Assembly (NCBI GenBank): GCA_002771355.1 | Contig: PCSU01000056.1 | Span: 1 to 49,732 of the forward strand | DNA from: a candidate division WWE3 bacterium CG22_combo_CG10-13_8_21_14_all_39_12 | GTDB lineage: Bacteria; Patescibacteriota; 4484-211; GCA-002791395 | Reading direction: 5' to 3' | DNA length: 49,732 nt | In this document: positions 1 through 49,732 of the stretch, one piece after another | Position numbering within the stretch: position 1 is the stretch's first letter | Layout: every line of letters starts with the position of its first letter | Translations under genes and position numbers: made by a program | Notes under the pieces: model-generated | Told to the model about the DNA's origin: nothing | Databases searched by the model: none | The model's input: the letters and a program-made list of their open reading frames with translations, nothing else

Positions 1-131
1 ACTAGCGCACTGCGGGGAGTACTTCACTATCACCTACCTTTCTGTCCTAAGCTAGGACTTAATACGTTTTAAACGATACGACCGTCGGTACTTTTTCAAA
101 GACAATATATTATTAATGTTCAATTCGAAAT

Positions 132-2294
132 TTAAATCTCACACACACTAAACCCACACTCCTTACACTTCCAACAATTGTGTTCGTGGACAAGGGGTTT
201 GTCACAATCCGGACATTTTCGCACTTTTTCTTCCTCTGGCTTATTACCATCGCCAAACTCAAACACCTGTTCACTCTTAGTTGCATCTCTATATACCGTT
301 AACCCCTTACAACCCAATTTCCATGCATGAACATACGCATCTTTAATGTCTTCTGGTGTTGCCGTTGATGGCATATTTACCGTTTTTGTAATCGCATTAT
401 CTGTCCATTTCTGGAACGAAGCCTGCATACGAATATGATCTTTCCAGTTAATATCATGTGCTACCTTAAACACTTTTTTAATATCTGCGGGCACTTCATC
501 AATCCCTTGCACACTTCCATGATTTGCTAATATTTTTTGCATCAACTCTTCGCTGTACACACCCGCGGCCTTTAACCTATCTTTTAGTTTTTCATTCATG
601 GTTTTAAGCCGCATTCCTCCTAAAATATTTTGTTCGTACGCTAGTGCAAAATGAGGTTCAATCGCAAAACTCGTTTCGCAAATAACTGCATTACCACTAC
701 TTGGTGGGAATGTAAGCAAGGCCACGTTTCGAGGTTTTTCTTTTTTGTCAGCCCAGATTGAATCTTTAACCAATGGGAATGCGCCCTTTTCTTTTGCAAT
801 CTCAACCGATGATTCAAACGCAGCCTCGTACATTGTTTTAGTTACTTTTTCGGCAAGTTTAAACGCTTCCTCAGAATCGTAGGCAATATCTAAATCAATC
901 AAAGCATCTGCCCAACCCACACAACCCATTCCTAATCGGCGATGAGCACGAACTGACTCATCAACCTTTTTTACCGGAAACCACGAAGCATCAATCACGT
1001 TATCCATTAAGCGTGTTGCTATCTTCATAACCTCAGCCAACCGTTTGTGGTCAAACTTTCCGTTGTCAATGAACTTGGTGAAGTTTACATACCCCAAATT
1101 GCATGATTCATATGGATATAACGGCACTTCTCCGCACGGATTAGTAGCCATAATCATGCCACGTTTTTTAAGTAGCGGATTGGCAAGCGCTGTTCCCCGA
1201 TTCATAGCCGATAAGTTTAGAATACCAGGATCCCCTGTTGCCCAGGCTAACTGTGCAACCAAATCAAGAATAGAACGTGCTTTAACCGTATTTTCAACTT
1301 CACCCGTTCGTGGGTTAACTAAATCCCAGTTTTTACCTTCAACCGCAGCCTCCATAAAGTCATCCGTAATACCTATTGATATATTAGTTTTGGGTAAGTA
1401 TCCATCATTTTTCTTGGCGCTAATAAAGTTAAAAATGTCAGGATGATTGGTATTTAATACAGCCATGTTTCCGCTCTCGTAACGTCCTTCTTGTCTAAAC
1501 ATGCTCGTCATCAAATCAAACATCTCTATGAGGCGCACAGGGCCTGCAGCGAGTTCTGGAATACCATTTACTGTGTCTCCTTCGGGTCGAATGTGTGAAA
1601 AATTGTATCCGCACCCACCACCATTACGCTTAATCTGTGTTGATTGGTGCAGGATTTTAAAAATATCGTCAATATCATCTTCAAGTGGCCATACAAAACA
1701 GTTAGCCAGTTGTGAACGGTCTTTACCTGAATTAGTAAGAGTTCTTGTTCCAGGCAAAAAATCAAAACTTACCATTATTGATAAGAATTTTTCGTACCAT
1801 TCCTTTTTCTTTTTGGCTCCTTTTTCTACACTACTTAGGGCTTTCGCCACGCGCTCTAACATCTGGCGTGGCGTTTCAATTGTCTGACCCTTCTCATCCC
1901 GTTTTAAGTATCTACGCTTTAGAATGTATAGCGTGTTGTACGACAAACCAATATCATCTTCAATCCCTAAAGACTCTTTGTCTTGAATTGCATGCTTTTG
2001 GTTTTCACGGTACAAAATAAACTCTTTTGAAACTTTGGCGTGACCATGTTCAATTAAGATTTTTTCAACGCCATTACCAATCTGCTCAGATGCGATAACT
2101 TTTGAATCTGGATATGTATTTACTAAATGTAAAACTGCTTCATCGGCCAGAACTTGGGCACGCTCTTTATCCGTTCCGCCAACTTTTTGTACCGCTAACC
2201 AAATCGACTGCAAAATCTTATTTTGCAAAAATGGCTGCGTGTCACCATTTCGTTTTGTTACGGTTTTAAATGGTATGGTCTTTTTATTAATCAT
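132..2294 (-). CDS. nrdJ: Class II (adenosylcobalamin-dependent) ribonucleotide reductase, paralog 1: ATP-cone + catalytic core + fused C-terminal Cys-rich zinc-finger tail
   Basis: 720-aa ORF. N-terminal ATP-cone-like segment (VTKRNGDTQPF...ILYRE). Redox Cys motifs LANCFVWPLED and ESCNLGY. Thiyl-radical loop ATNPCGEV. C-terminus CPDC-x9-CWKCKEC-x4-C. Confidence 0.9.
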   Translation of the reverse strand: MINKKTIPFKTVTKRNGDTQPFLQNKILQSIWLAVQKVGGTDKERAQVLADEAVLHLVNTYPDSKVIASEQIGNGVEKILIEHGHAKVSKEFILYRENQKHAIQDKESLGIEDDIGLSYNTLYILKRRYLKRDEKGQTIETPRQMLERVAKALSSVEKGAKKKKEWYEKFLSIMVSFDFLPGTRTLTNSGKDRSQLANCFVWPLEDDIDDIFKILHQSTQIKRNGGGCGYNFSHIRPEGDTVNGIPELAAGPVRLIEMFDLMTSMFRQEGRYESGNMAVLNTNHPDIFNFISAKKNDGYLPKTNISIGITDDFMEAAVEGKNWDLVNPRTGEVENTVKARSILDLVAQLAWATGDPGILNLSAMNRGTALANPLLKKRGMIMATNPCGEVPLYPYESCNLGYVNFTKFIDNGKFDHKRLAEVMKIATRLMDNVIDASWFPVKKVDESVRAHRRLGMGCVGWADALIDLDIAYDSEEAFKLAEKVTKTMYEAAFESSVEIAKEKGAFPLVKDSIWADKKEKPRNVALLTFPPSSGNAVICETSFAIEPHFALAYEQNILGGMRLKTMNEKLKDRLKAAGVYSEELMQKILANHGSVQGIDEVPADIKKVFKVAHDINWKDHIRMQASFQKWTDNAITKTVNMPSTATPEDIKDAYVHAWKLGCKGLTVYRDATKSEQVFEFGDGNKPEEEKVRKCPDCDKPLVHEHNCWKCKECGFSVCEI

Positions 2295-2314
2295 GTTTTA
2301 GTGAGTACACATTA

Positions 2315-4426
2315 TTAGTTGTCCAGCGAATACTCACGTTTACCCAGTGGTGTTAAGTTAACTTTTGACTGGATCATTTGTGTATCTTCACCCGATGAAC
2401 CGCTGCCAGAACTTAATACCTGCATATCACGACTTCCATCTCGATAAATAGTTACCCCCTTACAACCTAGTTTCCACGACAACATATATACTTCTTTTAC
2501 ATCATCAATCGTTGCGCTGTTTGGCATATTGATGGTTTTTGAAATGGCATTATCTGTATGTTTTTGGAAAGCTGCCTGCATTTTTACGTGAAATGCTGGT
2601 GAAATCTCGTGTGCAGTTACAAATAGCTTTTGAATTTTTTCTGGAATTTCTTTATTGTTTTGAAGCGAACCATGTTTTGAAACTTCTCCTAACACCTCAT
2701 CGTTATAAAACCCATTCTTTTTTGCCATATCTTCAAAATATTGGTTTACATAAAACACGCCTTTAGCATCAACGACATTTTTCCTAAACGCAACAGCAAA
2801 TATTGGTTCAATCCCACTTGATGCATTGGCAACCATACTTATTGAACCCGTTGGAGCAATACTTGTTCTTGCTGCATTTCGCATTTTTACTTTCATTTTT
2901 TTGTAAATACTTAAATCGTAATGTGGGAACACACCTTTTTCTTTTGCCAACTCTGCTGATGCGTTAAAGGCAGTGTCATTTACAAACTTCATAACCTCTT
3001 CAGCCGTTTTTAAGGCTTTGGGTGTGTTGTAGGGAATTCCAAGCTGAATTAACATATCGGCAAACCCCATAATTCCAAGACCAATGCGCCGGTTGCCTTT
3101 AGCCATCTCGGTAATTTTTTCGACAGGATATTCACTCAAATCAACACCATTATCCATAAACCTGGACGCTAAAATGGTGATTCGTTCAAGTTCCTTGTAA
3201 TCAATTTTGCCATCTTTTACCAATACCGCCAAATTAATAGATCCTAGGTTACAAACATCAAACGGATGTAACCACTGTTCACCACAAATATTTGTTGATT
3301 CCAAAGGCCCAAGGCCAGGTAACGGATTTGTCTTATTGGTATTATCTAAAAAGAGCATTCCCGGATCTCCGTTATCCCACGCAAGAGAGGTCATGATATC
3401 AAAAATACCCTCAGCATTTAAGGTGTGTACTTTTGCTCCAGTCCTAGGATTTATAAGATCAAAATCGCTTCCCTTTTGAACTGCTTTCATAAACGTATCG
3501 GTTGCACCAACTGAAACATTAAACGTTGTAAGGTTTTTGCCACCCCGTTTTGCATGAATAAAATCTAAAATATCAGGATGGTTGGCATTTAATACCGCCA
3601 TACTTGCAGCTTTACGATGCCCACCCATACCAATAACCTGGTTAGATGCGTCAATAACATGCATAAATGAAATAGGTCCTGTGGAAAGTCCACCTGACGA
3701 TTCCACAAAGTCTCCCGCTGGACGAATACGTGAAAAATTGTATCCCACTCCCCCACCCGCTCGTTGCGTTATTATTGCGGACTGTTTGATTGATTCATAA
3801 ATTGACTCAATACTGTCTTCAATTGGTAACACATGACAGTTTGATAACGGACCTCCAAACCCAGCATTCCGAAGATAACTTCCACCTGGAATAAATTTAC
3901 GTTTGGCCATTAACTCAAAAAACCCTTCAGCATTGTTAACAATTTCTTTTTTGCTTAATCCATACCTTTTATCTACATCAGCAATTGAGCTTGATACCCG
4001 TTCAAAAAGTTGGGTTGGATTCTCAATTGGATTGCCTGATGCATCTTTGCGTAAATGCCTAGCTTTAAGCGCACGTAATGAATTTATCGGTAGTTCAAGT
4101 GCATCATCAATCCCCAAGCTTTTACGCTCTTCTCGACGCTGTTCACGGTTTTTTCGGTACAAAATAAACGCTTTGGCAACATCATAATAACCGGCCGCCA
4201 TAAGGCATTGCTCAATCACATCTTGAATCTGTTCAACTTCAGGAACAGTAACATGTGTCTTTTTTAAGATCTCAACAACAATCTCACTTAAGCGTTTTGC
4301 CTCCTTTTCACCAAATGCCGATAGAGAATCTGCCGCTTTAAAAATTGCACGAATAATCCGATCTTTATCGAAAGCAACTATTGAACCATCTCGTTTTTTA
4401 ATTGTTGTTAGTGTTTTAGGTGACAT
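2315..4426 (-). CDS. nrdJ: Class II ribonucleotide reductase, paralog 2: ATP-cone + core, no Cys tail
   Basis: 703-aa ORF, 20 nt upstream of paralog 1. ATP-cone (IKKRDGSIVAFDKDRI...ILYRK). LSNCHVLPIED, STNICGEQ and DVCNLGS motifs. C-terminus is Gly/Ser-rich with no cysteines. Confidence 0.88.
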   Translation of the reverse strand: MSPKTLTTIKKRDGSIVAFDKDRIIRAIFKAADSLSAFGEKEAKRLSEIVVEILKKTHVTVPEVEQIQDVIEQCLMAAGYYDVAKAFILYRKNREQRREERKSLGIDDALELPINSLRALKARHLRKDASGNPIENPTQLFERVSSSIADVDKRYGLSKKEIVNNAEGFFELMAKRKFIPGGSYLRNAGFGGPLSNCHVLPIEDSIESIYESIKQSAIITQRAGGGVGYNFSRIRPAGDFVESSGGLSTGPISFMHVIDASNQVIGMGGHRKAASMAVLNANHPDILDFIHAKRGGKNLTTFNVSVGATDTFMKAVQKGSDFDLINPRTGAKVHTLNAEGIFDIMTSLAWDNGDPGMLFLDNTNKTNPLPGLGPLESTNICGEQWLHPFDVCNLGSINLAVLVKDGKIDYKELERITILASRFMDNGVDLSEYPVEKITEMAKGNRRIGLGIMGFADMLIQLGIPYNTPKALKTAEEVMKFVNDTAFNASAELAKEKGVFPHYDLSIYKKMKVKMRNAARTSIAPTGSISMVANASSGIEPIFAVAFRKNVVDAKGVFYVNQYFEDMAKKNGFYNDEVLGEVSKHGSLQNNKEIPEKIQKLFVTAHEISPAFHVKMQAAFQKHTDNAISKTINMPNSATIDDVKEVYMLSWKLGCKGVTIYRDGSRDMQVLSSGSGSSGEDTQMIQSKVNLTPLGKREYSLDN

Positions 4427-4496
4427 CTAAAATGTGTACATTTTTTAAACTAGTAAGTTTTTTCGAATGATTTCATCATTCTTATTTTTACTCTTA

Positions 4497-6299
4497 TTAT
4501 TTTTCCAACCTCTTTGTCTTGCTGGTTGCCATTACTTGAAACATTTTTGAACCATCCCGATAAATGGTTACGCCTTTACAACGCTCCTTCCATGCCAACA
4601 TGTAGGCATTCTTAACATCATCAAGCGTAGCCTCATTTGGTAGATTAATGGTCTTACTTACAGAATTATCTGCATACTCTTGCCACGCTGCTTGAATCTT
4701 TACGTGATATTTCCAACTAATATCATGCGTGGTTACAAATACTTTTTTAAGGTCTTCAGGGATCTCATCAATCCCATGCAAACTCCCACCGTTTTCAATG
4801 ATCTTTTCAATAATAGTCTTTTTATGCAACCCTCGCTCTTTTAAGGTTTCTTCGAAAACAGGATCAAGATATGTCATCACTTCAGTTGGTTTGTTTTCAC
4901 TTGCCTTCTCAAAGGATGTTCGTCTTTCATATCCAAGTGAAAACGCAGGCTCTATTCCTGAGGTTGTGTTGGCTATCATTGATACCGTACCTGTTGGAGC
5001 AATGGTAAACATGGTACTGTTCCGGTACTTTTCGGCTGTACCTTTGTACGTTGAAATATCAAAATTCGGAAAAACCCCTCTGGTGGTGGCTAGCTCTAGA
5101 GACGCTTTTTCAAACTCCCCCTTAATAAACTTTGCCATTCGCCTGGCAAACCTGACACCTTCCATTGAGTTATAAGAAATACCAAGCTTAAATAACACAT
5201 GCCCAAACCCAATCACACCTGCACCAATTTTTCTATTTCCATACCGAACCATTTTTTCTGTCTCAGGCAATATGTATGTATTAACCTCAATCATATTATC
5301 CAAAAACCTCACAATAGTACGCGTAGTTTGAGCCAACGTATCCCAATCAACTGTCCAATCCTTTCCCTTTTTAACCATATGTGAATCAAGGTTTATTGAT
5401 GATAAATTACAACTCTCAAATGGAAGTAGAGGTTGTTCTCCACAAGGATTTGTCGCATTCAAAAGTCCTAGTGAGGGAGTAAAATTATCTTCTTCAGTGC
5501 GATCTAAAAACATGAGTCCTGGATCTCCACTAATCCACGCATGTTCAGAAATTTGATCAAACAGTGCCCTGGCTTTTATTTTTTTAACCACTTCCCCATT
5601 ACGTGGATTTACAAGCGACCACATTTTGTCGTCTTGTACCGCTTCCATGAATTCATTAGTAACACCAACCGAAATATTAAAGTTTTTAATTGTTTGATCC
5701 TCATCTTTAACTTGAATAAAATCCTCAATATCTGGATGATCAACGTTTAAAATTCCCATGTTTCCACCATGACGTTTGCCACCTTGAATAACTTTAGATA
5801 ATGCGGCTGAATAGGCCTGCAAAAAATCAACAGGACCAGATGCAGCATTTAATACTCCCCTGACCTTATCACCATGTGGGCGTATTTTTGAAAAGTTAAA
5901 TCCTGTACCACCATAATTTTTCTGAACAATTGCAGCTTTTCCTAGATTCTCAAAAATGGAGCTTATATTATCTTCAACTGGAATCACAAAACAGGGGGAT
6001 AACTGATTTGCTGCTGTTGGATTACCCGCTTCATAAAGAGTACTCCGTGTAACAATAAGTCTGTTTTCACGCATAGACTCAAAAAACATTTCACGAGCAG
6101 CCTCAACTTCGGTCCCATTTCCCCAATTAAGTTCAGCCTTTGCCATATGGTTTGCAACTCGAAGATATATCTCGCCCGGTGTCTCTAAAGACTTCCCATC
6201 ATCATCTGTAATAGAACAACGTGACACCAGTGTTTTTTTTGCATTAGGAGCCATCTTTGGTTCTTTAAAATACTTTGGTTTTTTTATATTTATTTTCAT
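4497..6299 (-). CDS. nrdJ: Class II ribonucleotide reductase, paralog 3: core only (no ATP-cone, no Cys tail)
   Basis: 600-aa ORF. LSPCFVIPVED, ATNPCGEQPLLPFESCNLSS and VTIYRDGS motifs. The start could alternatively be Met16 (MAPNAKK). Confidence 0.88.
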   Translation of the reverse strand: MKINIKKPKYFKEPKMAPNAKKTLVSRCSITDDDGKSLETPGEIYLRVANHMAKAELNWGNGTEVEAAREMFFESMRENRLIVTRSTLYEAGNPTAANQLSPCFVIPVEDNISSIFENLGKAAIVQKNYGGTGFNFSKIRPHGDKVRGVLNAASGPVDFLQAYSAALSKVIQGGKRHGGNMGILNVDHPDIEDFIQVKDEDQTIKNFNISVGVTNEFMEAVQDDKMWSLVNPRNGEVVKKIKARALFDQISEHAWISGDPGLMFLDRTEEDNFTPSLGLLNATNPCGEQPLLPFESCNLSSINLDSHMVKKGKDWTVDWDTLAQTTRTIVRFLDNMIEVNTYILPETEKMVRYGNRKIGAGVIGFGHVLFKLGISYNSMEGVRFARRMAKFIKGEFEKASLELATTRGVFPNFDISTYKGTAEKYRNSTMFTIAPTGTVSMIANTTSGIEPAFSLGYERRTSFEKASENKPTEVMTYLDPVFEETLKERGLHKKTIIEKIIENGGSLHGIDEIPEDLKKVFVTTHDISWKYHVKIQAAWQEYADNSVSKTINLPNEATLDDVKNAYMLAWKERCKGVTIYRDGSKMFQVMATSKTKRLEK

Positions 6300-6404
6300 A
6301 ATCTTAAGATGTAACCCTATCTATGGACTCAGAATATATAAGGGATTTCTGCCTTACCATATTCTGAATCCACAACTATAATTACCACTGGTAACTATAT
6401 ACCA

Positions 6405-6575
6405 CTAACTGCATTTTGTGTGTCCACATGACAAACACAAAAAACATCCTTCTTGAAAAGCAACAGGACCAGCCCCACATTCTGGACAGAAAAAGTTACT
6501 CGTCTGATCTTCTGCAGAATTAGTATTCTCATTGGCACCTGTTAATTGTATTGTTTGCGTCTCAGTTTGAATAAT
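6405..6575 (-). CDS. Stand-alone Cys-rich zinc-ribbon mini-protein resembling the class II RNR C-terminal redox tail (56 codons, putative ATT start)
   Basis: Hand translation of the minus strand gives IIQTETQTIQLTGANENTNSAEDQTSNFFCPECGAGPVAFQEGCFLCLSCGHTKCS, ending at TAG (6407-6405). The Cys spacing C-x2-C-x10-C-x2-C-x2-C-x4-C matches the tail of paralog 1. A strong SD, AAGGAGGTG (6588-6580), sits just upstream of ATT at 6575 (GGAGG core 6 nt upstream). The open frame contains no ATG, GTG or TTG. Confidence 0.5.
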   Translation of the reverse strand: MIQTETQTIQLTGANENTNSAEDQTSNFFCPECGAGPVAFQEGCFLCLSCGHTKCS

Positions 6576-6595
6576 AAAACACCTCCTTATGTTGT

Positions 6596-8341
6596 TTACT
6601 TTGCTCCTACCGTTAAAACTTGAGTATCTCTACTGTTATTTCTATATACGGTAACTCCTTTGCACTTTAAGTCGTACGCTTGAATATATACATTCTCAAC
6701 ATCTTCTATGGTTGATTGTTCTGGCATATTTACCGTTTTAGTAATAGCATTATCAGTAAATTCCTGAAACGCTGCTTGCATCTTTACATGCCATTCAGGT
6801 GATATATCATGTGCCGTAACAAAAGATCGCTTTAAATCATCAGGTATTGCATCAATATCCCTAACGGACCCTACAACACCAATTCGTTCCATAATTTCAT
6901 TAGAATTGACACCTCGTTTTTGAGATACTTTTTTAAAAACCGGATTAAGTTCAACAAGTTTTGTATCTCCCATTGTCTCCATGTTTTGCCTGGTATAAGC
7001 CAACGCAAAAAATGGTTCTATTCCGCCAGAAACCCCCGCAACAAGACTCGTTGTACCGGTTGGAGCAATTGTAGTTATTGTACAGTTTCGCATTCGATCA
7101 AAACCCCACTTTTCAAACACACTTTTATCAAAGTTCGGAAAACTTCCTTTCTCTTCAGCTAATTTCATTGATTCATCACGTCCAATATCAGTCATTCGCT
7201 TCATAAGTTTACGAGCCAACTCTAGCGCATCCTCGGAATCATAAGGAATTCCCTGATACGCCAACACATCAGCAAAGCCCATGACGCCAAGCCCAATTCG
7301 ACGATTACCATGATTAACATCATACATTTCTTGAATGGGGTATTCATTTAAATCAATACTATTGTCTAAAAATCTAACAGCAAGACGAACTACCCGTTCA
7401 TACTCATTCCAATCAAAAACATACCCTTCCTGCGTTTCATTCAAAAATCGTGGCAGAACAATAGAACCTAGTGTACATGCTTCATATGGAAGCAATGGTT
7501 GCTCACCACACTGATTGACTGACTCGATCTTTCCAACTCCAGGTACCGTATTGTGTCGATTAATTTCATCAATAAAAATCACGCCTGGTTCTGCACTACT
7601 GTGAGCACTCTCTGCAATTTGTCGTAATAATTTTCTGGCACTTACCGTTTCCCACACTTTTCCATCCCTCGGGTTGATGAGGTTAAAATCAGAATCCGTT
7701 TTTACAGCGTCCATAAATGCGTCAGTTATTGCAACAGAAATATTAAAATTAGTTAGCTGAGAGTAATCTTTTTTAGCATCAATAAATTTAAAAATATCTG
7801 GATGATCAACACGCAACACGCCCATATGTCCTGCATGACGAATCGAACCAATATTTAAAATCACTTCACTACTAAAGTCAAACAAACGCATAAATGAAAT
7901 TGGTCCTGTTGCTGGCTTTCCTGTTGATAAAATCATGTCCCCTTCAGGGCGAATTTTAGAAAAATCATAACCTACAGCAGCGCCAGCACGATGAACCAAA
8001 GCTGCATTATGGAGTGTTCCATAAATAGATGTTAAATGATCTTCAATGGGCAAAACAAAACATGCCGAAAGTATGCGATTTGACCGACCTGCGTTTCGCA
8101 TTGGAGTTCCTGACACAAATTTAAGACTCGATAAAATATCGTAAAAATCTTCTTCAACCGACTCAGCAGACCGACTGGTGGGATATTTATTCTCAACGGA
8201 GGCCAATGTTTTTGCAATACGCTCAAACATCTCTTCTGGAGTTTCAAGAACATTACCACTCTCATCCCTTCGAAGATACCGTTTTTCAAGTACCGTTAAT
8301 CCATTTTCGGGAATGTCTAGTGATGTTAGTACTTTACTCAT
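6596..8341 (-). CDS. nrdJ: Class II ribonucleotide reductase, paralog 4: core only
   Basis: 581-aa ORF. LSACFVLPIED, SVNQCGEQPLLPYEACTLGS and VTVYRNNS motifs. Ends ...TVGAK with no Cys tail. Confidence 0.88.
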   Translation of the reverse strand: MSKVLTSLDIPENGLTVLEKRYLRRDESGNVLETPEEMFERIAKTLASVENKYPTSRSAESVEEDFYDILSSLKFVSGTPMRNAGRSNRILSACFVLPIEDHLTSIYGTLHNAALVHRAGAAVGYDFSKIRPEGDMILSTGKPATGPISFMRLFDFSSEVILNIGSIRHAGHMGVLRVDHPDIFKFIDAKKDYSQLTNFNISVAITDAFMDAVKTDSDFNLINPRDGKVWETVSARKLLRQIAESAHSSAEPGVIFIDEINRHNTVPGVGKIESVNQCGEQPLLPYEACTLGSIVLPRFLNETQEGYVFDWNEYERVVRLAVRFLDNSIDLNEYPIQEMYDVNHGNRRIGLGVMGFADVLAYQGIPYDSEDALELARKLMKRMTDIGRDESMKLAEEKGSFPNFDKSVFEKWGFDRMRNCTITTIAPTGTTSLVAGVSGGIEPFFALAYTRQNMETMGDTKLVELNPVFKKVSQKRGVNSNEIMERIGVVGSVRDIDAIPDDLKRSFVTAHDISPEWHVKMQAAFQEFTDNAITKTVNMPEQSTIEDVENVYIQAYDLKCKGVTVYRNNSRDTQVLTVGAK

Positions 8342-8355
8342 GAGTGATACTTCTT

Positions 8356-8383
8356 ATCATAAAAAAAACAGAGTATTAGTCAA
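8356..8383 (-). promoter_or_regulatory. Candidate sigma70-type promoter for nrdJ paralog 4 (TTGACT-16 nt-TATGAT)
   Basis: Minus strand reads TTGACT (8383-8378), a 16-nt spacer, then TATGAT (8361-8356). The ATG lies 14 nt downstream of the -10 and no SD is visible. Confidence 0.45.
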
Positions 8384-8556
8384 CGGTACTTTTTTGCCGT
8401 TAGTTCATCCTTAATGGAGTGTACATAAAATCAAACCGTAGTACGGGCATGGATTGAAGGTAAGCAGTTTACTCATCGCATAGCTTGCAAACTGCCCTTT
8501 ACAATAATCTCAACTTACGGTATAGAGTTCATAAGAACAAACTTATAAAAAAAATT

Positions 8557-9099
8557 ATGAAGATTTACACACGAACTGGAGATAACGGAAAGACCTCTCT
8601 TTTTACTGGTGAGAGAACATCAAAAGATGCCTTACGAATAATATGTATTGGAACAATTGATGAACTAAATGCAGCAATCGGAGTCGTTGTTTCTCAACTA
8701 AAAAACACTCCTTCCTCTGAAGACACTGCCATCCGCTTGAGAACTATCCAACGCAAACTCTTTACTACCGGTAGTTCACTTGCAAACTCTAATCTTTCCA
8801 TAACACAAGAAGATATTAACAATATGGAAGCTAGTATTGATTACTTAACTGATCACCTACCAACACTTAACAATTTTATTTTGCCTGGAGGTAGTCAGGC
8901 TGCAAGTAGTTGCCATCTTGCACGAACTATCTGTAGAAGATGCGAACGGCTATTAGTAACTCTAAACAACACTGAGTCGATTGACCCACTTGTTTTGCAA
9001 TTTTTTAATCGCCTTTCTGACTATTTATTCACGATAGCACGGGCAATAAATATTAACGAAGGTACAGGAGAAATAATTTGGAATAGACATAATCTGTAA
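8557..9099 (+). CDS. pduO: PduO-type ATP:cob(I)alamin adenosyltransferase
   Basis: The N-terminus MKIYTRTGDNGKTSLFTGERTSKD is the hallmark PduO/MMAB-type start. About 180 aa with a helical-bundle-type sequence. I chose ATG 8557 rather than the ORF-track start at 8485. Confidence 0.85.
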   Translation: MKIYTRTGDNGKTSLFTGERTSKDALRIICIGTIDELNAAIGVVVSQLKNTPSSEDTAIRLRTIQRKLFTTGSSLANSNLSITQEDINNMEASIDYLTDHLPTLNNFILPGGSQAASSCHLARTICRRCERLLVTLNNTESIDPLVLQFFNRLSDYLFTIARAININEGTGEIIWNRHNL

Positions 9100-9141
9100 C
9101 GAAACCTGGGGATTAAGCCTACTCAAAATTTTTACTTGAAA

Positions 9142-10254
9142 TTATCGACGACGCAAAAACGCAGGAGTTTCATATTCATCATCATCGGACTTTTTATCAG
9201 GTTCAGTCATGTGCACCGGTGACTGTGGAGTCATCACCGTAGGTGAAACTGGCGATTGCTGTCGAAGTCTTGCGTGAATGTTGGTACGATCTTTCATACG
9301 TGGAGAATCAAAACCTGTTGCAATTACTGTTATTTTTATGGTGTCTTTACTTTCCTCATTAACGGCTGCACCAAAAATGATATTTGCATCTGGATCAGCA
9401 GCTGCACTAATCACTTCTGCAGCTTTATTTACTTCAGATAACGTTAAGTCCATACCGCCAACAACATTAAATAATATTCCCTTTGCTCCATCAATAGAAT
9501 TTTCAAGAAGTGGACTATTGATTGCTTCTTGAGCTGCTTTAATTGCGCGATCTTCACCTGAACCATACCCAATGCCCATTAAGGCACTGCCCGCATTAGA
9601 CATAATACTTTTAACATCAGCAAAATCACGATTAATTAAACCAGGAAGAACGATAATATCTGAAATCCCTTGAACTGATTGGCCCAAAACCGAATCTGCT
9701 ACTTTAAACGCTTCAATCAGTGGACGACCTTCATCCATAATTTCTAACAAGCGTTGGTTTGGGATAGTAATTAATGCATCAACCTTATCCTTCATCTCTT
9801 CTAATGATTTTTCTGCATTCATCATGCGACGAGCCCCCTCAAAACTAAATGGTTTAGTTACAACACCAACAGTTAAGGCACCTTTTTTGCGTGCAACTTC
9901 TGCAATGTATGGTGCAGCTCCAGAACCAGTTCCGCCACCCATTCCAGCAGTAATAAACACCATATCGGTACCATCCAAAAAGCTTTCAATATCCGAGCCA
10001 CTTTCTTCAGCTGACCCACGACCAACTTCTGGATTACCTCCAGAACCTAACCCTTTGGTTAATTGTTTACCAATTTGGATTTTAGTAGGAGCAGGTGAAC
10101 TTGCAAGATGTTGTGCATCAGTATTAACAGCAATAAATTCAACACCTTGAATATTCTGTTCCTCCATCATTGTCTTTATACTATTAGAACCTCCGCCACC
10201 TACACCGATGACTTTGATTTTTGCAAATTTTTCGACTTCTGGTTTGATAAGCAT
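9142..10254 (-). CDS. ftsZ: Cell division GTPase FtsZ
   Basis: GVGGGGSN and the tubulin signature GGGTGSGAAP, plus NTDAQ. Acidic/basic C-terminal peptide DDDEYETPAFLRRR. Confidence 0.97.
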   Translation of the reverse strand: MLIKPEVEKFAKIKVIGVGGGGSNSIKTMMEEQNIQGVEFIAVNTDAQHLASSPAPTKIQIGKQLTKGLGSGGNPEVGRGSAEESGSDIESFLDGTDMVFITAGMGGGTGSGAAPYIAEVARKKGALTVGVVTKPFSFEGARRMMNAEKSLEEMKDKVDALITIPNQRLLEIMDEGRPLIEAFKVADSVLGQSVQGISDIIVLPGLINRDFADVKSIMSNAGSALMGIGYGSGEDRAIKAAQEAINSPLLENSIDGAKGILFNVVGGMDLTLSEVNKAAEVISAAADPDANIIFGAAVNEESKDTIKITVIATGFDSPRMKDRTNIHARLRQQSPVSPTVMTPQSPVHMTEPDKKSDDDEYETPAFLRRR

Positions 10255-10390
10255 AATTAATTTTCTAGTAACACTATAGCACGTTTGAAAACCTTACGAG
10301 CGATAAATACAAACATATAATAGCATTTCCTTTTGTAGTAAGGTGTGGGGAGTTTTGAACCTATTCACTACAGGCATATAGTTTTTAAAA

Positions 10391-11680
10391 CTAAGGAATA
10401 AAACCTTTAAACCAACTAACAACACCTTTAAATGATTGCTTTACCCCAGAGAAAGAAAGGCTAACTTTTGGTACTCCTGGCATAAATGAACTACCCCCAC
10501 TAAACCCATGTGCAGCATACAAAACTGTTCCGACACTTGCTGCAAAACTTGGTGAATTCAACTCATCAACAAGACCAGTAACCCCTTGAGGTTCTGCAAC
10601 TCGAACAGGTAAATTAACCTCATGAACAAGAATTTCTTTGAGTCCAAGCGTATGAGCTGTACCACCGCAAACAACAAGTCCTGCTGGAACCATACCTTCA
10701 TACCCACTCTTTTTTATCTCCTGAACAATTTCTTCAGAGATTTCTTCAAGACGAGGTTCAATAACACCTTCAATTAAAAACTTTTTATCAATACTTGATA
10801 CATTTTCTATTGCAAGAGATGAAACATCAAACAATTCGCTATCTGTTTCCTCTTCACTGTTACCACCGGCAGCTGTTGCTGCTAACGTTGAAATTTTAGT
10901 ACTTACATATTGTTTAATTCGTTCAGCATCTTCAATTGATACGCGTAAACCAATTGCAATGTCTGAAGTAATATTCTTGCCACCTATCTTTAATACACTG
11001 CTATAGACAGGAGATCCGTCAATAAATACGACAACATCTGTAGTTCCTCCCCCGATATCAACAAGCACCACACCCAATTCCTTCTCGGTTTCTGTCAAAA
11101 CGCTTTCACTTGATGCAAGCCCCGTATACACAAGATTCTCAACATCTAGTCCTACCTGTTGCACACACTTTACAAGATTTCTCATACTCGTTGTTGCACC
11201 AGATATCAAATGAGTTTCAACCTGCAAACGAGTTCCACTCATACCAATAGGATCATGGATCCCTTCTTGTGAATCAATAACAAATGAGCGTGGTACAACA
11301 TGAATAATTTCACGTGAAGATGGCATAGAAACAGCCCTGGCAGCCTCTATAACCCTATCAACATCATTGGGCATAATCTCACCGTCGGGACTAGTAATTG
11401 CAACAACACCTTGTGAGTTTACAGATGAAATATGGCTTCCATTCACCGTAACCCATACACGAGATATGGTAACACCAGCCATACGTTCAGCTGACTCGAT
11501 ACCAACAGATAAAGATTCAACCGCATCATCAATATCAACCACAACGCCTTTTTTAATACCTTGGGATGGCACACTTGAAACACCAATAACTTGAATATTT
11601 TCCTCTGAAACTTCAGCTATAAGTGTAACAATTTTTGAGGATCCAACATCGATAGTTGTAAGTATTTGTTCTCTTGCCAT
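10391..11680 (-). CDS. ftsA: Cell division protein FtsA (actin-like ATPase)
   Basis: TTIDVGSSKI and VLVDIGGGTTDV phosphate-binding motifs. Position between ftsQ and ftsZ. ATG at 11680 (MAREQIL) preferred over the upstream TTG at 11713. Confidence 0.92.
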   Translation of the reverse strand: MAREQILTTIDVGSSKIVTLIAEVSEENIQVIGVSSVPSQGIKKGVVVDIDDAVESLSVGIESAERMAGVTISRVWVTVNGSHISSVNSQGVVAITSPDGEIMPNDVDRVIEAARAVSMPSSREIIHVVPRSFVIDSQEGIHDPIGMSGTRLQVETHLISGATTSMRNLVKCVQQVGLDVENLVYTGLASSESVLTETEKELGVVLVDIGGGTTDVVVFIDGSPVYSSVLKIGGKNITSDIAIGLRVSIEDAERIKQYVSTKISTLAATAAGGNSEEETDSELFDVSSLAIENVSSIDKKFLIEGVIEPRLEEISEEIVQEIKKSGYEGMVPAGLVVCGGTAHTLGLKEILVHEVNLPVRVAEPQGVTGLVDELNSPSFAASVGTVLYAAHGFSGGSSFMPGVPKVSLSFSGVKQSFKGVVSWFKGFIP

Positions 11681-11770
11681 AAGTATTAGTACATAAATAA
11701 CCCCGCCTAACAAGAATGCTATTCACCCAAACACCCTTGGCATAATAAGGTCACACTTTTGTGTACAATA

Positions 11771-12604
11771 TTACGAATATCTTACCACAGGGCGATCAAA
11801 TCGCAAATCAAGTTCAATAACTGTTTTCCCAGATCGTAAAGATCCTGTAAAAATTGGCTCTATTAACTGTAAAATCTCAGATGGGTTTTGTTTGGAACTT
11901 ATCTTAATTACTAATCGATTTTCAGAATTTAAATATATGGTTTGTAAAATTCGAGTAGTTTCACCTGAAGCTTCCATCACAACTTCAGACAAAGTAAGTC
12001 CAACTGATCCCCACTCAAAAGTTGCTGCTGACAAAAACCATTCTATTGTGCTCATTGGAATTGACTCCCCTACTGAGATTTTTGAGCCAAGTTGAGTCTC
12101 ACCAATTGAGACGACTGGAACAATCTCAGGAAGCTTCTCAATATTTTGATACGAATAAAAGACCATGCCGTCATCAGAAACTAGATACCACGTATCAGAT
12201 GTGTGAATACACAGTACCGGTACAAATTCCTCATAAGATATTTTTACTGTGCCTGGTAACTCGCGTGTAACGGTACTATTTTTTACCTGAGGATATTGCG
12301 CAGTAATTTCACGTTCGAGATCATTTCCAGGATACATAAAAATTGATGACGGTACATACTTTTGGGCCAAAATCCCAACCTCTGAACGTGCAACATACAT
12401 TTCACTCTGTGGCGAGACAATTATTTCTTTTACTAAAAAAGTATCACCTGTTGCTATGACAAATACAATACTAAGTAATGCAATAACACCAATTACGTAA
12501 CCGATGAGTTTTTTTGTCGGAATAAATCTTTTAACATTAATTCGTTTCGGCAGTGTGTTTTTATTTCGACGTTTCAGTCGCCGAAACCATTGTGGTGATC
12601 TCAT
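11771..12604 (-). CDS. ftsQ: FtsQ/DivIB-like division protein (basic N-terminus, one TM helix, POTRA-like domain)
   Basis: Basic N-terminus, TM helix LIGYVIGVIALLSIVFVIA, and a POTRA-like FLVKEIIVSPQ...RELPGTVKISYEEFVP. Position between murG and ftsA. Overlaps the murG 3' end by 44 nt. Confidence 0.75.
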   Translation of the reverse strand: MRSPQWFRRLKRRNKNTLPKRINVKRFIPTKKLIGYVIGVIALLSIVFVIATGDTFLVKEIIVSPQSEMYVARSEVGILAQKYVPSSIFMYPGNDLEREITAQYPQVKNSTVTRELPGTVKISYEEFVPVLCIHTSDTWYLVSDDGMVFYSYQNIEKLPEIVPVVSIGETQLGSKISVGESIPMSTIEWFLSAATFEWGSVGLTLSEVVMEASGETTRILQTIYLNSENRLVIKISSKQNPSEILQLIEPIFTGSLRSGKTVIELDLRFDRPVVRYS

Positions 12605-13700
12605 TTACAATTCTCTCCTTTGCATTAAAAATTACTCTGGATTTTGCAACCTTGGCTTGATTATAAAACTGTTGATACTTTGACAACATTGTATCAAGAG
12701 TTTTTTCAAGAGTTTCAGGTGATAACCTATCTTCAGCTAACAACAATGCCGCACCTTCATTAACAAGCATCCGAGCATTCTTATGTTGCTCGTTGTGAGA
12801 AACCCACGGAATAGGTACAAAAATCGCTGGTTTTGCTAATGCAGCAACTTCATAAACCGTATGTCCACCAGCACGCGACAATACAATTGATGCCTGCGAA
12901 AATACGCTCCCTATTTCTTCTTCATATATGTACTTTTCAACTCGATATCTGGATTGCAACTGTTTCGATAACATCTGTTTGTGTTTAATAGCCGTATCAT
13001 AATCATTAAAGACCGTACTTCCTCCAGTCTGATGCACAATATTGACCTTCAGTAACAATGATTCTAAAGATTTTTGTATTGTTTCATTTATAATATGACT
13101 TCCTTGCTTACCACCTGTCACATATAAAATCGGCAAATCGTTAGTAAACATAGGTACACTATCTGTTTGAAATAATTCTGGCCGTAATGGTAGTCCCGTT
13201 ATGGTAACTTTGTTTTGATCAAAGTACCGTTTTGACTGTGGCCATGTTACAAAAACTTTCGTAGCAAAAAATCCAATAAATCTGTTCGCTAAACCTACAA
13301 CGGTTGTCTGCTCATGAGTTACACTAGGAATTCGCTGTATCCACGCAGCCAAAACCACAGGAGTAGCCAGATATCCGCCAAAACTTACTACCAAATCAGG
13401 GCGATCACGTAGTAAATACCAAAATGCTTGAAAGAACCCAAATGGTAACCGAAGCCAGTGGAGAGGATGAAATGTCTTGTATAATTTTCCGGCCTTAACT
13501 TCTCTAAACGGGATTGAACTTTTTGTAACTTCTTGATACTCAGCAGACAAACTTAAGTCACCAAACATAGAGTACTTATGCCCATACCAAACCACAAGCG
13601 CCTTTTTTTGCTCAAAAAGTTCTCGCGCAATTGTTAGAGCAGAATTGTGGTGTCCACCTGTAAAAATTATCGTTGGTAATTGTATTTTTTCATCTGACAT
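12561..13700 (-). CDS. murG: MurG-type UDP-GlcNAc:lipid I N-acetylglucosaminyltransferase
   Basis: GT28 architecture: N-terminal FTGGHHNSAL, TGGKQGS, and RAGGHTVYEVAALAKPAIFVPIP...HNEQHKNA. Sits downstream of ftsW. Confidence 0.85.
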   Translation of the reverse strand: MSDEKIQLPTIIFTGGHHNSALTIARELFEQKKALVVWYGHKYSMFGDLSLSAEYQEVTKSSIPFREVKAGKLYKTFHPLHWLRLPFGFFQAFWYLLRDRPDLVVSFGGYLATPVVLAAWIQRIPSVTHEQTTVVGLANRFIGFFATKVFVTWPQSKRYFDQNKVTITGLPLRPELFQTDSVPMFTNDLPILYVTGGKQGSHIINETIQKSLESLLLKVNIVHQTGGSTVFNDYDTAIKHKQMLSKQLQSRYRVEKYIYEEEIGSVFSQASIVLSRAGGHTVYEVAALAKPAIFVPIPWVSHNEQHKNARMLVNEGAALLLAEDRLSPETLEKTLDTMLSKYQQFYNQAKVAKSRVIFNAKERIVNEITTMVSATETSK

Positions 13701-13769
13701 TGCGTGGCTATTGTACCAAAGTATCTATCCACATGAACACCTAAAATAAAACTACTCAAGATCCAAATA

Positions 13770-14909
13770 CTACACCTGCCCACGAGCACTTCGCGAAATG
13801 TTTATCAAAATCCCAACCGAAACAAGAAGTAATGTTAATGAAGTGCCCCCGTAACTTATAAAAGGAAGTGGTACACCAGTCAGTGGCATTAATCCAACCA
13901 TTCCCCCTAAATTCACCAACGTTTGAAACGCAATTGTAGTGGTAATACCAACAGCCAAAAATTTACCAAACGGATCTGAAGCTCTTTGTGCAATTGTAAT
14001 TCCTCGCCAAATCACAAATGCAAGTGCACCAATTACTAAAATCGCACCTATAAAACCTAATTCTTCACCGATAATTGCAAATATAGAATCAGTCGTAACC
14101 TCTGGGATATACTCATATTTTTGGCGAGAACTCCCTAGTCCAAGCCCCAATATGCCACCTGACCCCAGTGCAATAAATATTTGTGTAATTTGATATGAAA
14201 CTCCCTGAGGATCCGCCAACGGGTCCAGAAATGTGAAGATTCTTTGCCTTCTATAATCACTCGATAATGCATAAATAACTGCAGAAACAGCTCCTGATAT
14301 CCCAGCAAGACTTATCCAAAACAATGATGCTCCCGCAACAAAATAGACCATAAGCGCTGTTACAGAAATCAAAATTGCGTTTCCGAGATCAGGTTCTAAT
14401 GCCGTTAAAAGTAGAATTGTACCAACAACAACTAAAAATGGCTTGTGGGGCAATCCTCTTCGTATATCTTTATCAAACAAAGCAGCCAAATATATAACGA
14501 TGCTTAACTTAGCGATCTCAGATGGTTGAACTGATATGCTTTGCAAAAATGGCACCGGTATATATAGGCGCTGCTTTGCACCATACACCTCTTGTGAAAA
14601 ACCAGGGAGTAGTACGACAAGAAGTAAAATAATGGTTAAAACAATAAGTGGAAATGCAATCTTTTTTAAAACATGATAATCAATATTACTTACAATAAAG
14701 GCTCCAACTATACCAATAAATGCCCATATGCTCTGGTTTTTTAAAAACCAAAACTTGTCCCCAAATTCTTCAAATGCAACAACGACACTTGTGTTGTAAA
14801 CCATAAACACACCAAACAGCGTGAGTGCTAACACAACTCCAGCAAGCACATAATCTGTTACCGCAAAGGTTCTTATTTTAAAACTGTTCTTTTTTGATCG
14901 TACGGGCAT
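13770..14909 (-). CDS. ftsW: FtsW/RodA (SEDS) peptidoglycan polymerase
   Basis: About 10 TM helices. SEDS motifs QPSEIAKL, PDLGN, TDSIFAIIGEELGFIG and PLPFISYGGTS. Confidence 0.9.
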   Translation of the reverse strand: MPVRSKKNSFKIRTFAVTDYVLAGVVLALTLFGVFMVYNTSVVVAFEEFGDKFWFLKNQSIWAFIGIVGAFIVSNIDYHVLKKIAFPLIVLTIILLLVVLLPGFSQEVYGAKQRLYIPVPFLQSISVQPSEIAKLSIVIYLAALFDKDIRRGLPHKPFLVVVGTILLLTALEPDLGNAILISVTALMVYFVAGASLFWISLAGISGAVSAVIYALSSDYRRQRIFTFLDPLADPQGVSYQITQIFIALGSGGILGLGLGSSRQKYEYIPEVTTDSIFAIIGEELGFIGAILVIGALAFVIWRGITIAQRASDPFGKFLAVGITTTIAFQTLVNLGGMVGLMPLTGVPLPFISYGGTSLTLLLVSVGILINISRSARGQV

Positions 14910-16224
14910 GATTAATTACATCCTCAGGGAACATTTCTAAAGATTGAATTTCAAAAAGTTGCTCATTACTAGATACACTCCTTCCATCACCAATTGTAAG
15001 TAATAAAAATTCATCTTTGGTCAACCCGCCAACAGTATATTGAGATGAGATAAATTCAATTCTTTGATCTCCTCCAACATAAACCCCATTAGGGGGGGTG
15101 TGATTAATAATCACCTGTGATGCTTCAGTATTTCTTGAAATAACTCTCATTCCCTTCAGCTGTTTTGTGAAAAAGTATGGATCATCGATCATGGTATCGT
15201 TAATAGTAATACCAAAGCTTTTATAATGTTCGTTTAAAAGACTTGATCCACATACCTCCTGTTCAAGTTGAGTTATCATCTGGGCAGAAGCTGTAAACCG
15301 TGGATTCATCTCCTGGGCATAAACTCTTGCATGCTCATCTACCAAAAAATCCAATCCAAAAAAACCACGATATCCAAGATCACGCGCAATTGTTGCTAAC
15401 TTAACTGTTATTCTCCCAATGTCAAAAACAACGTCCTTTGTCTTAGTACTAAAATATGGTACAAGGTCCGTCCATACGTTTCCAACAGTACTACCCTCCA
15501 TACGAGCTAAGGGAACCTCCTCATTCATGTCATCATTTATTTGAATAAAAGGATACGTTTGATAAACTTCACTCTCTGAAACTACAGCATTAATAGTAAG
15601 TGTTGTTCCTGGTATAAACTGCGATACTTTTACCTTACGATTACTATACTGATCTCGCAAACTGAATAGATCCGACTCACTTTCAAGAAAAAATGTACGG
15701 TTCCCAAACCAACCTCTTTCAAACTGAACAACCATTCGTTCTCCAAATTCTTGAGACAATGAGTCAAAATGAAGATTATTTAAGTGCTCAACACGAGACG
15801 GCGGGTGAGGTATCTGGTGCTCCTTACACATGCGAACAAAGTTTAATTTATTTTCTAATAGCGAACTTACGGCTGGCGATGCATTCAAAGAACGTATTGT
15901 ACGAGATTTACCTAATGGCGTTTCAGCTATCACTTTCTCTAATGAAAATAATGGTTTAAAAAATATAATCCCCACCTCATCAACACTTCTTTTTAAGATA
16001 AACTCTTGAACTGCATCATGAAGTAACAATTTACGACTATTACGAACGATTATGTCTCCCCCCAATTCTTTTTCAATACAAAATACCGATACACCTTTTT
16101 CTATAAGCATATCAACAATATCGGTATAGTCGACGCAAATCACATGAAAATTCTCATATAAATCTTCAATGCCAAGGGCCCGTAAAGGATCTGTTGCTAC
16201 GTAAAATATTGGTAATCTTTCCAT
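14878..16224 (-). CDS. ATP-grasp family ligase of unknown substrate, occupying the usual murD position
   Basis: 448 aa. C-terminal ATP-grasp core FFGLDFLVDEHARVYAQEMNPRFTAS. Its stop overlaps the ftsW start by 32 nt and its start is 4 nt after the PLP gene. Confidence 0.7.
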   Translation of the reverse strand: MERLPIFYVATDPLRALGIEDLYENFHVICVDYTDIVDMLIEKGVSVFCIEKELGGDIIVRNSRKLLLHDAVQEFILKRSVDEVGIIFFKPLFSLEKVIAETPLGKSRTIRSLNASPAVSSLLENKLNFVRMCKEHQIPHPPSRVEHLNNLHFDSLSQEFGERMVVQFERGWFGNRTFFLESESDLFSLRDQYSNRKVKVSQFIPGTTLTINAVVSESEVYQTYPFIQINDDMNEEVPLARMEGSTVGNVWTDLVPYFSTKTKDVVFDIGRITVKLATIARDLGYRGFFGLDFLVDEHARVYAQEMNPRFTASAQMITQLEQEVCGSSLLNEHYKSFGITINDTMIDDPYFFTKQLKGMRVISRNTEASQVIINHTPPNGVYVGGDQRIEFISSQYTVGGLTKDEFLLLTIGDGRSVSSNEQLFEIQSLEMFPEDVINHARTIKKEQF

Positions 16225-16228
16225 TTGT

Positions 16229-17119
16229 TTAGGTTAGCACAACTACAACATGACTGTTTATCTTAAAATTTACAGTTTGAGCTTTTATAAATCCCGCATA
16301 AGCAAGCGCTCCCTCCTTTGAAAAATCAGTAACCCCATATTCTGTAAGTGTATTAATTGCAGATAAAACCTCATCATCTGTAACAATCCACCCGGATCCA
16401 TTGGTAGCTTTAACTGCATCAATTACTAACTCTTTTCGATCGGTCTGCCTTGCAACAATACCGGTAACAATACTTCGTGCCTTTTTTCTAAACGTTGTAT
16501 CAAATTTTGAAGCAATAGTATTAATATGTTGCGATTGCACAACATGAATCTGCGGCATACTTTCACGTGGCGTATCAGCCATAACAATACCCTCCCAAAA
16601 GCCCTGTACGGTTGTGCCAGAACTAACAGGAAAAAATATACTTACACCATCAACATTCTCACCCTGGGTTTTAATTTGTTGTTGTATTTCATCCCACAGT
16701 GCTTGGTAACCTTTGGTAGCATTACTATCTTTTGATTGTCTCACATACGGAATTGAGTGTTTATGGGAAAAATCTATAGCTCCTTGAATTGCCATTTCTT
16801 GTTTATGAATTATCGCTCCATAGCTAGACAATCTTTCAAACCGAACCGGTTCAATAAAAGGTGGTACAAAAGCATGCAGTGTAATTCCTGCCACCTGACA
16901 ATAGTACGCTGCAGCAACTGAAGCATTCCCCGAAGAAGATACTACAATTTCTCTATGATTCCCCTCAACCATATGGGCAATTTGCCATACCATCCCTCGC
17001 GACTTAACCGAACCAGTAACGTTATGATCTTCTCTTTTTAGCCATACATTTCCAACGTTTTGAAGTGGCGTTTCTGGCCAAGGTAAAGCGTAGTCATTTG
17101 CAAACTGCGAAGCATTCAT
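16229..17119 (-). CDS. Fold-type II PLP-dependent enzyme (Trp-synthase-beta/threonine-synthase/cysteine-synthase superfamily)
   Basis: PLP-lysine motif KREDHNVTGSVKSRG, plus SSSGNASVAAA and a phosphate-loop-like PVSSGTTV. 296 aa. Confidence 0.8.
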   Translation of the reverse strand: MNASQFANDYALPWPETPLQNVGNVWLKREDHNVTGSVKSRGMVWQIAHMVEGNHREIVVSSSGNASVAAAYYCQVAGITLHAFVPPFIEPVRFERLSSYGAIIHKQEMAIQGAIDFSHKHSIPYVRQSKDSNATKGYQALWDEIQQQIKTQGENVDGVSIFFPVSSGTTVQGFWEGIVMADTPRESMPQIHVVQSQHINTIASKFDTTFRKKARSIVTGIVARQTDRKELVIDAVKATNGSGWIVTDDEVLSAINTLTEYGVTDFSKEGALAYAGFIKAQTVNFKINSHVVVVLT

Positions 17120-17172
17120 ATACGTAGTATACTATTTTTTATAAGACAATTGTGTTAAAGGTGGTGAATAAA

Positions 17173-17343
17173 ATGGAAGAAATTCAAACAAAACAAGTAC
17201 CATGTCTAGACTGCGACTCTACTCTTGAGGTCGTTGACGATATTGAGATTGGAGATATTCTAGTATGCGAGGGTTGCGGTGTTGAACTAGAAGTAGTTAA
17301 CAATAACCCCACAGAACTTGATTATCTCTATGTTCAAAAATAA
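17173..17343 (+). CDS. LysW-like zinc-ribbon small protein (amino-group carrier protein fold) lacking the canonical acidic EDWGE tail
   Basis: 56 aa: MEEIQTKQVPCLDCDSTLEVVDDIEIGDILVCEGCGVELEVVNNNPTELDYLYVQK. The CxxC...GE/D-I-hydrophobic-C-E-x-CG-x-ELEVV pattern matches LysW. SD AAGGTGGTG lies 6 nt before ATG 17173. Antisense to the dcw operon. Confidence 0.6.
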   Translation: MEEIQTKQVPCLDCDSTLEVVDDIEIGDILVCEGCGVELEVVNNNPTELDYLYVQK

Positions 17344-17352
17344 AAACGATTC

Positions 17353-18378
17353 TTAGATCGTTGCAATAAAAAGTCCAATAAAAGCACATAAAGCACCAGC
17401 GATCCAAAACCGCATGGTTACTTTTGTCTCATCCCACCCCATCGCTTCAAAGTGATGGTGTAGTGGTGCAATTTTAAATAATCTCTTTTCCCCAAGATAT
17501 CTAATTGAAAACAACTGAATAAGGCTTGATAATAACTCAATAACAAATACCCCTCCAATAATTGGTAACACAAGAGACTTTCCAATAAGTAAAGCTATTA
17601 CTCCCAATAATGCTCCAAATGCTATTGAGCCTGAATCCCCCATAAATAACCGTGCTGGATACACATTAAAATACAAGAACGCAAGGAGCGCACCCATAAG
17701 AACAGCTATAAATAAAATCACATCTCCTGAAAATGTATGTGGTACTGCTAACACCCAAAACGCAGATAATGCAATTAACATAAGTCCTGTTGCAAGACCA
17801 TCCATCCCATCAGTAATATTAAATGCATTGCTCGACGATACAATTACAAATGCAGCAAAGGGAATATATAACCACCCAAGACTTATATCATTAACTCTAA
17901 AAACACTGGAAAGAATCGGGATTTCAACTGTATGTAGTCCGGTGAATTTATATAAGAGGTATCCAATAATTAATCCTAATATTGTCTGAATAATAAGCTT
18001 CTCAAGGGCAGGAAGTGCACGAATCCTGCGTTTACGAACCCGAATCATTTTTCGAAAGTCGTCATACATCCCCAAAACTCCAAATGAGATAAGTGTTACA
18101 AACAAAATAATTGATGTCCAGTTTATAGAAAATGAAGTAACTACATAAAAAATTATAGAGAACAGTAATACTGACCCAAGGATAAGTACTCCTCCCCCTG
18201 TTGGCGTTCCGACTTTCCACCCATGCAAGTCATTAAATACCGTCTTGTTCCCGTGCATATCAACACTTTTTACAGGTTTTTGTCGAATATGTAACTTGTA
18301 AAGTGCATGTATAAATGGAATTGCAAGCGCAGCAGTGAAGATAAAAGATAGAAGTAATATCGCAAATATTTTGTACAT
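17353..18378 (-). CDS. mraY: Phospho-N-acetylmuramoyl-pentapeptide transferase MraY
   Basis: Polytopic membrane protein with NAFNITDGMDGLA, FMGDSGS and PLHHHFE motifs. Confidence 0.95.
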   Translation of the reverse strand: MYKIFAILLLSFIFTAALAIPFIHALYKLHIRQKPVKSVDMHGNKTVFNDLHGWKVGTPTGGGVLILGSVLLFSIIFYVVTSFSINWTSIILFVTLISFGVLGMYDDFRKMIRVRKRRIRALPALEKLIIQTILGLIIGYLLYKFTGLHTVEIPILSSVFRVNDISLGWLYIPFAAFVIVSSSNAFNITDGMDGLATGLMLIALSAFWVLAVPHTFSGDVILFIAVLMGALLAFLYFNVYPARLFMGDSGSIAFGALLGVIALLIGKSLVLPIIGGVFVIELLSSLIQLFSIRYLGEKRLFKIAPLHHHFEAMGWDETKVTMRFWIAGALCAFIGLFIATI

Positions 18379-18384
18379 TTTTTA

Positions 18385-20472
18385 TTATGTTGTATTTAGT
18401 ATCTTTAATCTTCGTACACCATCTCCACGCTCAGGATGAAAATGCACACTATACGCTTCTCCCTGTGGAGTTTTTTCTTGCCATTGTTGTTCCTGCAACG
18501 ACTTTTTAGCATCAACGACTTTGATTATAGCAGTGTGTGGCCCTTGTCGTACGGTTCTTTTATATGAAGAATGTGCATACTCAATCTCAGTAATAACACC
18601 ATTTTTTCTTGTGATACCAGTAATAATCAAGACATGGTCACCCGGTCTTGCTACACCCATGCGAATCATATCAGATTCTTGAATATCGTTGATATCAGAA
18701 ATGGGAACGGTGTGCTTATCATTTGTTAACATATCTGCACTCACATTTCTGTACCAACGATCCGGCATCAGGGATTTTCGTATCCTGCCAAAAAGGCTTG
18801 TTGGAGTAATAAGTTTAGTAAGACTTGGTATCTCTCTAGTTAACAGATATGCATTCAATACATGGAACACCATGCCAGAACACTCAATGCCAATCTGTTG
18901 CTGTTTCATAAATCTAAACACTTCGGCATCTGAATGGGTTTCAAGATCAAACTCGTTTTCCTGTGCCATTTCAAGTAATTCATGGCGAATCACCTCTGGA
19001 GAACCCTTGCCGGCGCTCCTTTTTATATTAAATCGCTTTTGATTAATAACGTATGGGATTTTTATGTTCTTTTCATTTACCGTAAAATTGATATATTCAC
19101 CTAAGCGTTCCCTCATCGCTCGAGTAGCCTTAGCATGCTTAAGCCTATCAATAAGTCTCTCATCAAGACCATCCATTCCACCTGACGACATCAAAACATA
19201 TACACACGGCAAAGGTTCTGAAATAAGCTTAAAAATTAACACGTCTTGTTGTGGGGCATACATGGTATGCTCATGCGTTTTTGAAATAGCTGCAACAATA
19301 TCTTTACCTGTAACTTTATAATCAGCATCTTTTTTGGCAGACACTTTGGGAATATATAGTTTATCTGCTGCACTAAAGCGATTGTCAAATTCTGTTAATA
19401 CGGCCGGATTTTTAAGCGATGAGGAAAACATGTCAAATACACCAACAACCGTACTGTCTGGCCATTTTTGTTTTATTGATAAAAGCACTGTCTGCGCTTT
19501 TACTGGAGAATGTGCCAAGTCCCTAACAATAACAGTGCCGGCATCGTCATAAATAACTTCCATCCTTTGTTTCAATCCAGCATAAGATTCAAGATGAGCC
19601 TTTACTTGAACAGAATCAAATCCAATCTCTGTTAACAACGTATATGCAGCTGTAAGATTATCTTTATTAAATTCCCCAAGCATGGTCGGTGTCCAGTTAA
19701 GATCAATTGTTTTAATATCTGATGAACCATCATGTGAATACGTTACAACCTTACATGGCGCATGAGATATGGCATCTTTAATGTTTTTACCATCAACATT
19801 TGCAATAAGAACACCATCAGAAGGAAGCTTACTTACTAACTCAATGTAGTTTTTTATATAAAGATCTTCTGTTGGAAACTGATCGTAATGATCCCATTCG
19901 GCTGAGGTTAGAACAAGATACTTTGGCTTATAGTAAAAAAACTTAGATTGCGGCGGTTCACTTGTCATTGGAGGTACTGGATACTCATCTCCTTCAACAA
20001 CTGACCATTTCCCTTGAGAAGAAACCAAACTCTCCTCATAGCCTACCATTTGCCCTCCCACCATATATGATGGATCTTGATGAAGCTGAGATAGCACATG
20101 AACAATTGCACCCGATATCGTACCTTTCCCAAAATTGCCTGCTACAACAATCGACTCATCTTTAACCACATATTCACCAAGAACTTCTGGGTATGAAACA
20201 GTTTTAATATGTAATACTTTAGCCTTTTCAAATTCTGGATTATGAGGGTCAACAATCAATGCATTCCCACCAACTACAACAAGATCCGTCCCAGGTTTCA
20301 GATTATCGGCATTATATGGAGACGAAATCTTGACGCCAATTTTCTCAAGATACGTACTATTTGGCGGATACACGTTTATGTCAGATCCTGAGACATTCCA
20401 ACCCTTTTTTAAAAACATATGAGCCAGGGCAGATGTTGCTTTGCCAGCTATTCCAATAATGTGTACATTCAT
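18385..20472 (-). CDS. Mpl-type Mur ligase (UDP-MurNAc:murein-tripeptide ligase-like) fused to a ~250-aa C-terminal Cys/His peptidase-like (NlpC/P60- or transglutaminase-like) domain
   Basis: The N-terminus HIIGIAGKATSALAHMFLKKGWNVSGSDINVYPPNSTYLEKIGVKI closely parallels E. coli Mpl (GSDANVYPPMSTLLEKQGIE). Also VEGDEY, AEWDH, RDLAHSP and LMSSGGMDGL. Variant P-loop AGNFGKGT. Extra C-terminal region (aa ~446-695) has GIECSGMVFHV ... PGDHVLIITG ... EYAHSS. Confidence 0.75.
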   Translation of the reverse strand: MNVHIIGIAGKATSALAHMFLKKGWNVSGSDINVYPPNSTYLEKIGVKISSPYNADNLKPGTDLVVVGGNALIVDPHNPEFEKAKVLHIKTVSYPEVLGEYVVKDESIVVAGNFGKGTISGAIVHVLSQLHQDPSYMVGGQMVGYEESLVSSQGKWSVVEGDEYPVPPMTSEPPQSKFFYYKPKYLVLTSAEWDHYDQFPTEDLYIKNYIELVSKLPSDGVLIANVDGKNIKDAISHAPCKVVTYSHDGSSDIKTIDLNWTPTMLGEFNKDNLTAAYTLLTEIGFDSVQVKAHLESYAGLKQRMEVIYDDAGTVIVRDLAHSPVKAQTVLLSIKQKWPDSTVVGVFDMFSSSLKNPAVLTEFDNRFSAADKLYIPKVSAKKDADYKVTGKDIVAAISKTHEHTMYAPQQDVLIFKLISEPLPCVYVLMSSGGMDGLDERLIDRLKHAKATRAMRERLGEYINFTVNEKNIKIPYVINQKRFNIKRSAGKGSPEVIRHELLEMAQENEFDLETHSDAEVFRFMKQQQIGIECSGMVFHVLNAYLLTREIPSLTKLITPTSLFGRIRKSLMPDRWYRNVSADMLTNDKHTVPISDINDIQESDMIRMGVARPGDHVLIITGITRKNGVITEIEYAHSSYKRTVRQGPHTAIIKVVDAKKSLQEQQWQEKTPQGEAYSVHFHPERGDGVRRLKILNTT

Positions 20473-20474
20473 GT

Positions 20475-21257
20475 TTAATGTGAATCACGTTTTATATTTA
20501 AAACGTCAACAATGCCTTTGTAACCATTAATATCTAACCACTCTTTATCTTTAAGAAGTTCTTGCAAAGACTCTTTATTAAGTAGATATTTGAGTGCATC
20601 AATATTTGTATTCCATTTTGATCCATCGAAAAATTCAAACCCAGAAAAATTCGTTTTGTAGAGTGAGGCTTGAGAATACGCTGTTCCCAAATATGCATAG
20701 GACAAGCCATCATTTTTTGCCCAATTAATTGCCTCTAACATCATGCGTGAACCCAATCCACTAGCTGATACTGCGGTGTTAATAAACGCCATCCAATAGA
20801 ACATACTGCCCCCAGATACCATAACAGGTATCATTCCTGCTATACGATCATCATCTTGTCGCTTCCACGTAAAAATCACATCACTCATATGATGAGAAAA
20901 CATTCGTTTTATTGCATGATCGGAAACCTTTGCATCCCCCATTACATCAATAACAAATTGGCGCATCCATAATAAATCTGTGTTATTAATTCTCACTGAA
21001 TCACTTGATTGAATGGTGAAATGATATGGCGATGTTTTTTTTATAACGCGACGATTTTCTGAAGAAGGTTCAAATTGATTAAGATCAATTCGCGTTGAAC
21101 GAGCAAGATACCATAAACCAATTTTCATTCTCGAAGGCAAAAAACCCATGTTAAGTAATGAAGCTTTATCTTCATTATTATCTTCTAAGGCCCACACTTG
21201 ATACGGAAACGCATAGTCATTATAGGAAGCAAGATGTTCTGAGAATAGTAACTTCAT
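20475..21257 (-). CDS. ATE/Bpt-family (arginyl/leucyl-tRNA--protein transferase-like) aminoacyl-tRNA transferase homolog
   Basis: 260 aa. GFLPSR...RIDLNQFEPSSENRRVIKK parallels Bpt GFRRSG...RV..F.PS.SQRR. The C-terminal LSYAYLGTAYSQASLYKTNFSGFEFFDGSKW parallels the ATE_C motif YLGY...YK..F.P.E....W. The N-terminal Cys cluster of Bpt is absent. Confidence 0.6.
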   Translation of the reverse strand: MKLLFSEHLASYNDYAFPYQVWALEDNNEDKASLLNMGFLPSRMKIGLWYLARSTRIDLNQFEPSSENRRVIKKTSPYHFTIQSSDSVRINNTDLLWMRQFVIDVMGDAKVSDHAIKRMFSHHMSDVIFTWKRQDDDRIAGMIPVMVSGGSMFYWMAFINTAVSASGLGSRMMLEAINWAKNDGLSYAYLGTAYSQASLYKTNFSGFEFFDGSKWNTNIDALKYLLNKESLQELLKDKEWLDINGYKGIVDVLNIKRDSH

Positions 21258-21335
21258 ACATACTATTTTATGGGATTAGTCTACAAAGAGCAAAGTTAAA
21301 TTTTTAATCATGGACACATATATTAAGATAAAGGC

Positions 21336-22802
21336 ATGGATAACAATTTTAGTATTGATAATCTCAAACAAGCAGTTCTTATGTATCACCCATCTGCAGA
21401 AATTGAGATAATAGATAACGCCTACAATTTTGCCGAGATGGCATATGCGGACATAAACAGAATTGACGATACCCCACTTATTGATCATGCCCTTGCAACG
21501 GCACTTATCCTTGCTGATATTCGAGTTGACGAACACACTATTGCAGCAGGTCTCCTTCATGACATCATCCATGAAACAGATCTTTCCCTCCAGGATATAG
21601 AAGGTGATTTTGAACCAGAAACCTTAAAACTCATTACTGACATTAGTAAACTTAAAACATATACGACAAAACAAAGTGAACTAGCCTATGCCCAACAATT
21701 AAGAAATCTATTTCTTGCTACAACTGAAGACATTCGTGTTGTTTTAGTACGACTTGCTGAAAAAATCCACAACTTACATAGCATTACAGCTCTTCCGCAA
21801 GAAAAAAGACTTGTTGTTGCTCAAAAAGCTATTGACATTTATGCACCACTTGCCGACCTATTGGGTGTTCAAAAATTTAAACGTGAACTTGAAGACCGAG
21901 CATTTGAGGTTTTAAACAAAGTAGAATTTGAAACCATAAAAAATTATTATGACTCCAGGTATGGTTCACAAGACAGTACGGTTAATGCGATCCACGATGA
22001 CTTACAGCAAACACTCGCATCACGAAACATGGATTTCAAACTGTATGGACGCATGAAGGCAAAATACAGTACCTATAAAAAATTCCTTGCAGAAAGCGAG
22101 GGGAAACAGACTCTTGAAGATTTTCTCGATACTATTTATGACAAAATTGGATTCACTATTCTTGTTAACTCAACGGAAGACTGCTACAGGAGTTTAAGCA
22201 CCTTGCGTCGTGAATTCCCTTCTGCACGGGATCTAGTCAAGGACTATATTATAAATCCCAAACCTAATGGATATAAAGCTATTCACACCTACATAACTAC
22301 AAAAAACGACATGCCTTGTGAGGTTCAAATAAAAACTCACATCATGCACGAATTTAATGAATTTGGGCCTGCTGCACATGCATTCTACAAACTTGTGGGT
22401 AGAAAACGTGGTTCCTTGCTTGAAACACCTGAAGAGAAAATAACTCAAATGAAAGAACTCTTACATTGGAAGGAAGGCATTCTTAGCGATAACGATGCGA
22501 CAACAAAACTAACAACTTTCAAAAAACATATTTATGTCTTTACCCCTAAAGCCGATGTTATTGAACTACCTCACGGTGCAACCCCAATAGATTTTGCATA
22601 CCATATTCACACTAAAATTGGCGATCGCATACGTGGAGCTCATGTTAATAATAAATTTGTCGGTATAGATCATGTTTTAGAGAATGGTGATGTATGCGAA
22701 ATCCTAACCCGTAACGGAAGACAAAAACCAAGCCGTGATTGGCTCAGAATAGCAAAAACTGCTGCAGCTCGAAGCCAGATTAGAAAATCACTTCAAGAAT
22801 AA
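21336..22802 (+). CDS. RelA/SpoT homolog (HD-like domain + (p)ppGpp synthetase domain + TGS), no ACT/RRM domain
   Basis: AAGLLHDIIHETD (HD), GRMKAKYSTYKKF, DYIINPKPNGYKAIHT, EVQIKTHIMHEFNEFGPAAHAFYK, and TGS IYVFTPKADVIELPHGATPIDFAYHIHTKIG. Opposite strand to the dcw genes. Confidence 0.88.
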   Translation: MDNNFSIDNLKQAVLMYHPSAEIEIIDNAYNFAEMAYADINRIDDTPLIDHALATALILADIRVDEHTIAAGLLHDIIHETDLSLQDIEGDFEPETLKLITDISKLKTYTTKQSELAYAQQLRNLFLATTEDIRVVLVRLAEKIHNLHSITALPQEKRLVVAQKAIDIYAPLADLLGVQKFKRELEDRAFEVLNKVEFETIKNYYDSRYGSQDSTVNAIHDDLQQTLASRNMDFKLYGRMKAKYSTYKKFLAESEGKQTLEDFLDTIYDKIGFTILVNSTEDCYRSLSTLRREFPSARDLVKDYIINPKPNGYKAIHTYITTKNDMPCEVQIKTHIMHEFNEFGPAAHAFYKLVGRKRGSLLETPEEKITQMKELLHWKEGILSDNDATTKLTTFKKHIYVFTPKADVIELPHGATPIDFAYHIHTKIGDRIRGAHVNNKFVGIDHVLENGDVCEILTRNGRQKPSRDWLRIAKTAAARSQIRKSLQE

Positions 22803-22833
22803 AAATTAATGCTCAGATAAAACTGTTCAAATC

Positions 22834-23955
22834 TTACGTAGTATATTGATTGATTAGTTCACGAACAACAGCTTGGTCACTCCATGGGATTTCTGTTTTA
22901 CCATCTAGATTCATGGATTTCTCATGTCCCTTTCCAGTAATTAAAACAATGCTTCCCTCCGTTGCTTGTGATAGTGCAAATGCAATTGCTTCTTTTCGAT
23001 TGGGCTTAATAAAATAAGTTTCATCACGTACACCACCTGCATTGCCTGCCCCTAAAGCAATTTGTTGACAAATTACGTTCACATCTTCTGTGCGTGGATC
23101 TTCAGCAGTTATCACTGTTAAATCAGCATTTTTTACTGCAATTTCACCCATTGTTGGACGTTTGTGATAATCACGCTCACCAGCACACCCAAAAACAACA
23201 ATTACCTTACTTTCGGTTGAGACCATGGTACGAACAGAAGTTAACGCAGTATATAAACCTTTTGAGGTATGTGCAAAATCTACGATTACTTTAAACTTGT
23301 CATTATATACAACCTCCATTCGCCCAGAGATTGCAGTTACTGACTCGATACCTTTTTTAACAAACTCTTGTGGTACTTGTAAGGCAAGTGCAATCGCTGC
23401 TGCTAGTTTTGCATTTTGCGTATTATAGCTCCCCAAGAGATTAACATCGATTCCCTGAAGCACTCCATCCGAAATATTCTCAGCACTAAGCGAAATATCA
23501 CCAGTAGCTAAAAATGAAAGTTTTGTCTTTTGATAAGCTTCAAAACTTTTATGGTAATCCAAATGCTCGTGTGTAATATTTGTTAGTCCAGTTACATTAA
23601 AATGCACACCCGCAAACCTGTTTTGATCAATTGCATGGGAAGTTACCTCCAAAACAACATGGGTCATCCCTTCATTTACCATGCTACGTAATATTTTTTG
23701 AACATCCCATGCCCCGGGACTTGTTACATGAAACCCTGTATCCATCTGCTTATCTCCAAACTGTGCAGAAATGGTTGATAATAAGCCAACGTTAATTCCT
23801 GCTTTACTTAAAATTGCATGCGTATAAATAGATGTCGTTGTTTTACCATCAGTGCCTGTAATACCAATCACAGTCAGCTTACGAGAAGGGTGACCAAAAT
23901 ATATAGTGGCAATCCACGCACGAAGTAAATGAAATATGTTTTTGATTTTTTGCAT
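22834..23955 (-). CDS. murE: MurE-like Mur ligase lacking the N-terminal (UDP-MurNAc-binding) domain
   Basis: 373 aa. The P-loop VIGITGTDGKTTT starts at about aa 28. Also EVTSHAIDQNR, ITHEHLDYH, VDFAHTSKG, GCAGERDYHKRPTMG, TAEDPRTED and TGKGHE, all MurE signatures. About 100 aa shorter at the N-terminus than typical MurE. Confidence 0.8.
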   Translation of the reverse strand: MQKIKNIFHLLRAWIATIYFGHPSRKLTVIGITGTDGKTTTSIYTHAILSKAGINVGLLSTISAQFGDKQMDTGFHVTSPGAWDVQKILRSMVNEGMTHVVLEVTSHAIDQNRFAGVHFNVTGLTNITHEHLDYHKSFEAYQKTKLSFLATGDISLSAENISDGVLQGIDVNLLGSYNTQNAKLAAAIALALQVPQEFVKKGIESVTAISGRMEVVYNDKFKVIVDFAHTSKGLYTALTSVRTMVSTESKVIVVFGCAGERDYHKRPTMGEIAVKNADLTVITAEDPRTEDVNVICQQIALGAGNAGGVRDETYFIKPNRKEAIAFALSQATEGSIVLITGKGHEKSMNLDGKTEIPWSDQAVVRELINQYTT

Positions 23956-23957
23956 AT

Positions 23958-24977
23958 TTATAATCCTTTCTTTAATCGTTCAAGTTTTACATATATCCAC
24001 ATGGGCCAATATTTCCATACTTTAATTGGATAATCGAGTGTATTCATCCACCGAACTCTTTTACCACCGAAACCTTTTTTAAAGAATGTTAACCCTGCCC
24101 TCGGATGGTTTGGATTGTCAGTTGGTGCAACCCCCCAAAAATCATACGTTTTTGCTCCTCGTTCCTTTGCACGTTTAATAAGTGCCCACTGCAAGGCATA
24201 CTGTGCATGTTCATCTCCATATTCATTGGTAGACCCACTATGATGATAAAAAGCCATCTGGTCATAAAACACTAAAAGAGATGCAGCGTGTACTCTTCCT
24301 TTGTGCTCGGCAATCAAAATCTCAATAAGTCCATCTTTGTTGAATGCTTCAAACTCATCAATAAAAAATTGTTTATCATACGAAACAAAACCCTGACGTT
24401 TTACTGTTTCATTATATACGTCAAAAAGTTTACATAGGTCAGAAACATCCGTTGATATGCGTACTGTCACCCCTTGTTTTTGAGCCTTTCGTACATAATA
24501 GCGCGTATTCTTACGCATTGATGAAAGTAATTCATCTTCAGATTGCGTAAGATCAAGAGTCATGGTGTACTCGGCATTAAAGTACATGGGAGCCTTCCTA
24601 TAACCCATACTAATATATTCCTTAATTTTTTGATCATCGTGAATAAGTGGTGCACGAAAACGCATAAAATCAAGATTTTCTTTTTGAGCATACTCAAGAA
24701 TATGCGTATGAAAAGCATTAAACTGTGCCTTATCCTCCCAATCAATAGTTGGTCCTGCATGCGAAACTATATAGTTTGCCCGTCTAGATTTCACCACAAC
24801 ACATAAATTGGCACCAACGAGCTGGTCATCATCATATAGTCCGAGACGAAGGACCGTATGTCCCTGGCTTTCCTCAAAATCTCCCCAATTCCACGCCTGA
24901 AGCATAGATTGTGGGTTATGTGAACACACTAATGCCCGCCACTCATTTTTATTTGTTACATCATGTACTGTTAACAT
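23958..24977 (-). CDS. FemAB/FemX/MurM-family peptidoglycan peptide-bridge aminoacyl-tRNA transferase
   Basis: 339 aa. MRKNTRYYVRKAQKQGVTV and YHHSGSTNEY...AQYALQWALIKRAKERGAKTYDFWGV are typical of the FemABX family. Confidence 0.8.
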   Translation of the reverse strand: MLTVHDVTNKNEWRALVCSHNPQSMLQAWNWGDFEESQGHTVLRLGLYDDDQLVGANLCVVVKSRRANYIVSHAGPTIDWEDKAQFNAFHTHILEYAQKENLDFMRFRAPLIHDDQKIKEYISMGYRKAPMYFNAEYTMTLDLTQSEDELLSSMRKNTRYYVRKAQKQGVTVRISTDVSDLCKLFDVYNETVKRQGFVSYDKQFFIDEFEAFNKDGLIEILIAEHKGRVHAASLLVFYDQMAFYHHSGSTNEYGDEHAQYALQWALIKRAKERGAKTYDFWGVAPTDNPNHPRAGLTFFKKGFGGKRVRWMNTLDYPIKVWKYWPMWIYVKLERLKKGL

Positions 24978-24979
24978 AA

Positions 24980-26227
24980 TTAAGCTCCCTTTTCTTCTTT
25001 GTACTCCTTATACAAAGAAATTACTAACGAAACGTCTTCATCGGTCATTCGGGAATACGTTGGCAAGTTTACCACCTGTGATGCAACATCTTCTGCTACA
25101 GGAGCATCACCTACGGTATACCCTAATTTAGACAGATCCACTTCACATGGGGCTACTACTTGATCATACCAATCACCCAAAATAACGCCGCGCCGTGAAA
25201 AATACTTCTTCATTTCTGTTGGACTGTTTTCTAAAATGGCATAACGTAACCAAACTCGTTCTGCTGTATCAATTTGAACACTTTGTATTCCTGCATCATA
25301 ATACTTCGATGCAATTTCAGTACGACGATTCGTGGACACCTTAAGGGAAGAAAGCTGGGACATTGCAAGTTTAGCCAAAACTCCAGGCATTTTTTTTGTA
25401 GTCCATAGTGGACGAGGTCCTGACATCTTCTCATCAAAAGACGTGGCTTTTGATATTAAACCTATATTTTGCAACACATAATGCCATGCTTTTCCGAATG
25501 ATAACCAATGGTATGTTACTAGTGATATCCACGTTGTGATCGGATGTAATAGCTGTTTTTTGATCCACCACCAACCCATCTTTTTTCGAGTTTCCACCTG
25601 CTGTCTATATTTGTTTTGTTTTCCAAAATCTTTTAAGACAACAATACCTCCAAACACTGAACTGACGATTTTGTCACGCCCAAAACTAAACACACTCGCG
25701 TCCGCTATTGTCCCCACTGGTTTGCCATCACGGGTAGCGCCAAGGGCATGGGCACAATCTTCGATAACAATAATCCCCTTTTCGTGCGCAAACGATAAAA
25801 GTTCATCAAGATCCTGAAACGGCAATCCAAACGTATGCTGAACAATAATTGCTTTCGTCTTTTTTGAAACATGCTTTTTTACTTCCTCTAAACTCACATT
25901 CAAGGAATCCTTTTCAATATCAACAATAACTGGAGTCGCGCCAACCCAATGAACAGGATTGGTGACTGCAACACAGGTAAACCCCTGAACAATAACCTCG
26001 TCACCTTTGCCAATACTATATGTAGAAAGAATATCCGCTATACCTGCCCGTGCACTATTAATTGCAAACACTGATTCTTTTGAGATAGAAAGAATATCTG
26101 AAAACACACTTTCTAATTCATGTACTGGTTCCGTGTCACGCCATTTCCATGGCTGTAATAGCAATGCTATAGCAAGATGTACATCCTCTTTTGAAATATT
26201 TGGGGATAAGCTTGGGGTGATAAGCAT
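24980..26227 (-). CDS. DegT/DnrJ/EryC1/StrS-family PLP-dependent sugar aminotransferase
   Basis: GDEVIVQGFTCVAV, VIEDCAHALGA, and the PLP-Lys motif FSFGRDKIV. 415 aa. Confidence 0.85.
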   Translation of the reverse strand: MLITPSLSPNISKEDVHLAIALLLQPWKWRDTEPVHELESVFSDILSISKESVFAINSARAGIADILSTYSIGKGDEVIVQGFTCVAVTNPVHWVGATPVIVDIEKDSLNVSLEEVKKHVSKKTKAIIVQHTFGLPFQDLDELLSFAHEKGIIVIEDCAHALGATRDGKPVGTIADASVFSFGRDKIVSSVFGGIVVLKDFGKQNKYRQQVETRKKMGWWWIKKQLLHPITTWISLVTYHWLSFGKAWHYVLQNIGLISKATSFDEKMSGPRPLWTTKKMPGVLAKLAMSQLSSLKVSTNRRTEIASKYYDAGIQSVQIDTAERVWLRYAILENSPTEMKKYFSRRGVILGDWYDQVVAPCEVDLSKLGYTVGDAPVAEDVASQVVNLPTYSRMTDEDVSLVISLYKEYKEEKGA

Positions 26228-26228
26228 A

Positions 26229-27515
26229 TTATGAATTGCTAGTCAATTTCGTCATTGTTTGTAAATTAATCAAAGACCTTCCCTCAAAAAGTACTGCAAC
26301 TGATCCGACCTTGTTAACCATTTCATCATAGAGTTGTTTAGCTGATACAACAAGCTTCGCATGAGCATAATACTTGGCGTGGAAAGGTTCAACAATATAA
26401 AAACCATCAACACGTGGGAAAATTTCTTGGTCCAACGCACTGTTTACAGATTGCGATTCTTCGCCTAACTCATATACTCCCGTACAAACCACAATATGAC
26501 GATCAGCAGGGATTGAAACAAGTTTCTCGACAGCCGCTCGAAATCCTGTGGAATTGCTATTATACGTATCATCAATAACAGAAAGATTATCTGAAACCTT
26601 TGTTATTTGCATACGTGATTGTTGTGGATTAATATGTGAAATCCCTTGCGCAATCTGATCCTCGGTCATTCCCAGCAATGCACCAACAACACGTGCGGCC
26701 TGGACATTTTGATCAACGTTTCGTGACTCATACGTCATTATTGCAACATCAATATTTTTGACAAGCTCCTCAACATTTTTGTCTGCAACATTTAATACAG
26801 CTGTACCGTTTACATCAAGTGCATCAATCAACTCCATTTTTGCTTTTATAATATTTTCCTTACCACCAAAAAGACCAGCATGCTGTTCATTAAGTCCTGT
26901 CATAACACCAATTTTTGGTTTCATCGCATCAGCGACAAGCTTTATTACCCCTTGATAATATGCTCCCATTTCTACGACATATACATCATATGAAGCATCT
27001 AAGTATCGTAATGCATGGAGGGCAACACCAATCTCACCATTGGCACTTTTGGGTGTTCTTAAAACTTTAAATTTTTCACTTAATACGTCGGCTATAACTT
27101 CTTTTGTTGTGGTCTTTCCGTACGATCCAGTTACACCAATCACTATAAGGCTCGGAAACATAGCCCGCTTACGTTTTGCCAGAAACAATAAAAATCGTTC
27201 AACAAAAAACGATGGTATTGACCATAAAAACACAGCCGCTGCTATAGCGAATGGTCCTCCAATAACAACTAAAAACGCTACACATACAACCCAAAATAGC
27301 GATAGCTTTGGAATAGTGACTAGTGGGAAAAGTACTATTACTGCAGCAGTAAGAGAAATAAGGACAATCTTAATCGTAATCTTTGGACGTTTGCGTTGAC
27401 CTGATAGTAATAAACGGACTCGATCTTGTGGAGTTAAAGACTGAATAAATAACACCATTCGATCTCGTCTATATCCTTTGAGTTGCCATTGATATAACCA
27501 GTAAATAAAATTCAT
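26229..27515 (-). CDS. murF: MurF-like Mur ligase with the N-terminal domain replaced by a ~110-aa membrane anchor (2-3 TM helices)
   Basis: VIGVTGSYGKTTTKE, ANGEIGV, VVEMGAYYQG, NEQHAGLFG and IDDTYNSNSTGFRAAVEKL are MurF signatures. The N-terminus IVLISLTAAVIVLFPLV...LFWVVCVAFLVVIGGPFAIAAAVFLW is hydrophobic. Confidence 0.8.
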   Translation of the reverse strand: MNFIYWLYQWQLKGYRRDRMVLFIQSLTPQDRVRLLLSGQRKRPKITIKIVLISLTAAVIVLFPLVTIPKLSLFWVVCVAFLVVIGGPFAIAAAVFLWSIPSFFVERFLLFLAKRKRAMFPSLIVIGVTGSYGKTTTKEVIADVLSEKFKVLRTPKSANGEIGVALHALRYLDASYDVYVVEMGAYYQGVIKLVADAMKPKIGVMTGLNEQHAGLFGGKENIIKAKMELIDALDVNGTAVLNVADKNVEELVKNIDVAIMTYESRNVDQNVQAARVVGALLGMTEDQIAQGISHINPQQSRMQITKVSDNLSVIDDTYNSNSTGFRAAVEKLVSIPADRHIVVCTGVYELGEESQSVNSALDQEIFPRVDGFYIVEPFHAKYYAHAKLVVSAKQLYDEMVNKVGSVAVLFEGRSLINLQTMTKLTSNS

Positions 27516-27521
27516 ATGTAT

Positions 27522-28250
27522 TTATGTGCGTTGGGTAAAACGCATAATTTCTTTAACCACAATCTCAGGATGTTCGTATAAAAACGAATGCCCGCGCCCC
27601 TCTACTGCGACAAGCGTTGATTGCGGTATTTTCTCACTCCATACTTTTGACATGGTAAATGGTGTTGCCTTGTCTTGCCTTGCCCACAACAATAATGTTG
27701 GTACTTTAATCCCCATAAGATCTTCACGAATGTCTTGCGATAAAACTCGACTTAGGATGGATTTTAGTCCTTCTGGTGCCTGCGCATAATCATAAGAACC
27801 TGTACCTTTTGTCCATAGTTTTGTAACACCAGACTTAAAGACAGAAATTATTGGTAAAGAAAATATAATAGATCCCCACGAGGCCAACTGTTTTTTTATG
27901 TCTAAAATCAGGTTTTTGGTCCGTACACCTGACGGATTAACCACCACTAAATGTGAAGCAAGAGTTGGATACTTTGCACTACACAATGCACAAACAGCCC
28001 CACCAAAGGAATGTCCAACCAATACGACAGGTGCCTTAGCATTGTTTACTATGTACTCTTCTAACCATTGTGCGTACTCAGAAATACCCCAATCTGTTGG
28101 AGGTACATTCGTTTGTCCAAAACCGGGCAAGGTTGGAACTAATACACGGTATCCTAGACCATTGAGTTCATCTTCAAGTTTTTTAAGTGGATTTATTTTA
28201 TATGTCCACCCGTGAACAAGAACTATTGTTACATTATTCTTGATATCCAT
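27522..28250 (-). CDS. Alpha/beta-fold hydrolase
   Basis: VLVHGW, nucleophile elbow VGHSFGG, and C-terminal GRGHSF. 242 aa. Confidence 0.8.
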   Translation of the reverse strand: MDIKNNVTIVLVHGWTYKINPLKKLEDELNGLGYRVLVPTLPGFGQTNVPPTDWGISEYAQWLEEYIVNNAKAPVVLVGHSFGGAVCALCSAKYPTLASHLVVVNPSGVRTKNLILDIKKQLASWGSIIFSLPIISVFKSGVTKLWTKGTGSYDYAQAPEGLKSILSRVLSQDIREDLMGIKVPTLLLWARQDKATPFTMSKVWSEKIPQSTLVAVEGRGHSFLYEHPEIVVKEIMRFTQRT

Positions 28251-29502
28251 AAATTTTCATACCTAGCTTTGCCAATGAACTAAAGATATTTTGATGTACA
28301 TCCTTGATCGCATTTGAATATGATATTTCTGAAGTCCCTGATGCAGCCTGTGCACACAAAAGCGCACTCACAGCTGACTCATATGACTCTGGTGCAAATT
28401 TTGTTGCCCTAAATTTATGTGGACCAAATATTCTCACTTCAGATGTAAATGGATCCGATGGTAATACCGTGACTTCAACCCCACAGGAGGAAAGCGGGCT
28501 TACAATTTCTGACACCTTATGCTTTTCAATAAACAATTGGGATTCCCCATCAGACAATCCAGAAATGACGCTTAATACTGATTGCCATATGAGGGGTAAT
28601 CTTTGAGACTCACTAAGCGTTTGAATAGATGGGGTAAATACCTGGTCTTTTTGCCACACTCTTAAAACCTCTTTATCAAGACTAAATTCAACACCACGAT
28701 CTAATAATCGCTTTGTTATCCGTGATAATGATTTATTGGGAAAGTTAGTTATTTGTATATCTCCTCTAGAAACTGCAACCAATGCCAAATATAACAAGGC
28801 TTCGCGTGATGATGGCGGAACCACATACAAAATTCCAATAAGTTCAGGGACAGACTCGACAACAATTTCAAGATTATCTCCTTGAATATGAACCCCCATT
28901 TGTGTAAAAACAGCTTTTAAAATATCAAACTCCTCTGAGGGAGCACATTGCTTAATCGTTGTCTTTAAACCACTTGTGGCTAACGTAAGGGCAACGAGCG
29001 AGGCAAGCACCTTATCTTCAAAGGACATCTCTGATGGAAGAGTAACCGCACAATCTTTTTTTGTTGTGGGCAAATATGCAACTACATAATGGGACTCTAA
29101 CTCAACGGTTACACCAAATGCCTCTAGGATTGGACGAAGGTATGAATGAGATGCAATAACAGTCTCGGGAATGCCGGCCTTTCCAAATCGTGCGAGTAAT
29201 GTTGCCCAAATCAATACAAGTTCAAATGTAGTAAGAGTTTTGTTGGGAGGAATCGCCGACATTGAAATTGATTCTCCATGAATGGAAACCCCATCATCTG
29301 TTAGAATTTGAGCTCCAATAAAGGCAAGTATTTCTGTTGTATCCCCTAATGTTTTACAATCTGGTGGATTTTTTACAACGGTCGGGTTCTGTGACAATAT
29401 TCCTGCAATAAGTGCGATTTTAGAAGCCATAACACTCTCAGATAGTGTTACCTCTCCCGTTAAGTAGCTATTCCCCTCAATTGTTATTGTTTCTATCTCC
29501 AT
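28234..29502 (-). CDS. MurA/EPSP-synthase-fold protein with degenerate active-site residues
   Basis: 422 aa, alignable by eye to MurA. LTGEVTLSESVMASKIALIAGIL parallels [23 protein letters not shown], and LLARFGKAGIPETVIASHSYLRP parallels [22 protein letters not shown]. The K22/N23 equivalents are V/M, and the loop has no Cys or Asp. Confidence 0.65.
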   Translation of the reverse strand: MEIETITIEGNSYLTGEVTLSESVMASKIALIAGILSQNPTVVKNPPDCKTLGDTTEILAFIGAQILTDDGVSIHGESISMSAIPPNKTLTTFELVLIWATLLARFGKAGIPETVIASHSYLRPILEAFGVTVELESHYVVAYLPTTKKDCAVTLPSEMSFEDKVLASLVALTLATSGLKTTIKQCAPSEEFDILKAVFTQMGVHIQGDNLEIVVESVPELIGILYVVPPSSREALLYLALVAVSRGDIQITNFPNKSLSRITKRLLDRGVEFSLDKEVLRVWQKDQVFTPSIQTLSESQRLPLIWQSVLSVISGLSDGESQLFIEKHKVSEIVSPLSSCGVEVTVLPSDPFTSEVRIFGPHKFRATKFAPESYESAVSALLCAQAASGTSEISYSNAIKDVHQNIFSSLAKLGMKIYGYQE

Positions 29503-29644
29503 GTTTTACTCTAAAACTATTTTTATATCTAGTAAAAATCACCATTTGGTAGCCCTCGTCACCTCTTTAGCCGTTATTGCCGGCATATGGGGGTTTTATT
29601 ACAATATTAGTGTATTATAGCCAATTTTTTGAGATAACGCACAT

Positions 29645-31573
29645 TTACGCTGGTTCAATCTGAAAATACACCATTAAATCTTGGGCAAATTGAAACCACA
29701 ATGGAACAACCGTATCTGCAGAGAATGACGATGTTGTTGGTTCGCTGAGCTTCATAATCAGCACAAATTGAGGATCATCTATCGGAGCAAAACCAACAAA
29801 TGTTGTATTGGTTTTGTGAGGGTCATACGCCCCATTTACAGGAATCTGGGCTGTGCCCGTTTTCCCACCAATACTATAATCCTCCATTCCAGCATTCTTA
29901 ACAAACCACTTAAACTCACCATCAGTTACTACTTTTCGAAGCATCAACCGAAGCATTTCAGAGGTCTCCTGGCTTATTGGTTCAGAAATTATTTCAGGCT
30001 TTACAACAATCTCGGTTTTATTTCCTTTATTATCGTAATCAATAAGTGTATCCACAATATGAGGTTTATATAGGTTGCCACCATTTATTAATGAAGAAAA
30101 TGCTGAAACCATTTGAAGTGGTGTTACAGAAATACCTTGGCCAAACGACATGTTTGCTAGATCAATATCCCTCCACATTGATTGATCTCTAACAATTCCC
30201 CACTCTTCACCCTGAAGATCAATCCCTGTTGGACTTCCAAAGTTAAAAGCATCAATATACTTTGCAAATGTTTCAAAACCTACCCTATGTCCAACCCATG
30301 CAGCACCAGTATTGTTTGAGTGTTGCAAAATCTCTGTCATAGTAATTGTTCCCAAATATCGATTATTCCATGTCCGCACTGAAAACCCACTGTATACAAC
30401 GGGCCCAACATCATCAAACGTAATAGAGGGAGTAACTAACCCTTCATTAAGAGCCATGGACAATGTTATTGGTTTTATAACTGATCCTGGCTCGTAATTT
30501 CCACCTATTGAAAGATTCCGAAAAACCTCAACTTTTCCAACATCTGACTCTCCTTTTAACTCATCAGACCAATACTCAGGTAAGTACGTAGGATAGTTTG
30601 CCATTGCAAGAATGCGTCCCGTGTTGGGTTCTAAAAGTATTGCAGTTCCGTTTTTAGCATCATATTTTTTAACACCTTCCTCAAGCCTCTTTTCAAGAAG
30701 ATACTGTAACTCACGTTCAATAGTAAGAATCAAATCCCTTCCGTGAGACGGACTTTTTTGAAACTGCTCTCCATAGGGAATTGGTCGCCCATTAACATCC
30801 GTTTCTGTAACAACATACCCTGAACGACCAGAAAGATCGCCATCATAAAACCCTTCAAGACCAAAATAACCCGTATCACGTCCCGTTACATTTTTTCCCA
30901 CAAACCCCAAAACATGTGCTGCAAATGTCCCCTCAGGGTATGAACGTTTTTTATTAGCTTGAAAATGAAGCCCCAAAGAATTATCTTTTTCAATTGATTG
31001 TTTTTGGTTTCGATCCAGTCCTACAATCATTTGTACATATTGGTTACTATCATCCTTTAGCGCTTGTGATAATTCTTCTTTGATTACTTCTTTAAGAGTA
31101 TCCGGCCAATCTGACTGTTCTAAAGGCAAAGTATATCTGAATTTATGAATAGTGATTGGAAGCGAAACATCTACAGAAACCTTTTCATCCTCCTTGGGTT
31201 TAACATATAATCGTTCATGAATTTCTTTATCAACCGGCTCAGCCTTTAGCATCTCATCAATATGTTTATATAATATATCTACGCTTTTCCCTTTATCCTC
31301 CATTTCCTTGGGAACTGCAAACAATAAATATGTGTCCGCATTAATCACCAACGGATAGTTATCATGAGTATATATTTCTCCACGTCTTGCTATGAGCTCT
31401 TGTTCAACAACGTGCTGATCATACGCCAATGCTTTGTAATGTGCATGGTCTAATATCATGATCTGACCCAATCGCAGTGCAACGATGAAAAACCCAAAAA
31501 TAATACTTGATTTAATAAGTCGTAAACGCCAATCCATAATTGTAATTATGCAATGATTCCACCGGAAAAACAA
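29645..31573 (-). CDS. ftsI: Class B penicillin-binding protein / FtsI transpeptidase
   Basis: N-terminal TM helix, SxxK (GSVIKP), SxN (HSNN) and KTG (GKTGTA) motifs. The ORF-track start is TTG and Met13 is an alternative. Confidence 0.92.
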   Translation of the reverse strand: MFFRWNHCIITIMDWRLRLIKSSIIFGFFIVALRLGQIMILDHAHYKALAYDQHVVEQELIARRGEIYTHDNYPLVINADTYLLFAVPKEMEDKGKSVDILYKHIDEMLKAEPVDKEIHERLYVKPKEDEKVSVDVSLPITIHKFRYTLPLEQSDWPDTLKEVIKEELSQALKDDSNQYVQMIVGLDRNQKQSIEKDNSLGLHFQANKKRSYPEGTFAAHVLGFVGKNVTGRDTGYFGLEGFYDGDLSGRSGYVVTETDVNGRPIPYGEQFQKSPSHGRDLILTIERELQYLLEKRLEEGVKKYDAKNGTAILLEPNTGRILAMANYPTYLPEYWSDELKGESDVGKVEVFRNLSIGGNYEPGSVIKPITLSMALNEGLVTPSITFDDVGPVVYSGFSVRTWNNRYLGTITMTEILQHSNNTGAAWVGHRVGFETFAKYIDAFNFGSPTGIDLQGEEWGIVRDQSMWRDIDLANMSFGQGISVTPLQMVSAFSSLINGGNLYKPHIVDTLIDYDNKGNKTEIVVKPEIISEPISQETSEMLRLMLRKVVTDGEFKWFVKNAGMEDYSIGGKTGTAQIPVNGAYDPHKTNTTFVGFAPIDDPQFVLIMKLSEPTTSSFSADTVVPLWFQFAQDLMVYFQIEPA

Positions 31574-31581
31574 AGAACAAA

Positions 31582-31923
31582 CTACCGGGTAGCTATTGAA
31601 CGTTCGTCTGGGGTTTCAGAAATAAACACCAGGTGTGAAAATGACCTATCCATGCTAAATTCCTCGCGAGCCTGTTTTTCAATCTTTGGCATCGCTGACA
31701 ATGCAACAATTTCTTCTCTTAATACTTCCATCTTGTCCTCGAGTTCTAGTTTGCGATTTTCGAGTACTGAAATATTCTGACCTGTTGTTGCAACCTGAGC
31801 TGCAAAAAAGATTTGTGCTGAAAAGGCGACAACGACAGCAATAATAAGAGTACTCATCGCAGTTATGTTTCGAAGTTTATTCGACATGGTTTTTTTTGTG
31901 TTTTCAGTTATTTTTCTATTCAT
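31582..31923 (-). CDS. ftsL: FtsL/FtsB-like septal protein (single TM + coiled coil)
   Basis: 113 aa. TM helix MSTLIIAVVVAFSAQIFFAA followed by heptad-like ENRKLELEDKMEVLREEIVAL. Position between rsmH and ftsI, with a 4-nt overlap with rsmH. Confidence 0.6.
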   Translation of the reverse strand: MNRKITENTKKTMSNKLRNITAMSTLIIAVVVAFSAQIFFAAQVATTGQNISVLENRKLELEDKMEVLREEIVALSAMPKIEKQAREEFSMDRSFSHLVFISETPDERSIATR

Positions 31924-32807
31924 ATTTTTTCTGCTATACGCATCTTTGCTGACCTGGCACGCGTGTTTCGACTAATTTCCTCGTCAGATGGAACTATAAC
32001 CTTGGTTGTTATTACCGTTATGTCCTCTCTGGCTTTAAATGCATGTTTTACAATCCTATCTTCTAAAGAATGAAACGATATCACTACAATTCGAGCACCT
32101 TTTGAGGCAATGTCCATAGCTTGAGATAAACCCGTTTTTAATACTTCAAGCTCGTCATTGACTGCTATGCGTAATGCCTGAAACACCTGTGTACTAGGAC
32201 TAATGTTTCGCGACCAACGCGAACCGTAGGCCTTTTCAACAACTTTTGCTAGATCACCAGTTGTCAATAGTGGACAAATGTCTCTTGCCTTAACAATCGC
32301 CTGAGCGATTCTTTTAGGCATAAAAACCTCACCATATGTTGACAACAATATTGTTAACTCCCTCTCGGTCAAACCATTAACAAGATCAGCGGCTGTCACT
32401 GCATTTCTTTTATCCATGCGCATATCAAGTGGGCTATTTTCCAAAAAAGAAAATCCTCGATGTGATTTATCTAGTTGATCGCTTGATAAACCTAAGTCAA
32501 AAAGAACACCAGAAATTTCAATGTCTTGTAACTCAACTACTTCTTTAAGATGTTCAAAACTTCTGTTAACAATTCGTACTGATGAATTGCCTGCAAACCT
32601 TTGGTTCAATCTCTCGACTGCATCAGCATCTTGGTCAAAACCAAGTACTTTTCCGCCCCTATTTAAGATCTCTTGTGTATGACCTCCTCCACCCGAGGTC
32701 GCATCAATATGCCACTTCCCAGGGACGACCTGTAATGCGTCAATCGCTTCATTTTTTAATACGGTAATGTGCAAACTATCCGTTTTTTGTTTTTCTTCTA
32801 GCATCAT
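31920..32807 (-). CDS. rsmH: 16S rRNA m4C1402 methyltransferase RsmH (MraW)
   Basis: HITVLKNEAIDAL, IDATSGGGGHT, FDLGLSSDQLD and VISFHSLEDRIVK. I chose ATG 32807, which is preceded by GGGGAA. The ORF-track TTG start is at 32819. Confidence 0.92.
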   Translation of the reverse strand: MMLEEKQKTDSLHITVLKNEAIDALQVVPGKWHIDATSGGGGHTQEILNRGGKVLGFDQDADAVERLNQRFAGNSSVRIVNRSFEHLKEVVELQDIEISGVLFDLGLSSDQLDKSHRGFSFLENSPLDMRMDKRNAVTAADLVNGLTERELTILLSTYGEVFMPKRIAQAIVKARDICPLLTTGDLAKVVEKAYGSRWSRNISPSTQVFQALRIAVNDELEVLKTGLSQAMDIASKGARIVVISFHSLEDRIVKHAFKAREDITVITTKVIVPSDEEISRNTRARSAKMRIAEKI

Positions 32808-32820
32808 TAAATTCCCCAAT

Positions 32821-32856
32821 CATATTGATTCCTTGGAATCATATTGACTGCTTGGA
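32821..32856. repeat. Two tandem ~17-19-bp direct repeats (CATATTGA[T/C]T[C/G]CTTGGA) abutting the rsmH start
   Basis: Copies at 32821-32837 and 32840-32856 differ at 2 positions. On the minus strand each copy contains a TATGAT -10-like hexamer. Confidence 0.7.
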
Positions 32857-32890
32857 GTCAATAAACGTCATCTGCAGAAAAGGTGTAGCA

Positions 32891-32929
32891 GTTTGTAACC
32901 AAAGTTTGTAACTAAGGTTTGTAATCAAA
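32891..32929. repeat. Three perfectly phased tandem 13-bp repeats GTTTGTAA[C/T][C/T]AA[A/G] in the mraZ-rsmH spacer
   Basis: gtttgtaaccaaa (32891-32903), gtttgtaactaag (32904-32916), gtttgtaatcaaa (32917-32929). The minus-strand core is TTACAAAC. Confidence 0.85.
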
Positions 32930-32945
32930 CCACATGTCACCATAA

Positions 32946-32966
32946 AAACAGTTATCGTAACTGTTT
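32946..32966 (-). other. Perfect 9-bp stem / 3-nt loop hairpin downstream of mraZ (possible weak terminator or attenuator)
   Basis: aaacagtta-tcg-taactgttt. On the minus-strand transcript the stem runs into UUUUUAU. The stem is AT-rich, so termination efficiency is uncertain. Confidence 0.4.
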
Positions 32967-33030
32967 CGGAACAGTGCGGTGTTTGACCACCACTTTCCGC
33001 AGATGCGTAAATCCAGCAGGCTTTTCCGTT

Positions 33031-33468
33031 TTAATCGTTTACGTTTACTAACCTATTCGCTATCTCAACTGATTCTCGAGCCATTTGTGCTCGGTACTGC
33101 TCCCATTGATGTTCGTCCCACAGTTCAATCCAATTTCCCAGCCCAACAAACACCACATCATCACTAGCAATATGTGCATGTTCTATAAGACTTTCTGGGA
33201 TAACTATTCGTCCCTGTGAGTCCACATTGAGTTCGTGAGCACCACCCAACAAAAATCGTGTTGCTTCTCTCTTATCAGCCGAAATAAACGGTTGATCTGT
33301 AACCCCTTCCAATAATGTTTCAAAGTGCTCCGGTGTAACAATTACAATGCTGTTCTCATATCCACGTGTGGCAATAACAGTATCGCCAGAAATTTTTTTC
33401 CTCAATTTTCCTGGTATCGCTACTCGTTTTCCTTGTGTACATGATGCTTTGTATTCGCCTAAAAACAT
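33031..33468 (-). CDS. mraZ: Transcriptional regulator MraZ
   Basis: MFLGEYKASCTQGKRVAIPGKLRK plus a second SpoVT/AbrB-like repeat (DSQGRIVIPESL). 145 aa and first gene of the dcw cluster. Confidence 0.93.
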   Translation of the reverse strand: MFLGEYKASCTQGKRVAIPGKLRKKISGDTVIATRGYENSIVIVTPEHFETLLEGVTDQPFISADKREATRFLLGGAHELNVDSQGRIVIPESLIEHAHIASDDVVFVGLGNWIELWDEHQWEQYRAQMARESVEIANRLVNVND

Positions 33469-33471
33469 AAT

Positions 33472-33496
33472 TCACCATTTCTCACCAAACTTCACC
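33472..33496 (-). promoter_or_regulatory. Putative MraZ operator: three GGTGA (TGGTGA) direct repeats at exact 10-bp spacing
   Basis: Plus-strand TCACC at 33472-76, 33482-86 and 33492-96. The minus strand reads AATGGTGAAgTTTGGTGAGaAATGGTGAAtt-ATG(mraZ). Confidence 0.55.
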
Positions 33497-33499
33497 ATT

Positions 33500-33529
33500 A
33501 ATGTACTACATCTGTCTACCATATGTCAA
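33500..33529 (-). promoter_or_regulatory. Candidate mraZ/dcw promoter TTGACA-18 nt-TACATT
   Basis: Minus strand: consensus -35 TTGACA (33529-33524), 18-nt spacer, TACATT (33505-33500), immediately upstream of the GGTGA repeats. Confidence 0.5.
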
Positions 33530-33575
33530 CGATTGAGATTGACCAAAACACGTCATTTTACAAGCACACATACCG

Positions 33576-33600
33576 AGCGAATTCCCAATGGGAATTCGCT
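33576..33600. promoter_or_regulatory. 25-bp perfect palindrome AGCGAATTCCC-AAT-GGGAATTCGCT in the mraZ/glyQS divergent region
   Basis: 11-bp arms (33576-33586 and 33590-33600) with a 3-nt centre, 45 nt upstream of the glyQS ATG. No flanking T-tract on either strand. Confidence 0.6.
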
Positions 33601-33644
33601 ACAAAATAGCAAATACTTAACCTTCTATATGTTATAGTAATTAC

Positions 33645-35003
33645 ATGTCAAATCACGATATTCAAGATGTTGTTTCATTAGCTAAACGACGGGGTTTTGT
33701 ATTCCCCAGTTCCCAGATATATGGTGGTTGGGAAGCTACCTATGATTTTGGACCACTGGGTACTGAAATCTTACGAACACTTAAAAACCTATGGTGGGAG
33801 AATTTTATTCACCGTAAACCAAATGTTGTAGGGTTAGATAGTGCTATTATTAGCCATCCTCGTGTATGGGAAGCAAGTGGACATGTGGATTCGTTTGCCG
33901 ATGTGATGGTTGAAGACAAGAAAACTCAAAAAAGATATCGTGCAGACCACCTCATTGAAGACACACTTAACATCCCAACCGACGGGTTTACCCCCCAGGA
34001 GTTTGACGAGCTTATTGGAAAGAACAATATTAAAAGCCCTGACAATAATGAACTATCGCAAGCTAAGTATTTTAATCAACTGGTAGAGGTACAAATTGGC
34101 ACAACCTCTGACACAAAATCTACAGCTTACTTACGCGGTGAAACCTGTCAACCAATTTTCTATAACTATGGTTTAGTAAAAGATTCAATGCGCATGAAAC
34201 TTCCATTTGGTGTTGGACAAATTGGTAAGGCATTTAGAAATGAAATAAAGGTTGGACCATTTTTCTTTAGAACGCGCGAGTTCGAACAAATGGAAATTGA
34301 AATGTTTTTACATCCGAGTGAGGCTTCCGAACAGTTAGAAACATTTAAAACTGAAAGTATGGAATGGCTCACATCCCTTGGGATTTCAAAAGACAAACTT
34401 AAGTTCAGGGAACAGGAATTTAAAGAACGTGCACATTACAACAAAATCGCAACAGATATTGAGTACAGTTTTCCGTTTGGATGGAAGGAGTTTCAAGGGA
34501 TTCACTACCGTGGTGACTGGGATCTGACTAGGCATGGAGAGTTTTCAGGACACTCTTTTGTGGAAAAAATCGAAGAGACTGGAGAAGAGTTTGTGCCTCA
34601 CATTGTAGAATATTCAATTGGTTTAAGTCGTCTCTTACTTGTCCTTTTATCCGACGCATATACTAAAGAAGAAGATCGGTTAGTCTTAAAAATAGCTTCT
34701 CACCTTGCGCCTTACAAAGCGGCAGTGTTTCCATTAGTTCGAAACAAACCAGAAATTACTGAACGAGCAAAAAAAATATTTGCAGACCTTAATCTACACA
34801 CACCAACAGCATTTGATGACAGGGGCAATATTGGTAAACGATATTTATCTCAAGATGAAATTGGTACTCCATTTTGCGTAACAATAGATTACGACACACT
34901 TGATGATGGAACAGTAACTGTTAGAGACCGCGACAGTAAAGAACAGATTCGAATCGCAGAAACAAAATTAGTGGACTATATCTTAACAAATACCTCTGTT
35001 TAG
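33645..35003 (+). CDS. glyQS: Glycyl-tRNA synthetase (dimeric GlyQS type, class II)
   Basis: LAKRRGFVFPSSQIYGGWEATYDFGPLGTEI, FRNEIKVGPFFFRTREFEQMEIE, and a C-terminal anticodon-binding region. 452 aa. Confidence 0.93.
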   Translation: MSNHDIQDVVSLAKRRGFVFPSSQIYGGWEATYDFGPLGTEILRTLKNLWWENFIHRKPNVVGLDSAIISHPRVWEASGHVDSFADVMVEDKKTQKRYRADHLIEDTLNIPTDGFTPQEFDELIGKNNIKSPDNNELSQAKYFNQLVEVQIGTTSDTKSTAYLRGETCQPIFYNYGLVKDSMRMKLPFGVGQIGKAFRNEIKVGPFFFRTREFEQMEIEMFLHPSEASEQLETFKTESMEWLTSLGISKDKLKFREQEFKERAHYNKIATDIEYSFPFGWKEFQGIHYRGDWDLTRHGEFSGHSFVEKIEETGEEFVPHIVEYSIGLSRLLLVLLSDAYTKEEDRLVLKIASHLAPYKAAVFPLVRNKPEITERAKKIFADLNLHTPTAFDDRGNIGKRYLSQDEIGTPFCVTIDYDTLDDGTVTVRDRDSKEQIRIAETKLVDYILTNTSV

Positions 35004-35567
35004 TTATTTAACTAAACCTTTTGTGTTTAAGGTTCTCTCCAAAACCTCTTCAAATAATCTATGCATAAAGATCTTCCTTTGATAAGGATCCTTAGGGTAT
35101 TGTGACCCATGATCCTCATCTGACCAAAAGCCGGCATTTTTTAATAGATATCTTTCAAGATTTCGAAGCTGATCAGAATGATAAGCTTTACGTGAATCAA
35201 TTTGTGTTAGTAATCCAATCACCTGATTAAACAAATCTGTATCAGGTTCTTCGTCCGGAATTAAGTGCTCAACGAGTTCTGAAATATAGTACGCAACATT
35301 TACCAATGATTTGTCTTCTTTAATATAGCCAAAGTTCTCTACTGTCTGGGCTTCCGTTATAAGGCCAAGTCCTGAAGATTCCCTAATCGTAACCCTGGCT
35401 ACGTTAAATAAATCTAAGTGGCCCCCTCTCCTTGAAGTAATACTTCGCACCCCTTTTGCAACAGCTCGTATTTTGCCTGTATATTTTGCGAACATAACAA
35501 ATAAAACGTCACGTTCTCCGTAAGGGTATCGACGCAAAATGATTGCATCGTCTGTAAAAGTTTTCAT
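35004..35567 (-). CDS. recO: DNA repair protein RecO
   Basis: N-terminal OB-fold signature DDAIILRRYPYGERDVLFVMFAKYTGKIRAVAKGVRS. 187 aa. Its stop codon abuts the glyQS stop. Confidence 0.8.
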   Translation of the reverse strand: MKTFTDDAIILRRYPYGERDVLFVMFAKYTGKIRAVAKGVRSITSRRGGHLDLFNVARVTIRESSGLGLITEAQTVENFGYIKEDKSLVNVAYYISELVEHLIPDEEPDTDLFNQVIGLLTQIDSRKAYHSDQLRNLERYLLKNAGFWSDEDHGSQYPKDPYQRKIFMHRLFEEVLERTLNTKGLVK

Positions 35568-35578
35568 GAATTCAAATG

Positions 35579-37417
35579 TTACCAGGAAATTGTTTTTACC
35601 GTATCTGTAGTAACATCAAAAGAATCTTCAAGTTTATCATTTACAAATATAGTATGCTCAACTGAACTTTTCCCCGGTTGTTTTTGTATAGTAAGTGTAA
35701 ACTCATCGCCATCCTGCCGTGGAATTGTATAGGTAAAAGAAACTACTTGTGAAGAAAGTGCAGGAATTCGAACGAAGTTATCAAACACCGTTTTTCCAAG
35801 ATCGTTATAAACTTGGCTTTGAGCTTCTCCACCGGAAAAATCAATAAGTTGAGATCCTTTCGGAACATATACTCTTAAGTAATTACGAGCTGTAGCATTA
35901 AGCCAACCATCAAACGTTCCCGTATTTTCATAGGTAAGATTGACCTTTACCGTAATTACCCCCTGATCAGAACGAGTATAGTGGTGTTCAACCGATCGGA
36001 CTAAATACATATCTGACTTTAATCCTGCAAGGTTTGCATCATTTACATGAAAATAATCTTCATCCGTAGAAACTATTCTACCGGAAAAATTGTATTGTTC
36101 TGACAGGTCTTGAAGCTCAGGATCAGTAAAATACAATAATACATGCTTTTGATCTAGTTGCTTAGTAACTACGCTAAAAAGGGGCATCCACTGGGTACTC
36201 TTTACTGACATGACTTGATCAAAAATATTATTCATCAATGCCCCAATAACATCTTTTCTAAGTGCTTGATCTGAGGTGAGCTGACTTGAATAAAACTCTA
36301 AGCGACACACAACATTTTCCGAGGTAAATGTTGTCCCTCCATCTTTACAAGACGCTGGAACATATGGAAATAAACTAAAATCAATACTATAATCTGGAAT
36401 TTCAACATCCCCTGTGAATTCAAGCAACGCCGAAACAAATTGAGTATCTATTGCAATGATCCCATCAACAGACGCTTGGCCAATTTGTTTCCAATACGTA
36501 TGGAACATATCCATTGACTCTTTGTAGTCTGGTGAGAAGTTTGTATCTCTCATATGCCAAGCTGTTTCCGTAAGATATTTTATTATGGGAGCTGGAGGTG
36601 TGTAATAAACCTGATCATCTCTAATCTCATAAATGTTTTTTGCTTCAGAAAAAGAAATCTCGCCTGACTTACTATTTAAAATAGTAAATGATGTAATAAA
36701 TCCTCCAGTTGGACGTAACTCCTTGTCGTTTTGAAACAATACCAAATACCGTTTTGTTGCATCAACTCCCATTAAATCAGGTAATTGCATTACAAACTCC
36801 TTAATTTGAGGAATATTTTCGGAAAATGACTGCGTAAGTTTAACTCCTTCCCGTGCGTAATCACGTATTGGAATTCCTAAGTTTGGGTAGGTATCAACTG
36901 ACAAATCATTAACCAAGACTATAACTGGCTCAATATCAGAAAGATATGTATCTAAAATTGGAATTATTTGTGGTGATATTTTTAAGAAATTTTCTAAGTA
37001 CTGTTCACTACCACTTGATGTATCAAGACCTAATGCCAAAGAGAATGGAGCCACATTCTCTAAAAAATCTTGGTGAACAAACAGCCCCTCATCGATAATC
37101 TTAGCAATAATAGGAAGATCTTTATAAACCGGCTTTACCATAGGAACATAATTTAATAGTTTCATCTGATCAATTGCAATGAGTAGATCTGCAGTATTAA
37201 CCCTCAAAGAGGCAAGTACTGATGGCAGTTGATCAATAGTTCGCTGCGAAGCATGTGTTTTAAGATCTTGAGCATCATCGTAAACCAATGATGCTGAATC
37301 AATAATGACACCTGTGGGGGAAAGAACAGTAATGTAACAAACAAAACCTTGAAAACAAGCAATTGCAATAAGTAATAATATTAATTTTGCGTGATGTTTT
37401 ATAACAAGCATAGACAC
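35579..37417 (-). CDS. Membrane-anchored extracytoplasmic protein of unknown function (possibly DUF4012-like, a family often adjacent to envelope glycan genes)
   Basis: 612 aa with an N-terminal TM helix (LILLLIAIACFQGFVCYITVL). No catalytic motif recognised. The family assignment is from memory only. Confidence 0.4.
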   Translation of the reverse strand: MSMLVIKHHAKLILLLIAIACFQGFVCYITVLSPTGVIIDSASLVYDDAQDLKTHASQRTIDQLPSVLASLRVNTADLLIAIDQMKLLNYVPMVKPVYKDLPIIAKIIDEGLFVHQDFLENVAPFSLALGLDTSSGSEQYLENFLKISPQIIPILDTYLSDIEPVIVLVNDLSVDTYPNLGIPIRDYAREGVKLTQSFSENIPQIKEFVMQLPDLMGVDATKRYLVLFQNDKELRPTGGFITSFTILNSKSGEISFSEAKNIYEIRDDQVYYTPPAPIIKYLTETAWHMRDTNFSPDYKESMDMFHTYWKQIGQASVDGIIAIDTQFVSALLEFTGDVEIPDYSIDFSLFPYVPASCKDGGTTFTSENVVCRLEFYSSQLTSDQALRKDVIGALMNNIFDQVMSVKSTQWMPLFSVVTKQLDQKHVLLYFTDPELQDLSEQYNFSGRIVSTDEDYFHVNDANLAGLKSDMYLVRSVEHHYTRSDQGVITVKVNLTYENTGTFDGWLNATARNYLRVYVPKGSQLIDFSGGEAQSQVYNDLGKTVFDNFVRIPALSSQVVSFTYTIPRQDGDEFTLTIQKQPGKSSVEHTIFVNDKLEDSFDVTTDTVKTISW

Positions 37418-37420
37418 ATT

Positions 37421-38872
37421 CTACATTGCTCCTGAACCTTTGAGAACAACAGGAATGGTTCTAAATAAAATTTTAATATCTAACCACACACTTGCGTGGG
37501 TTGCATAGTAAGCATCCATTGATACTCGTTCTGTAAAATCAACATTACTTCTACCTGAAACCTGCCATAAACCGGTAATCCCTGGTTTAACTGTCAATAA
37601 ACGTCGAACGAGGGCTTTCGTCTGAGGAAAACTATTTTGCTGTGTCTGAAGTTCTTTTACAACATAAGCACGCGGTCCAACAATACTTATCTCCCCCTTT
37701 AATACGTTAATAAGTTGCGGTAACTCATCAATACTAGTTCTACGAATAAACGATCCCACTTTTGTTACCCGAGGGTCCTTAGCAAGTTTATAATTTGGTT
37801 GCTCCTCTTTTAATTTTTCTGTTTTCTCATCCTGACTTGCGTGAACAAACTTGCCATCTTTTTCAAACATACTCATACTTCTAAACTTAATAAGGTCAAA
37901 TTCAAGCCCATTACGACCTACTCGTCGGTGCCGAAACAACACAGGACCTTTGGAGTCTAAATGAATCGCAATCGCGGTACAAGCCATAAGCGGCGAAAGA
38001 AAAATAAGCGAAACAACACTTATGAAAACATCAAGTAACCTTTTAAATGCAAGCATCCACCCATCTAATAGTGACGGGCTCAGTTCAATAAGTGGTGTTG
38101 CGGCAAACTCGTGAGTTTTTACATGTGCAGTTGCAAGATCAAGTACATTTGGAACAAACATAAATGCTATTCCCCTACCCTCACAGACTGTAAAAATTTC
38201 AAGAGATGTACTATCCGAAATTGCAGGATCAGCAATGATTACCACATGCACGACTTCATCAATGAGATATTTTTCTAATGAATCAAAATTGTACGTCCAC
38301 TCAGGAAGTCCAGGATCTATTAAGGAGTCCTTAGAGCTTGGTTGTGTAATATATATCGCCTTAATGTTATAGATATTCTCTCCAACCGCTTCTAAACTTG
38401 CCTTGACCCTATCAATATGTGGTTGAGCTCCAACGATAACTACATTTTCCCTGGCAAAACCTCTCGATCGAATAACTCTTTCGATAACAACCATAACTCC
38501 TCTACCAATAAGTAGAAACACTACAGAAAAAAGAGCAGAAAACCCAAGGACCAACCGTGAATAATCAAATGTCCTGCTAAAATAAATCACAGAACCAACA
38601 AATGCCCCGGTTAATAGTGAACCAAAAACAATGCGAAACACATCTGAATACCTATCGATAACCAGTTCTTGTTTATACAACCCAAAATAAGCAAAAACAC
38701 TGATATATAAAAACCCGGCCATAAGTGCAAACGGTACAAATTGCATAAAAGGGATAAGCATCACATCACCAAATTTTTCACGAACATAGTAAGAAACGAC
38801 ATAAGACAAAACTACCAGAACATAGTCTGTAACTAATGTAATTATTCCAAGCAATAACTTACTTCTTCTCAT
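37421..38872 (-). CDS. Polyprenyl-phosphate glycosyl-1-phosphate transferase (bacterial sugar transferase, WbaP/CpsE-like)
   Basis: N-terminal TM helices. C-terminal [20 protein letters not shown]...[22 protein letters not shown]...[36 protein letters not shown]...[13 protein letters not shown]. Confidence 0.88.
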
Positions 38873-38873
38873 T

Positions 38874-39743
38874 TTACGTGTAGATTATAACAATGATACT
38901 TAGTCCCCACAACAACGCGGTCAAAATAATTTGTTTATCAGTCAATAGTGTTCGGGTCGGATCCTCCCCCTTATTGTCCGTATAAACCAAAAGCAGATAC
39001 CTAAATAATCCATATACGACAAGTGGGACAGTATAAACCAACGCTGAGGTTCCCAAACGATTAACAACATCCGGTGCTTGAGTATACAAAACATAACTTA
39101 ATAAACTTGCCGTTGATACTATTGTTAAGAGTGTATCCAGAAGTTGTGGGGTGTAGTTTTGTAAAGATTTTCTTGTTCCAGAAGCACTATCTCCTAATAG
39201 CAAAAACTCATGCCTACGTTTTCCAATTACAAGAAATAACGCAAGAAAAAATGTTGTTATAAATAGCCAGTTTGAAATAGTAACCCCAATTGCAACACCA
39301 CCCGCTACCGCACGAATTACAAAACCGAGTGAAACGATAAGAATATCAACCAATTCGATGTGTTTTAAAACCTTTGTATATGATGTTGTAAGAATAAGAT
39401 ATACCATAAGAATGGCAAAAAATTGAGGGCTTACTAATAACGCCGTACCTACACTTACTACAAATAACACCCCTGCAATAATCCATGCCTGACGAGTAGA
39501 TATAACTCCTGCTGCTAATGGCCGATACTTTTTGACTGGATGTAAACGATCCCTTGTTATATCAACAATATCGTTCACAACATATGTTGCACTTGCAGCA
39601 CACGAAAATGCAATAAAACCAAGAATTGTAAGATATAGAGAATCTTGATCAGATAAGCGTTGCGCAAAGAGTAGCGCTGCAAATAACAAAAGGTTTTTTG
39701 CCCACTGATGTACTCGAATTAGTCGTATTACGTTTCGTTGCAT
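38874..39743 (-). CDS. UbiA-family prenyl-phosphate transferase, decaprenyl-phosphate phosphoribosyltransferase (DPPR synthase)-like
   Basis: VVNDIVDITRDRLHPVKKYRPLAAG resembles the Rv3806c-type NDxxDxxxD...K.RP.A.G motif. About 8 TM helices. 289 aa. Confidence 0.7.
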   Translation of the reverse strand: MQRNVIRLIRVHQWAKNLLLFAALLFAQRLSDQDSLYLTILGFIAFSCAASATYVVNDIVDITRDRLHPVKKYRPLAAGVISTRQAWIIAGVLFVVSVGTALLVSPQFFAILMVYLILTTSYTKVLKHIELVDILIVSLGFVIRAVAGGVAIGVTISNWLFITTFFLALFLVIGKRRHEFLLLGDSASGTRKSLQNYTPQLLDTLLTIVSTASLLSYVLYTQAPDVVNRLGTSALVYTVPLVVYGLFRYLLLVYTDNKGEDPTRTLLTDKQIILTALLWGLSIIVIIYT

Positions 39744-40861
39744 ATGCTATGTAGTCGATCCACAAAAACCTCCCTAGAAAACCCCTTCGCATGATTTACT
39801 AGCTTTGTTTTATCCCATGATATCTCAGGTACCCTTTTAAGAGCCACCTTTAGATCATCTGCCGTTTGGGATTCAAACAGTATACCCGTTTCATTTGAAA
39901 TAACAGTATCACGTGCCCCCCCTTTATTATAGGCAACAACAGGTATACCACATGCATTAGCTTCAATAATCGTCATACCAAAATCTTCATATTGCGGATG
40001 AAGCAAAGCCACGCTGTGACGCAATACATATGAAGCCTCTTTGTCAGTAAGATATCCAGCCATAATCGTTGACCCAGTTGCGCGGGACGCTAATTTTTTA
40101 TATGCAGCTCCGGTACCAATAATTACTAACGGAATGTTAAGTTCCTGACATGCATCAATCGCCACATCAATGCGCTTCCATTCAACGAGACGAGACATCA
40201 CAACCATATAGTTGTCGGGAAGATCAAACGATGGTTTTTCCTCTCCATTAAACCTTTCAAAATCAACAAACGGAAACAACACTTCTGCATCACGTCGATG
40301 ATATTTATTGATTCTCTTTACCACAATACTGCTATTGCCATAAACAACATCAGCACGTTGACCCGCAATATAATCCGATTGGCGCATTGTTGAAAGGATC
40401 GGTAAAAGAAGTCGACGTAACATTGTACCCAATCTCCCAGATCCAAAATACATTCGTGGTTCCCAAAACCCTCTAAATGGAGAGTGAATGTAACTTATGT
40501 GTTTAGTCGTTGGCTTAGTAACAATTCCATGAGCAAACCTTGTGGATGTTGAAAAAACAATATCAAAATCAGAAAAATCAAACTGCTCGAAAACTAAAGG
40601 ATAGAGGTAAAACAATACTTTATTGATAAATGCTTTAGCAGGAAGTTTATCTAATATACTTGTTCGAAACCTGGTTGCATCAATTCCTGTTTTTTTAATC
40701 ACATCACTTGTTACCATTGATGTAAATATCGGTGCACCAGGAAACTCATGAGCTATTGCAGCCATTACACGTTCAGCCCCACCCCATTGAACAAAATCGT
40801 CATGAACTAATGCTATTTTTGGGGTGACGGGCTCTTGAATCGATTCCTTTAATTGACTCAC
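39728..40861 (-). CDS. GT4-family (GT-B) glycosyltransferase
   Basis: N-terminus IALVHDDFVQWGGAERV. C-terminal EDFGMTIIEANACGIPVVA (E-x7-E-type motif). Confidence 0.85.
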   Translation of the reverse strand: MSQLKESIQEPVTPKIALVHDDFVQWGGAERVMAAIAHEFPGAPIFTSMVTSDVIKKTGIDATRFRTSILDKLPAKAFINKVLFYLYPLVFEQFDFSDFDIVFSTSTRFAHGIVTKPTTKHISYIHSPFRGFWEPRMYFGSGRLGTMLRRLLLPILSTMRQSDYIAGQRADVVYGNSSIVVKRINKYHRRDAEVLFPFVDFERFNGEEKPSFDLPDNYMVVMSRLVEWKRIDVAIDACQELNIPLVIIGTGAAYKKLASRATGSTIMAGYLTDKEASYVLRHSVALLHPQYEDFGMTIIEANACGIPVVAYNKGGARDTVISNETGILFESQTADDLKVALKRVPEISWDKTKLVNHAKGFSREVFVDRLHSICNET

Positions 40862-41853
40862 TTTAGTGCCTCCTTAGGTATTACGAGGTGTTTTTCTTTT
40901 TCTAGTGTATACCAAAATAACGCCCCAAAAATAATTACCGTTATGTTTGCCGCAAAGTGAGTTACTATTGCAAAGAGAAATGATAGCGACTCGTTTACAC
41001 CCATAAGTGAAAACGAAAGAACCGTTACATATTCATAGGTGCCTACCCCTCCAGGACTTGCAGGAATAACAATAGCAAGATTAATAATTCCCATCAAAAA
41101 GGCTGCAAACCCCAAAGATAGCTGAATACCAAACGCATGAAAACTTGTGTAATAAAATAAAACTTCAAGTCCCCATACCAAAAGACTTAATCCCATGAGC
41201 CTGAAAATAGATGGAAAAGAATTCAATGCACGTAACCCTTCAAAAAGCTGCTTAGAAAAAATATTTACCTTGTCTCCGATTCTTTTAGGCAACATTACAC
41301 TAAATGTATGAACCACTGACTGTGCTTTTACAGGGTATTTTGCTGAAACAATAAACAAAACAAATAAAGCACCAAAGATTCCACTCGCAACCTCAACTGC
41401 TTGGGTTGCCCACTGGGGCATAGGTAAAAACAAACTACCAACGAGCGTAAAAAACACAACGGTAATTCCATCCAAAACACGTTCTACAACAACCGTTGTA
41501 AACGCTTTAGGTATTGATACATCAGGATAAAGAGTATGCAATGCATATGCACGGTACACTTCGCCGGCACGAAGCGGCAATACATTATTTGCAGCAAAAC
41601 CCATCACGAGCGTTTTTAGTGAATGCCAAAATGTTACCGGTATATGCATTAACAGAAAATATACTTGCCATCTTCGCCCCCTCACAACGTATCCCGCTGC
41701 AAGGAGCCCGAGACCAACCATAAGCAACCAAATATTAATCTCATTAACATGACTACGCATAAGACCAAAGTCAGTTTTTTCAATCGAAAGATATAAAAAA
41801 AATCCACTTATGCCAATCAATACAATTGTGTTTACGATTTTTTTAATATTCAT
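40858..41853 (-). CDS. UPF0104 / lysyl-PG-synthase-TM-like (flippase-like) integral membrane protein
   Basis: About 8 TM helices. NNVLPLRAGEVYRAY and IPASPGGVGTYEY motifs are typical of this family. Confidence 0.65.
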   Translation of the reverse strand: MNIKKIVNTIVLIGISGFFLYLSIEKTDFGLMRSHVNEINIWLLMVGLGLLAAGYVVRGRRWQVYFLLMHIPVTFWHSLKTLVMGFAANNVLPLRAGEVYRAYALHTLYPDVSIPKAFTTVVVERVLDGITVVFFTLVGSLFLPMPQWATQAVEVASGIFGALFVLFIVSAKYPVKAQSVVHTFSVMLPKRIGDKVNIFSKQLFEGLRALNSFPSIFRLMGLSLLVWGLEVLFYYTSFHAFGIQLSLGFAAFLMGIINLAIVIPASPGGVGTYEYVTVLSFSLMGVNESLSFLFAIVTHFAANITVIIFGALFWYTLEKEKHLVIPKEALK

Positions 41854-41859
41854 TACTCT

Positions 41860-42984
41860 TTAGTGCTTAATACTCGAATGGTACAAAGATAATGTTTCAG
41901 TTGCCATGCGTTCCCAACTATACTCTGTAACTTTTCCCAAACCGAGATTAATTTGTGTATTTCGTAATGTACTATTTGAGTTAAGATCATTTACTTTTCG
42001 GGCAAAACCTTGAGAATCCCCTTCATTAACATACAATGCTCCATCTCCACATACTTCTCTATGAACGGGAATGTCAGACAAAACAACGGGACACGAAGCA
42101 CTCATCGCTTCAAGAGGAGGTATTCCAAAACCCTCTTCAGCTGAGGCGCTCACAAAAACACTCGCCTGACTATACAATACAGATAACTCTTCATCGTCAA
42201 CGTATCCTAATATATTTACACGATGAGATAATCCCTTTTGCTTTGCCATATCTTCAATTTTTTGATAAAAACTATTCCGAGACCCAACAAGTAAAAGTGT
42301 AATATCTTCTGGCATATCATTAAGTGCATCAATTAAAACATCAACTCTCTTATAGGGGTATGCATTGCCCACATACATCACAAACTTATTGGTAATTCCA
42401 TACTTTTCCAAAACATGTAGTGGCTCATTTATTGTCTGATGATTACTTAGGTCAGTATCAATCCCTTCATACGTTACTGAGATTTTGCTGTCGGAAACAT
42501 TAAACCAATCAACAATGTCATTTTTTACGAAATGGGTTGGGGTAATAATATGACGACTACGATTAACCGCCCACCACATATCTAGTCTATATGCTTTATT
42601 CTTTACGGCATACATAAATGGTGAAAGTGTAGTTGCATCAAGACCAACATGTTTGTGTTTAATAAGATCGTGAATCGTAACCACAAATGGCGTCGAAAAA
42701 TTGAGAATGGGTACAATAAAGTGGGGAAAATGCACCAGGTCATATCTACCCTTTGCAAGAGCTAAAGGGAGTTTAATTTGTTCAGCAATACTATGGTGAG
42801 GGGCGTCAACCACTTGTAGAGAAAAATTTTTAGGAAATGATTCATTCCTATATTTCTCTAAAACAAAAAGTGTAAATAAATCATCTGTATCTATACGGGA
42901 AAGATAATGTATAAGATTTTTGGTATACCTGCCAAGACCTGCATGGTAAAGACCATAAAAGCGAGCATCAATTGCAATATTCAT
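41860..42984 (-). CDS. GT4-family glycosyltransferase
   Basis: MNIAIDARFYGLYHAGLGRY, and C-terminal EEGFGIPPLEAMSASCPVVLSD. Confidence 0.85.
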   Translation of the reverse strand: MNIAIDARFYGLYHAGLGRYTKNLIHYLSRIDTDDLFTLFVLEKYRNESFPKNFSLQVVDAPHHSIAEQIKLPLALAKGRYDLVHFPHFIVPILNFSTPFVVTIHDLIKHKHVGLDATTLSPFMYAVKNKAYRLDMWWAVNRSRHIITPTHFVKNDIVDWFNVSDSKISVTYEGIDTDLSNHQTINEPLHVLEKYGITNKFVMYVGNAYPYKRVDVLIDALNDMPEDITLLLVGSRNSFYQKIEDMAKQKGLSHRVNILGYVDDEELSVLYSQASVFVSASAEEGFGIPPLEAMSASCPVVLSDIPVHREVCGDGALYVNEGDSQGFARKVNDLNSNSTLRNTQINLGLGKVTEYSWERMATETLSLYHSSIKH

Positions 42985-43014
42985 ATGTTATTGTGATAAG
43001 TATAACAAGTTATC

Positions 43015-44196
43015 TTACAGGCCTAAAACCGACCTATAAACTGAGATAGTGTTTTTTGCTACATCTTTCCACAAAAACCGTTTGATATTCTCACGACCTT
43101 TCCGAATATACTCTGCCAAGTCTACCTCGTGGTTTAGCACTTTTTTGATTTTTTGCGCAATATCACGTGGGTTGTGTGGATCAAAAAAGATAACACCCTG
43201 CCCACCAACTTCATGAAAAATCTCAATGTCTGAAGCAAGCATTGGTTTTTCGTACCACTGCGCTTCTAAAATAGGTATTCCAAAACCTTCTATATATGAA
43301 GGCGAAATCACTGCAGTAGCATTTTGATACAATCCTTTTAGTTCACTGTCGGGAAGATATCCGTTAGAAATATAATAGTTTGGAAATACAACATAATCGG
43401 AAAGACCCATTTCAAAAACTAATGTGCGAACTTTTTTAGATAACTCATCAACTTTTCCAACAAATACAAGTTGTACTTTTACTCCTGATTGTATGAGTTC
43501 AGATAACGCTTGTAATAAGGTTGCATGGTTCTTGTGCGGATACATGGTTGCAACATACAATATATAGGGCATCGAAATATCATATCTATCAAGAACTCCT
43601 TTAAGGTTTGAGTCAATTTCATCATCCATTTTTGTTGATGAAACATGGTCAAAACCAATTGATGTATTTATAATTTTAGTAGGGTCAACCTTAAGGTGCT
43701 TAACAATCTCATTTTTTGAGACCTTAGATATGGTTGTTATTTTTTGAGCTCTGTGTGCTAAAAACCAAATTGCAATTCGATATACAAACTTTTTGAATAA
43801 ATAATATCTATAGTTTTTTGTAGAGTTACCAAACGTTGAATACGACAAATGAATTAAGTCATAAATGGTAAGCACAAATGGACCTGGATAAAGTAGCGGC
43901 GCATTAAAATTCGTAAAATGCATAAGATCAACTTTGTACTTTTTAATGATCCACCATAGTTTTATTTGTTCAGCAAACGAATAGGGTGCAATATCGGCCA
44001 ACACCTTTGTAATTCGATCACTTTTCGGTTGATATGCCCTAAACCCATCTTTTCGTAAAAAAACAATGAGCGAAATATCGTCACCCATCTCTTTTTCGAT
44101 TGATAACAATAGATTTTCAACGACCCTTCCAATTCCTGTAATAAATATTCGTGCATCAATTCCTATGGTAATTTTGGAAGATAGGTTTGAAATCAT
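43015..44196 (-). CDS. GT4-family glycosyltransferase
   Basis: IGIDARIFITGIGRV, and C-terminal IEGFGIPILEAQWYEKPMLASD. Confidence 0.85.
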   Translation of the reverse strand: MISNLSSKITIGIDARIFITGIGRVVENLLLSIEKEMGDDISLIVFLRKDGFRAYQPKSDRITKVLADIAPYSFAEQIKLWWIIKKYKVDLMHFTNFNAPLLYPGPFVLTIYDLIHLSYSTFGNSTKNYRYYLFKKFVYRIAIWFLAHRAQKITTISKVSKNEIVKHLKVDPTKIINTSIGFDHVSSTKMDDEIDSNLKGVLDRYDISMPYILYVATMYPHKNHATLLQALSELIQSGVKVQLVFVGKVDELSKKVRTLVFEMGLSDYVVFPNYYISNGYLPDSELKGLYQNATAVISPSYIEGFGIPILEAQWYEKPMLASDIEIFHEVGGQGVIFFDPHNPRDIAQKIKKVLNHEVDLAEYIRKGRENIKRFLWKDVAKNTISVYRSVLGL

Positions 44197-44200
44197 ACAA

Positions 44201-45115
44201 TTATTTTGATAGTTTTTGACGGAAAACTCGCTTGAGGTTTAGTAACCAAATACCTATATCAACAGCTGTATTCACCATAACATTATACTCAGAACGTAAG
44301 TGTTTATCATAAAACAGTTGCATTGCATTAACACTTGAACGAGCAACAAGCACTTTCCCCTGTCTAGAGGCAGAACTTAGTTTTTCCCCTTCTTTGCGAG
44401 TACCTTTTGACGCGCCACGAAAATGAGTTATTGAACAATCCGGAAAATACATAACCTTGTATCCCGCCTTTTTTGTTTGAAAACACATATCAATATCCTC
44501 GCCGTTTAGAAAATAATCTTCGTCCCACCAACCGATTTTTTCACCAACATCTCGACGAATTAACATAAATGCGCCAACAATAGAATCTACCTCATGGGAA
44601 ACCGTAAGATCTTTCCATCCTTGGTTGTATTGATTATAAAACTGTGATTTTGGGAAAATCTTACTTAATCCGGTGAGTCTTGTAAGTGAAGCCCATGGCG
44701 TTGGGAAACCTCGATGACTATCCCAATCAAACGAACCATTCGACAAATTTACTCTACATGTTGAAAGTCCAATTGTTGCGTCGGCATCCATGTGTTTTAG
44801 CATGGTGGAAAGCGTTCCTTCAGGAACCGTGGTGTCGGAGTTTAAAAATAAGACAAATTCTGTTTCTGGATTAGAGGCTTTAACTCCTACGTTATTACCT
44901 TTTGAAAACCCAAGGTTCTCGCCAGTTTCAATTAGTTTTACCCCAGGATACTGCTGCCGAATTGCCTGTACACTTTCGTCTTTACTGCCATTGTCAACAA
45001 CAATAACTTCAAAATCAGTCCCTATACGTTGATCTTTTAACTGTGACAAAGAATTAAGACAATTAAGCGTCACGGCTTTTGTGTTGTAGGAGATTATTAT
45101 TATTGAAAGATTCAT
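44201..45115 (-). CDS. GT2-family glycosyltransferase
   Basis: LSIIIISYNT, VIVVDNGSKDES, LNSDT, and the GAFMLIRR region. Confidence 0.88.
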   Translation of the reverse strand: MNLSIIIISYNTKAVTLNCLNSLSQLKDQRIGTDFEVIVVDNGSKDESVQAIRQQYPGVKLIETGENLGFSKGNNVGVKASNPETEFVLFLNSDTTVPEGTLSTMLKHMDADATIGLSTCRVNLSNGSFDWDSHRGFPTPWASLTRLTGLSKIFPKSQFYNQYNQGWKDLTVSHEVDSIVGAFMLIRRDVGEKIGWWDEDYFLNGEDIDMCFQTKKAGYKVMYFPDCSITHFRGASKGTRKEGEKLSSASRQGKVLVARSSVNAMQLFYDKHLRSEYNVMVNTAVDIGIWLLNLKRVFRQKLSK

Positions 45116-45138
45116 TTCAAGTATTCATTAATATTTCA

Positions 45139-46701
45139 TTAATCTTTTTTCTTATCAATAATATTGTTACTAAAGATCAATCCTAAAATGAACCACAATA
45201 ACATTGCAACTTTTGATGCACGGAAAATATCAACAAATATGCCGTTCACGAGCAGTGCAATAAGAATAATTCCAGCTGTTGTAATGATTAGTTTTTGTCT
45301 TTCATCTGTACTTTTTCGTACACGAATAATAATCTGATATCCAATTACCATCATCAACACTACGTATGCAATGATTCCAAGAATACCTGTTTCACCAAAA
45401 AGTGTTACAAATTCACTATCAAGACCTATGCCTAATGAACCCATCCCAGTTCCCAACCACACATTTTGCGACACCGCTTCAAATGCTCGCGGCCATGTCT
45501 CTTTCAAACGCCAATATAGACTTGCATCTTTTTCGGCAATTGCATCAATAGCATCTGAAATAAACGTATTTGTAACAGCAGGCTTATTCTTCATATCTTC
45601 AGTAATTGTTTCATCCACCCCACTCACAACAACAGTAGTCACCGAAGTTGTTGGAACATTTGTCTCTGGTGGTTTACTAGTTGCTTCAGGAATAGTAGGT
45701 TTCACAGGTGATCCGCCCGCATTGGATGATTTTGTTATTGATATCTGTGGGACAGGAGATGGTGTCTTTGTTGGGCGTGGTGTAGGTGTCATCGTTGGAA
45801 GTGGAGTAACTGTTGGGGATGGTACAAGTGTTGCTAACTCAACTGCGTTACCAACACCCTGAGAAATATGTCCATATCGCTCAACAAGAGACTTTGACAC
45901 CATGGGTGGCACAATAATTATCAGCAGAGTTACTGCAATTACCTTGAGAGAAAAACTCTTATCTCTCTGAACAAAAAGAAAAAATGGTATTGAGAAGGCA
46001 CTTGCAATTATAGGAAATCTTGAGCCTGACATTCCAAGGGCAACAATTGTTAATAGCAATGAAACTAATAAGGCTTTTTTCAACCACCCACGACTCTCAA
46101 TAACCCACATAGCAAATGTCAAAGGAATGATAATTATCAGAAAACCAGCAAGCTCATAAGGTCCTGAAAAACTCGCAAAAGCCCGATCTGTTCCAAAAAT
46201 ATATGTGTACCCATAAAAACCTCCCCCAAATCCTCCAAGAATTCCCATGAGCTGTAACACAGCCCACAACGAGAGCGGAATACTCGATAAAGAAATATAA
46301 ACAAAGATTTTTTTTACCCGTTCCCAAGAACTCACAAAGAGCGCTGATAAAAAGAAAAATACGGTGTATTCAATAAACCTAAAAATAAAAAACAATCCTC
46401 CCCACTCGTAAGTTTTGAATCCATTATAAACGGTAGATAATGTGGCCACTCCTAGCCACATAAAAATAAGACGTGTAACTGGTAATTTTACAATTTTTAG
46501 AAATTTCTCACGATATTCATTTTGACTGATAGTTAGATAGACTGAATACAGCACAAAAATTGCGATCAATAAGTCTTCTATTCTAATTGGCGTTGGAAAT
46601 CCACTAAGGCCTTGAATAAGTGACAACTTTGGGAACAACAACACAAACATCATGAGAGCCGTCAAAATATTAACTGGTGAAAAAAATCTTTTGGGTAGCA
46701 T
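45139..46701 (-). CDS. O-antigen ligase/polymerase (Wzy_C)-like polytopic membrane protein with a Pro/Thr-rich loop insertion
   Basis: 520 aa and more than 10 TM helices. The MSGSRFP region is typical of the Wzy_C loop. Low-complexity PSPTVTPLPTMTPTPRPTKTPSPVPQ...KPPETNVPTTSVTT spans about aa 293-357. Confidence 0.65.
   Translation of the reverse strand: MLPKRFFSPVNILTALMMFVLLFPKLSLIQGLSGFPTPIRIEDLLIAIFVLYSVYLTISQNEYREKFLKIVKLPVTRLIFMWLGVATLSTVYNGFKTYEWGGLFFIFRFIEYTVFFFLSALFVSSWERVKKIFVYISLSSIPLSLWAVLQLMGILGGFGGGFYGYTYIFGTDRAFASFSGPYELAGFLIIIIPLTFAMWVIESRGWLKKALLVSLLLTIVALGMSGSRFPIIASAFSIPFFLFVQRDKSFSLKVIAVTLLIIIVPPMVSKSLVERYGHISQGVGNAVELATLVPSPTVTPLPTMTPTPRPTKTPSPVPQISITKSSNAGGSPVKPTIPEATSKPPETNVPTTSVTTVVVSGVDETITEDMKNKPAVTNTFISDAIDAIAEKDASLYWRLKETWPRAFEAVSQNVWLGTGMGSLGIGLDSEFVTLFGETGILGIIAYVVLMMVIGYQIIIRVRKSTDERQKLIITTAGIILIALLVNGIFVDIFRASKVAMLLWFILGLIFSNNIIDKKKD
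45631..45825 (-). other. Pro/Thr/Ser-rich low-complexity linker coding segment inside the Wzy_C-like gene
   Basis: Direct translation, see above. It also generates the spurious plus-strand ORF 45371..45862. Confidence 0.8.
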
Positions 46702-46718
46702 ATTATGTTTATCCAGAA

Positions 46719-47819
46719 TTATCTTATTTGCACTTGAGAAATCACCTTAAGCCATCCTTCTTTCCACTTATTGATATTGTAATTAGTACGAACTTCTTGC
46801 TGCTGCGAAAGGGCTACAGAATCTTTTGATGTATATGTTTCAATCATAACTCTGGCAAGATCATCCGCTGTAATGTCCGATTGAGCTGTTGGCAAATCAG
46901 CAAGTCCTTGTGCATTGGTAGAAACCGTTGCTGTGCCACATGCCATACTTTCAAGTGCTGACAGTGAGGTTCCTTCCCGTTGAAGTGTTGGAACAACAGT
47001 CATCTCACAAGCATTGTAAACGCCAGGCATCAGAGCCCATGGGATACTCCCTTTAAAAACAACAGCGCCTTCAAGATTATGTTTTTGAATTAAAGAGTTA
47101 AGGTAATCTTTATATTGTTCGTCTCCCCCGCCCCCAACAACAACAAGTGTTGTTTCAGGAAACTTTTCTTTAAATTGTGCAAATGCCTCAATTGAAAGAT
47201 GAATACCTCTGGCGTGCGAAATGTTGCGAGGAACTACAATTGAATGTTCCGGAAAGTCTGTCGCTGGATCAACATTCGTAAAAACACTGGTATCAACACA
47301 GTTTGGTATATACCATTTTCCTGGTAATACTTCTTCAAACATTCGCTCTTTTGGCTTGATATCAACCCCAAGTTGTCTAAAATAATTCGTGTCATTTGCA
47401 ACCAAATATTTAAAATGTTTAAACGACCACTGAGCAATTTTGATTTTTAACTTCTGAGATAACGATGTTGCCGGTATATCCCATTCACACCCATGAGACA
47501 AAACGATTACGTTTTTTTTCCAAAATAATGGAAGCGAATGAAATGCGTAATGACAAATAAGTGTATCCTCTTTTGAAAGACTTTTGAACTTCAGTGGCAA
47601 CAAAAAATTAAACCACCATAAATCAAGCGCTCTACCACCGTTGAATACTTTTGGAGCATGGGGAACGAGTTCAAGCTCTGGATCATGAACGTTATCATTA
47701 AACTGATACACTCGCTGGTCATGCCCTTCGCCTTTAAAAATCTCGTATAAATTAGCCAAGTAGGTTTGTGCTCCACCGGTTATTGGTTTGTATTCTGTTG
47801 CAATATGTCCTATGTTCAT
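46719..47819 (-). CDS. GT4-family glycosyltransferase
   Basis: N-terminus GGAQTYLANL. C-terminal REGTSLSALESMACGTATVSTN. Confidence 0.8.
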   Translation of the reverse strand: MNIGHIATEYKPITGGAQTYLANLYEIFKGEGHDQRVYQFNDNVHDPELELVPHAPKVFNGGRALDLWWFNFLLPLKFKSLSKEDTLICHYAFHSLPLFWKKNVIVLSHGCEWDIPATSLSQKLKIKIAQWSFKHFKYLVANDTNYFRQLGVDIKPKERMFEEVLPGKWYIPNCVDTSVFTNVDPATDFPEHSIVVPRNISHARGIHLSIEAFAQFKEKFPETTLVVVGGGGDEQYKDYLNSLIQKHNLEGAVVFKGSIPWALMPGVYNACEMTVVPTLQREGTSLSALESMACGTATVSTNAQGLADLPTAQSDITADDLARVMIETYTSKDSVALSQQQEVRTNYNINKWKEGWLKVISQVQIR

Positions 47820-48559
47820 GATGATTTCTTAATTTCCTGATTTCTATTCCACACATAATACCCTAAATAGCAGGCATGATGTAACCCTATCCATCCATCT
47901 TTATATCCCTGTTTGCGAAAATACACATTTACAAACCTAAGCAAAGGCCGAAGTCTCTCTTTTAACGTTAACTCGTTCCCTTGTTTTACAAATATCTCGG
48001 CCTCCAAACGTGAGTATTCTTTCACTTTATCCATAAGATCAGAAAAGTCTCTATATGAATAATGCCTCATTACGTTTTTAAGTTTTCCCTCTTTCCCAAC
48101 CGCTACCACTTCATGTACGACTCCACCAAACGAACCTTGTGATTTTCTAAATACCCTGACATGCCAATCGTTTTGCAAACCGCCATACTTTAAAAGCCTA
48201 TCACCAATATATGTTTCGAATCGAATTGAGTATCCATCAAATTTTGAATCTACAATAGCCGCTTGAATTTCTGTTGCCAATTCTGACGAAACCACCTCAT
48301 CCGCATCAAGGCTTAAAATCCACTCATTATTGGCTTTACTAATTGCAAAGTTTTTTTGTTTCCCGTAGCCAAGCCATTCCTGAACATACACATCATTGGT
48401 AAACTCGCGTGCAATTTTTTCAGTTGTGTCTGTTGTTCGAGAGTCAATAACAACAATAATTTGATCGCACCACGTAACAGATTCAAGCGTCCGCGCAAGT
48501 GTGTCGGAAGCATCTTTTGCTATAAGTACAGCAGAAATTTTACTCATGCTATTTTTCAT
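47816..48559 (-). CDS. GT2-family glycosyltransferase (small, WaaE/KdtX-like)
   Basis: ISAVLIAKDASDTLARTLESV...IIVVIDSRTTDTT...LSLDADEVVS. 247 aa. 4-nt overlap with the downstream GT4. Confidence 0.85.
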   Translation of the reverse strand: MKNSMSKISAVLIAKDASDTLARTLESVTWCDQIIVVIDSRTTDTTEKIAREFTNDVYVQEWLGYGKQKNFAISKANNEWILSLDADEVVSSELATEIQAAIVDSKFDGYSIRFETYIGDRLLKYGGLQNDWHVRVFRKSQGSFGGVVHEVVAVGKEGKLKNVMRHYSYRDFSDLMDKVKEYSRLEAEIFVKQGNELTLKERLRPLLRFVNVYFRKQGYKDGWIGLHHACYLGYYVWNRNQEIKKSS

Positions 48560-48611
48560 AATTCAACGTAACTGTACCATCGTTTTGTACCACAATACAC
48601 TCCTATTACTC

Positions 48612-48640
48612 TTGACAACCACCCCGGAATTGTTTAATCT
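48612..48640 (+). promoter_or_regulatory. Candidate promoter for abiEi: TTGACA-17 nt-TAATCT
   Basis: Consensus -35 at 48612-48617, 17-nt spacer, -10 at 48635-48640, 38 nt before ATG 48679. Confidence 0.5.
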
Positions 48641-48678
48641 GTAAGTAGATAGTCACCATAAACGGTTACTTACGATAT

Positions 48679-49461
48679 ATGAAACAAACAATTCTTTCTA
48701 CTCAACAAAGCGCTCTACTTGAGGATTTAATCGTCCAGCATGGCCAAATTGTCACTTCCGAGCAGATCTATGCCCAGGCGAAGGATGTGTGGGGGCAACC
48801 AGTAGCTAAAAACGTCGTAACTAGACTTACTCGCAATGGGTGGTTAATTCGGGTGAAACGAGGTTTATATGCCATCTCTGACTTAAGCAACCGTGGATTT
48901 TTGTCTCTCTCGCCCTATGTAGTGGCTCATCTTCTGGTTAGAGATTCCTACGTCTCTTTTGAATCGGCTTTAGCCTATCATGGCATGTTTGATCAGCTCA
49001 CCAACAAAACTATTTCTATTTCTCAAGTGCAGTATAAGACGGTTCAGTTGCAATCGGTTGAATATAGTTTTGTGAAAGTGCTGGATAAGTGGTTTTTGGG
49101 TTGGCAGAACGTGAGTATTGATAATACAACTGTTCGTATGGCCACTGCCGAAAAAGCCTTAATTGACATGGTCCAATTCCATAAAAGTAAATATACTGTT
49201 GATCTAGTTGTGGAAAAACTCGCTCAATATAAAAGCTCACTAGATATGCAAAAAATGACTGCGTATTTGAGGAAGATGTCTTTGACCACGATTAAGACAT
49301 TTGGTTTTCTGTTCGACCTCTTAGAGATTGATTCTGGCAATCTTTACAATCAAGTTAAGTTAAAAGGCACTCACGTGATGTTATCTCACGATGCTAAGTT
49401 TAATGCCAAATGGCGACTCTATTACGATGAGTATTTTGATAAATACCAGTCAGTCAAATAA
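48679..49461 (+). CDS. abiEi: AbiEi-family type IV toxin-antitoxin antitoxin / wHTH transcriptional regulator
   Basis: N-terminal wHTH-like LLEDLIVQHGQIVTSEQIY...LTRNGWLIRVKRGLYAIS. 260 aa. Immediately followed (5 nt) by an AbiEii-type gene. Confidence 0.7.
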   Translation: MKQTILSTQQSALLEDLIVQHGQIVTSEQIYAQAKDVWGQPVAKNVVTRLTRNGWLIRVKRGLYAISDLSNRGFLSLSPYVVAHLLVRDSYVSFESALAYHGMFDQLTNKTISISQVQYKTVQLQSVEYSFVKVLDKWFLGWQNVSIDNTTVRMATAEKALIDMVQFHKSKYTVDLVVEKLAQYKSSLDMQKMTAYLRKMSLTTIKTFGFLFDLLEIDSGNLYNQVKLKGTHVMLSHDAKFNAKWRLYYDEYFDKYQSVK

Positions 49462-49466
49462 TTCCT

Positions 49467-49732
49467 ATGCTTACCCGACAACAACTTGAAATCATCAATC
49501 GTAAAAGTCTGCGTTATCCCTTACATATCGCCGAGAAAGACTATTTCTTAGCTCTGGTTATGCAGATTATTGCCGCTTCCTCAACCGGCAAAACTCTTGT
49601 TTTTAAAGGGGGTACGGCCTTGCATCACTGTTACCTGGGCCAGTATCGTTTTTCCGAGGACTTGGATTTTTCATCAAATCAAACACCGTTGCCAATCGAA
49701 GATGTCCGTAAAATCTTTGACAACATCGACTA
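49467..49732 (+). CDS. abiEii: AbiEii/AbiGii-family nucleotidyltransferase toxin (5' partial, runs off the window)
   Basis: Hand translation gives MLTRQQLEIINRKSLRYPLHIAEKDYFLALVMQIIAASSTGKTLVFKGGTALHHCYLGQYRFSEDLDFSS. The KGGTAL...RFSEDLDF motif is the family's NTase signature. Confidence 0.8.
   Translation, partial: MLTRQQLEIINRKSLRYPLHIAEKDYFLALVMQIIAASSTGKTLVFKGGTALHHCYLGQYRFSEDLDFSSNQTPLPIEDVRKIFDNID

Follow-up and report, generated by a model that had tools for sequence, protein, structure and literature searches.

Four diverged class II ribonucleotide reductase genes and a stand-alone zinc-finger gene in a WWE3-like bacterium: possibly active isozymes sharing reductant tails

The locus raises the question of what a single bacterium could do with four consecutive genes for class II ribonucleotide reductase (RNR). 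It lies in the window, by which the whole analyzed stretch of 49,732 nucleotides from a candidate division WWE3 bacterium is meant (PCSU01000056.1). The four same-strand NrdJ reading frames reported by the initial annotation were recovered at the positions it had given, all on the minus strand. From its sequence, the region is best read as an operon of a WWE3-like CPR bacterium that comprises four nrdJ genes and one zinc-finger gene:

8485–9099, plus strand: PduO-type ATP:cob(I)alamin adenosyltransferase (PF01923, E 1.6e-56), divergent from the array
8356–8383, minus strand: sigma-70-like site (TTGACT, 16 nt, TATGAT), the best one upstream of the array
6596–8341, minus strand: nrdJ copy J4, 581 aa, opening the array and transcribed first, without ATP-cone and Cys tail
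6405–6572, minus strand: stand-alone zinc-finger (mini Cys-rich domain) gene, 55 aa, between J4 and J3
6311–6385, minus strand: long RNA hairpin between the zinc-finger gene and J3 (folding energy −40.1 kcal/mol, z −6.2)
4497–6299, minus strand: nrdJ copy J3, 600 aa, without ATP-cone and Cys tail
2315–4426, minus strand: nrdJ copy J2, 703 aa, with ATP-cone, tail without Cys
132–2294, minus strand: nrdJ copy J1, 720 aa, with ATP-cone and fused zinc-finger tail

The layout is operon-like: there is one good promoter-like site, and the gaps between the genes are short. The sigma-70-like site ends about 14 nt ahead of the J4 ATG, which makes the leader too short for a riboswitch. No Rfam family was found in the window and no NrdR box near the array. 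The hairpin is present in a single copy within the window and has no T-run on its 3′ side; no counterpart was found in L002, a related contig with about 81% identity.

All four copies exceed the NCBI equivalog cut-off of TIGR02504 NrdJ_Z (399.95 bits), with scores of 593.4 (J1), 643.8 (J2), 626.7 (J3) and 643.9 bits (J4). Pfam detected the RNR all-alpha (PF00317) and barrel (PF02867) domains in each of them, the latter with E-values of 1e-119 to 1e-130. Chance matches are no concern, as E-values reach 1e-236. The best match among solved structures is the NrdJ of T. maritima (1XJE and related; E 1e-104 for J4), which has the same barrel and all-alpha N-domain, and the residue numbers used here are those of 1XJE, transferred by a phmmer alignment to J4. 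The catalytic Cys/Asn/Glu, the redox pair and the effector pocket of this enzyme are all found in J1–J4: C134, D141, R171, N320, C322, E324 and C333 are invariant, and position 158 of the specificity pocket (D141, K158, R171) is K or R in all four. The active-site redox pair (C134/C333) was also kept in every array module uncut by a contig end, and the same holds for the complete set of catalytic residues in the 45 array modules examined. The finger loops are as follows:

minus strand, within J1: finger loop TNPCGEV
3275–3295, minus strand: finger loop of J2, TNICGEQ
5433–5453, minus strand: finger loop of J3, TNPCGEQ, canonical
7499–7519, minus strand: finger loop of J4, VNQCGEQ

These motifs had been quoted correctly before, and the thiyl Cys and the redox pair are retained as described. 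The Asn, Cys and Glu of the loop occur in all four copies; J1 and J3 also have the Pro (NPCGE), which is replaced in J2 (NICGE) and J4 (NQCGE). NPCxE was found in 3175 of 3347 class II sequences (95%; PMC9669993), so J2 and J4, with their replaced Pro, fall into the minority of about 5%. J1–J4 are best read as catalytically competent class II catalytic subunits, none of them pseudoenzyme-like. This agrees with the earlier view that no copy is an obvious pseudoenzyme, whereas the decoy or purely regulatory role considered for some copies is without support, since every copy of every array examined has the full catalytic set.

No NrdB/F or NrdG-type partner was seen within the annotated parts of the window. 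Adenosylcobalamin is the predicted radical generator of J1–J4, a prediction supported by context through the adjoining PduO gene, the likely true start of which is at 8557 (180 aa). PduO adenosyltransferase makes the AdoCbl cofactor. PduO genes were located within a few kb of NrdJ arrays in L002, L084, L085, L087, L168, L170, L172, L173 and L175.

The copies differ in their accessory modules, as the initial annotation had proposed. ATP-cones were detected on J1 and J2 only, with the motif KR[DN]G...F...[KR]I visible in both and scores above the Pfam cut-off of 25.8 bits; the Pfam search found none in J3 and J4. ATP/dATP switching would thus be limited to J1 and J2.

1995–2264, minus strand: ATP-cone of J1 (aa 11–100), 60.8 bits
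4142–4405, minus strand: ATP-cone of J2 (aa 8–95), 79.7 bits

Further differences were found in loop 2 and the phosphate loop:

7823–7861, minus strand: loop 2 of J4, ILNIGSIRHAGHM, Gln203 absent (Asn/Ile at 203), Arg207 kept
5757–5792, minus strand: loop 2 of J3, VIQGGKRHGGNM, canonical with Gln203 and Arg207
3599–3634, minus strand: loop 2 of J2, IGMGGHRKAASM, Met in place of Gln203
1464–1499, minus strand: loop 2 of J1, FRQEGRYESGNM, Tyr in place of the 'latch' Arg207, Gln kept
690–710, minus strand: phosphate loop of J1, FPPSSGN instead of IAPTG[ST]

The canonical loop 2, with Gln203 and the 'latch' Arg207, was seen in J3 alone; no formal family definition includes this combination. Loop-2 alignments could be off by one residue. 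In J1, position 206 is an Arg (Arg/Lys) and a possible latch; in addition, an Arg lies beside the Ser91-equivalent residue. Of 115 alignment columns conserved inside every class, 37 differ among classes. These class-discriminating columns make up 15 of 25 columns in the loop-2 and phosphate-loop bins compared to 22 of the 90 columns outside these bins (post hoc Fisher test, p = 0.0014); in the alignments, the between-class differences are concentrated at specificity loop 2 and the phosphate-binding loop.

In E. coli, the Q294A variant lost pyrimidine reduction and kept purine reduction, and R298A was inactive; the T. maritima equivalents are Gln203, Arg207, Asp141, Lys158, Arg171 and Ser91 (Zimanyi 2016, PMC4728125). 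J2 and J4 probably favour purines, as the pyrimidine-selecting Gln is absent. This absence is a hint of purine preference and not more, because strict conservation of Gln294 among RNRs is considered unlikely (Zimanyi 2016, PMC4728125). For J1, the Tyr at 207, the altered phosphate loop and the Arg near the Ser91 equivalent point to another way of gripping the substrate. Loop 2 couples the effector site to base recognition, and the copies would differ mainly there and in two further loops, the finger loop and the phosphate-binding loop. In T. maritima one gene encodes one enzyme that handles four substrates via loop-2 reprogramming, whereas here four genes are present, among which J1 lacks Arg207 and J2 and J4 lack both Gln203 and the finger-loop Pro. 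J1–J4 would divide the work normally done by a single, allosterically reprogrammed RNR. The class-specific changes in these three loops strengthen the specialisation idea put forward earlier. On the other hand, all four copies keep the effector pocket, so each might reduce all four substrates by the ordinary rules.

The initial annotation had placed a zinc-finger tail on the first paralog only. This stands for fused tails, since J2, J3 and J4 have no C-terminal Cys (J2 ends after the TPLxxRxY motif, J4 17 residues beyond its YR motif). It does not stand for the locus as a whole, since a stand-alone gene follows J4.

135–215, minus strand: fused zinc-finger tail of J1, CPDC...CWKCKECGFSVC, short, without TSCPD/IscU-like part

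The stand-alone ORF at 6405–6572 (55 codons) lies inside the 296-nt gap between J4 and J3 and encodes CPECGAGPVAFQEGCFLCLSCGHTKCS. It starts 23 nt past the J4 stop codon with an AGGAGG Shine-Dalgarno sequence 6 nt upstream. The start codon is ATT in the window and ATG in L002, L170 and L168; because of the ATT it was overlooked by the ORF lister and by the JGI gene caller, and this start codon may mean low or no expression in this organism. The counterpart is annotated as a 55-aa gene in L170 and L171. Compared to L002, the zinc-finger half shows 100% amino-acid conservation with about 14 synonymous changes. No Pfam match was obtained for the 55-aa protein, which shares 57% identity (E 2e-9) with the tail fused to a Collierbacteria NrdJ. 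In a single-sequence AF2 model, residues 31–55 reach a pLDDT of about 80–86 and form three short strands; only the last 25–28 residues or so are folded, and the rest is a disordered linker.

A C-terminal Cys-rich zinc-finger domain occurs in about 70% of NrdJ proteins and is required for turnover with a non-dithiol reductant (Loderer 2017, PMC5704485). The active-site disulfide would be re-reduced after each turnover by the Cys pair on such a module, for which J1 would use its own tail. For the tail-less J4, J3 and J2, the 55-aa protein would take this role in trans, in the manner of NrdJb and NrdJa, or the tail of a partner would do so. P. aeruginosa NrdJa/NrdJb is a working system of this kind, its Cys-rich module encoded separately beside the gene of a tail-less catalytic subunit (Crona et al., 2015, PMC4520616). 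The gene layout of this split system is matched by the ORF behind J4, which is conserved in L002, L170 and L168, but the architecture is not. NrdJb consists of an IscU-like domain and a zinc finger and serves one NrdJa, which bears an additional docking domain at its C-terminus (PMC9669993); here, the free module is a zinc finger with a disordered linker, has no IscU-like part and stands among three tail-less paralogs, of which J4 ends shortly after the YR motif. In S. nassauensis, the separately expressed Cys-rich domain did not restore the activity of the truncated enzyme (PMC5704485). Each NrdJ copy of Collierbacteria and Woesebacteria bears its own zinc-finger tail, so that the sharing of tails would be confined to the WWE3-like lineage and the fusions described below.

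Taken at about even chances, J1–J4 are four ancient, catalytically competent, non-redundant AdoCbl-dependent RNR subunits with split roles, accompanied by a stand-alone zinc-finger protein. Homodimers working in parallel and mixed dimers are both compatible with this reading.

The view that mixed dimers are required, which overlaps with the split-role reading in everything else, is tentative. The paralogs would pair as asymmetric class II heterodimers, e.g., a Gln-type with a non-Gln barrel, with two unlike active and specificity sites at one interface and the ATP-cone and zinc-finger tail serving the partner protomer. 'Rosetta-stone' fusions exist as NrdJ-Ham1-NrdJ-TSCPD in L003 (1604 aa) and as NrdJ-NrdJ-TSCPD in L174 (1424 aa, linker of about 12 aa), both with a single zinc finger per two barrels, and further cases are P0241, P0242 and P0395. 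In all fusions, the Gln203 module comes first and the non-Gln module second, both catalytically intact. Moreover, another nrdJ lies directly upstream of the J1-class gene in nine of nine distinct loci, often 4–10 nt apart or overlapping, and tails are fewer than barrels (two for four in the window, one for two or one for three in the fusions). The hetero-oligomers considered by the initial annotation gain support from these natural fusions. In class I RNR, the tail of one alpha subunit is reported to re-reduce the neighbouring alpha subunit (Zhang 2007, as cited in PMC5704485). However, NrdJ copy numbers of two, three or four, odd numbers included, do not suit obligate pairing, nor do the fully equipped copies of Collierbacteria and Woesebacteria or the J4, J3 and J2 of L168, which have no adjacent J1; closely packed genes are in any case usual in compact CPR genomes.

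It is unlikely that the copies are condition-specific isozymes of the same substrate range ('ecoparalogs'), tuned to cobamides, redox states, reductants, or dATP-regulated versus unregulated supply. The ATP-cones on just two copies and the adjoining PduO gene fit such tuning, and CPR bacteria rely on scavenged cofactors. Cobamide selectivity is documented for another AdoCbl enzyme (PMC6759758). Against this, the one-operon look of the layout favours co-expression over alternative expression, the class-discriminating positions cluster in the specificity and phosphate loops, and fusions of two different barrels would be senseless under alternative use. Several catalytic subunits of the same class in one genome are also known from class I alpha paralogs (yeast Rnr1/Rnr3; class Ia and Ib in one bacterium), and in yeast such alpha paralogs are able to pair as mixed dimers. 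These class I paralogs act as back-ups that are expressed differentially and have the same specificity loop, whereas J1–J4 are co-located in one operon and differ precisely at that loop. Paralogous same-class RNR subunits in one genome are also covered by PMC3019208.

Redundancy in transit, i.e., recent horizontal acquisitions awaiting loss, or decoy copies are strongly disfavoured and very improbable. For RNR paralogues of the same class, Lundin et al. (2010, PMC3019208) proposed redundancy as the null hypothesis, and J1–J4 share more identity with NrdJs from other phyla (about 50%) than among themselves (core pairwise identity 37–46%). However, the four-gene array was found again in related WWE3-like bacteria, in four or more independent assemblies: the gene order is the same in L001, L002, L170/L171 and L168, the last without the adjacent J1, from different samples and assemblers and in JGI, Logan, NCBI and ENA assemblies. 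Between the window and L002, nrdJ amino-acid identity is 77–85% (ftsZ 87%, PduO 62%) with a dN of 0.11–0.17 and saturated dS, which places each NrdJ subunit, by sequence comparison, under strong purifying selection. The earlier claim of ancient divergence without recent duplication is thus borne out. GC and GC3 of the array match the host, and the complete catalytic residues of the array modules likewise argue against redundant or decoy copies.

In neighbour-joining trees, which together with identity thresholds and not maximum likelihood define the classes, bootstrap values are 100% for the J1 class, J3 and J2 (WWE3) and 91% for J4 with Dojkabacteria. The J1 class, in which the 'latch' Arg is replaced by Tyr, has 117 dereplicated members (about 65–88% identity), and J3 is common to Collierbacteria and Woesebacteria (100% bootstrap). 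Thus J1, J3 and J4 span CPR phyla, and J2 is nearest to the ATP-cone NrdJs of Collierbacteria and Beckwithbacteria, which again speaks against copies in transit. An assembly artefact (strain chimera or collapsed repeats), for which no supporting evidence was found, can practically be dismissed, since an amino-acid identity of only 37–46% excludes strain variants, the order is identical across the four assembly sources and L001, a second contig of the same population, is 99.99% identical along the 8.2-kb array.

No description of such a four-copy array was found in the searchable literature. The established fact named in the initial annotation, a single nrdJ in most bacteria, is nevertheless put too strongly: several gene sets of one RNR class are relatively common (Lundin et al., 2010, PMC3019208), and some Frankia and Alphaproteobacteria have two NrdJd, with the Cys-rich domain on some copies only (Loderer et al., 2017, PMC5704485). 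Those are two copies of one subclass, whereas the WWE3 array holds up to four deeply diverged tandem classes with class-specific specificity loops. Loci of Woesebacteria, Collierbacteria and Dojkabacteria, as well as CPR-like metagenome contigs, carry two to three NrdJ genes in tandem or fusions of two barrels; in broad NrdJ scans, multi-copy loci were found in only 2 of 80 and 4 of 80. Four copies in a tiny CPR-type genome call for non-redundant roles, given their conservation at the ftsZ level between two species and the shared classes, but the array is not peculiar to this genome. Among the compared loci, it is the largest form of a trait that runs through these CPR lineages, possibly made of active isozymes, perhaps heterodimers, that share reductant tails. 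The layout shared by its relatives suggests that the copies divide work rather than duplicate it.

Four consecutive minus-strand ORFs occupy positions 132-8341, and a fifth, short gene was found in the 296-nt gap between the first two of them. The genes of the array are listed in transcription order.

Genes of the nrdJ array
6596-8341, minus strand: J4, nrdJ copy of 581 aa, first transcribed
6405-6572, minus strand: stand-alone Zn-finger gene of 55 aa, IQTETQ...FFCPECGAGPVAFQEGCFLCLSCGHTKCS followed by the stop codon, in a different frame
4497-6299, minus strand: J3, nrdJ copy of 600 aa, second transcribed
2315-4426, minus strand: J2, nrdJ copy of 703 aa, third transcribed
132-2294, minus strand: J1, nrdJ copy of 720 aa, last transcribed

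RNR all-alpha and barrel domains were identified by Pfam in all four copies, and an ATP-cone in J1 and J2 only. TIGR02504, the NCBI curated equivalog for adenosylcobalamin-dependent RNR (cut-off 399.95 bits), scored 593-644 bits in J1-J4. The top relative of solved structure is the dimeric NrdJ of T. maritima (E 1e-104 for J4), and residue numbers used here were taken from the alignment of J4 to this protein. C134, D141, R171, N320, C322, E324 and C333 are unchanged across the four copies. By curated model and catalytic residues, all of them belong to the NrdJ family. The pairwise core identity between the copies is 37-46%, and GC and GC3 of the array are like those of the rest of the window. 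The initial annotation had described four NrdJ paralogs in tandem, which is confirmed by the Pfam and TIGR02504 matches, the invariant residues, the divergence and the host-like base composition. The full catalytic set is kept in all 45 array modules examined, barring those cut by a contig end. At the level of the predicted proteins, these comparisons show J1-J4 to be intact, selected and class-conserved NrdJ catalytic subunits with differing accessory modules, a class being the orthologue group of each copy.

The order J4, Zn-finger gene, J3, J2 and, in some cases, J1 was found repeatedly in JGI, Logan, NCBI and ENA assemblies. Compared to L002, a relative of about 81% identity, J1-J4 show 77-85% protein identity (ftsZ 87%, PduO 62%) with a dN of 0.11-0.17 and a saturated dS. 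In a neighbor-joining tree with 200 bootstraps, each copy clusters with its counterparts elsewhere and not with its array neighbours: J1 with Woesebacteria-type genes, J3 with Collierbacteria/Woesebacteria genes and J2 with WWE3 orthologues (bootstrap 100% each), and J4 with Dojkabacteria/Patescibacteria genes (91%). With about 50% identity, J4 and J2 are closer to NrdJs of other phyla, DPANN archaea included, than to their own neighbours. The copies are thus ancient paralogues or xenologues and not the product of local tandem duplication, since both grouping and identity favour other phyla over the array neighbours. Judged by these alignments, the array is neither an artefact nor recent; the earlier view that it is not a recent duplication is borne out by the saturated dS and by tree classes common to other lineages.

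The Zn-finger gene has no ATG, GTG or TTG start and was for this reason missed by the ORF lister and by the JGI gene caller. Its apparent start is an ATT located 6 nt after AGGAGG, which is identical in the independent contig L001 of the same population. In L002, L168 and L170/L171, the latter two being related WWE3-like contigs, an ATG is found at the aligned start behind the same AAGGAGG, and in L170/L171 the gene is called with 55 aa. The ATT is either a rare non-canonical start or the gene is down-tuned or silenced in this population. The possibility that this stretch is a tail of J4 reached by a −1 frameshift was rejected, as the aligned ATG of the relatives follows the same Shine-Dalgarno sequence.

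Comparison of the window with L002 shows a Zn-finger half with 100% protein identity despite about 14 synonymous differences, and an N-terminal half that is free to vary. A single-sequence AF2 model predicted a confident small three-stranded module at about residues 31-55 and a disordered N-terminal half. The protein is similar to the fused C-terminal Zn finger of a J3-class Collierbacteria NrdJ (57% identity over 28 residues, E 2e-9); the BLASTP match to J1's own tail was not significant (E 0.22), and neither a Pfam match nor an IscU-like domain was found for the 55-aa protein. The cysteine pattern C-x2-C-x9-10-C-x2-C-x2-C-G-x3-C is shared with the C-terminus of J1 and about 20 further NrdJ tails. 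By this pattern, it is taken as the putative Zn-finger module of class II enzymes, whose four cysteines bind Zn and whose cysteine pair shuttles reducing equivalents (PMC5704485, PMC9669993). J1 ends in the Zn-finger pattern and no C-terminal cysteine is present in J2, J3 or J4. The assignment of a Zn-finger tail to J1 only therefore holds for the four NrdJ proteins themselves but had overlooked the separate Zn-finger gene.

The array follows a division/cell-wall cluster (mraZ, mraW, PBP, mur ligases, ftsW, murG, ftsQ-like, ftsA, ftsZ) and adjoins a divergently transcribed gene for a PduO-type cob(I)alamin adenosyltransferase; named best matches are to 'candidate division WWE3'. The PduO ORF (8485-9099, plus strand) is listed from a TTG at 8485 with 204 aa. 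Its orthologues and the JGI call have 180 aa starting with MKIYT, which corresponds to position 8557. This is probably the true start, and the divergent promoter region would therefore be widened to about 215 nt. Midway through the otherwise co-directional cluster, a RelA/SpoT-type gene (HD, synthetase and TGS; 21336-22802, plus strand) lies on the opposite strand. In a Mur-ligase ORF of 695 aa (18385-20472, minus strand), Mur ligase domains span only about the first 413 residues, and the C-terminal 280 or so have no Pfam match.

One good promoter-like site was identified, ending about 14 nt before the start of J4. No known RNA family was found in the window at Rfam gathering thresholds and no tRNA is associated with the array; with no Rfam match and a leader of only about 14 nt, a riboswitch or another known RNA ahead of or within the array was rejected. 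Control by NrdR was likewise rejected, as no NrdR-box-like palindrome was found near the array, and two weak matches elsewhere are at chance level. Unlike in Woesebacteria loci, no nrdR gene adjoins the array. Between the Zn-finger gene and J3, a very stable hairpin (6311-6385, minus strand; −40 kcal/mol, z −6.2) was detected. It lacks a T-run, is present in a single copy in the window and has no counterpart in the orthologous L002 spacer; it may act in mRNA processing or stability, or represent a small insertion.

Multi-NrdJ loci were also found in other CPR lineages. All J1-class and J4-class contexts examined contain two or more NrdJ barrels. In Woesebacteria-type loci, the order is nrdR, TSCPD-type NrdJ, sometimes a J3-class copy, and a J1-class copy, often with a gene spacing of 4-10 nt or an overlap; Collierbacteria loci carry three tandem copies. 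In a Dojkabacteria genome (L003) a J4-type gene is accompanied by a fusion of 1604 aa, and a JGI metagenome contig (L174) contains nrdR, a J4-type gene, a NUDIX gene and a fusion of 1424 aa.

Two-barrel NrdJ fusions
L003, 12503-17317: NrdJ-Ham1-NrdJ-TSCPD, with a Ham1/ITPase domain between the barrels
L174, 12254-16528: NrdJ-NrdJ-TSCPD
P0241, P0242 and P0395: further fusion proteins with two barrels

The full-length fusions comprise 1351-1604 aa, and P0395 (1155 aa) is N-terminally truncated. The fused barrels are two different NrdJs, both catalytically intact, and in every fusion barrel 1 has Gln203 and barrel 2 lacks it. The L003 and L174 fusions each end in one TSCPD and Zn-finger tail, resulting in one Zn finger for two barrels.

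The J1 class comprises 117 dereplicated members of about 65-88% identity from WWE3 and Woesebacteria (P0121-P0240) and is, by these values, a large, slowly evolving NrdJ class. Its gene lies directly downstream of another nrdJ in nine of nine loci inspected. In broad background scans with J3 or J2 as seed, only two of 80 genome loci, both from Collierbacteria, and four of 80 metagenome loci had multiple NrdJs within 10 kb. The metagenome scan with J2 serves as a background rate only; most of its matches were single-copy NrdJs with an ATP-cone from other phyla, and the source contig was not among them. As judged by the loci compared, multi-copy NrdJ is a lineage-wide trait.

Genes for NUDIX, MazG and dCTP-deaminase/dUTPase proteins recur right beside the arrays of relatives (L002 18825-19265; L084 12157-13017; L172 12146-12601; L174 11784-12218; L175 12315-13989; L003 9406-9948), and a Ham1 domain forms part of the L003 fusion. 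Such a setting suggests a neighbourhood combining dNTP production or supply with pool sanitation. In a Collierbacteria J3-class NrdJ (L023 487-3705), an intein containing a LAGLIDADG homing endonuclease is inserted at or beside the finger loop, and inteins are also present in several ATP-cone NrdJ matches (P0440, P0446, P0461).

According to per-class consensus and per-array tables, the variation between classes is concentrated in loop 2.

Loop 2 and residues 203/207 of the NrdJ classes
T. maritima reference: VVKQGSRRRGALM; Gln/Arg
J3 class: [IL]QG[GA]KRxG[GA]N; canonical Gln/Arg
J1 class (117 dereplicated members; window 1464-1499): FRQEG[KR]YESGNM, almost invariant; Gln/Tyr
J2 class (WWE3): IGMGGHRKAASM; Met/Arg
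J4 class: ILN(I)GxxRHAGHM; Asn or Ile/Arg

In J1, the phosphate loop FPPSSGN (window 690-710) replaces IAPTG[ST], and a conserved Arg adjoins the residue equivalent to Ser91. The finger loop is NICGE in J2 and NQCGE in J4; NPCxE is found in 95% of class II sequences (PMC9669993). A minority finger loop is thus present in two copies and a non-canonical loop 2 in three. An unbiased scan identified 115 columns conserved within each of the four classes, 37 of which differ between classes. These account for 15 of 25 columns in the loop-2 and phosphate-loop bins versus 22 of 90 elsewhere (Fisher p = 0.0014, with a post hoc grouping). In E. coli, pyrimidines are selected by an inward swing of Gln294 (T. 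maritima Gln203), and the Q294A variant is no longer active on CDP/UDP but still reduces ADP/GDP (Zimanyi et al., 2016; PMC4728125). Arg298 (Arg207, the loop-2 latch) latches every substrate, R298A being essentially dead; the same study considers universal conservation of the Gln unlikely (PMC4728125).

From sequence alone, we infer that the copies would be non-redundant isozymes that divide the handling of substrates and effectors among them. J3 would be the canonical enzyme, J2 and J4 would favour purines, and J1 would grip its substrate differently; J1 and J2 would be gated by ATP/dATP via their ATP-cones. The 55-aa Zn-finger protein or the tail of a partner may supply the tail-less copies with reductant in trans, as is known from NrdJa/NrdJb (PMC4520616) and as the natural fusions with one Zn finger for two barrels would allow. 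The 55-aa protein would resemble NrdJb in this role and differs from it in build, having no IscU-like domain.

Of the interpretations offered in the initial annotation, specialisation and hetero-oligomers are plausible in view of the class-specific loops and the Gln/non-Gln fusions, and decoys are not. Mixed dimers of different copies deserve serious if tentative consideration, because the fusions always pair a Gln-type with a non-Gln module and the J1 class was never seen without a partner nrdJ. Against obligate heteromers stand the Collierbacteria and Woesebacteria copies, each with its own tail, and copy numbers of two, three or four. It is rather improbable, in our estimate, that in these CPR bacteria the universal allosteric logic of one enzyme for four substrates is partly replaced by a genetic partition with fixed-loop barrels, asymmetric heterodimers and one shared Zn-finger shuttle. 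Each barrel, with its fixed loop-2 type (here Gln/Arg, Gln/Tyr, 'IGMGG' and 'ILNIG'), may then handle a subset of substrates or effectors, and the heterodimers so proposed may be those seen fused as single polypeptides of 1400-1600 aa in relatives. Multiple RNR gene sets of one class were described as relatively common by Lundin et al. (2010; PMC3019208), with redundancy as their null hypothesis; this null is contradicted here because the copies are conserved across species and phyla.

In Frankia and Alphaproteobacteria, two NrdJd genes with one Cys-rich domain were described (PMC5704485). No description of multi-NrdJ arrays, two-barrel NrdJ fusions or an Arg207-less NrdJ class in CPR was found in the searchable literature, the coverage of which is incomplete, and neither paper by Burnim et al. 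mentions paralogs or CPR. The enzyme itself is well known; the arrangement is real, conserved and unusual. For annotation, the Zn-finger gene escapes gene callers, and metabolic reconstructions lump all genes of the array as 'nrdJ'.

To our knowledge, DNA precursors are made de novo by RNR alone. A small number of characterised enzymes is the basis for regarding its allosteric specificity switch as conserved in all RNR classes (PMC4728125). The locus offers testable material in four small enzymes, tailed or tail-less, with a naturally 'mutated' loop 2, and in a class of 117 members lacking the latch arginine. The putative minimal 55-aa Zn-finger shuttle could clarify electron delivery by the class II Cys-rich domain. 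Should the genetic partition proposed above prove true, it would provide the first class II RNR heterodimer and the first RNR class shown to function in the absence of the latch arginine of loop 2. Four diverged catalytic subunits take up about 8 kb in bacteria whose genomes measure roughly 1 Mb, which together with the two-barrel fusions of some relatives points to a different balancing of dNTP pools, perhaps suited to a life on scavenged nucleotides and cobamides.

What the first reader, a model, noticed from the sequence alone, without database searches (positions are those of the whole stretch)
6405..6588. Stand-alone mini-ORF encoding a class II RNR-type Cys-rich zinc-finger tail, with the strongest SD in the window but no canonical start codon
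Seen: after the stop of nrdJ paralog 4 (6598-6596) the minus strand reads TAA-acaacat-AAGGAGGTG-tttt-ATT ATT CAA. From ATT (6575) a 56-codon frame runs to TAG (6407-6405): IIQTETQTIQLTGANENTNSAEDQTSNFFCPECGAGPVAFQEGCFLCLSCGHTKCS. Its spacing C-x2-C-x10-C-x2-C-x2-C-x4-C has the same architecture as the fused C-terminus of paralog 1 (CPDC-x9-CWKCKEC-x4-C). The frame is open back to 6629 but contains no ATG, GTG or TTG, and it is out of frame with paralog 4. Established: many class II RNRs carry a C-terminal Cys-rich zinc-finger tail that shuttles reducing equivalents to the active-site cysteine pair. Inference: here the tail has been split off as a ~6 kDa diffusible protein. It could serve the three tail-less paralogs in trans, with ATT or another non-canonical initiation limiting its level. 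The ORF track misses it because it is under 60 aa and non-ATG.
Basis: partly seen in the sequence, partly recalled or inferred. Interest (0 to 1): 0.8.

Follow-up and report, generated by a model that had tools for sequence, protein, structure and literature searches.

The report
Free-standing RNR zinc-finger redox tail gene
A 55-codon gene inside a cluster of four vitamin-B12-dependent ribonucleotide reductase genes encodes only the cysteine-rich zinc-finger "tail" that these enzymes normally carry fused; related Saccharibacteria have it as a separate gene starting with ATG, and this strain alone has ATT at that position.

Summary
On the minus strand, nrdJ paralog 4 stops at 6598-6596. It is followed by a 10-nt Shine-Dalgarno TAAGGAGGTG (6589-6580), ATT ATT, and an open frame to TAG 6407-6405. 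That frame ends in CPECGAGPVAFQEGCFLCLSCGHTKCS.

It is not a frameshifted end of paralog 4. At least nine related loci, all annotated ones being Saccharibacteria or other CPR bacteria, carry a separate 44-63 aa gene for this motif. Six of them, including all three close relatives, place it directly upstream of the paralog-3-type, tail-less NrdJ. All nine start with ATG.

The closest gapless alignment (L043, TAAGGAGGTGTTTACCTATGCAA) puts that ATG on the window's second ATT (6572-6570). The start is therefore a strain-specific ATG-to-ATT change, not a conserved design.

The zinc-finger half is under strong purifying selection (dN/dS about 0.03). It is homologous to the six-cysteine end of the class II RNR cysteine-rich domain.

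Best reading: a minimal, free-standing version of that redox module (a "mini-NrdJb") re-reduces tail-less NrdJ paralogs in trans. Here it would be translated at reduced level from AUU with help from the extended SD. A very recent start-codon loss cannot be excluded. I rate it a new variant of a known kind, of moderate-to-good interest.

The parts
6405..6572 (-). Stand-alone mini zinc-finger gene: 55 codons plus TAG, product (f)M/I-QTETQ...CGHTKCS, 5.85 kDa, pI 4.1.
   Evidence: Orthologous 44-63 aa ATG-initiated genes in L002-L011/L014, L012, L013, L033, L034, L037, L039-41 and L043.
6570..6572 (-). ATT codon at the position of the relatives' ATG start (third-base G to T). Proposed AUU initiation codon.
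   Evidence: The alignment with L043 is gapless: TAAGGAGGTGTTTACCTATGCAA against window TAAGGAGGTGTTTTATTATTCAA. The 7-nt spacer matches the 6-7 nt seen in relatives.
6573..6575 (-). First ATT, an alternative near-cognate start only 4 nt after the SD. Less likely, because this spacing is shorter than in any relative.
6580..6589 (-). Extended Shine-Dalgarno TAAGGAGGTG, a 10-nt perfect anti-SD complement.
   Evidence: Unique in the window and the longest SD among 40 starts surveyed. Conserved in L002, L012 and L043, which have ATG. The local RNA is not structured, z = +1.2.
6408..6488 (-). Zinc-ribbon / six-Cys array. By analogy with S. nassauensis NrdJd, C29, C32, C46 and C49 would bind Zn, and C43 and C54 would be the redox pair.
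   Evidence: The six Cys are invariant in 48 aligned sequences. AF2 pLDDT is 85-90 with three beta strands. dN/dS is about 0.03. Cys roles are taken from Loderer 2017, PMC5704485.
6489..6569 (-). Variable, acidic/polar, predicted-disordered N-terminal half, equivalent to a linker.
   Evidence: pLDDT about 50. Only composition is conserved, not sequence.
6596..8341 (-). nrdJ paralog 4 (581 aa), tail-less. It ends exactly where the crystallised T. maritima NrdJ core ends. Active-site residues C94, N276, C278, E280 and C289 are present.
4497..6299 (-). nrdJ paralog 3 (600 aa), tail-less. It is the conserved downstream neighbour of the mini gene in relatives.
2315..4426 (-). nrdJ paralog 2 (703 aa, ATP-cone), tail-less.
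132..2294 (-). nrdJ paralog 1 (720 aa, ATP-cone) with its own fused six-Cys zinc-finger tail, encoded at about 135-221.
8356..8383 (-). Promoter-like site (TTGACT-16-TATGAT, 10/12) upstream of paralog 4. A possible operon promoter, based on a consensus match only.

Best explanation
The locus encodes a free-standing 55-residue protein. Its N-terminal half is a disordered acidic linker and its C-terminal half is the six-cysteine zinc ribbon that ends the cysteine-rich domain (CRD) of most dimeric class II ribonucleotide reductases. It lies in an operon of four ancient NrdJ paralogs, three of which end at the catalytic barrel with no tail cysteines.

Inferred mechanism: four cysteines (C29, C32, C46, C49) hold a Zn ion. 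The other pair (C43, C54) carries reducing equivalents into the active-site Cys pair of the tail-less NrdJ subunits, most likely the co-conserved paralog-3 type. It would act as a diffusible or loosely bound subunit, a minimal NrdJb.

In relatives the gene has a 9-10-nt SD and an ATG. In this strain the ATG has mutated to ATT. Translation would then start at AUU with initiator tRNA, aided by the extended SD at the same 7-nt spacing, and would give a few percent to about 10% of the AUG level.

Shown: gene integrity, orthology, homology to RNR tails, purifying selection, SD and spacing, and catalytic residues in all four paralogs.
Inferred: translation from AUU, Zn binding, redox shuttling in trans, and partner identity.
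For: - Stand-alone orthologues of 44-63 aa, all with ATG, occur in 9 related lineages or loci inside nrdJ clusters next to ftsA-ftsZ.
- The second ATT aligns gaplessly with the ATG of L043, with the same 10-nt SD and the same 7-nt spacer.
- An independent JGI contig (L001) is identical over the region and differs at 1 of 18,341 nt overall.
- No gene was called in this interval on JGI contig L001. No protein with this sequence is in the protein collection, whereas JGI did call the 55-aa ATG version, P0001.
- In the 28 C-terminal codons, dN/dS is 0.029-0.034 against L002 and L012, with dS about 1.
- A profile of the mini proteins hits the extreme C-termini of RNR-barrel / TSCPD proteins and NrdJb-like TSCPD proteins.
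- Identity to a Dehalococcoidia NrdJ tail is 64% over 28 aa, pairwise E = 5e-12.
- AF2 predicts a confident zinc-ribbon C-terminal half and a disordered N-terminal half. The best structural matches are zinc ribbons at about 1.5 Å, but none is significant.
- All four paralogs keep the redox Cys pair and N-x-C-x-E. Paralogs 2-4 have no tail Cys.
- Literature: the CRD six-Cys array is required for turnover, binds Zn, and can transfer electrons between subunits (PMC5704485). NrdJb, as a separate polypeptide, mediates reductive dithiol exchange (PMC4520616).
- Literature on AUU starts: AUU initiates at 1-2% of AUG in E. coli, where infC and pcnB use it (10.1101/063800). In S. aureus, the AUU start of the 61-aa zinc-finger gene cvfC1 with an extended SD gives about 10% of AUG (PMC13009471).
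Against: - ATT is found only in this strain, so nothing shows that the AUU start is selected rather than a fresh lesion.
- No expression data exist for this uncultivated organism.
- In vitro, a separately expressed full CRD did not rescue a CRD-deleted NrdJd (PMC5704485). That CRD was barely soluble.
- The physiological reductant of the CRD is unknown.
- Paralog 1 carries its own fused tail and could in principle serve the others, as in loci where a tail-less NrdJ sits beside a tail-bearing one with no mini gene (L044).
- The partner assignment rests on synteny alone.
Confidence: 0.6

Rival explanations
1. Recent pseudogenisation. The ATG-to-ATT change has silenced the gene in this strain. The intact frame and SD only reflect how recent the mutation is. 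The cell relies on paralog 1's fused tail or another reductant.
For: ATT is unique to this lineage and all nine relatives have ATG. Near-cognate starts give only 1-2% of AUG in E. coli. A tail-bearing paralog exists in the same operon. Pairwise dN/dS cannot isolate the terminal branch.
Against: There is no second lesion. The frame is intact across the fast-evolving N-terminal half, the Cys array is identical to relatives', and the 10-nt SD and its spacing are perfectly retained. Extended SDs are the context that supports AUU/AUA starts in Gram-positive bacteria, at about 10% of AUG.
Confidence: 0.25
2. Fusion by -1 ribosomal frameshifting. Ribosomes slip on GCA-AAG just before the paralog-4 stop and read through into the tail frame, which is open back to 6629. 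This would make a tail-bearing paralog 4.
For: The tail frame is -1 relative to paralog 4 and open across the last 11 codons. A-AAG is a known single-tRNA slip site next to a stop (own knowledge: B. subtilis cdd, E. coli dnaX).
Against: There is no X-XXY-YYZ heptamer and no significant local structure. An 18-codon open overlap is unremarkable in 38% GC DNA. In L002 the -1 frame is closed by TAA right at the junction, and relatives translate the gene separately from ATG. A fusion product would read through the rare AGG-AGG of the SD.
Confidence: 0.04
3. Sequencing or assembly error at the start codon, or a missed indel that should fuse the frame to paralog 4.
For: A single base decides the matter, and no reads could be inspected.
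Against: An independent JGI assembly (L001) has the identical sequence. Fusion is not the ancestral state, because relatives have stop + SD + ATG. No protein corresponding to an ATG allele is in the protein collection.
Confidence: 0.05

Closest known systems
NrdJb subunit of the split class II RNR (NrdJa+NrdJb) of Pseudomonas aeruginosa (Crona et al. 2015, PMC4520616)
   Same: The redox-shuttling C-terminal module of a class II RNR is encoded by its own gene next to the catalytic gene. It ends in the same six-Cys zinc finger. Its role is reductive dithiol exchange.
   Different: NrdJb is about 200 aa and contains the IscU-like/TSCPD domain plus the zinc finger. NrdJa has an extra C-terminal docking domain (PMC9669993). 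Here the product is 55 aa: the zinc finger plus a disordered linker, with no TSCPD hit. The neighbouring catalytic subunits end at the barrel, and there are four catalytic paralogs. The lineage is CPR/Saccharibacteria rather than gamma-Proteobacteria.
Fused cysteine-rich domain (CRD) zinc finger of NrdJd and other dimeric class II RNRs (Loderer et al. 2017, PMC5704485; Burnim et al. 2022, PMC9669993)
   Same: It has the same CX2C...CX2CX2C...C array at the very C-terminus. It is 64% identical to Dehalococcoidia NrdJ tails. It has a predicted zinc-ribbon fold.
   Different: It is not covalently attached to any catalytic domain. It lacks the 150-220 aa CRD body.
AUU/AUA-initiated genes with extended SD (E. 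coli infC and pcnB; S. aureus cvfC1, ccpN, infC; PMC13009471, 10.1101/063800)
   Same: A near-cognate AUU follows a long, perfectly paired SD at canonical spacing. Like cvfC1, the product is a small (about 60 aa) zinc-finger protein.
   Different: In those genes the non-canonical codon is conserved across species. Here it is confined to one strain, and every relative has ATG.
NrdH-redoxin (dedicated small reductant of class Ib RNR)
   Same: The concept is the same: a small, operon-encoded, diffusible dithiol protein dedicated to re-reducing an RNR. This comparison rests on my own knowledge.
   Different: The fold is unrelated (thioredoxin fold versus zinc ribbon). NrdH reduces the enzyme's own C-terminal Cys pair, whereas here the module would replace that pair.

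Membership tests
Class II RNR CRD zinc-finger module | Array of six conserved cysteines, CX2C-x(9-10)-CX2CX2C-x(4-5)-C, at the extreme C-terminus | tested here: met
   the six Cys are invariant in 48 aligned sequences, and one residue follows the last Cys.
Class II RNR CRD zinc-finger module | Sequence homology to C-termini of bona fide NrdJ proteins | tested here: met
   (64% over 28 aa to a 768-aa Dehalococcoidia NrdJ). (profile hits end-on to proteins with Ribonuc_red_lgC and TSCPD domains).
Class II RNR CRD zinc-finger module | Zinc-ribbon fold with a 4-Cys Zn site and a separate Cys pair | tested here: inconclusive
   AF2 gives pLDDT 85-90 and three strands. Foldseek gives only generic zinc ribbons at E > 0.3. 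Cys geometry was not inspected.
Class II RNR CRD zinc-finger module | Zn binding and requirement for catalytic turnover | not testable with these tools
   Needs ICP-MS and TCEP/DTT activity assays as in PMC5704485.
Class II RNR CRD zinc-finger module | Covalently fused to the catalytic subunit, as part of a 150-220 aa CRD | tested here: not met
   It has its own SD and stop and is out of frame with paralog 4. It has no TSCPD hit. Relatives have separate ATG genes.
NrdJb (split class II RNR subunit) | Separate gene adjacent to the catalytic nrdJ gene | tested here: met
NrdJb (split class II RNR subunit) | IscU-like/TSCPD domain preceding the zinc finger (about 200 aa) | tested here: not met
   The product is 55 aa, has no TSCPD hit, and its N-terminal half is disordered.
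NrdJb (split class II RNR subunit) | Partner NrdJa carries an extra C-terminal folded domain | tested here: not met
   Paralog 4 ends at the same point as the T. maritima core construct. Paralog 3 ends 12 residues after the barrel motif.
NrdJb (split class II RNR subunit) | Forms a (NrdJa-NrdJb)2 complex and is essential for activity | not testable with these tools
   This needs biochemistry.
Conserved non-canonical (AUU) start genes | Near-cognate codon at the orthologous start position behind an extended SD at canonical spacing | tested here: met
Conserved non-canonical (AUU) start genes | Non-canonical codon conserved among relatives | tested here: not met
   All nine relatives have ATG.
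Conserved non-canonical (AUU) start genes | Initiation at the codon demonstrated | not testable with these tools
   Needs Ribo-Ret, toeprinting or a reporter.
Programmed -1 frameshift fusion | Slippery heptamer plus stimulator in the overlap, conserved in relatives | tested here: not met
   Only A-AAG is present, with no heptamer. There is no structure, z = +1.2. Relatives close the -1 frame.

The most novel reading that the evidence does not exclude
The mini zinc-finger protein may be a new type of dedicated, diffusible RNR redoxin. It would be a 5-6 kDa Zn-ribbon dithiol carrier shared by several tail-less NrdJ paralogs and recurrent in CPR bacteria. About 30 further short candidates of 70 aa or less appear in the representative search. 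If so, it would explain how many class II RNRs with cysteine-free C-termini are re-reduced. In this strain its dosage would be set by an AUU start read through an extended SD.
Probability: 0.4. Interest if true: 0.7.

Novelty: new variant of a known kind. Interest (0 to 1): 0.55.

Why it matters
Class II RNRs need their active-site disulfide re-reduced after every turnover. The six-Cys zinc finger is known to do this, but only as part of a fused 150-220 aa domain or of the roughly 200-aa NrdJb. Burnim et al. 2022 (PMC9669993) report that 26% of zinc-finger-less class II C-termini contain no cysteine at all, and that only about 40% of those are explained by NrdJa/NrdJb.

A conserved gene for a free 55-aa zinc finger next to such tail-less enzymes offers a concrete, testable answer for part of that gap. 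It also defines the minimal functional unit of the CRD. That unit may be soluble, unlike the aggregation-prone full CRD, which could help identify the still unknown physiological reductant. Such genes fall below common ORF length cut-offs and are easily missed, especially with a non-ATG start as here.

Tried and rejected
- **Foldseek against PDB and a profile search of PDB sequences.** These gave only generic zinc ribbons or C2H2 noise. No solved RNR tail exists.
- **Rfam and tRNA scans of the window.** Nothing was found.
- **The strong hairpin between the mini gene and paralog 3 (z = -5.1).** I tested it for conservation in six relatives. It is not conserved, it is unique in the window, and it has no U-tract, so I did not pursue it as a regulatory element.
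- **Mini protein as a duplicate of paralog 1's tail.** Rejected: there is no significant BLASTP alignment.
- **P0117 and P0118 as stand-alone examples.** Rejected: their N-termini are CRD/TSCPD fragments on a fragmented assembly. P0074 and P0081 also look like fragments or an adapter artefact.
- **L042.** Its 62-aa gene carries the motif but is followed by a membrane protein, and the RNR context could not be verified.
- **Dojkabacteria locus L044.** A tail-less NrdJ there has no mini gene within 10 kb. The mini gene is therefore not universal for tail-less NrdJs.
- **Co-folding the peptide with each paralog.** This could not be run. Only single-chain prediction is offered, and chimeric inputs are not accepted.

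Full report
**1. Observation.**
- nrdJ paralog 4 (6596..8341) ends GCA AAG TAA (6598-6596).
- It is followed by acaaca, TAAGGAGGTG (6589-6580), tttt, ATT (6575-6573), ATT (6572-6570) and CAA.
- The frame then runs to TAG (6407-6405). It encodes ...NFFCPECGAGPVAFQEGCFLCLSCGHTKCS.
- The frame is open back to 6629 and is -1 relative to paralog 4.
- There is no ATG, GTG or TTG upstream of the Cys array. Two in-frame TTG codons lie inside the array and are irrelevant.
- AAGGAGGTG is unique in the window.
- Among 40 gene starts surveyed, this 10-nt anti-SD match is the longest. The runner-up is 8 nt, before a GTG start, and most genes have 4 nt or less.

**2. Context.**
- Four tandem ORFs of 720, 703, 600 and 581 aa are all class II-type RNR catalytic subunits by Pfam.
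- Paralog 4 aligns end to end with the T. maritima B12-dependent NrdJ core (1XJE, E = 1e-104). It stops exactly where that crystallised, CRD-less construct stops.
- All four keep the redox Cys pair and the N-x-C-x-E motif.
- Only paralog 1 has a fused six-Cys tail. Paralogs 2-4 have no tail cysteines.
- The paralogs are 36-45% identical to each other, so the duplications are ancient.
- The cluster follows the dcw/ftsA-ftsZ cluster. It sits beside a divergently transcribed PduO-type cobalamin adenosyltransferase.
- The closest named relative is a Candidatus Saccharibacteria MAG.

**3. It is a real, conserved, separate gene.**
The 56-aa query found three stand-alone proteins of 54-55 aa (E down to 3.7e-14). 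Further searches added more. Their genomic contexts are as follows.

| Locus | Mini gene | Context |
|---|---|---|
| L002-L011, L014 | P0001, 55 aa | ftsZ, adenosyltransferase, NrdJ-583, mini, NrdJ-603, NrdJ-703, NrdJ-717 |
| L012 | P0002 | Between paralog-4-type and paralog-3-type genes |
| L043 | 55 aa | Same order as the window; paralog-4 orthologue 81% identical |
| L034, L037, L013 | 63, 59, 55 aa | After a monomeric-type NrdJ ending in a C-x4-C pair; in L034 and L037 also before a paralog-3 orthologue (the L013 contig ends) |
| L039-41 | P0012, 51 aa | ftsZ, mini, NrdJ-614, NrdJ-797 (TSCPD + zinc finger), NrdR |
| L033 | P0004, 44 aa | Before an ATP-cone protein |

The conserved neighbour is the downstream, tail-less, paralog-3-type NrdJ of about 600 aa. 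It follows the mini gene in L002, L012, L034, L037, L039 and L043, and the upstream gene varies.

**4. What the product is.**
- A profile of the mini proteins was searched against 1.84 billion representatives and gave 112 hits. Almost all carry the motif at their extreme C-terminus.
- The long hits are RNR barrels with a TSCPD domain. Several of about 200 aa (P0008, P0009) are TSCPD + zinc finger, i.e. NrdJb-like.
- A Dehalococcoidia NrdJ (768 aa) ends FSCPECGGPVAFQEGCVICQACAWNQCGG. This is 64% identical to the mini protein over 28 residues.
- Paralog 1's own tail shares only the Cys architecture.
- AF2 with a 48-sequence alignment predicts residues 1-28 disordered (pLDDT about 50). It predicts residues 29-56 as a three-stranded zinc ribbon (pLDDT 85-90).
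- Foldseek finds only generic zinc ribbons, with nothing significant.
- In Loderer et al. 2017, Cys 1, 2, 4 and 5 of the array are modelled as Zn ligands and Cys 3 and 6 as the redox pair. All six are needed for TCEP-supported turnover, and electrons can pass between subunits.

**5. The start codon.**
- All nine relatives start with ATG.
- L043 reads TAAGGAGGTG-TTTACCT-ATG-CAA. The window reads TAAGGAGGTG-TTTTATT-ATT-CAA.
- The SD, the 7-nt spacer and the second codon (Gln) are the same. The window's second ATT is therefore the orthologous start, changed by one G-to-T transversion.
- The product is 55 aa, as in L002 and L043.
- An independent JGI contig (L001) is identical across the region.
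- On that JGI contig no gene was called in the interval, and no protein with this sequence is in the protein collection. JGI did call the ATG version in the sister lineage.
- One caveat applies. The Logan contig L043 also lacks a call for its ATG gene, so absence of a call is informative only for JGI data.
- The ribosome-binding region is not structured (z = +1.2).

**6. Selection.**
- In the 28 C-terminal codons, window versus L002 shows 10 synonymous and 2 non-synonymous differences (dN/dS 0.029, dS 1.08). Window versus L012 gives dN/dS 0.034.
- The N-terminal half has diverged almost completely yet stays open.
- This proves long-term function of the gene family. It cannot date the start-codon change.

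**7. Mechanism (best explanation, about 0.6).**
- The gene makes a minimal, free-standing CRD zinc finger. This module re-reduces the active-site disulfide of tail-less NrdJ paralogs in trans.
- This is functionally analogous to NrdJb, which mediates reductive dithiol exchange as a separate polypeptide (PMC4520616).
- In this strain, initiation would occur at AUU with the extended SD. AUU gives 1-2% of AUG in E. coli (10.1101/063800).
- AUU gives about 10% of AUG in S. aureus for cvfC1, a 61-aa zinc-finger gene with an extended SD (PMC13009471).
- The strong SD is ancestral, because relatives with ATG have it too. It suggests the small protein is normally made in excess over the enzymes. The ATT would lower that level.

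**8. Rivals.**
- Recent loss of the start, giving an incipient pseudogene (about 0.25). ATT is unique to this strain, but there is no second lesion.
- A -1 frameshift at GCA-AAG-TAA (about 0.04). There is no heptamer, no structure and no conservation.
- Sequencing error (about 0.05). Two assemblies agree.

**9. Comparison and novelty.**
- The kind is known: the class II RNR CRD zinc finger, and its genetic separation as NrdJb.
- The variant is new in the library I could search. The product is only 55 aa with no IscU-like/TSCPD body. The partners have no docking domain. The gene sits in a four-paralog NrdJ operon of Saccharibacteria or other CPR bacteria.
- Searches for Saccharibacteria, Patescibacteria or CPR together with class II RNR or NrdJ found nothing relevant.
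- Loderer 2017 and Burnim 2022 mention only NrdJb as a separate CRD.
- Burnim 2022 notes that 26% of zinc-finger-less class II tails have no Cys, and that only about 40% of these are NrdJa. Mini genes like this one could account for some of the rest.
- It is not universal. The Dojkabacteria locus L044 pairs a tail-less NrdJ with a tail-bearing giant fusion and has no mini gene.

**10. Verdict.**
I rate it a new variant of a known kind, with interest about 0.55.

Noticed in passing
window 132-8341 (minus strand): Four tandem class II RNR (nrdJ) paralogs occupy about 8.2 kb. They are 36-45% identical to each other, and each has a 79-88% orthologue in the same order in a related Saccharibacteria MAG. 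Two have ATP-cones and two do not. This is a striking investment for a CPR-type organism, and the reason for four catalytic subunits is unexplained.
   Followed up: partly
window 8557-9099 (+): A PduO-type ATP:cob(I)alamin adenosyltransferase (Pfam Cob_adeno_trans) is transcribed divergently from the nrdJ operon. The arrangement is conserved in relatives. The enzyme would supply the AdoCbl cofactor.
   Followed up: partly
window 6311-6385 (minus-strand RNA): A very stable hairpin lies between the mini gene's stop and the paralog 3 start (-40 kcal/mol for 6290-6420, z = -5.1). It has no U-tract, and paralog 3 has almost no SD. It is unique in the window and not conserved in six relatives, some of which have shorter hairpins at the same place.
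   Followed up: yes
window, all gene starts (for example 40861, 37417): Most genes in the window have little or no SD (4 nt or less of anti-SD match). After the mini gene, the longest SD (8 nt) precedes a GTG start (39728..40861), and one of the 5-nt matches also precedes a GTG start (35579..37417). This hints at compensation of weak start codons by SD strength.
   Followed up: no
L034 3276-5528; L013 3-644; L037 1-1850: In more distant relatives, the gene upstream of the mini gene is not paralog-4-type. It is a monomeric-type NrdJ (RNR_Alpha and RNR-II insertion domains) ending in its own C-x4-C pair (...YACSGGGCEV). In L013 the mini gene overlaps it by ATGA.
   Followed up: partly
L044 12503-17317: A Dojkabacteria MAG has a 1604-aa ORF containing two RNR catalytic modules, a weak Ham1p-like (ITPase) hit, a TSCPD domain and a terminal six-Cys zinc finger. 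It lies next to a tail-less 577-aa NrdJ and a dCTP deaminase gene.
   Followed up: no
L039 5001-10156: On a 284-kb contig the order is ftsZ, mini zinc-finger gene (51 aa), NrdJ-614, NrdJ-797 (TSCPD + zinc finger), NrdR, and a separate 130-aa TSCPD-only protein. The two halves of the CRD therefore also occur as separate small genes.
   Followed up: no
window 17173-17343 (+): A 56-aa LysW-type zinc-ribbon gene sits inside the dcw cluster, next to PALP and ATP-grasp genes. The coordinates are converted from JGI gene calls on the identical contig L001.
   Followed up: no
window 6590-6597 versus L012 and L002: Compared with L012 and L002, where the paralog-4 stop TAA overlaps the SD (TAAAGGAGG), the window has about 8 extra bases (ACAACATA) between the stop and the SD. 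L043 also has a spacer (TAGAAATTTT).
   Followed up: no
P0081: One short database hit contains the peptide DVYKRQ. This looks like a translated Nextera adapter (own knowledge), so some short 'stand-alone' hits in metagenome protein sets are contig-end artefacts.
   Followed up: no

Follow-up and report, generated by a model that had tools for sequence, protein, structure and literature searches.

The 49.7-kb stretch of DNA analyzed here (the window), which we scanned with Pfam and NCBIfam models, belongs to an ultrasmall, uncultured CPR bacterium resembling WWE3; it contains the organism's dcw cluster. The 5' flank of the cluster (29645–33468, minus strand) is orthodox in its Pfam matches and comprises mraZ (33031–33468; MraZ), rsmH (31920–32819; Methyltransf_5), ftsL (31582–31923; a weak match to DivIC) and ftsI (29645–31573; PBP_dimer and Transpeptidase). 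The 3' flank (9142–14909, minus strand), likewise orthodox by Pfam, comprises ftsW (13770–14909), murG (12561–13700), ftsQ (11771–12604), ftsA (10391–11713) and ftsZ (9142–10254). With mraY (17353–18378, minus strand; Glycos_transf_4) also present, the late steps represented by MraY, MurG, FtsW and FtsI are orthodox. All genes between positions 13770 and 33468 lie on the minus strand except for a rel homolog and a zinc-ribbon gene. Intergenic gaps on the minus strand measure −17, 6, 1, 2 and 2 nt in one run of genes, 2 and 6 nt in another and 4 and −32 nt in a third; the three larger gaps are of 142, 1576 and 233 nt, of which the second holds rel and the third the zinc-ribbon gene.

A preliminary description of this locus had reported the orthodox flanks and, between them, a set of genes that lacked canonical murC, murD, murB and ddl. 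Our scans reproduced all of its domain calls and confirmed that observation, and the absence extends to the entire window: no ORF anywhere in the 49.7 kb matched the Pfam or NCBIfam models for MurB, MurD or Ddl, or passed the cutoff for MurC. Its interpretation held in part, in that the set is indeed non-canonical and syntenic while several individual readings required correction. The gene arrangement is neither a chance product nor an assembly artefact, because 58 indexed blocks of the assembly collection contain an identical 695-residue fusion protein (Mpl-like ligase plus P60-like peptidase, discussed below), and because the same gene order recurs in a relative (GCA_040960375.1; locus L003) in which gene identities are only 25–60%.

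Conserved modules within the cluster

The conserved insertions in the dcw cluster correspond to three modules, whose gene order recurs in L003. Module M1 consists of a LysW-like zinc ribbon, a threonine-synthase-like PLP enzyme, an ATP-grasp ligase resembling biotin carboxylase (BC) and a cytoplasmic NlpC/P60-like peptidase; M2 of an ATE/Bpt-like transferase followed by an Mpl-type ligase; and M3 of an alpha/beta hydrolase, a membrane-anchored MurF-like ligase, a DegT-family enzyme and FemX. The canonical genes missing from the window had been described as 'replaced' by this set; that wording is too strong, as murA, murB, murD or ddl may be encoded elsewhere in the genome, and murB adjoins the same modules in several relatives (L005, L018, L053, L059 and L067). 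The Rel/SpoT homolog (21336–22802, plus strand; HD_4, RelA_SpoT and TGS), previously counted as a member of the cluster, is absent at that position in L003, where two small ORFs are found instead, and is a lineage-specific insertion outside the system.

A 422-aa MurA-fold protein (28234–29502, minus strand) scored 104 bits against TIGR01072, far under the cutoff of 393, and its alignment with E. coli MurA revealed a valine in place of Lys22, deletion of the Cys115 loop and a serine in place of Arg120. As judged from these substitutions, and in keeping with its earlier designation as degenerate, it is probably not an active enolpyruvyl transferase. Its counterpart in L003 (25% identity over 198 aa) has no Pfam match.

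The first M3 gene encodes a 242-aa alpha/beta hydrolase (27522–28250, minus strand; Abhydrolase_6/1); L003 and L018, too, have it beside the MurF-like gene. The MurF-like ligase itself (428 aa; 26229–27515, minus strand) matches only Mur_ligase_M and the C-terminal domain, scores 190 bits against TIGR01143 (cutoff 289) and has MurF enzymes as its closest solved structures; hydrophobic segments lie within residues 44–113, and its orthologs in L003 and L018 are likewise TM-anchored. The DegT/DnrJ/EryC1-family PLP aminotransferase (415 aa; 24980–26227, minus strand; PF01041, 197 bits) is also kept in those two loci. In other pathways, carrier-protein (AmCP) conjugates are the reported or suggested substrates of enzymes that carry a sugar-aminotransferase annotation (PMC11726168). 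The module ends with a putative aminoacyl-tRNA-dependent transferase of the FemABX family (339 aa; 23958–24977, minus strand; PF02388, 143 bits), which reaches 63 bits against the FemX model NF047883, under its cutoff.

MurE (373 aa; 22834–23955, minus strand) passes the TIGR01085 cutoff (351 versus 257 bits) and carries EDPR where a DNPR motif is expected. Residues 1–82 of E. coli MurE have no counterpart in its alignment, nor in those of L003, L005, L006 and L040. The absence of domain 1 from MurE and MurF had been noted correctly; the loss is clade-wide, and for MurE is also seen in a lineage that has a genuine MurD, and therefore does not by itself indicate non-UDP substrates. We regard it as weak evidence.

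The M2 transferase and ligase and the associated peptidase

ATE/Bpt-like transferases act on N-terminal Asp or Glu. The putative aminoacyl-tRNA transferase of this GNAT-fold family in the window (260 aa; 20475–21257, minus strand) matches ATE_C (PF04377) at 24.8 bits, its relatives reach 29 and 36 bits, and NCBIfam arginyltransferase models match it with E-values down to 8e-11; the family has conserved motifs. In eight of the nine other loci that hold both, its gene immediately precedes the Mpl-like one; the exception (L053) involves an aberrant 481-aa ORF call. MurD-like genes, present in seven loci, never share a locus with ATE-like or Mpl-like genes (nine loci each).

The adjacent gene encodes the 695-aa fusion (18385–20472, minus strand; Pfam and NCBIfam), in which a MurC/Mpl-family ligase is followed by a 248-aa C-terminal Cys/His domain. 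The ligase portion (residues 1–447; 19132–20472), with three Mur ligase domains, is the only member of that family in the cluster and is of the Mpl rather than the MurC type, as had been proposed. It scored 152 bits against E. coli Mpl versus 82 against MurC by BLAST, 119 of 120 homologs are nearer to Mpl, and the best PDB match is Psychrobacter Mpl (3hn7); against the NCBIfam models the ligase stays under both cutoffs. The alignment displays Mpl-like NVYPPxS and EGDEY segments and an insertion where the Mpl motif sits, and lacks the L-Ala-binding H-R..R of MurC (PMC3060825). When overexpressed, E. coli Mpl can use L-Ala, and the substrates with which it was assayed included L-Ala-D-Glu (PMC3060825).

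The C-terminal extension (residues 448–695; 18385–19131), earlier called peptidase-like, is assigned to the NlpC/P60 type by its invariant Cys84 and His166 (pattern GI[DE]CSG...PGD..H...YxHS), by weak PF00877 matches in 30 of 46 family members, and by its AlphaFold2 model (pLDDT 95.8), for which the top Foldseek matches are the gamma-D-Glu-L-diamino-acid endopeptidases 2evr and 2hbw and CwlO (probability 0.90–0.95, with weak E-values of 0.015–0.1). In relatives it is a stand-alone 251-aa gene, a separate ORF in both L003 and L005. Fusion to the Mpl-like ligase occurs in the window, P0002 and P0003, while 12 proteins are natural fusions to the ATP-grasp ligase and one is a fusion to a MurD-like ligase. 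The peptidase gene clusters with those of the ATP-grasp and PLP enzymes in 33 related loci, and in 11 loci it is no more than 1.5 kb from mraY. In locus L022, the ATE and Mpl genes are followed by the zinc-ribbon gene on the opposite strand and then by the PLP-enzyme, ATP-grasp, P60 and mraY genes, in that order.

The LysW-like module and its putative carrier

The zinc-ribbon gene (17152–17343, plus strand; probable start at 17173, 56 aa) exceeds the Zn_ribbon_LysW cutoff (PF21344; 44.7 versus 27 bits), and a member of its family matches Thermus thermophilus LysW (3wwl) with E = 4e-7; on this sequence evidence, the homology is genuine. Far from being merely antisense, it belongs to the conserved core of the four-gene module, adjoining the PLP-enzyme gene in 36 other loci, mostly divergently. 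All 37 proteins end in Lys (median pI 4.3), whereas true LysW ends in Glu.

The 296-aa fold-type II PLP enzyme (16229–17119, minus strand; PF00291, 139 bits) has kept both an SSSGN motif and the Lys that binds PLP; its family profile matches threonine synthase (2zsj) at 119 bits, serine racemase at 83 and aspartate racemase at 76. The 448-aa ATP-grasp ligase (14878–16224, minus strand; ATP-grasp_3) has a biotin-carboxylase/PurK-like architecture; the best 50 Foldseek matches to its AlphaFold2 model (pLDDT 91.7) are all BC domains or PurK (N5-CAIR synthetase), with E-values near 1e-17, and Ddl, LysX and RimK were absent from a profile search of the PDB at E ≤ 1. It resembles carboxylases more than it does known gamma-glutamyl or LysX-type ligases. 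Together, the parts of M1 look like an attach-modify-release pathway on a carrier protein.

A possible route to the stem peptide

It is likely that the cluster represents a real, conserved variant of cytoplasmic peptidoglycan-precursor synthesis, and the unusual gene set, with its small carrier-type protein, suggests an undescribed mode of synthesis for part of the wall peptide; our literature search found no published description of this system. The preliminary description offered two sources for the peptide. Scavenging of a tripeptide from a host has no specific support and leaves unexplained the conserved ATP-grasp, PLP-enzyme and carrier genes, which are fused or adjacent to the peptidase. 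The locus is still best read as partial assembly of the peptide away from the nucleotide, with the product then attached as one block, although the parallel then drawn to pseudomurein is not sustained, pseudomurein ligase models scoring far under their cutoffs. Overall, conserved non-canonical precursor synthesis with carrier steps is the best explanation, at a probability of roughly 40%.

In the specific scheme that we envisage, the carrier would be the site at which M1 makes D-Glu or L-Ala-D-Glu, the building block for position 2, which MurD-like or Mpl-like ligases would then receive. The ATP-grasp enzyme would couple the epsilon-amine of the Lys that ends the carrier to an amino acid, for which L-Glu, linked by its gamma-carboxyl, is the likeliest candidate; the alpha-amine of Glu would stay free. 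The PLP enzyme would convert the attached residue, most simply by epimerization to D-Glu. In lineages with the ATE/Bpt-like transferase, L-Ala from Ala-tRNA would be placed on the free amine. Cleavage of the gamma-glutamyl-Lys bond by the NlpC/P60 peptidase would release D-Glu for MurD-like ligases or L-Ala-D-Glu for the Mpl-type enzyme, which would join the dipeptide to UDP-MurNAc, bypassing MurC, MurD and MurI. MurE, the membrane-anchored MurF-like ligase, FemX and the other M3 genes would lengthen and tailor the peptide.

Our confidence in this particular D-Glu or L-Ala-D-Glu mechanism is low. The PLP enzyme is nearer to threonine synthase than to racemases, the ATP-grasp enzyme is carboxylase-like, and the peptidase fold matches have weak E-values. 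The window's carrier tail is LYVQK, without the acidic EEEK of most relatives, and in Dojkabacteria M1 contains an inserted SAM methyltransferase that D-Glu synthesis does not explain. In L006 and L040 the peptidase gene sits beside Mur ligase genes, and no gene for either an ATP-grasp or a PLP enzyme is found less than 10 kb away; L005 holds an Mpl-like ligase but lacks both ATE-like and MurD-like genes at the locus. In favor of the scheme we count synteny with L003 at low identity, the co-location of M1 genes, the peptidase fusions to ATP-grasp, MurD-like and Mpl-like ligases, its proximity to mraY and its Cys/His signature and fold matches. The exclusion between MurD-like and ATE- or Mpl-like genes, the features of the Mpl-type ligase, the substrates of Mpl (PMC3060825) and the LysW homology are also consistent with it, as is the relationship of the PLP family to serine and aspartate racemases besides threonine synthase, with the PLP-binding Lys and SSSGN motif kept.

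Organization of the dcw cluster

The window derives from an organism that its protein similarities identify as a WWE3-like member of the candidate phyla radiation (CPR): its proteins are 50–54% identical to homologs named 'candidate division WWE3' in their sources, the G+C content is 38%, and DUF4012 is present. Pfam and NCBIfam scans place the dcw cluster on the minus strand, running from 33468 down to 9142. The cluster opens with mraZ, rsmH, ftsL and ftsI and continues with genes for a MurA-fold protein, an alpha/beta hydrolase, a MurF-like ligase, a DegT aminotransferase, a FemAB-family transferase (FemX) and MurE and then, past a plus-strand Rel/SpoT gene, with those for an ATE/GNAT-like protein, a 695-aa MurC/Mpl-family ligase with a C-terminal extension, and mraY. 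A LysW-type zinc ribbon follows mraY on the plus strand, and minus-strand genes for a fold-type II PLP enzyme and an ATP-grasp protein then lead into ftsW, murG, ftsQ, ftsA and ftsZ. These scans reproduced all of the domain calls made in a preliminary description of the sequence, and the absence of canonical murB, murC, murD and ddl that it had reported for the cluster extends to the entire window, in which no ORF passes as MurB, MurC, MurD or Ddl.

Gaps between the minus-strand genes range from −32 to +8 nt, except for three larger ones (two of which are occupied by plus-strand genes) and gaps of 57–211 nt in the orthodox flanks; the PLP-enzyme and ATP-grasp genes are separated by 4 nt and are translationally coupled. 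Scans of the window for tRNAs and Rfam families gave no matches, and a promoter and terminator scan returned a number of sites not above that of shuffled sequence. The plus-strand Rel/SpoT gene (21336–22802), which lies antisense between murE and the ATE-like gene, encodes a short protein of 488 aa with HD, RelA_SpoT and TGS domains. At this position the related locus L003 (from GCA_040960375.1) has two small unannotated ORFs, and we regard the Rel/SpoT gene as an insertion in the window because it is absent there from L003.

The MurA-fold protein probably does not function as an enolpyruvyl transferase, since it scores 103.8 bits against a TIGR01072 cutoff of 392.7 and lacks, when aligned to E. 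coli MurA, equivalents of Lys22, Cys115 and Arg120. MurE passes its curated model (TIGR01085; 351 bits, cutoff 257.3), and FemX is a clear member of the FemABX family (PF02388; 143.4 bits, cutoff 24). The MurF-like ligase falls below the TIGR01143 cutoff (190.5 versus 288.6 bits), with a match that begins at model position 63; TM or hydrophobic segments (residues 44–113) take the place of domain 1 at its N-terminus, and this predicted membrane anchor suggests action at the membrane. Together with the alpha/beta hydrolase, DegT and FemX genes it forms a set (M3) found in the window, L003 and L018.

The preliminary description was right that domain 1 is absent from both the MurE and MurF-like proteins of the window. 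The corresponding region of MurE (E. coli residues 1–82) is also missing in the relatives L003, L005, L006 and L040, and that of MurF in L005 and L040. Because this loss is clade-wide, and is also seen beside a bona fide MurD (254 bits, above cutoff) that lies near a domain-1-less MurE and a peptidase gene in the Levybacteria locus L006, we give it little weight as a sign of non-UDP substrates. The window protein (22834–23955) reads EDPR in place of the DNPR motif of E. coli MurE, and the arginine of the motif is retained in all six of the aligned CPR MurE sequences.

The Mpl-like ligase, its peptidase domain and the ATE-like transferase

The 695-aa fusion comprises a ligase domain (residues 1–447) of three-domain MurC/Mpl architecture and a C-terminal extension (residues 448–695). 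The ligase gives BLAST scores of 152 bits against E. coli Mpl and 82 against MurC, its nearest solved relative is Psychrobacter Mpl (3hn7), and 119 of the 120 ligase homologs listed are closer to Mpl than to MurC. Mpl is distinguished by a specific tyrosine (Tyr182) and an (S/T)AFFDKRSK segment (PMC3060825). In our alignment the window ligase has the start, the NVYPPxS motif and the EGDEY motif (which contains this tyrosine) in common with Mpl; at the site of the (S/T)AFFDKRSK segment it carries an insertion ending in SKF, the motif itself being degenerate, and the relatives L044 (TAKWDKRAK) and L046 have it in near-canonical form. In place of the PHRFTRTR of MurC it reads FDMFSSSLKN, and so lacks the L-Ala-binding H-R..R. 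A MurC identity was rejected on the basis of these BLAST, motif and homolog comparisons, which agree with the Mpl-type assignment of the preliminary description. The ligase fails both of the curated cutoffs, however (167.9 bits against 388.7 for the Mpl model TIGR01081, and 209 against 335 for the MurC model TIGR01082), and we therefore call it Mpl-like rather than Mpl. It is the only MurC/Mpl-type ligase in the dcw cluster; unlike known Mpl it lies within that cluster, is fused to a peptidase-like domain and is paired with an ATE-like protein. Two of its homologs, P0028 (769 aa) and P0052 (750 aa), are fused to MurB (FAD_binding_4 plus MurB_C), a link between this ligase family and the de novo synthesis of UDP-MurNAc.

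A sequence search with the C-terminal domain found no relative among sequences of solved structure. PF00877 (NLPC_P60) does not match the window domain, and matches 30 of 46 relatives weakly (best E = 3e-5). The domain belongs to a family of 387 cluster representatives and in relatives is a separate gene of 251 aa. Cys84 and His166 are invariant in the family alignment, which follows the pattern GI[DE]CSG ... PGD..H ... YxHS; the papain-like catalytic set (Cys-His-His/Asp) of NlpC/P60 enzymes, with its Cys and His invariant and YxHS conserved, is thus present. The best fold matches of a structural model (pLDDT 95.8) are gamma-D-glutamyl-L-diamino-acid endopeptidases and CwlO, at probabilities of 0.90–0.95 and with weak E-values, and Gsp and trypanothione synthetase are among its weak matches. 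We assign the extension, from these family motifs and the predicted fold, as a cytoplasmic NlpC/P60-like peptidase (P60). Elsewhere in the family, P0199 continues beyond the P60 domain into a C-terminal extension of ~210 aa, P0207 is a fusion to a MurD-like ligase, and P0257, a protein of 2521 aa, contains 13 stretches that match the P60-like domain.

The ATE-like protein of the window (260 aa) has an ATE_C GNAT core and scores 24.8 bits against a Pfam cutoff of 25, with relatives above it at 29 and 36.4 bits; an ATE_N domain was not detected in it. Proteins of this type are 205–260 aa in length and always coupled to an Mpl-like ligase gene, in all of which they differ from ATE, Bpt and L/F transferases. 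The pair (M2) occurs in nine other loci and is directly adjacent in eight of them. Members of the ATE family act on N-terminal Asp or Glu, and we know of no peptidoglycan role for ATE/Bpt enzymes. In the Nomurabacteria locus L072 (8694–9983 and 13909–15429) a 429-aa protein with no Pfam match is encoded directly upstream of the Mpl-like gene, the position of the ATE-like gene elsewhere, and MurA carries an N-terminal HTH domain.

A putative LysW-like carrier module and its distribution

The most original element of the cluster is a module (M1) built around a LysW-like carrier with a C-terminal lysine; it further comprises the threonine-synthase-like PLP enzyme, the ATP-grasp protein and P60. 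The preliminary description had recognized the zinc ribbon as LysW-like and under-rated the importance of the module. The zinc ribbon passes PF21344 (44.7 bits, cutoff 27), as do four of five relatives tested, and a member of the family matches Thermus LysW (3wwl) with E = 4e-7, in an alignment that reaches only residue 48 of the 54-aa Thermus chain. By these similarities it is a genuine LysW homolog. The carrier is acidic (median pI 4.3 over 37 sequences), as are the known amino-group carrier proteins (AmCPs; PMC11726168). Its C-terminal residue is Lys in 37 of 37 sequences and its tail EEEK in 19 of them, the tail of the window carrier not being acidic. True LysW has the tail EDWGE, whose C-terminal Glu carries the cargo; no such terminal Glu is found in the carrier family.

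A model of the ATP-grasp protein (built with 15 database homologs; pLDDT 91.7) resembles biotin carboxylase and PurK. Ddl is absent from its PDB profile matches at E ≤ 1 and from its best 50 fold matches, and both Ddl-like and LysX/RimK-like identities were rejected by the profile and fold searches. The closest match of the PLP family is threonine synthase (119 bits); threonine dehydratase and the Ser/Asp racemases come next, at 76–84 bits.

The LysW/AmCP systems of Thermus, Sulfolobus and Streptomyces (DADH) likewise assemble an acidic zinc ribbon, an ATP-grasp ligase, a PLP enzyme and a hydrolase, the parts with which a substrate is attached, modified and released. The families differ: the M1 carrier ends in Lys (mostly EEEK) instead of the Glu of EDWGE, its ATP-grasp protein is biotin carboxylase/PurK-like rather than LysX/RimK-like, its PLP enzyme is of fold-type II and ThrC-like rather than a fold-type I aminotransferase, and its hydrolase is of the NlpC/P60 type rather than an M20 LysK. 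No kinase, reductase or M20 hydrolase was found in M1 in the annotated loci, and the genomic context of the module is that of peptidoglycan synthesis. DegT-like enzymes have been reported or suggested to act on carrier conjugates in other AmCP pathways (PMC11726168), and by analogy the DegT protein of the cluster may use a carrier conjugate and not a nucleotide sugar. A further likeness is to Gsp and to tubulin tyrosine ligase/vasohibin, in which a ligase of the ATP-grasp type is paired or fused with a papain-like cysteine hydrolase (CHAP/NlpC-P60 or transglutaminase-like) that acts on an amide bond; for tubulin, this bond is at the acidic C-terminus of a protein. The domains are of other families and in another order, however, and M1 places a PLP enzyme and a dedicated carrier between ligation and hydrolysis.

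We scanned for the P60 family with a 10-sequence alignment as query, taking one genome per species, and annotated the resulting 62 loci by comparison with the proteins of the window and with reference enzymes from E. coli. Nearly all are CPR-type metagenome-assembled genomes (Dojka-, Gottesman-, Levy-, Roizman- and Woesebacteria and WWE3), some of them under automatic non-CPR labels. PLP enzyme, ATP-grasp and P60 occur together in 33 loci; the zinc-ribbon ORF, usually divergent from the PLP-enzyme gene, was found by profile search in 25, with a Dojkabacteria variant adding 11. Natural fusions join ATP-grasp to P60 (12 proteins), P60 to a MurD-like ligase (one protein) and the Mpl-like ligase to P60 (the window, P0002 and P0003), and mraY lies within 1.5 kb of P60 in 11 loci. 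The preliminary description had looked to synteny in relatives as a test of its reading, and the window gene order is indeed kept in L003, on a 1.13-Mb contig, with genes 25–60% identical. Other arrangements bring the same parts together: ftsI, MurE, Mpl-like, MurB, MurF, P60, mraY, zinc ribbon, PLP enzyme, ATP-grasp and ftsW in L005, a more distant relative; ATE, Mpl-like, zinc ribbon, PLP enzyme, ATP-grasp, P60 and mraY in L022; and P60, MurD-like ligase, zinc ribbon, PLP enzyme and ATP-grasp in Gottesmanbacteria. The ATE-like and Mpl-like genes (nine loci each) never share a locus with the MurD-like gene (seven loci) among the 16 compared. In five Gottesmanbacteria loci (L032, L033, L037, L038 and L042), conserved genes for GT2, GT4, a histidine phosphatase and a PAP2-family phosphatase run upstream of the P60/MurD-like/carrier module. 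Nine Dojkabacteria loci (L019, L024, L026, L027, L030, L034–L036 and L041) carry a 174-aa SAM-methyltransferase-like gene between PLP enzyme and ATP-grasp (for example L030, 7705–8226), and in the same nine the LysW-like protein has an insertion of ~25 aa between its two CxxC pairs.

Proposed route to the stem peptide and competing readings

The cytoplasmic Mur pathway (MurA–F, Ddl, MurI and Alr) is considered almost universal, and many antibiotics are directed at it; to our knowledge, next to nothing is known of the wall chemistry of the CPR/Patescibacteria, which make up a large part of bacterial diversity. The literature searched contained no account of the cluster, the module or the arrangement, and in our view the cluster probably encodes a hitherto undescribed form of peptidoglycan precursor synthesis. 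M1 brings together an ATP-dependent ligase, a PLP enzyme, a hydrolase of amide bonds and a carrier of its own, the parts that a pathway would need to attach, modify and release a substrate, and we propose that it forms such a pathway; because of its fusions to MurD-like and Mpl-like ligases, we place its role at positions 1–2 of the stem peptide. In this scheme the ATP-grasp enzyme would tie L-Glu through its gamma-carboxyl to the terminal Lys of the carrier, and the PLP enzyme, which needs a free alpha-amine, would epimerize or otherwise modify the carrier-bound Glu. The ATE-like protein, where present, would add L-Ala from Ala-tRNA, and P60, as a peptidase of the gamma-D-Glu-diamino-acid endopeptidase type, would release D-Glu for the MurD-like or L-Ala-D-Glu for the Mpl-type ligase. 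By analogy, each role proposed for M1 and M2 fits the known chemistry of its family. In its full form, the proposal is that much of the CPR makes D-Glu or L-Ala-D-Glu on a Lys-ended LysW-homolog carrier, with loading, modification, extension and release to the Mpl-type or MurD-like ligase divided in this way among the four enzymes, and that this replaces MurC, MurD and MurI; we hold this tentatively, at a probability of about 0.2.

A precedent for epimerizing a tethered L-Glu is provided by Xanthomonas MurD2/MurL, which add L-Glu and then epimerize it on the precursor, yielding D-Glu without MurI (PMC8788868); their tether is UDP-MurNAc-L-Ala and their ligase a MurD paralog, whereas the tether proposed for M1 is a protein. 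Assembly of the peptide off the nucleotide, as the preliminary description had envisaged, is plausible. The parallel it drew to pseudomurein holds for the concept of a peptide assembled apart from the sugar and joined to it in one piece, as by the pMur ligases of Methanobacteriales, but does not extend to the enzymes. The pMurC/D/E models give 38–74 bits against pMurC/D1/D2/E cutoffs of 550–610; with a best score of 74 bits, membership was rejected, the window ligases being relatives of bacterial MurE, MurF and Mpl. The sugar itself is likely to be ordinary MurNAc, as murB adjoins the same modules in the relatives L005, L018, L053, L059 and L067.

Several observations speak against the carrier mechanism: the PLP enzyme resembles ThrC more closely than it does the racemases, the ATP-grasp enzyme resembles carboxylases, the tail of the window carrier is not acidic, P60 genes in L006 and L040 have no M1 partners nearby, and the methyltransferase within the Dojkabacteria M1 is explained by no reading offered here. 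The main rival is that the pathway is canonical, with MurA, MurB, MurD, Ddl, Alr and MurI encoded elsewhere in a genome of ~1 Mb, the Mpl-like ligase acting as MurC to add L-Ala, and the remaining genes tailoring, recycling or regulating the precursor (FemX bridges, P60 trimming) or serving an unrelated small-molecule pathway; we consider it doubtful. It draws on the normal location of murA, and often of murB, murC and ddl, outside dcw clusters (PMC8871954), on the ability of overexpressed E. coli Mpl to stand in for MurC (PMC3060825), on the MurB genes adjoining the modules in the five relatives, on the Mpl-like::MurB fusions of P0028 and P0052, which fit a ligase of de novo UDP-MurNAc synthesis, and on the bona fide MurD that L006 keeps near its domain-1-less MurE and P60. 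It accounts poorly for the P60::MurD-like, Mpl-like::P60 and ATP-grasp::P60 fusions and the tight ATE-Mpl-...-P60-mraY operons, which tie the unusual genes to ligase steps, and for the mutual exclusion of ATE/Mpl-like and MurD-like genes across 16 loci. Also against it, MurD was not seen in the dcw clusters of the window, L003, L005, L018 or L072, though MurE, MurF and MurB were; L072 itself has MurF, Mpl-like, MurE, MurB and MurA together, and neither MurC nor MurD. A search of 5.8 billion proteins with the L005 MurB placed none on the 1,131,603-bp contig of GCA_040960375.1 among the best 120 of 839 matches, in which identity levels off at 35–38%; we do not read this as an absence of MurB.

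The other readings are each improbable. Scavenging from a host, a possibility raised in the preliminary description, would in this version have muropeptides imported, trimmed by P60 and joined as a tri- or tetrapeptide block to UDP-MurNAc by the Mpl-type ligase, and recycling by E. coli AmpD, LdcA and Mpl follows the same trim-then-attach logic. The fusion of an Mpl-type ligase to a peptidase of a stem-peptide-cleaving family is in keeping with this, as is the epibiotic life of CPR bacteria with little biosynthetic capacity (PMC11665869). Against it, P60 is most constantly accompanied across 33 loci by a ligase that consumes ATP, a PLP enzyme and a carrier protein, none of which recycling needs, MurE is kept despite being redundant if a tripeptide is attached, and the genes conserved with the module include no transporter and none resembling AmpD or AmpG. 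Somewhat less probable is an AmCP-type pathway to a non-proteinogenic or diamino acid or another metabolite, such as a substitute for Lys, Orn or DAP at position 3, or a product outside the wall. Genuine LysW homology and an acidic carrier favor it, many Dojkabacteria M1 modules lie away from mur genes and with a methyltransferase, and Lys, Orn and DADH-type diamino acids are products of AmCP pathways, which employ enzymes annotated, like DegT here, as sugar aminotransferases (PMC11726168); yet LysX/Z/Y/J/K-type enzymes are all absent, the terminal residue is Lys rather than Glu, and fusion to MurD-like and Mpl-like ligases favors positions 1–2 over position 3. Least probable is that M1 substitutes for Alr and Ddl, with the PLP enzyme racemizing Ala or Ser and the ATP-grasp enzyme making D-Ala-D-X for the MurF-like ligase. 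Neither ddl nor alr was seen in the cluster, Ddl is itself an ATP-grasp enzyme, fold-type II includes Ser/Asp racemases, and the two genes are coupled across 4 nt; but the ATP-grasp protein has no specific similarity to Ddl in profile or fold, fusions and adjacency involve MurD-like, Mpl-like and mraY rather than MurF, and the invariant terminal Lys of the carrier and the fused peptidase are left unexplained.

If the carrier-based proposal is true, conserved genes replace or feed the steps at which the first residues of the peptide are added, by way of a protein carrier, an Mpl-type ligase and transferases that depend on tRNA, which would represent a new biochemical logic for stem-peptide assembly, and LysW-type carriers would gain a role in a further cellular process as well as a new polarity (a C-terminal Lys amine versus a Glu carboxylate). 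The small M1 proteins, four in number, and the Mpl-like and ATE-like proteins can be expressed in E. coli and would then offer concrete targets for the study of wall building in ultrasmall epibionts with minimal metabolism.

No mur genes were found beyond the window: on the side of the ribonucleotide-reductase genes the longest contig read, of 95 kb, ends just past the edge, and on the other lie further polysaccharide genes and an AbiE pair. The latter, of AbiEi/AbiEii toxin-antitoxin type (48679–49461, plus strand, and beyond; L074 10001–11547), sits inside a long polysaccharide-synthesis cluster that includes Bac_transf, UbiA, LPG_synthase_TM and many GT1, GT2 and GT4 genes (37421–48559 in the window). 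The ribonucleotide-reductase genes (132–8341, minus strand) encode four tandem large-subunit paralogs of 720, 703, 600 and 581 aa, two of which have ATP-cone domains. Beside them, directly downstream of ftsZ, is a cobalamin adenosyltransferase gene (8485–9099, plus strand), which also follows ftsZ in L003.

Follow-up and report, generated by a model that had tools for sequence, protein, structure and literature searches.

The window, meaning the full 49,732-nt stretch of contig PCSU01000056.1 (candidate division WWE3) and not the module alone, contains a small group of genes at the position expected for murD. The coordinates confirmed that a PLP enzyme, an ATP-grasp ligase and a small carrier protein occupy the slot between mraY and ftsW, as recorded in a first-pass annotation of this DNA whose stated features and positions were all found exact to the base. 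The genes of the module and its neighbours are as follows:

13770..14909, minus strand: ftsW, downstream flank of the slot
14878..16224, minus strand: ATP-grasp carboxylate-amine ligase, 448 aa (PF02655 match and motifs)
16229..17119, minus strand: fold-type-II PLP enzyme, 296 aa (PF00291 match and TGSVKSRG)
17173..17343, plus strand: carrier with a LysW-fold zinc ribbon, 56 aa (PF21344 match)
17353..18378, minus strand: mraY, upstream flank of the slot
18385..19134, minus strand: NlpC/P60-like cysteine amidase domain (residues 446-695 of a 695-aa MurC-like protein)
19135..20472, minus strand: MurC/Mpl-like UDP-MurNAc ligase portion, same polypeptide as the NlpC/P60-like domain
20475..21257, minus strand: ATE/Bpt-like (Fem-fold GNAT) putative aminoacyl-tRNA transferase (PF13480 and PF04377)
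22834..23955, minus strand: MurE, 373 aa (TIGR01085)
26229..27515, minus strand: MurF-like ligase (TIGR01143, below cut-off)

The ATP-grasp gene begins 4 nt past the stop of the PLP gene and its 3′ end overlaps ftsW by 32 nt (14878-14909), while the carrier and PLP genes are transcribed divergently, their start codons (17173 and 17119) lying 53 nt apart. Three Mur ligases were found in the 49.7-kb window (MurC/Mpl-like, MurE and MurF-like), and a MurD-type Mur ligase was detected neither there nor in the 10 kb to either side. The MurC/Mpl-like portion matched PF01225, PF08245 and PF02875, scored 209 bits on TIGR01082 (murC, cut-off 335) and 168 bits on TIGR01081 (mpl), and lay at equal distance from PDB 3hn7 and MurC 9ir5. 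MurE scored 351 against a TIGR01085 cut-off of 257, with a match beginning near profile position 95; its N-terminal (UDP-binding) domain is missing, and the offsets of PDB MurE chains agree. The MurF-like protein reached 190.5 on TIGR01143 (cut-off 288.6; its L008 orthologue, 270). Arginyltransferase models gave weak matches to the ATE/Bpt-like protein, whose gene always lies between MurE and MurC in MurD-less loci and between the carrier gene and MurC in L053, and which may be an accessory to the module. FemAB and ATE-like transferases are also present in the window's cluster.

The carrier matched PF21344 (44.7 bits against a cut-off of 27, E 1e-11), scored 28.8 on the TIGR01206 lysW model, under its cut-off of 53.2, and could be aligned to the PDB LysW entry 3wwl across the ribbon only. 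Its CxxC...CxxC ribbon is followed by a short tail ending in YLYVQK. A C-terminal lysine was found in 69/70 carrier orthologues and an EEK end in 60/70, with EDWGE in none; among the best 120 database homologues, 103 had a terminal lysine versus 16 true LysW proteins (WGE/WGQ ends). In L007 the zinc cysteines are gone and the tail is retained. The window carrier is a member of an "EEK class" in which the C-terminal lysine is invariant. Calling the protein "LysW-type" was correct for the zinc ribbon but not for the defining EDWGE tail, and it was rejected as a true LysW. Because this tail is lacking and the protein ends in lysine, a LysW-like mode of action is impossible; with lysine rather than glutamate at the end, the attachment chemistry must be inverted relative to LysW.

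The ATP-grasp protein matched PF02655 (33.2 bits against a cut-off of 23.2) and, weakly, PRK06524. Both the FFGLDFLVD and EMNPRF motifs are present and the ATP-grasp residue set is intact (K90/E124/K126/Q167/D292/E305/N307/R309). Its AlphaFold model (pLDDT 92) resembles BC/PurK (TM ~0.6, identity 12-14%), and the architecture is biotin-carboxylase-like. The nearest PDB sequences, all weak, were the peptide ligases 8ynd, 7r8p, PGM1 and BesA, and the family comprises 623 representative clusters at E < 1e-30. LysW-type carriers work with LysX/ArgX ligases, but Pfam and other profile searches led us to reject a LysX/RimK-type assignment for this protein.

The PLP enzyme was confirmed as a fold-type-II protein carrying TGSVKSRG (PF00291, E 1.9e-40), with the PLP lysine K39, the SSSGNA carboxylate loop and the PVSSGT phosphate loop. 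Because the PLP lysine and the carboxylate-binding SSSGNA loop are retained, the substrate needs a free alpha-amino acid head. NCBIfam models for threonine synthase, dehydratases and CysK all scored well under their cut-offs. In comparisons made with the family profile, ThrC was closest (2zsj, 1e-39), against 1e-27 for dehydratases and 1e-24 to 1e-25 for Ser/Asp racemases of fold type II; the enzyme forms a separate ThrC-like family. The phosphate-binding NPxRxEGQKT motif of ThrC is not conserved in it. Elimination or replacement at the beta or gamma position is the usual chemistry of ThrC-type enzymes.

A fourth component accompanies the trio, an NlpC/P60-like hydrolase that is part of the module and makes it a four-protein set; the first-pass annotation missed this partner. 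The window copy makes up the last 250 aa of the MurC-like protein and has a Cys-His-His triad at C531, H613 and H634 (conserved at 96%, 98% and 85% in the family), and in most relatives it is a separate gene beside the carrier gene. The gene was found in 40/54 loci. PF00877 was matched unaided by 13/24 family members (best E 2.4e-6), while the window copy gave no significant Pfam match to PF00877; hhalign reached 94% over the His motif only, and the modelled fold of the window domain had no significant PDB neighbour (2hbw third, E 0.19). Fusions were observed between ATP-grasp and NlpC/P60, NlpC-like and MurD, NlpC-like and MurC (the window), and, in one homologue (P0125/P0161), ATP-grasp and the PLP enzyme. 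The catalytic residues are intact in all three enzymes (ATP-grasp, PLP and NlpC/P60-like).

Approximately 100 related loci were examined, and synteny was counted in the 59 non-redundant loci having at least 2.5 kb of upstream DNA. Synteny is conserved in relatives: carrier, PLP and ATP-grasp genes occur together in 50/59 and are strictly adjacent in 43, and the PLP gene adjoins the ATP-grasp gene in 43/59. The arrangement was seen in ~70 independent loci from genomes and metagenomes, which is far beyond chance. This co-occurrence, the recurrence of the same four genes outside any dcw/mur context in L025/L026, and the fusions among components argue for one functional unit, and the data support a conserved unit tied to stem-peptide synthesis. 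The four-protein set is conserved at the murD slot of the cell-wall cluster in ultra-small (CPR) bacteria, and the searchable literature yielded no description of it. The two loci outside a wall context would suit a module unrelated to peptidoglycan, for example one for small-molecule or amino-acid salvage that has become lodged in the cluster; this is very improbable, as ~60 loci have the module beside mraY, ftsW or MurD and fusions tie its hydrolase to MurC or MurD.

Clusters of type-1 and type-2 relatives encode MurA-like, MurB, MurC, Ddl, Alr, MurE, MurF, MraY and MurG proteins, and the canonical cytoplasmic steps are complete in them but for MurD and MurI. L016/L018 carry, 5-7 kb upstream, a HAD-SerA fusion together with a SerC-like gene. 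In ~20 other loci MurD is immediately upstream of the trio (L020 MurD scores 249.5 on TIGR01087, cut-off 212), and L083 has the canonical order murE-murF-mraY-murD-trio. These observations bear on the suggestion that the trio replaces MurD, in which the ATP-grasp enzyme itself would ligate the position-2 residue to UDP-MurNAc-L-Ala, as a non-orthologous substitute, and the PLP enzyme and carrier would supply that residue. The exact position between mraY and ftsW, the absence of MurD from the window and its 10-kb surroundings, and the otherwise complete clusters of relatives all fit. However, replacement is not general, since MurD adjoins the same trio elsewhere, precedes it in an otherwise canonical order in L083, is even fused to the NlpC-like partner, and in true form also co-occurs with a paralogous ATP-grasp; moreover, the hydrolase and the invariant lysine are left unaccounted for. 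We consider this reading rather improbable.

The proposed alternative of a Ddl-like ligase is contradicted by the same clusters. Ddl is an ATP-grasp enzyme often found in dcw clusters and no canonical ddl was found in the window, so a D-Ala-D-Ala (or D-Ala-D-X) ligase with the PLP enzyme as matching racemase might be imagined. However, the ATP-grasp protein did not match the Ddl Pfam models, and canonical Ddl (PF07478 and PF01820) is present in the module's cluster in L008, together with Alr in L050, and in at least 7 further loci. As relatives' clusters contain Ddl, Alr and MurB, the ligase is no Ddl substitute and the PLP enzyme no Alr substitute, and this alternative is barely credible. Nothing in the analysis points to a role in DAP supply.

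MurI was found with the trio in no locus and is absent from all module-carrying loci examined. It appears only in four paralog loci, ordered ATP-grasp-MurI-MurD and devoid of carrier, PLP and NlpC genes; MurI is genuine there by TIGR00067, and the MurD beside it is also a true one. The suggestion that the trio might replace the Glu racemase fits this context, in which it is loci without the trio that place MurI next to MurD and the paralogous ATP-grasp. A theme of D-Glu is indicated because MurD and MurI alone are missing from clusters holding the other wall genes, because many loci have MurD just upstream of the trio, and because MurI and the module are complementary.

Taken together, the most economical reading is the carrier-protein route that had been anticipated, here a four-component, reverse-polarity pathway to the D-Glu at stem-peptide position 2, standing in for MurI; we propose it tentatively, judging its chance of being correct to be somewhat short of even. 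The LysW-derived zinc ribbon, with its flexible acidic tail and invariant terminal lysine, would work with polarity opposite to LysW. The ATP-grasp enzyme would activate the gamma-carboxylate of L-Glu and couple it to the epsilon-amino group of the carrier lysine, so that the tethered glutamate would keep its alpha-amino acid head free, and the PLP enzyme would invert its alpha-carbon. Known NlpC/P60 family members cut gamma-D-glutamyl-Lys/DAP bonds, and the NlpC/P60-type cysteine amidase would cut the gamma-D-glutamyl-lysine link and regenerate the carrier. The D-Glu unit would then pass to the Mur ligase adjacent or fused to the amidase (MurD in many lineages, MurC/Mpl-like in the window). 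Here the identity of the amino acid as glutamate, the linkage through the lysine epsilon-NH2, the epimerase chemistry of the PLP enzyme and the order in which release and Mur ligation occur are all inferred. Several points count against the D-Glu route. By profile score, threonine synthases (1e-39) are nearer to the PLP family than racemases (1e-25) are; a simple racemase would suffice, which leaves the need for a carrier without explanation; and the NlpC-like domain of the window is under Pfam significance, with a model lacking a PDB match. In addition, because a paralogous ATP-grasp lies beside MurI and MurD without a carrier, the ligase role may not depend on the source of D-Glu, and the acceptor ligase in the window's own lineage is uncertain since no MurD is visible there.

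The kinship with ThrC, the nearest relative of the PLP family, suggests instead that beta- or gamma-replacement takes place on the carrier, along the lines of CysO/CysM/Mec or SbnA. From a phospho-amino acid the ThrC-like enzyme would form an aminoacrylate or vinylglycine intermediate, which the carrier lysine would attack through its epsilon-amine to give a modified diamino-dicarboxylic residue, NlpC/P60 would free the residue, and the ATP-grasp enzyme would re-add lysine in the manner of TTL or RimK. Nucleophiles used by fold-II PLP enzymes include the C-termini of carrier proteins (CysM/CysO with the Mec protease) and amines (SbnA), consistent with such a scheme, and the HAD-SerA fusion and SerC-like gene could be a source of O-phosphoserine. 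Nonetheless, the ThrC phosphate-binding motif is not conserved, MurD adjacency and MurI complementarity are not accounted for, and the module is not linked or fused to MurE, the ligase that would use the product; we regard this scheme as unlikely.

Decidedly doubtful is an AslA/RacD-type pathway to a side chain or cross-bridge, in which the PLP enzyme would make D-Asp, D-Ser or D-Glu, the ATP-grasp enzyme would add it to the epsilon-amine of precursor Lys3, and the small protein would be a regulator or substrate mimic. AslA is an ATP-grasp enzyme adding D-Asp to Lys3, with a racemase in the same operon (PMC4155827), the -Glu-Lys end of the carrier resembles the -D-Glu-Lys end of the tripeptide, and the cluster holds FemAB and ATE-like transferases. 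However, it is MurD that persistently accompanies the module, rather than MurE or Fem; the racemase next to the paralog is a genuine MurI; and the scheme leaves the conserved hydrolase unexplained, together with the fusions that join it to MurD, MurC and ATP-grasp.

Returning to the D-Glu carrier route, its proposed net outcome is that of MurI plus MurD, and it shares their genomic position, MurD being a neighbour in many loci. The proteins are unrelated, however, four are needed, and the route uses ATP; MurI (PF01177) is cofactor-independent. A second ATP-consuming D-Glu route is known from Xanthomonas and Micromonospora, organisms without D-Glu-forming genes, where MurD2/MurL tether L-Glu and then epimerise it for peptidoglycan (PMC8788868). 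This is a precedent for epimerising tethered Glu, although the tether there is UDP-MurNAc-L-Ala and in the module would be a protein lysine, and the MurL epimerase is PLP-independent and forms AMP, whereas the module's would be a PLP enzyme. AslA/Aslfm ATP-grasp enzymes ligate a side-chain carboxylate to a lysine epsilon-amine in wall synthesis, alongside the racemase RacD/Racfm (PMC4155827). There the acceptor is precursor Lys3 rather than, as proposed here, a carrier protein, the racemase is of PF01177 type, and hydrolase and MurD linkage are lacking. Among NlpC/P60 endopeptidases acting on gamma-D-glutamyl-L-diamino-acid bonds (YkfC, AvPCP 2hbw), the Cys-His-His triad, GxDCSG motif and cytoplasmic location are shared, and the gamma-D-glutamyl amide corresponds to the proposed scissile bond; the module domain differs in its long insert and N-terminal CPYW...GKG region. 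The CysO-CysM-Mec and BtrI-BtrJ-BtrK-BtrG systems likewise combine a small carrier, an ATP-dependent loader, a PLP enzyme acting at the carrier end and a releasing hydrolase, but use ThiS-like or ACP folds, thiocarboxylate or thioester linkages, and make other products. Finally, LysW/ArgW systems (LysW-LysX-LysZ-LysY-LysJ-LysK; AmCP pathways) share the zinc-ribbon fold and flexible acidic C-terminal arm and, as proposed for the module, ATP-grasp loading and release by a dedicated hydrolase, with glutamate or a close analogue the module's likely cargo. No homologues of LysZ, LysY, LysJ or LysK were found with the module, its ligase is not of RimK/LysX type, and its tail is EEK/VQK with an invariant lysine where LysW has EDWGE with a terminal glutamate. 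Release is by an M20 metallopeptidase in those systems and would be by an NlpC/P60 cysteine amidase in the module, and they serve lysine and arginine synthesis where the module has a peptidoglycan synthesis context.

The window comes from a low-GC genome (38%) and carries its dcw cluster on the minus strand. The cluster runs in the order mraZ, rsmH, a small ftsL-like ORF, ftsI, a weak MurA-like gene, an alpha/beta hydrolase and a MurF-like ligase, continues with a DegT aminotransferase, FemAB, a short MurE, relA (on the opposite strand) and an ATE/Bpt-like GNAT, and ends with a 695-aa MurC/Mpl-like protein, mraY, the trio (LysW-like carrier, fold-type-II PLP enzyme and ATP-grasp ligase), ftsW, murG, ftsQ, ftsA and ftsZ. 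The coordinates, lengths and motifs that the first-pass annotation had assigned to the trio were all confirmed, as were the 4-nt gap between the PLP and ATP-grasp genes, the 32-nt overlap with ftsW and the 53-nt spacer between the divergent carrier and PLP genes. Its domain calls also held: the PLP enzyme matched PF00291 (E 1.9e-40), and the ATP-grasp protein and the carrier scored above the cut-offs of PF02655 and Zn_ribbon_LysW (PF21344; 44.7 bits, cut-off 27), respectively. Other features of the window referred to here are:

132-8341, minus strand, and 8485-9099, plus strand: ribonucleotide-reductase array and adjoining cob(I)alamin adenosyltransferase-like gene
20475-21257, minus strand: ATE/Bpt-like (Fem-fold) putative aminoacyl-tRNA transferase
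21336-22802, plus strand: RelA/SpoT homologue with HD, RelA_SpoT and TGS domains
22834-23955, minus strand: MurE, 373 aa, passing the TIGR01085 cut-off
23958-28250, minus strand: alpha/beta-hydrolase, MurF-like, DegT aminotransferase and FemAB block
28234-29502, minus strand: MurA-like gene, 104 bits against a TIGR01072 cut-off of 393
48679-49461, plus strand, and beyond (L108 10001-11547): AbiEi/AbiEii toxin-antitoxin-like pair

The match of the window MurE begins near position 95 of the TIGR01085 profile, so that the N-terminal UDP-binding domain is missing; its orthologues in four related loci (L004, L010, L011, L022) measure 390-415 aa. Neither murB nor ddl was found in the window, and both are kept within the cluster of type-2 relatives. 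The RelA/SpoT homologue breaks up the dcw cluster from the opposite strand, and locus L005 has one too. The block from alpha/beta-hydrolase to FemAB recurs beside the module in L027 (11564-16029), where an NlpC-like domain is fused to the ATP-grasp protein and an adjoining gene is PgeF-like (Cu-oxidase_4). Outside the dcw cluster, the ribonucleotide-reductase array comprises four tandem large-subunit-like genes (720, 703, 600 and 581 aa; ATP-cones in two), which is unusual for a reduced genome, and the AbiEi/AbiEii-like pair sits inside a long cluster of glycosyltransferase and polysaccharide genes. The contig recurs across many metagenome samples, and its nearest kin are MAGs labelled candidate division WWE3, Shapirobacteria, Gottesmanbacteria, Microgenomates and 'Patescibacteria group'.

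Related loci (L-numbers) were sampled from a scan that took one genome for each species (22 loci) and from a metagenome scan with a 12-sequence alignment (80 further loci), and synteny was counted in the 59 non-redundant loci whose sequence upstream of the ATP-grasp gene covered 2.5 kb or more. The PLP gene and a small zinc-ribbon gene were both present in 50 of the 59, establishing that the trio is syntenic in relatives, and in 43 of those loci the three genes were strictly adjacent; the remaining nine belonged mostly to a distant paralog group. In most relatives the C-terminal 250 residues of the window 'MurC' are encoded by a separate gene beside the carrier gene. In the window this NlpC-like domain forms one polypeptide with MurC; it is fused to ATP-grasp in several database proteins and to MurD in three others (P0234, P0237, P0256). 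One protein joins the PLP enzyme to ATP-grasp. Moreover, in L025 and L026 all four genes lie together, away from any dcw context. The separate NlpC-like gene, the fusions and this grouping indicate that the unit has four components.

The carrier gene (window 17173-17343, plus strand; approximately 65 loci) is antisense to an otherwise co-directional cluster nearly everywhere, the exceptions being L053 and L083. The latter carries the full carrier-PLP-ATP-grasp trio on a high-GC contig (67%), and NCBI gives its carrier protein the label Armatimonadetes; L075 (GC 66%) has only a paralog-type ATP-grasp gene, adjoining mraY. The ATP-grasp family, and with L083 the module too, may thus reach outside Patescibacteria, unless the bin is mislabelled.

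Thermus LysW (3wwl) aligns with carrier residues 11-50, and the carrier scores below the lysW equivalog TIGR01206 (28.8 bits, cut-off 53.2). The C-terminus of the window protein reads YLYVQK, not EDWGE. Among 70 complete orthologues, 69 end in Lys and 60 in EEK, and the L007 carrier still has the tail although its zinc cysteines are gone. When 5.8 billion proteins were searched with a profile, 391 matched; among the best 120, the last residue is K in 103 (98 of them EEK-tailed) and 16 are genuine LysW proteins ending in EDWGE or EDWGQ. The EEK-tailed and the EDWGE/EDWGQ-tailed proteins are thus two discrete classes, and the former is labelled 'lysine biosynthesis protein LysW' in the source databases. 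The carrier probably descends from LysW, with a reactive end that now appears to be an amine.

The catalytic residues of the ATP-grasp protein are complete (K126, D292, E305-x-N307-x-R309), and each of K126, D292, E305, N307 and R309 is invariant. PF02655 is its sole Pfam match; RimK or LysX models and the Ddl domains PF07478 and PF01820 (Dala_Dala_lig_N/C) gave none. A fold search with the predicted structure (pLDDT 92) returned only biotin-carboxylase-like (BC), PurK and PurD architectures, at a TM of ~0.6 and 12-14% identity. Sequence scores on BC, PurK, CarB, Ddl and RimK/LysX models are negligible, and for this reason the generic BC-type fold match does not count as evidence for a housekeeping function. 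Placement in a housekeeping clade, which the first-pass annotation had named as the outcome that would count against its proposal, was not borne out by the sequence models. Sequence and profile searches of the PDB gave weak matches to ATP-grasp peptide ligases, confined to the C-terminal core. The protein belongs to a large family, which comprises 623 representative clusters (50% identity) at E below 1e-30. When module proteins were compared with their paralogs for carrier-specific basic residues, only R364, N212, D12, T246 and E422 differed; an assignment of these residues to carrier binding is suggestive, not decisive.

In the PLP enzyme the PLP lysine, the SSSGNA loop that binds the carboxylate and the Gly-rich phosphate loop are all retained, and K39, G64, N65 and S167 are invariant. 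Its family profile retrieved threonine synthases (1e-39) ahead of Ser/Thr dehydratases (1e-27) and Ser/Asp racemases (1e-24 to 1e-25), so that the nearest solved clade appears to be ThrC. Scores on threonine synthase models were 40 for TIGR00260 (cut-off 167) and 102 for PRK08329 (cut-off 358), no curated cut-off was reached among the NCBIfam models, and the ThrC phosphate-binding N-S...NPxRxEGQKT motif is not conserved among 65 family members. A Ser conserved ahead of G-N in the SSSGNA loop is a candidate for the second (re-face) catalytic Ser of Ser/Asp racemases. The Ser of the S-G-N loop is also present in non-racemase fold-type-II enzymes and therefore does not discriminate racemases.

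The fourth component has an NlpC-like triad, GxDCSG...H...H, conserved at C531 (96%), H613 (98%) and H634 (85%), which aligns with PF00877-positive domains in the order C...H...H; an hhalign comparison of the domain gave 94% over 24 columns. Of 24 family members, 13 independently matched PF00877, the best at E 2.4e-6; the copy in the window gave no match. A Foldseek search with a four-sequence AlphaFold model (pLDDT 71) returned nothing below E 0.05, and a profile search against the PDB returned no significant match. The triad, together with the fusions and the Pfam matches of relatives, is the basis for the putative assignment to NlpC/P60. Characterised members of this family cut gamma-D-Glu-Lys/DAP bonds.

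The position of the trio had suggested that it functionally replaces MurD. In the window this was borne out to the extent that Pfam and NCBIfam models detected no MurD-type ligase, and extension by 10 kb on both sides revealed no murD, murI, murB or ddl. However, MurD adjoins the trio in ~20 loci (Gottesmanbacteria-like, CPR3 and others), in the order NlpC-like, MurD, carrier, PLP, ATP-grasp. This MurD is 30% identical to bona fide MurD, scoring 249.5 in L020 (NCBIfam cut-off 212) and 153 in L016, where murD is the best match. When MurD of WWE3 or Shapirobacteria was sought with a Gottesmanbacteria MurD as query, the 120 matches listed were all close kin of the query and did not bear on those two groups, but the NlpC-MurD fusions came to light. 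In L083 the order is canonical, with murE, murF, mraY and murD followed by carrier, PLP and ATP-grasp. No module protein matched the Mur-ligase fold models (PF21799/PF08245/PF02875) or TIGR01087. The idea that the ATP-grasp protein itself directly replaces MurD is weakened by these loci, and the persistent neighbour of the module is MurD, or the murD slot.

The first-pass annotation had also offered a Ddl-like dipeptide ligase as an alternative. The Shapirobacteria-type locus L008 has canonical MurB and canonical Ddl within the module cluster, the L050 cluster has canonical Alr and Ddl too, and a second, Ddl-type ATP-grasp occurs in at least nine module loci. Since canonical Ddl and Alr are present in the same clusters, the module ligase is not Ddl and the PLP enzyme is not an alanine racemase; the reading of the two as Ddl/Alr analogues is contradicted. 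A role in DAP supply was dropped, no link to MurE or dap genes being seen. The only canonical cytoplasmic steps absent from Shapirobacteria-type module clusters are MurD and MurI, and no MurI was found in module-bearing loci.

A paralog of the ATP-grasp protein (25-28% identity; PRK06524, 146 bits) occurs in a second arrangement:

L092 9944-13440 (also L093, L096 and L098): ATP-grasp, MurI, MurD, in that order

Here MurI scores 210.7 on TIGR00067 (cut-off 146.65) and MurD 370.6 on TIGR01087 (cut-off 212), and no carrier, PLP or NlpC gene accompanies the ATP-grasp gene. The carrier, PLP enzyme and NlpC-like protein thus behave as an alternative to MurI. Upstream of the paralog in the L092 group are ATPgrasp_ST+Zn_protease, YheCD ATP-grasp, MATCAP-like and 7TM-transglutaminase genes. 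In other CPR lineages MurI is of the normal kind, and for Ca. Saccharimonas aalborgensis racemase activity has been demonstrated, in work cited in PMC11974145.

We infer, tentatively and as somewhat short of probable, a four-part carrier route giving wall D-Glu by loading, epimerisation and release. The inference builds on observed features: the set of genes and its fusions, an invariant Lys on the carrier, active sites with their residues intact, and the pattern of genomic context. The ATP-grasp ligase would join L-Glu by its gamma-carboxyl to the Lys amine of the carrier, the PLP enzyme would epimerise the alpha-carbon of the tethered Glu, the NlpC/P60 amidase would cut the gamma-D-glutamyl-Lys bond, and D-Glu would be handed to the adjacent or fused Mur ligase. 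Fold-type-II PLP enzymes require the alpha-amino acid head of the substrate to be free, and only a cargo held through its side-chain carboxylate on the Lys epsilon-amine leaves it so. Load-modify-release is also the logic of LysW/LysX/LysK. Epimerisation of a tethered substrate has a precedent in MurD2/MurL, where L-Glu is epimerised in an ATP-dependent reaction in organisms without D-Glu-forming genes (PMC8788868). The AslA ATP-grasp enzyme joins D-Asp to a Lys epsilon-amine and is co-operonic with a racemase (PMC4155827), and an Asl-type side-chain ligase is a rival reading of the module. It would leave the hydrolase and the MurD link unexplained, and the AslA/RacD-type arrangement, whose acceptor is Lys3 of the precursor, was not found: the partner is a PLP enzyme, not a PF01177 racemase, and the PF01177 gene next to the paralog is MurI.

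A different chemistry, beta-replacement on the carrier lysine in the style of CysM/CysO/Mec or SbnA, would accord with the ThrC affinity of the PLP enzyme and with SerA/SerC genes near L016 and L018, but it does not fit the MurD/MurI pattern. The genes in question (L016 342-3338; L018 125-2047) encode a 639-aa HAD-SerA-ACT fusion and a SerC-like aminotransferase, 5-7 kb upstream of the module, and are a possible source of O-phosphoserine in organisms otherwise without amino-acid biosynthesis.

For lineages without an adjacent MurD, that of the window among them, the carrier route to D-Glu can be extended to a bolder and, in our judgement, improbable version, in which stem residues 1 and 2 are assembled on the protein carrier, off the nucleotide. 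Glu would be bound to the terminal Lys of the carrier and epimerised, an ATE/Bpt-like transferase would add Ala from Ala-tRNA to the Glu alpha-amine, the NlpC/P60 domain would free L-Ala-D-Glu, and the fused MurC/Mpl-like ligase would put the dipeptide en bloc onto UDP-MurNAc, making MurD and MurI dispensable. Known acceptors of the ATE/Bpt-like family are N-terminal Asp and Glu. A MurE-ATE-MurC block upstream of mraY is always present in loci without MurD, and only there. In L053 an ATE-like gene (5355-6071) separates the carrier gene from MurC, in a locus where carrier, ATE-like, MurC, PLP, ATP-grasp and NlpC genes are interleaved, and the MurC/Mpl-like ligase of the window is equidistant from MurC and Mpl. 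Together with the MurC-NlpC fusion, these arrangements allow a carrier-bound dipeptide.

If correct, the D-Glu route would be the third natural route to wall D-Glu, after MurI/D-amino-acid transaminase and MurD2/MurL, and the carrier would be the first of LysW type with reversed polarity, a terminal Lys amine taking the place of a terminal Glu carboxylate. Hundreds of small Patescibacteria proteins labelled 'lysine biosynthesis protein LysW' would then need re-annotating; lysine biosynthesis is mostly missing there. The ATP-grasp family is large and without an assigned function, and it is found, within a major uncultured radiation, in the gene cluster that is the most conserved among bacteria. 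The module, as four small soluble proteins, would offer a lineage-specific target in wall synthesis. A full-text literature search returned no account of the module or of Lys-tailed LysW homologues.

In LysW systems the substrate is carried on the gamma-carboxylate of the terminal Glu of the EDWGE tail, whereas the module carrier is without that tail. LysW also works with a RimK-type ATP-grasp ligase (LysX/ArgX) and LysZ/Y/J/K, whereas the neighbours of the module are dcw/mur genes. By these comparisons the carrier is predicted to be LysW-like in fold, not in function. Carrier-protein-mediated amino-acid modification is a kind of system already known; what would be new is the proposed inverted carrier chemistry, together with the peptidoglycan precursor setting in Patescibacteria.

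Follow-up and report, generated by a model that had tools for sequence, protein, structure and literature searches.

Few bacterial pathways are as conserved, or as well exploited by drugs, as the synthesis of peptidoglycan precursors, whose cytoplasmic steps are considered settled. The usual task of NlpC/P60 hydrolases is to break down the wall from the exterior of the cell, and the YkfC-type enzymes among them act on free peptides. Two described systems physically couple an ATP-dependent amide ligase to a Cys/His hydrolase: glutathionylspermidine (GspS)/trypanothione synthetase-amidase, which is composed of an ATP-grasp synthetase and a CHAP papain-like amidase, and MurT/GatD, in which a Cys-His glutaminase partners an enzyme resembling the Mur ligases and which is one well-known pairing of a Mur-family enzyme with a Cys-His hydrolase. 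In the LysW/LysX/LysK carrier system, canonical LysW carries the substrate on the terminal Glu of its C-terminal acidic tail, EDWGE, while scaffold-peptide ("pearlin") amino-acid biosynthesis is a looser analogue of the gene module described here. In the window, by which we mean the whole 49.7-kb stretch of DNA that was analysed and which comes from an uncultured CPR (Patescibacteria) bacterium, a single ORF joins a Mur ligase to a C-terminal domain, designated X, in the following surroundings:

18385..20472, minus strand: fusion ORF of 695 aa, with an ATG start and the stop codon TAA at 18385-18387
19165..20472, minus strand: three-domain (N, middle, C) Mur ligase from the MurC/Mpl clade, aa 1-436, assigned by Pfam, NCBIfam, PDB, Foldseek and alignment
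18385..19164, minus strand: domain X, aa 437-695, a predicted divergent NlpC/P60-superfamily cysteine hydrolase domain, assigned by family analysis and a model
19090..19167, minus strand: junction, aa 436-461, defined by sequence comparison and the full-length model
20475..21257, minus strand: putative aminoacyl-tRNA transferase of the ATE_C/GNAT (Fem-like) type, which most related loci carry immediately upstream of the ligase
17353..18378, minus strand: mraY, immediately downstream of the fusion
17152..17343, plus strand: LysW-like zinc-ribbon ORF, ending in LYVQK, a conserved part of the recurrent gene set around X (the X module)
16229..17119, minus strand: threonine-synthase-like fold-type-II PLP enzyme (PALP), part of the X module
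14878..16224, minus strand: ATP-grasp_3-type amide ligase, part of the X module; other CPR lineages have homologues of it as fusions with X

The fusion ORF is tightly packed, with gaps of 2 nt to the ATE/GNAT-like gene upstream and 6 nt to mraY downstream. An identical 695-aa protein exists as a JGI record (P0162), and a further JGI protein (P0001) is a fragment that spans the junction. The search for the same fusion in other genomes, which the preliminary description had called for, returned the architecture with the junction and the flanking genes kept in P0014, from Logan run SRR22388098, and in L007/P0015, on the GTDB genome contig CAYZXG010000054.1. The fusion of the ligase to X is therefore found in three species in all, at 58-59% identity and in independent data sets, and is rare. 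In L001, a relative with separate genes and an identical gene order, the position of the junction is occupied by a stop codon, 31 nt of spacer and an ATG, for which the junction is a clean in-frame substitute. The full-length model (pTM 0.90) places one continuous helix at 436-461, which is made of the C-terminal tail of the ligase and the N-terminal helix of X. Neither a homopolymer nor a frame fault was found at the junction, a promoter/terminator scan around it gave nothing beyond shuffled expectation, and the window contains no tRNAs or Rfam matches. An artefact of assembly or frameshift, or a C-terminal domain that is non-catalytic, might be suspected because the genes are separate in 78 of the 80 genome loci, where X stands alone as a gene of ~250 aa, and because the L001 pair is adjacent, in the same order and only 31 nt apart. 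Three divergent species, a conserved and sound junction, the invariance of the two residues Cys531 and His613 described below and a confident full-length model make such an explanation hardly credible, and mis-assembly or frameshift at the junction is ruled out. The ORF is thus, with near certainty, a genuine fusion, conserved in a small clade, of proteins that are separate in most CPR bacteria.

The nature of X could not be read from direct annotation. The domain of the window alone (aa ~437-695) has no Pfam match even at E<=1 and nothing significant among NCBIfam models or PDB sequences, and its assignment therefore rests on family-level analysis and on a structure model. Three positions are central to this assignment:

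18880..18882, minus strand: codon of Cys531, predicted to act as the nucleophile; it lies in IG(I/V)(D/E)CSG where a helix begins and is invariant (n=132)
18634..18636, minus strand: codon of His613, the predicted catalytic His, in DHVLII at the start of a beta-strand, invariant (n=132)
18571..18573, minus strand: codon of His634, the predicted third residue of the triad, in YAHSS, at least 90% conserved (n=132)

The motifs read IGIECSGMVFH (Cys531), PGDHVLIITG (His613) and EYAHSS (His634) in the window, and all those quoted in the preliminary description lie where it had placed them. Since the mean column identity among the 132 homologues is 25%, the invariance of Cys531 and His613, which are also retained in all fusions, is far above chance. 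The profile of the family aligns with Spr/MepS at both catalytic motifs (GIDCSGFV and GDL..HVGIY), and 95 of the 132 members match PF00877 (NLPC_P60) at E<=1, with a best E of 3.3e-7; other Pfam matches in the family are to Amidase_6, CHAP (16/132) and DUF1287. X also possesses an N-terminal extension of ~90 aa, in which Tyr474 and Lys489 are invariant and Pro473 is nearly so, and a helical insert of ~30 aa after the Cys helix. The insert lengthens the spacing between Cys531 and His613 to 82 residues, against ~51 between Cys and His in Spr, a figure that agrees with the alignment of the family profile to Spr; the earlier remark that this spacing is longer than usual is thereby borne out.

In the AF2 model of X (pLDDT 93, pTM 0.91), Cys is located at the start of a helix and both His residues are on adjacent strands, which correspond in the full-length model to helix 531-545 and to strands 613-623 and 626-636, with His634 near the end of the latter. 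The top three Foldseek matches are NlpC/P60 endopeptidases (2evr, 2hbw and 23tz; probability 0.89-0.95), all of them weak, with E of 0.02-0.08 and TM of 0.27-0.52 and none at E<=1e-3. The YkfC-type endopeptidases (2evr from Nostoc and 2hbw from Anabaena), CwlO (23tz) and Spr/MepS resemble X, as it is modelled, in their papain-like core, in a Cys of (D/E)CSG at a helix start, in a strand-start His that follows a GD-hydrophobic motif and in a third His ~20 residues later; they provide both the top folds and the only colinear sequence matches. X differs from them in the lack of SH3b domains, in its unique N-terminal extension and helical insert, in the lack of a signal peptide (judged by eye), in its fusion to ATP-dependent cytoplasmic ligases and in that the domain of the window reaches no curated threshold. 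Judging by its fusion partners and by N-termini as read by eye, X is presumed to be cytoplasmic. Taken with the conserved Cys/His/His, the Pfam matches of the family and the ranking of the folds argue for the papain-like, NlpC/P60-type domain that had been suggested from its motifs, and X is very probably a catalytically competent hydrolase of this type. The preliminary description had named two findings that would count decisively against it, a mis-assembly of two genes and a lack of conservation of Cys531 and the His residues; neither is seen, given the fusion in three species and the conservation of all three residues.

The identity of the ligase half is clear at the level of the superfamily. 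PF01225, PF08245 and PF02875 (Mur_ligase, Mur_ligase_M and Mur_ligase_C) match above their cutoffs on aa 3-413, and the hallmarks of Mur ligases, i.e., a Rossmann-like N domain, a middle domain that binds ATP through a GxxGK(T/S) P-loop, a C domain and the conserved Glu, Asp-His, Asn and Arg, are all present, with Foldseek matches at E ~1e-31. The residues G112, G115, K116, E160, D162/E163, D194/H195, N269, N272 and R303 are invariant with respect to E. coli MurC and Mpl. The N-terminal segment at aa 29-46 reads GSDINVYPPNSTYLEKIG, and the P-loop is a variant one:

20119..20139, minus strand: variant P-loop GNFGKGT, aa 112-118, from the ligase alignment

The same variant is found in P0014 and L007, and L001 has GNYGKGT. 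Within the superfamily, the murC model of NCBIfam (TIGR01082) gives the top score of all models, 209.1 bits, which is under its cutoff of 335.1, and the mpl model (TIGR01081) gives 167.9 bits, under its equivalog cutoff of 388.7. Mpl and MurC were tied in the sequence and fold searches of PDB, and the differences in TM between the two probably reflect open versus closed conformations. Because scores do not separate MurC from Mpl, indels and binding-site motifs were used instead.

E. coli Mpl (b4233) aligns with the ligase colinearly over its full length (26.7% identity, 149 bits) and surpasses E. coli MurC, as it does for 48 of 48 CPR ligase homologues. With Mpl (E. coli b4233; PaMpl, 3hn7), the ligase shares NVYPPxSTxLE, the Tyr of DEY, a loop after DEY that ends in SKF, the insertion of one residue within EPRSNTMK, A-H, and MS(S/N)GG, which reads MSSGG in the ligase. 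A loop (S/T)AFFDKRSK after DEY and Tyr182 are specific to Mpl (Das et al. 2011); the corresponding loop of the ligase, PVPPMTSEPPQSKF, differs from that of Mpl, while MurC is gapped by 10 residues there. In place of GI(C/G)GTFM the ligase has GIAGKATS, and its C-domain agrees with Mpl in part only, with LAHS for FAHH, DMFSSS for EPRSNT and SSG for SNG. The L-Ala site of MurC, composed of Tyr346, His348, His376, Arg377 and Arg380 in HiMurC, is likewise altered: Y-G-H is changed into L-A-H, and H-R-x-x-R into F-S-S-S-L-K, which is one residue longer, in the window and in all aligned CPR homologues. The ligase is akin to MurC in its fold of three domains, which gives a TM of 0.80 against MurC structures in the closed form, in being the first ligase of a dcw cluster and in that its relatives are sometimes fused to MurB, like known MurB/C fusions, but it lacks the H376/R377/R380 motif and has the 10-residue loop that is absent from MurC. 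It differs from Mpl in that it carries X and in its location, which is a biosynthetic dcw operon with no other first-step ligase instead of a locus for recycling. As judged from these motifs, the ligase leans to Mpl and is without the L-Ala-binding residues of MurC, and it is the sole ligase of the MurC/Mpl clade in its cluster. The Mpl-type character noted earlier is upheld by the indels, the motifs and the higher score of E. coli Mpl; membership in Mpl proper has little or no support, given 168 bits against a cutoff of 389, the 209 bits of the murC model and the tie in the PDB searches.

For an Mpl-like ligase joined to a putative murein-peptide hydrolase, the preliminary description had suggested salvage. 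In this view, murein peptides imported from a host might be trimmed in the cytoplasm by X, acting either as an LD-carboxypeptidase or as a gamma-D-Glu-diamino-acid endopeptidase like YkfC, after which the ligase would re-attach the product, e.g., L-Ala-D-Glu or the tripeptide, to UDP-MurNAc and thereby bypass MurC and MurD. CPR bacteria are host-dependent, the best folds for X, 2evr and 2hbw, are gamma-D-glutamyl-L-diamino-acid endopeptidases with free murein peptides as substrates, and the Mpl-leaning ligase without the MurC L-Ala site is in keeping with such a role. Moreover, PaMpl weakly accepts L-Ala-D-Glu (PMC3060825). The only three Mur-ligase genes of the window cluster are the fusion, murE and a murF-like gene, with no separate murC, murD or ddl in the cluster of the 49.7-kb window. 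The preliminary claim that murC and murD are lacking holds for the window only. Several related clusters carry a weakly MurD-like ligase, sometimes directly downstream of X, which weighs against salvage and also weakens the idea that PALP and the ATP-grasp enzyme are a universal replacement of MurD. In addition, neither a muropeptide importer nor an AmpD-like amidase was seen in the cluster, and the ligase is the only first-step ligase of a biosynthetic operon, adjoining MurB and MurA in relatives. Salvage is, moreover, silent on several features of the gene set around X that are described next, and we regard it as an unlikely but live rival.

X is encoded in 314 CPR genomes and is restricted to CPR. 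Across CPR lineages, in related loci that were examined as stretches of ~12 kb or less, X is syntenic with mraY, the ATE-like gene, the ligase and genes for the LysW-like protein, PALP and the ATP-grasp enzyme. Dojkabacteria-type loci (e.g., L019) have the order LysW-PALP-ATPgrasp-X, with no Mur ligase detected in the flanks examined. Among the top 150 cluster representatives, no fewer than 19 join X to an ATP-grasp enzyme of the family found at 14878-16224 in the window, and X is fused far more often to this ligase than to a Mur ligase. An apparent 370-aa X ORF in L041 was dropped because it gave no clean translation. X is therefore one of the four members of a recurring module, together with a LysW-like zinc ribbon, a PLP enzyme and an ATP-grasp enzyme; this module usually lies beside mraY, the ATE/GNAT-like gene and the ligase. 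Neither the X cassette, nor LysW-like proteins within the dcw clusters of CPR bacteria, nor a fusion of a Mur ligase with an NlpC/P60 domain was found described in the searched literature; the module is an undescribed CPR cell-wall module, and X is unannotated in Pfam, NCBIfam and that literature. Salvage leaves unexplained the commoner ATP-grasp-X fusion, the genetic linkage between X and its PLP and LysW-like neighbours, and the four-gene sets of the L019 kind in which no Mur ligase was detected.

The composition of the module is reminiscent of the LysW/LysX/LysK system, in that a LysW-like zinc ribbon is encoded with an ATP-grasp enzyme, a modifying enzyme and a hydrolase, which would suit the same logic of loading, modification and release. 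The LysW-like gene was detected in 56 of the 87 records searched, many of the 31 others being short. In the window its CxxC...CxxC ribbon matches TIGR01206, with a score of 28.8 bits under the cutoff of 53.2. The C-terminal residue is Lys in 51 of 52 distinct LysW-like proteins, with the tail E-(E/G/Q)-K, and not EDWGE. The ATP-grasp_3 amide ligase has a gamma-glutamyl-forming ligase as its best solved relative and is not of the RimK/LysX type, so that the analogy with the carrier system is a loose one. The hydrolase also differs, being of the NlpC/P60 type here and not an M20 metallopeptidase, as does the site inside a dcw cluster. A divergent Ddl was considered for the ATP-grasp enzyme and rejected: L016, L017 and L021 each contain a bona fide Ddl alongside it, and therefore it is not a Ddl substitute, and weak Ddl matches were obtained for only 9 of 47 members.

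The fusion of X to two different ATP-dependent amide ligases raises the possibility that it opposes its partners. As an editing amidase, X would hydrolyse the amide made by the ATP-grasp enzyme or the Mur ligase, either to remove mis-ligated products or to regulate the flux of precursors, for which GspS/trypanothione synthetase-amidase is a precedent. Trypanothione synthetase (2vob) appears at rank 8 among the weak fold matches of X, and CHAP is matched by the 16 family members mentioned above. The 2vob match is insignificant (E 0.63), however, the domain order is opposite to that of GspS, homology to the CHAP amidase is at the clan level only, and editing offers no reason for the strong linkage of X with its PLP and LysW-like neighbours, all of which makes proofreading quite improbable in our view. 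A MurT/GatD-like supply of amide nitrogen, in which X would hydrolyse a gamma-glutamyl amide such as Gln and pass ammonia to the ligase for amidation of a precursor carboxylate, would fit the gamma-glutamyl amide bonds that are the target of NlpC/P60 chemistry. To our knowledge, however, there is no NlpC/P60 glutaminase, the ligase has retained a complete N-domain for UDP binding, with an architecture like that of MurC/Mpl and unlike that of MurT, and neither the ATP-grasp-X fusions nor the LysW/PLP linkage is accounted for; this role is very improbable indeed. Both precedents differ from the present fusion in domain order, hydrolase family (CHAP and class-I glutaminase) and substrates, with clan-level or no homology to X.

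X probably acts in the metabolism of peptidoglycan-precursor peptides. The mechanism that we propose is that the ATP-grasp enzyme loads or extends a substrate, possibly on the tail of the LysW-like carrier, and that the PLP enzyme modifies the loaded substrate. X, as an amidase or acyl-transferase, would then release or trim the stem-peptide building block made by the module, cutting a gamma-glutamyl-type or C-terminal amide bond via a thioester at Cys531, and its product would be handed directly to the fused ligase to be coupled to UDP-MurNAc at the expense of ATP, before MurE and MurF extend the stem. In the fusion, the rigid helix of the junction might channel the product of X into the ligase. 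By Rosetta-stone reasoning, three enzymes that handled a single intermediate one after the other would be expected to give rise to both kinds of fusion, of ATP-grasp to X and of X to the ligase. This release of a stem-peptide block by X from a carrier and its loading by the ligase is offered tentatively, as a proposal somewhat short of an even chance. A broader version might be that many CPR bacteria do not begin with the textbook order of MurC and then MurD; on a LysW-like scaffold or carrier with its invariant C-terminal Lys, the ATP-grasp enzyme and the PLP enzyme would assemble or modify an amino acid or short peptide, which X would cleave off and the Mpl-like ligase would load en bloc onto UDP-MurNAc. 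We mention this as a possibility on the unlikely side.

Whichever role X plays, its wiring into an operon for biosynthesis implies a step that is additional or alternative to the standard ones, be it release, trimming, editing or salvage of stem peptides. The natural fusions are ready-made constructs and come with a clear list of candidate substrates, so that the proposals are directly testable in vitro. Even if only the modest reading is true, the outcome is a new and well-defined NlpC/P60 subfamily, the re-annotation of hundreds of "hypothetical proteins" and a new domain architecture for Mur ligases. The fusion hints at a non-standard step in the making or salvage of wall peptides in CPR bacteria (Patescibacteria), and such a step would concern a huge and mostly uncultured share of bacterial diversity.

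The 695-aa ORF at 18385-20472 (minus strand), composed of a Mur ligase (aa 1-436) and a C-terminal domain called X here (aa 437-695), is embedded in a division/cell-wall (dcw) cluster on the minus strand of the window (49.7 kb, GC about 38%). Gaps of 2 nt and 6 nt separate it from the preceding gene and from mraY downstream, respectively, and the motifs quoted for it in the preliminary description were all found at the residues given there. tRNA and Rfam scans of the whole window returned no matches.

Genes of the dcw cluster in transcription order (coordinates, strand, feature)
31920-32819, minus, mraW, first gene of the dcw order
minus, ftsI, after mraW
minus, MurA-like gene, after ftsI
minus, alpha/beta hydrolase, between the MurA-like gene and the MurF-like ligase
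26229-27515, minus, MurF-like ligase (Pfam middle and C domains only)
minus, DegT-type aminotransferase, after the MurF-like ligase
minus, FemX-like gene, between the DegT-type aminotransferase and murE
22834-23955, minus, murE, 373 aa
21336-22802, plus, single ORF, 488 aa, between murE and the ATE_C/GNAT-like gene
20475-21257, minus, ATE_C/GNAT-like gene, directly upstream of the fusion
18385-20472, minus, ligase-X fusion, 695 aa
17353-18378, minus, mraY, directly downstream of the fusion
17152-17343, plus, LysW-like zinc-ribbon ORF, between mraY and the PLP enzyme
16229-17119, minus, threonine-synthase-like PLP enzyme (PALP)
14878-16224, minus, ATP-grasp (ATP-grasp_3)
minus, ftsW, murG, a further ORF, ftsA and ftsZ, in this order after ATP-grasp

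Matches of the murE product to MurE models start only at about model position 95, and the N-terminal UDP-binding domain is therefore seemingly absent; no MurD-like gene was found in the window. The plus-strand 488-aa ORF, which breaks the run of minus-strand genes, resembles by eye a RelA/SpoT-type (p)ppGpp enzyme. The insertion of a FemX-like transferase, a DegT/PseC-type sugar aminotransferase and an alpha/beta hydrolase in the MurF-murE part of the cluster (23958-28250, minus strand) suggests more non-canonical precursor modifications. The ATE_C/Acetyltransf_6 (Fem-like) gene directly precedes the MurC/Mpl-like ligase gene in most related loci, with homologs at 1295-2077 of locus L004 and 182-1027 of L089; its product, which weakly matches models of bacterial arginyl/leucyl-transferases, is presumably aminoacyl-tRNA-dependent and might extend a stem-peptide intermediate by an amino acid. 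Elsewhere in the window, four tandem genes for ribonucleotide-reductase large subunits (132-2294, 2315-4426, 4497-6299 and 6596-8341, all minus strand), two with ATP-cone domains, one without and one of the B12-dependent NrdJ type, are unusually many for a CPR organism with a small genome. A polysaccharide/glycoconjugate locus (35579-49461) downstream of the dcw cluster encodes a DUF4012 protein, a polyprenyl glycosylphosphotransferase, GT4 glycosyltransferases, a flippase-like protein and a UbiA enzyme resembling decaprenyl-phosphate phosphoribosyltransferase.

The ligase-X fusion is genuine. A JGI sample yielded an identical protein of 695 aa (P0162), a separate JGI contig of 909 nt spans the junction (P0001), and the same architecture is found in a 700-aa protein from Logan run SRR22388098 (P0014), flanked by an ATE/GNAT-like gene and mraY, and in a 697-aa protein from a GTDB genome contig, CAYZXG010000054.1 (P0015, locus L007). 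The three fusions are 58-59% identical over their full length and have the junction in common, which, together with the identical record and the junction-spanning contig, disposes of the mis-assembly considered in the preliminary description. In the next-closest lineage (L001), a 449-aa ligase and a 252-aa X are encoded in the same order with 31 nt between them, and the window aligns in frame across the stop-spacer-start region of that locus, with no homopolymer. The fusion is rare, being represented by three species among the matches listed from a search of 5.8 billion proteins and, apart from the window, by one of 80 genome loci. In the full-length model (pLDDT 94.7, pTM 0.90), a single continuous helix crosses the junction (aa 436-461), which suggests a rigid two-enzyme unit; a fold search with this model returned no solved PDB chain covering both halves.

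Searched alone, domain X gave no match in Pfam, NCBIfam or PDB sequences. A word-indexed search of the 5.8 billion proteins yielded 13 homologs, all stand-alone proteins of 210-266 aa except the identical junction-spanning fragment, and the X profile gave 796 matches at E<=1e-3 among 1.84 billion cluster representatives. In an alignment of 132 sequences (mean column identity 25%), Tyr474, Lys489, Gly528, Cys531, His613 and Gly644 are invariant, and conservation is at least 90% at Pro473, Gly488, Ser532, Gly533, Asp601, Tyr632, His634, Trp664 and Arg688; the putative catalytic Cys and His residues are thus retained in homologs. When each member was scanned against Pfam, NLPC_P60 was matched by 95 of the 132 (best E 3.3e-7), Amidase_6 by 32, CHAP by 16, DUF1287 by nine and DUF1175 by four, all families of the papain-like group to which NlpC/P60 belongs. 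The profile of the X family aligned with Spr/MepS exactly at GIDCSGFV and GDL..HVGIY, at a nonsignificant level (E 0.24-0.43). In the AF2 model of X (pLDDT 93, pTM 0.91), Cys531 is placed at a helix N terminus, His613 begins a strand, and the following strand has His634 close to its end. The three best PDB fold matches, 2evr, 2hbw and CwlO, are all NlpC/P60 proteins, with probabilities of 0.89-0.95 but weak E values (0.02-0.08) and low TM scores. Residue conservation, family-wide Pfam matches, the Spr/MepS alignment and the predicted fold together place X as a divergent NlpC/P60-superfamily domain with a complete Cys-His-His set, in agreement with the fold proposed previously. The unusually long Cys-His spacing noted there, 82 residues, is explained by a helical insert of about 30 aa, and a family-specific N-terminal extension of about 90 aa bears conserved P-Y and G-K-G-x-P motifs. 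Because 2evr and 2hbw are gamma-D-glutamyl-L-diamino-acid endopeptidases, these fold neighbors fit the earlier proposal that X trims imported murein peptides, which the ligase then re-ligates.

The ligase half contains three Pfam Mur-ligase domains over aa 3-413, all above cutoffs. Its NCBIfam scores for murC (209 bits) and mpl (168 bits) are far under the curated cutoffs of 335 and 389, PDB sequences gave a tie (Psychrobacter Mpl 3hn7, 117.3 bits; Roseburia MurC 9ir5, 117.2 bits), and the full-length AF2 model showed no preference between MurC and Mpl structures (E about 1e-31 to 1e-29), with TM differences that probably follow open versus closed states. E. coli Mpl aligns end to end (26.7% identity, 149 bits), while E. 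coli MurC scores only 82 bits, and Mpl was preferred by all 48 homologous ORFs from the window and related CPR loci (median margin 52 bits). The ligase alignment was compared with the set of features given in Das et al. 2011 (PMC3060825). Like Mpl, the CPR ligases have, following DEY, an inserted loop that ends in SKF, of a different sequence in the window ligase; MurC has a gap of 10 residues at this place. They also share with Mpl the Tyr of DEY, the additional residue of the EPRSNTMK segment, an A-H motif (LAHSP, as against FAHHP in Mpl and YGHHP in MurC) and the MS(S/N)GG tail; unlike MurC, they have no L-Ala-binding H376-R377-x-x-R380. The GI(C/G)GTFM loop of Mpl and most of its E-P-R-S-N-T are not conserved in them. 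From these alignment features and subcutoff scores, the enzyme is best assigned to the MurC/Mpl clade, leaning to Mpl and in neither curated family, so that "Mpl-type" holds as a tendency, not as a family name. The clade keeps the variant P-loop GNFGKGT, and the catalytic residues (Lys, Glu, Asp-His, Asn, Arg) are unaltered; the ligase half is therefore probably active. An Mpl-like ligase and the absence of murC and murD from the window also fit the salvage of imported peptides.

X is encoded in 314 genomes (scan of one genome per GTDB species). Among the best 80 X loci, every informative label is Patescibacteria/CPR (WWE3, Microgenomates groups, Dojkabacteria and Paceibacterota), a few automatic labels being implausible, and the closest relatives of the window organism are labeled WWE3 or 'Saccharibacteria'. 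The neighbors of X are constant, and their arrangement varies between lineages.

Gene orders around X
Window type: ATE-like, ligase, X, mraY, LysW(-), PALP, ATP-grasp, ftsW, murG
Microgenomates: ...mraY, X, LysW(-), PALP, ATP-grasp, ftsW
Paceibacterota: ATP-grasp, X, mraY, ATE-like, ligase, PALP
Dojkabacteria type (e.g. L019): LysW, PALP, ATP-grasp, X

A ligase with weak similarity to MurD occurs in some related clusters, in part of them immediately behind X. In four loci with Gottesmanbacteria labels and in L048, the gene directly downstream of X encodes a highly divergent Mur ligase, with MurD as its weak best E. coli match (28-43 bits).

Mur ligases after X (locus, approximate position, strand)
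L033, ~6713, plus
L045, ~6572, plus
L083, ~6504, plus
L048, ~3696, plus
L036, ~4379, plus

X is also fused to ATP-grasp, in at least 19 proteins (615-739 aa) among the top 150 cluster representatives (e.g. P0036, P0037, P0041, P0044, P0052 and P0058), whose N-terminal parts belong to the same family as the window ATP-grasp (E down to 5e-51). In P0110, a Peptidase_C39_2 domain is added after X; separately, P0187 and P0211 are MurC/Mpl-like ligases fused to MurB. ATP-grasp_3 was matched by 41 of 47 members of the ATP-grasp family, whose best solved relative by profile is the gamma-glutamyl-forming ligase 8yi6 (E 1.9e-5 over about 60 residues). A role as a Ddl substitute was ruled out because a true Ddl co-occurs. 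The LysW-like gene was found in 56 of 87 records, for example at 3299-3493 (minus strand) of L001 and 8711-8869 (minus strand) of L004. Canonical LysW-type carriers have the C-terminal tail EDWGE, whereas 51 of 52 distinct CPR proteins end in Lys at that place (EEK in 27, EGK in 14; VQK among others), and they may represent a novel type of carrier or scaffold protein. Salvage of imported peptides leaves both the ATP-grasp-X fusions and the LysW/PLP linkage unexplained, and for these reasons we consider it a plausible mechanism but not the best fit, and rather unlikely. Proofreading by a synthetase/amidase pair resembling GspS is a more doubtful reading of X beside its ligases, and a nitrogen donor resembling GatD is very improbable.

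The fusion places two intact catalytic modules, with conserved residues and conserved gene linkage, in one polypeptide. Because its fusion partners require ATP and no signal peptide was seen by eye, X is likely cytoplasmic, in which case its substrate would be soluble precursors or a protein-bound intermediate, not the sacculus. By Rosetta-stone reasoning, the ATP-grasp-X and ligase-X fusions point to one shared metabolite stream. One possibility is that ATP-grasp makes an amide bond, for which the LysW-like protein may offer its C-terminal tail, that the attached unit is modified by the PLP enzyme and then cleaved or transferred by X via a Cys531 thioester, and that the released amino acid or short peptide is joined to UDP-MurNAc by the Mpl-like ligase, after which MurE and then MurF would continue the stem. 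This four-step carrier-release reading accounts for more of the observations than the other readings and is tentatively preferred, at less than even confidence; that some explanation outside those named here applies has a small but real chance.

Since the parts come from known superfamilies, Mur ligase and NlpC/P60, the system is not categorically new. What is new is a CPR-restricted NlpC/P60 subfamily missed by curated libraries, its place inside a biosynthetic dcw operon and, presumably, in the cytoplasm, its repeated fusion with amide ligases that use ATP, the Mur-ligase fusion included, and a LysW-like companion protein whose C-terminal Lys is almost invariant. In the full-text papers searched, which include few subscription ones, no account of the X subfamily, its placement, its fusions or the LysW-like protein was found. 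The fusion and its neighbors represent a module, undescribed in that literature and amenable to experiment, of the cell-wall pathway in a radiation that is very large and uncultured.
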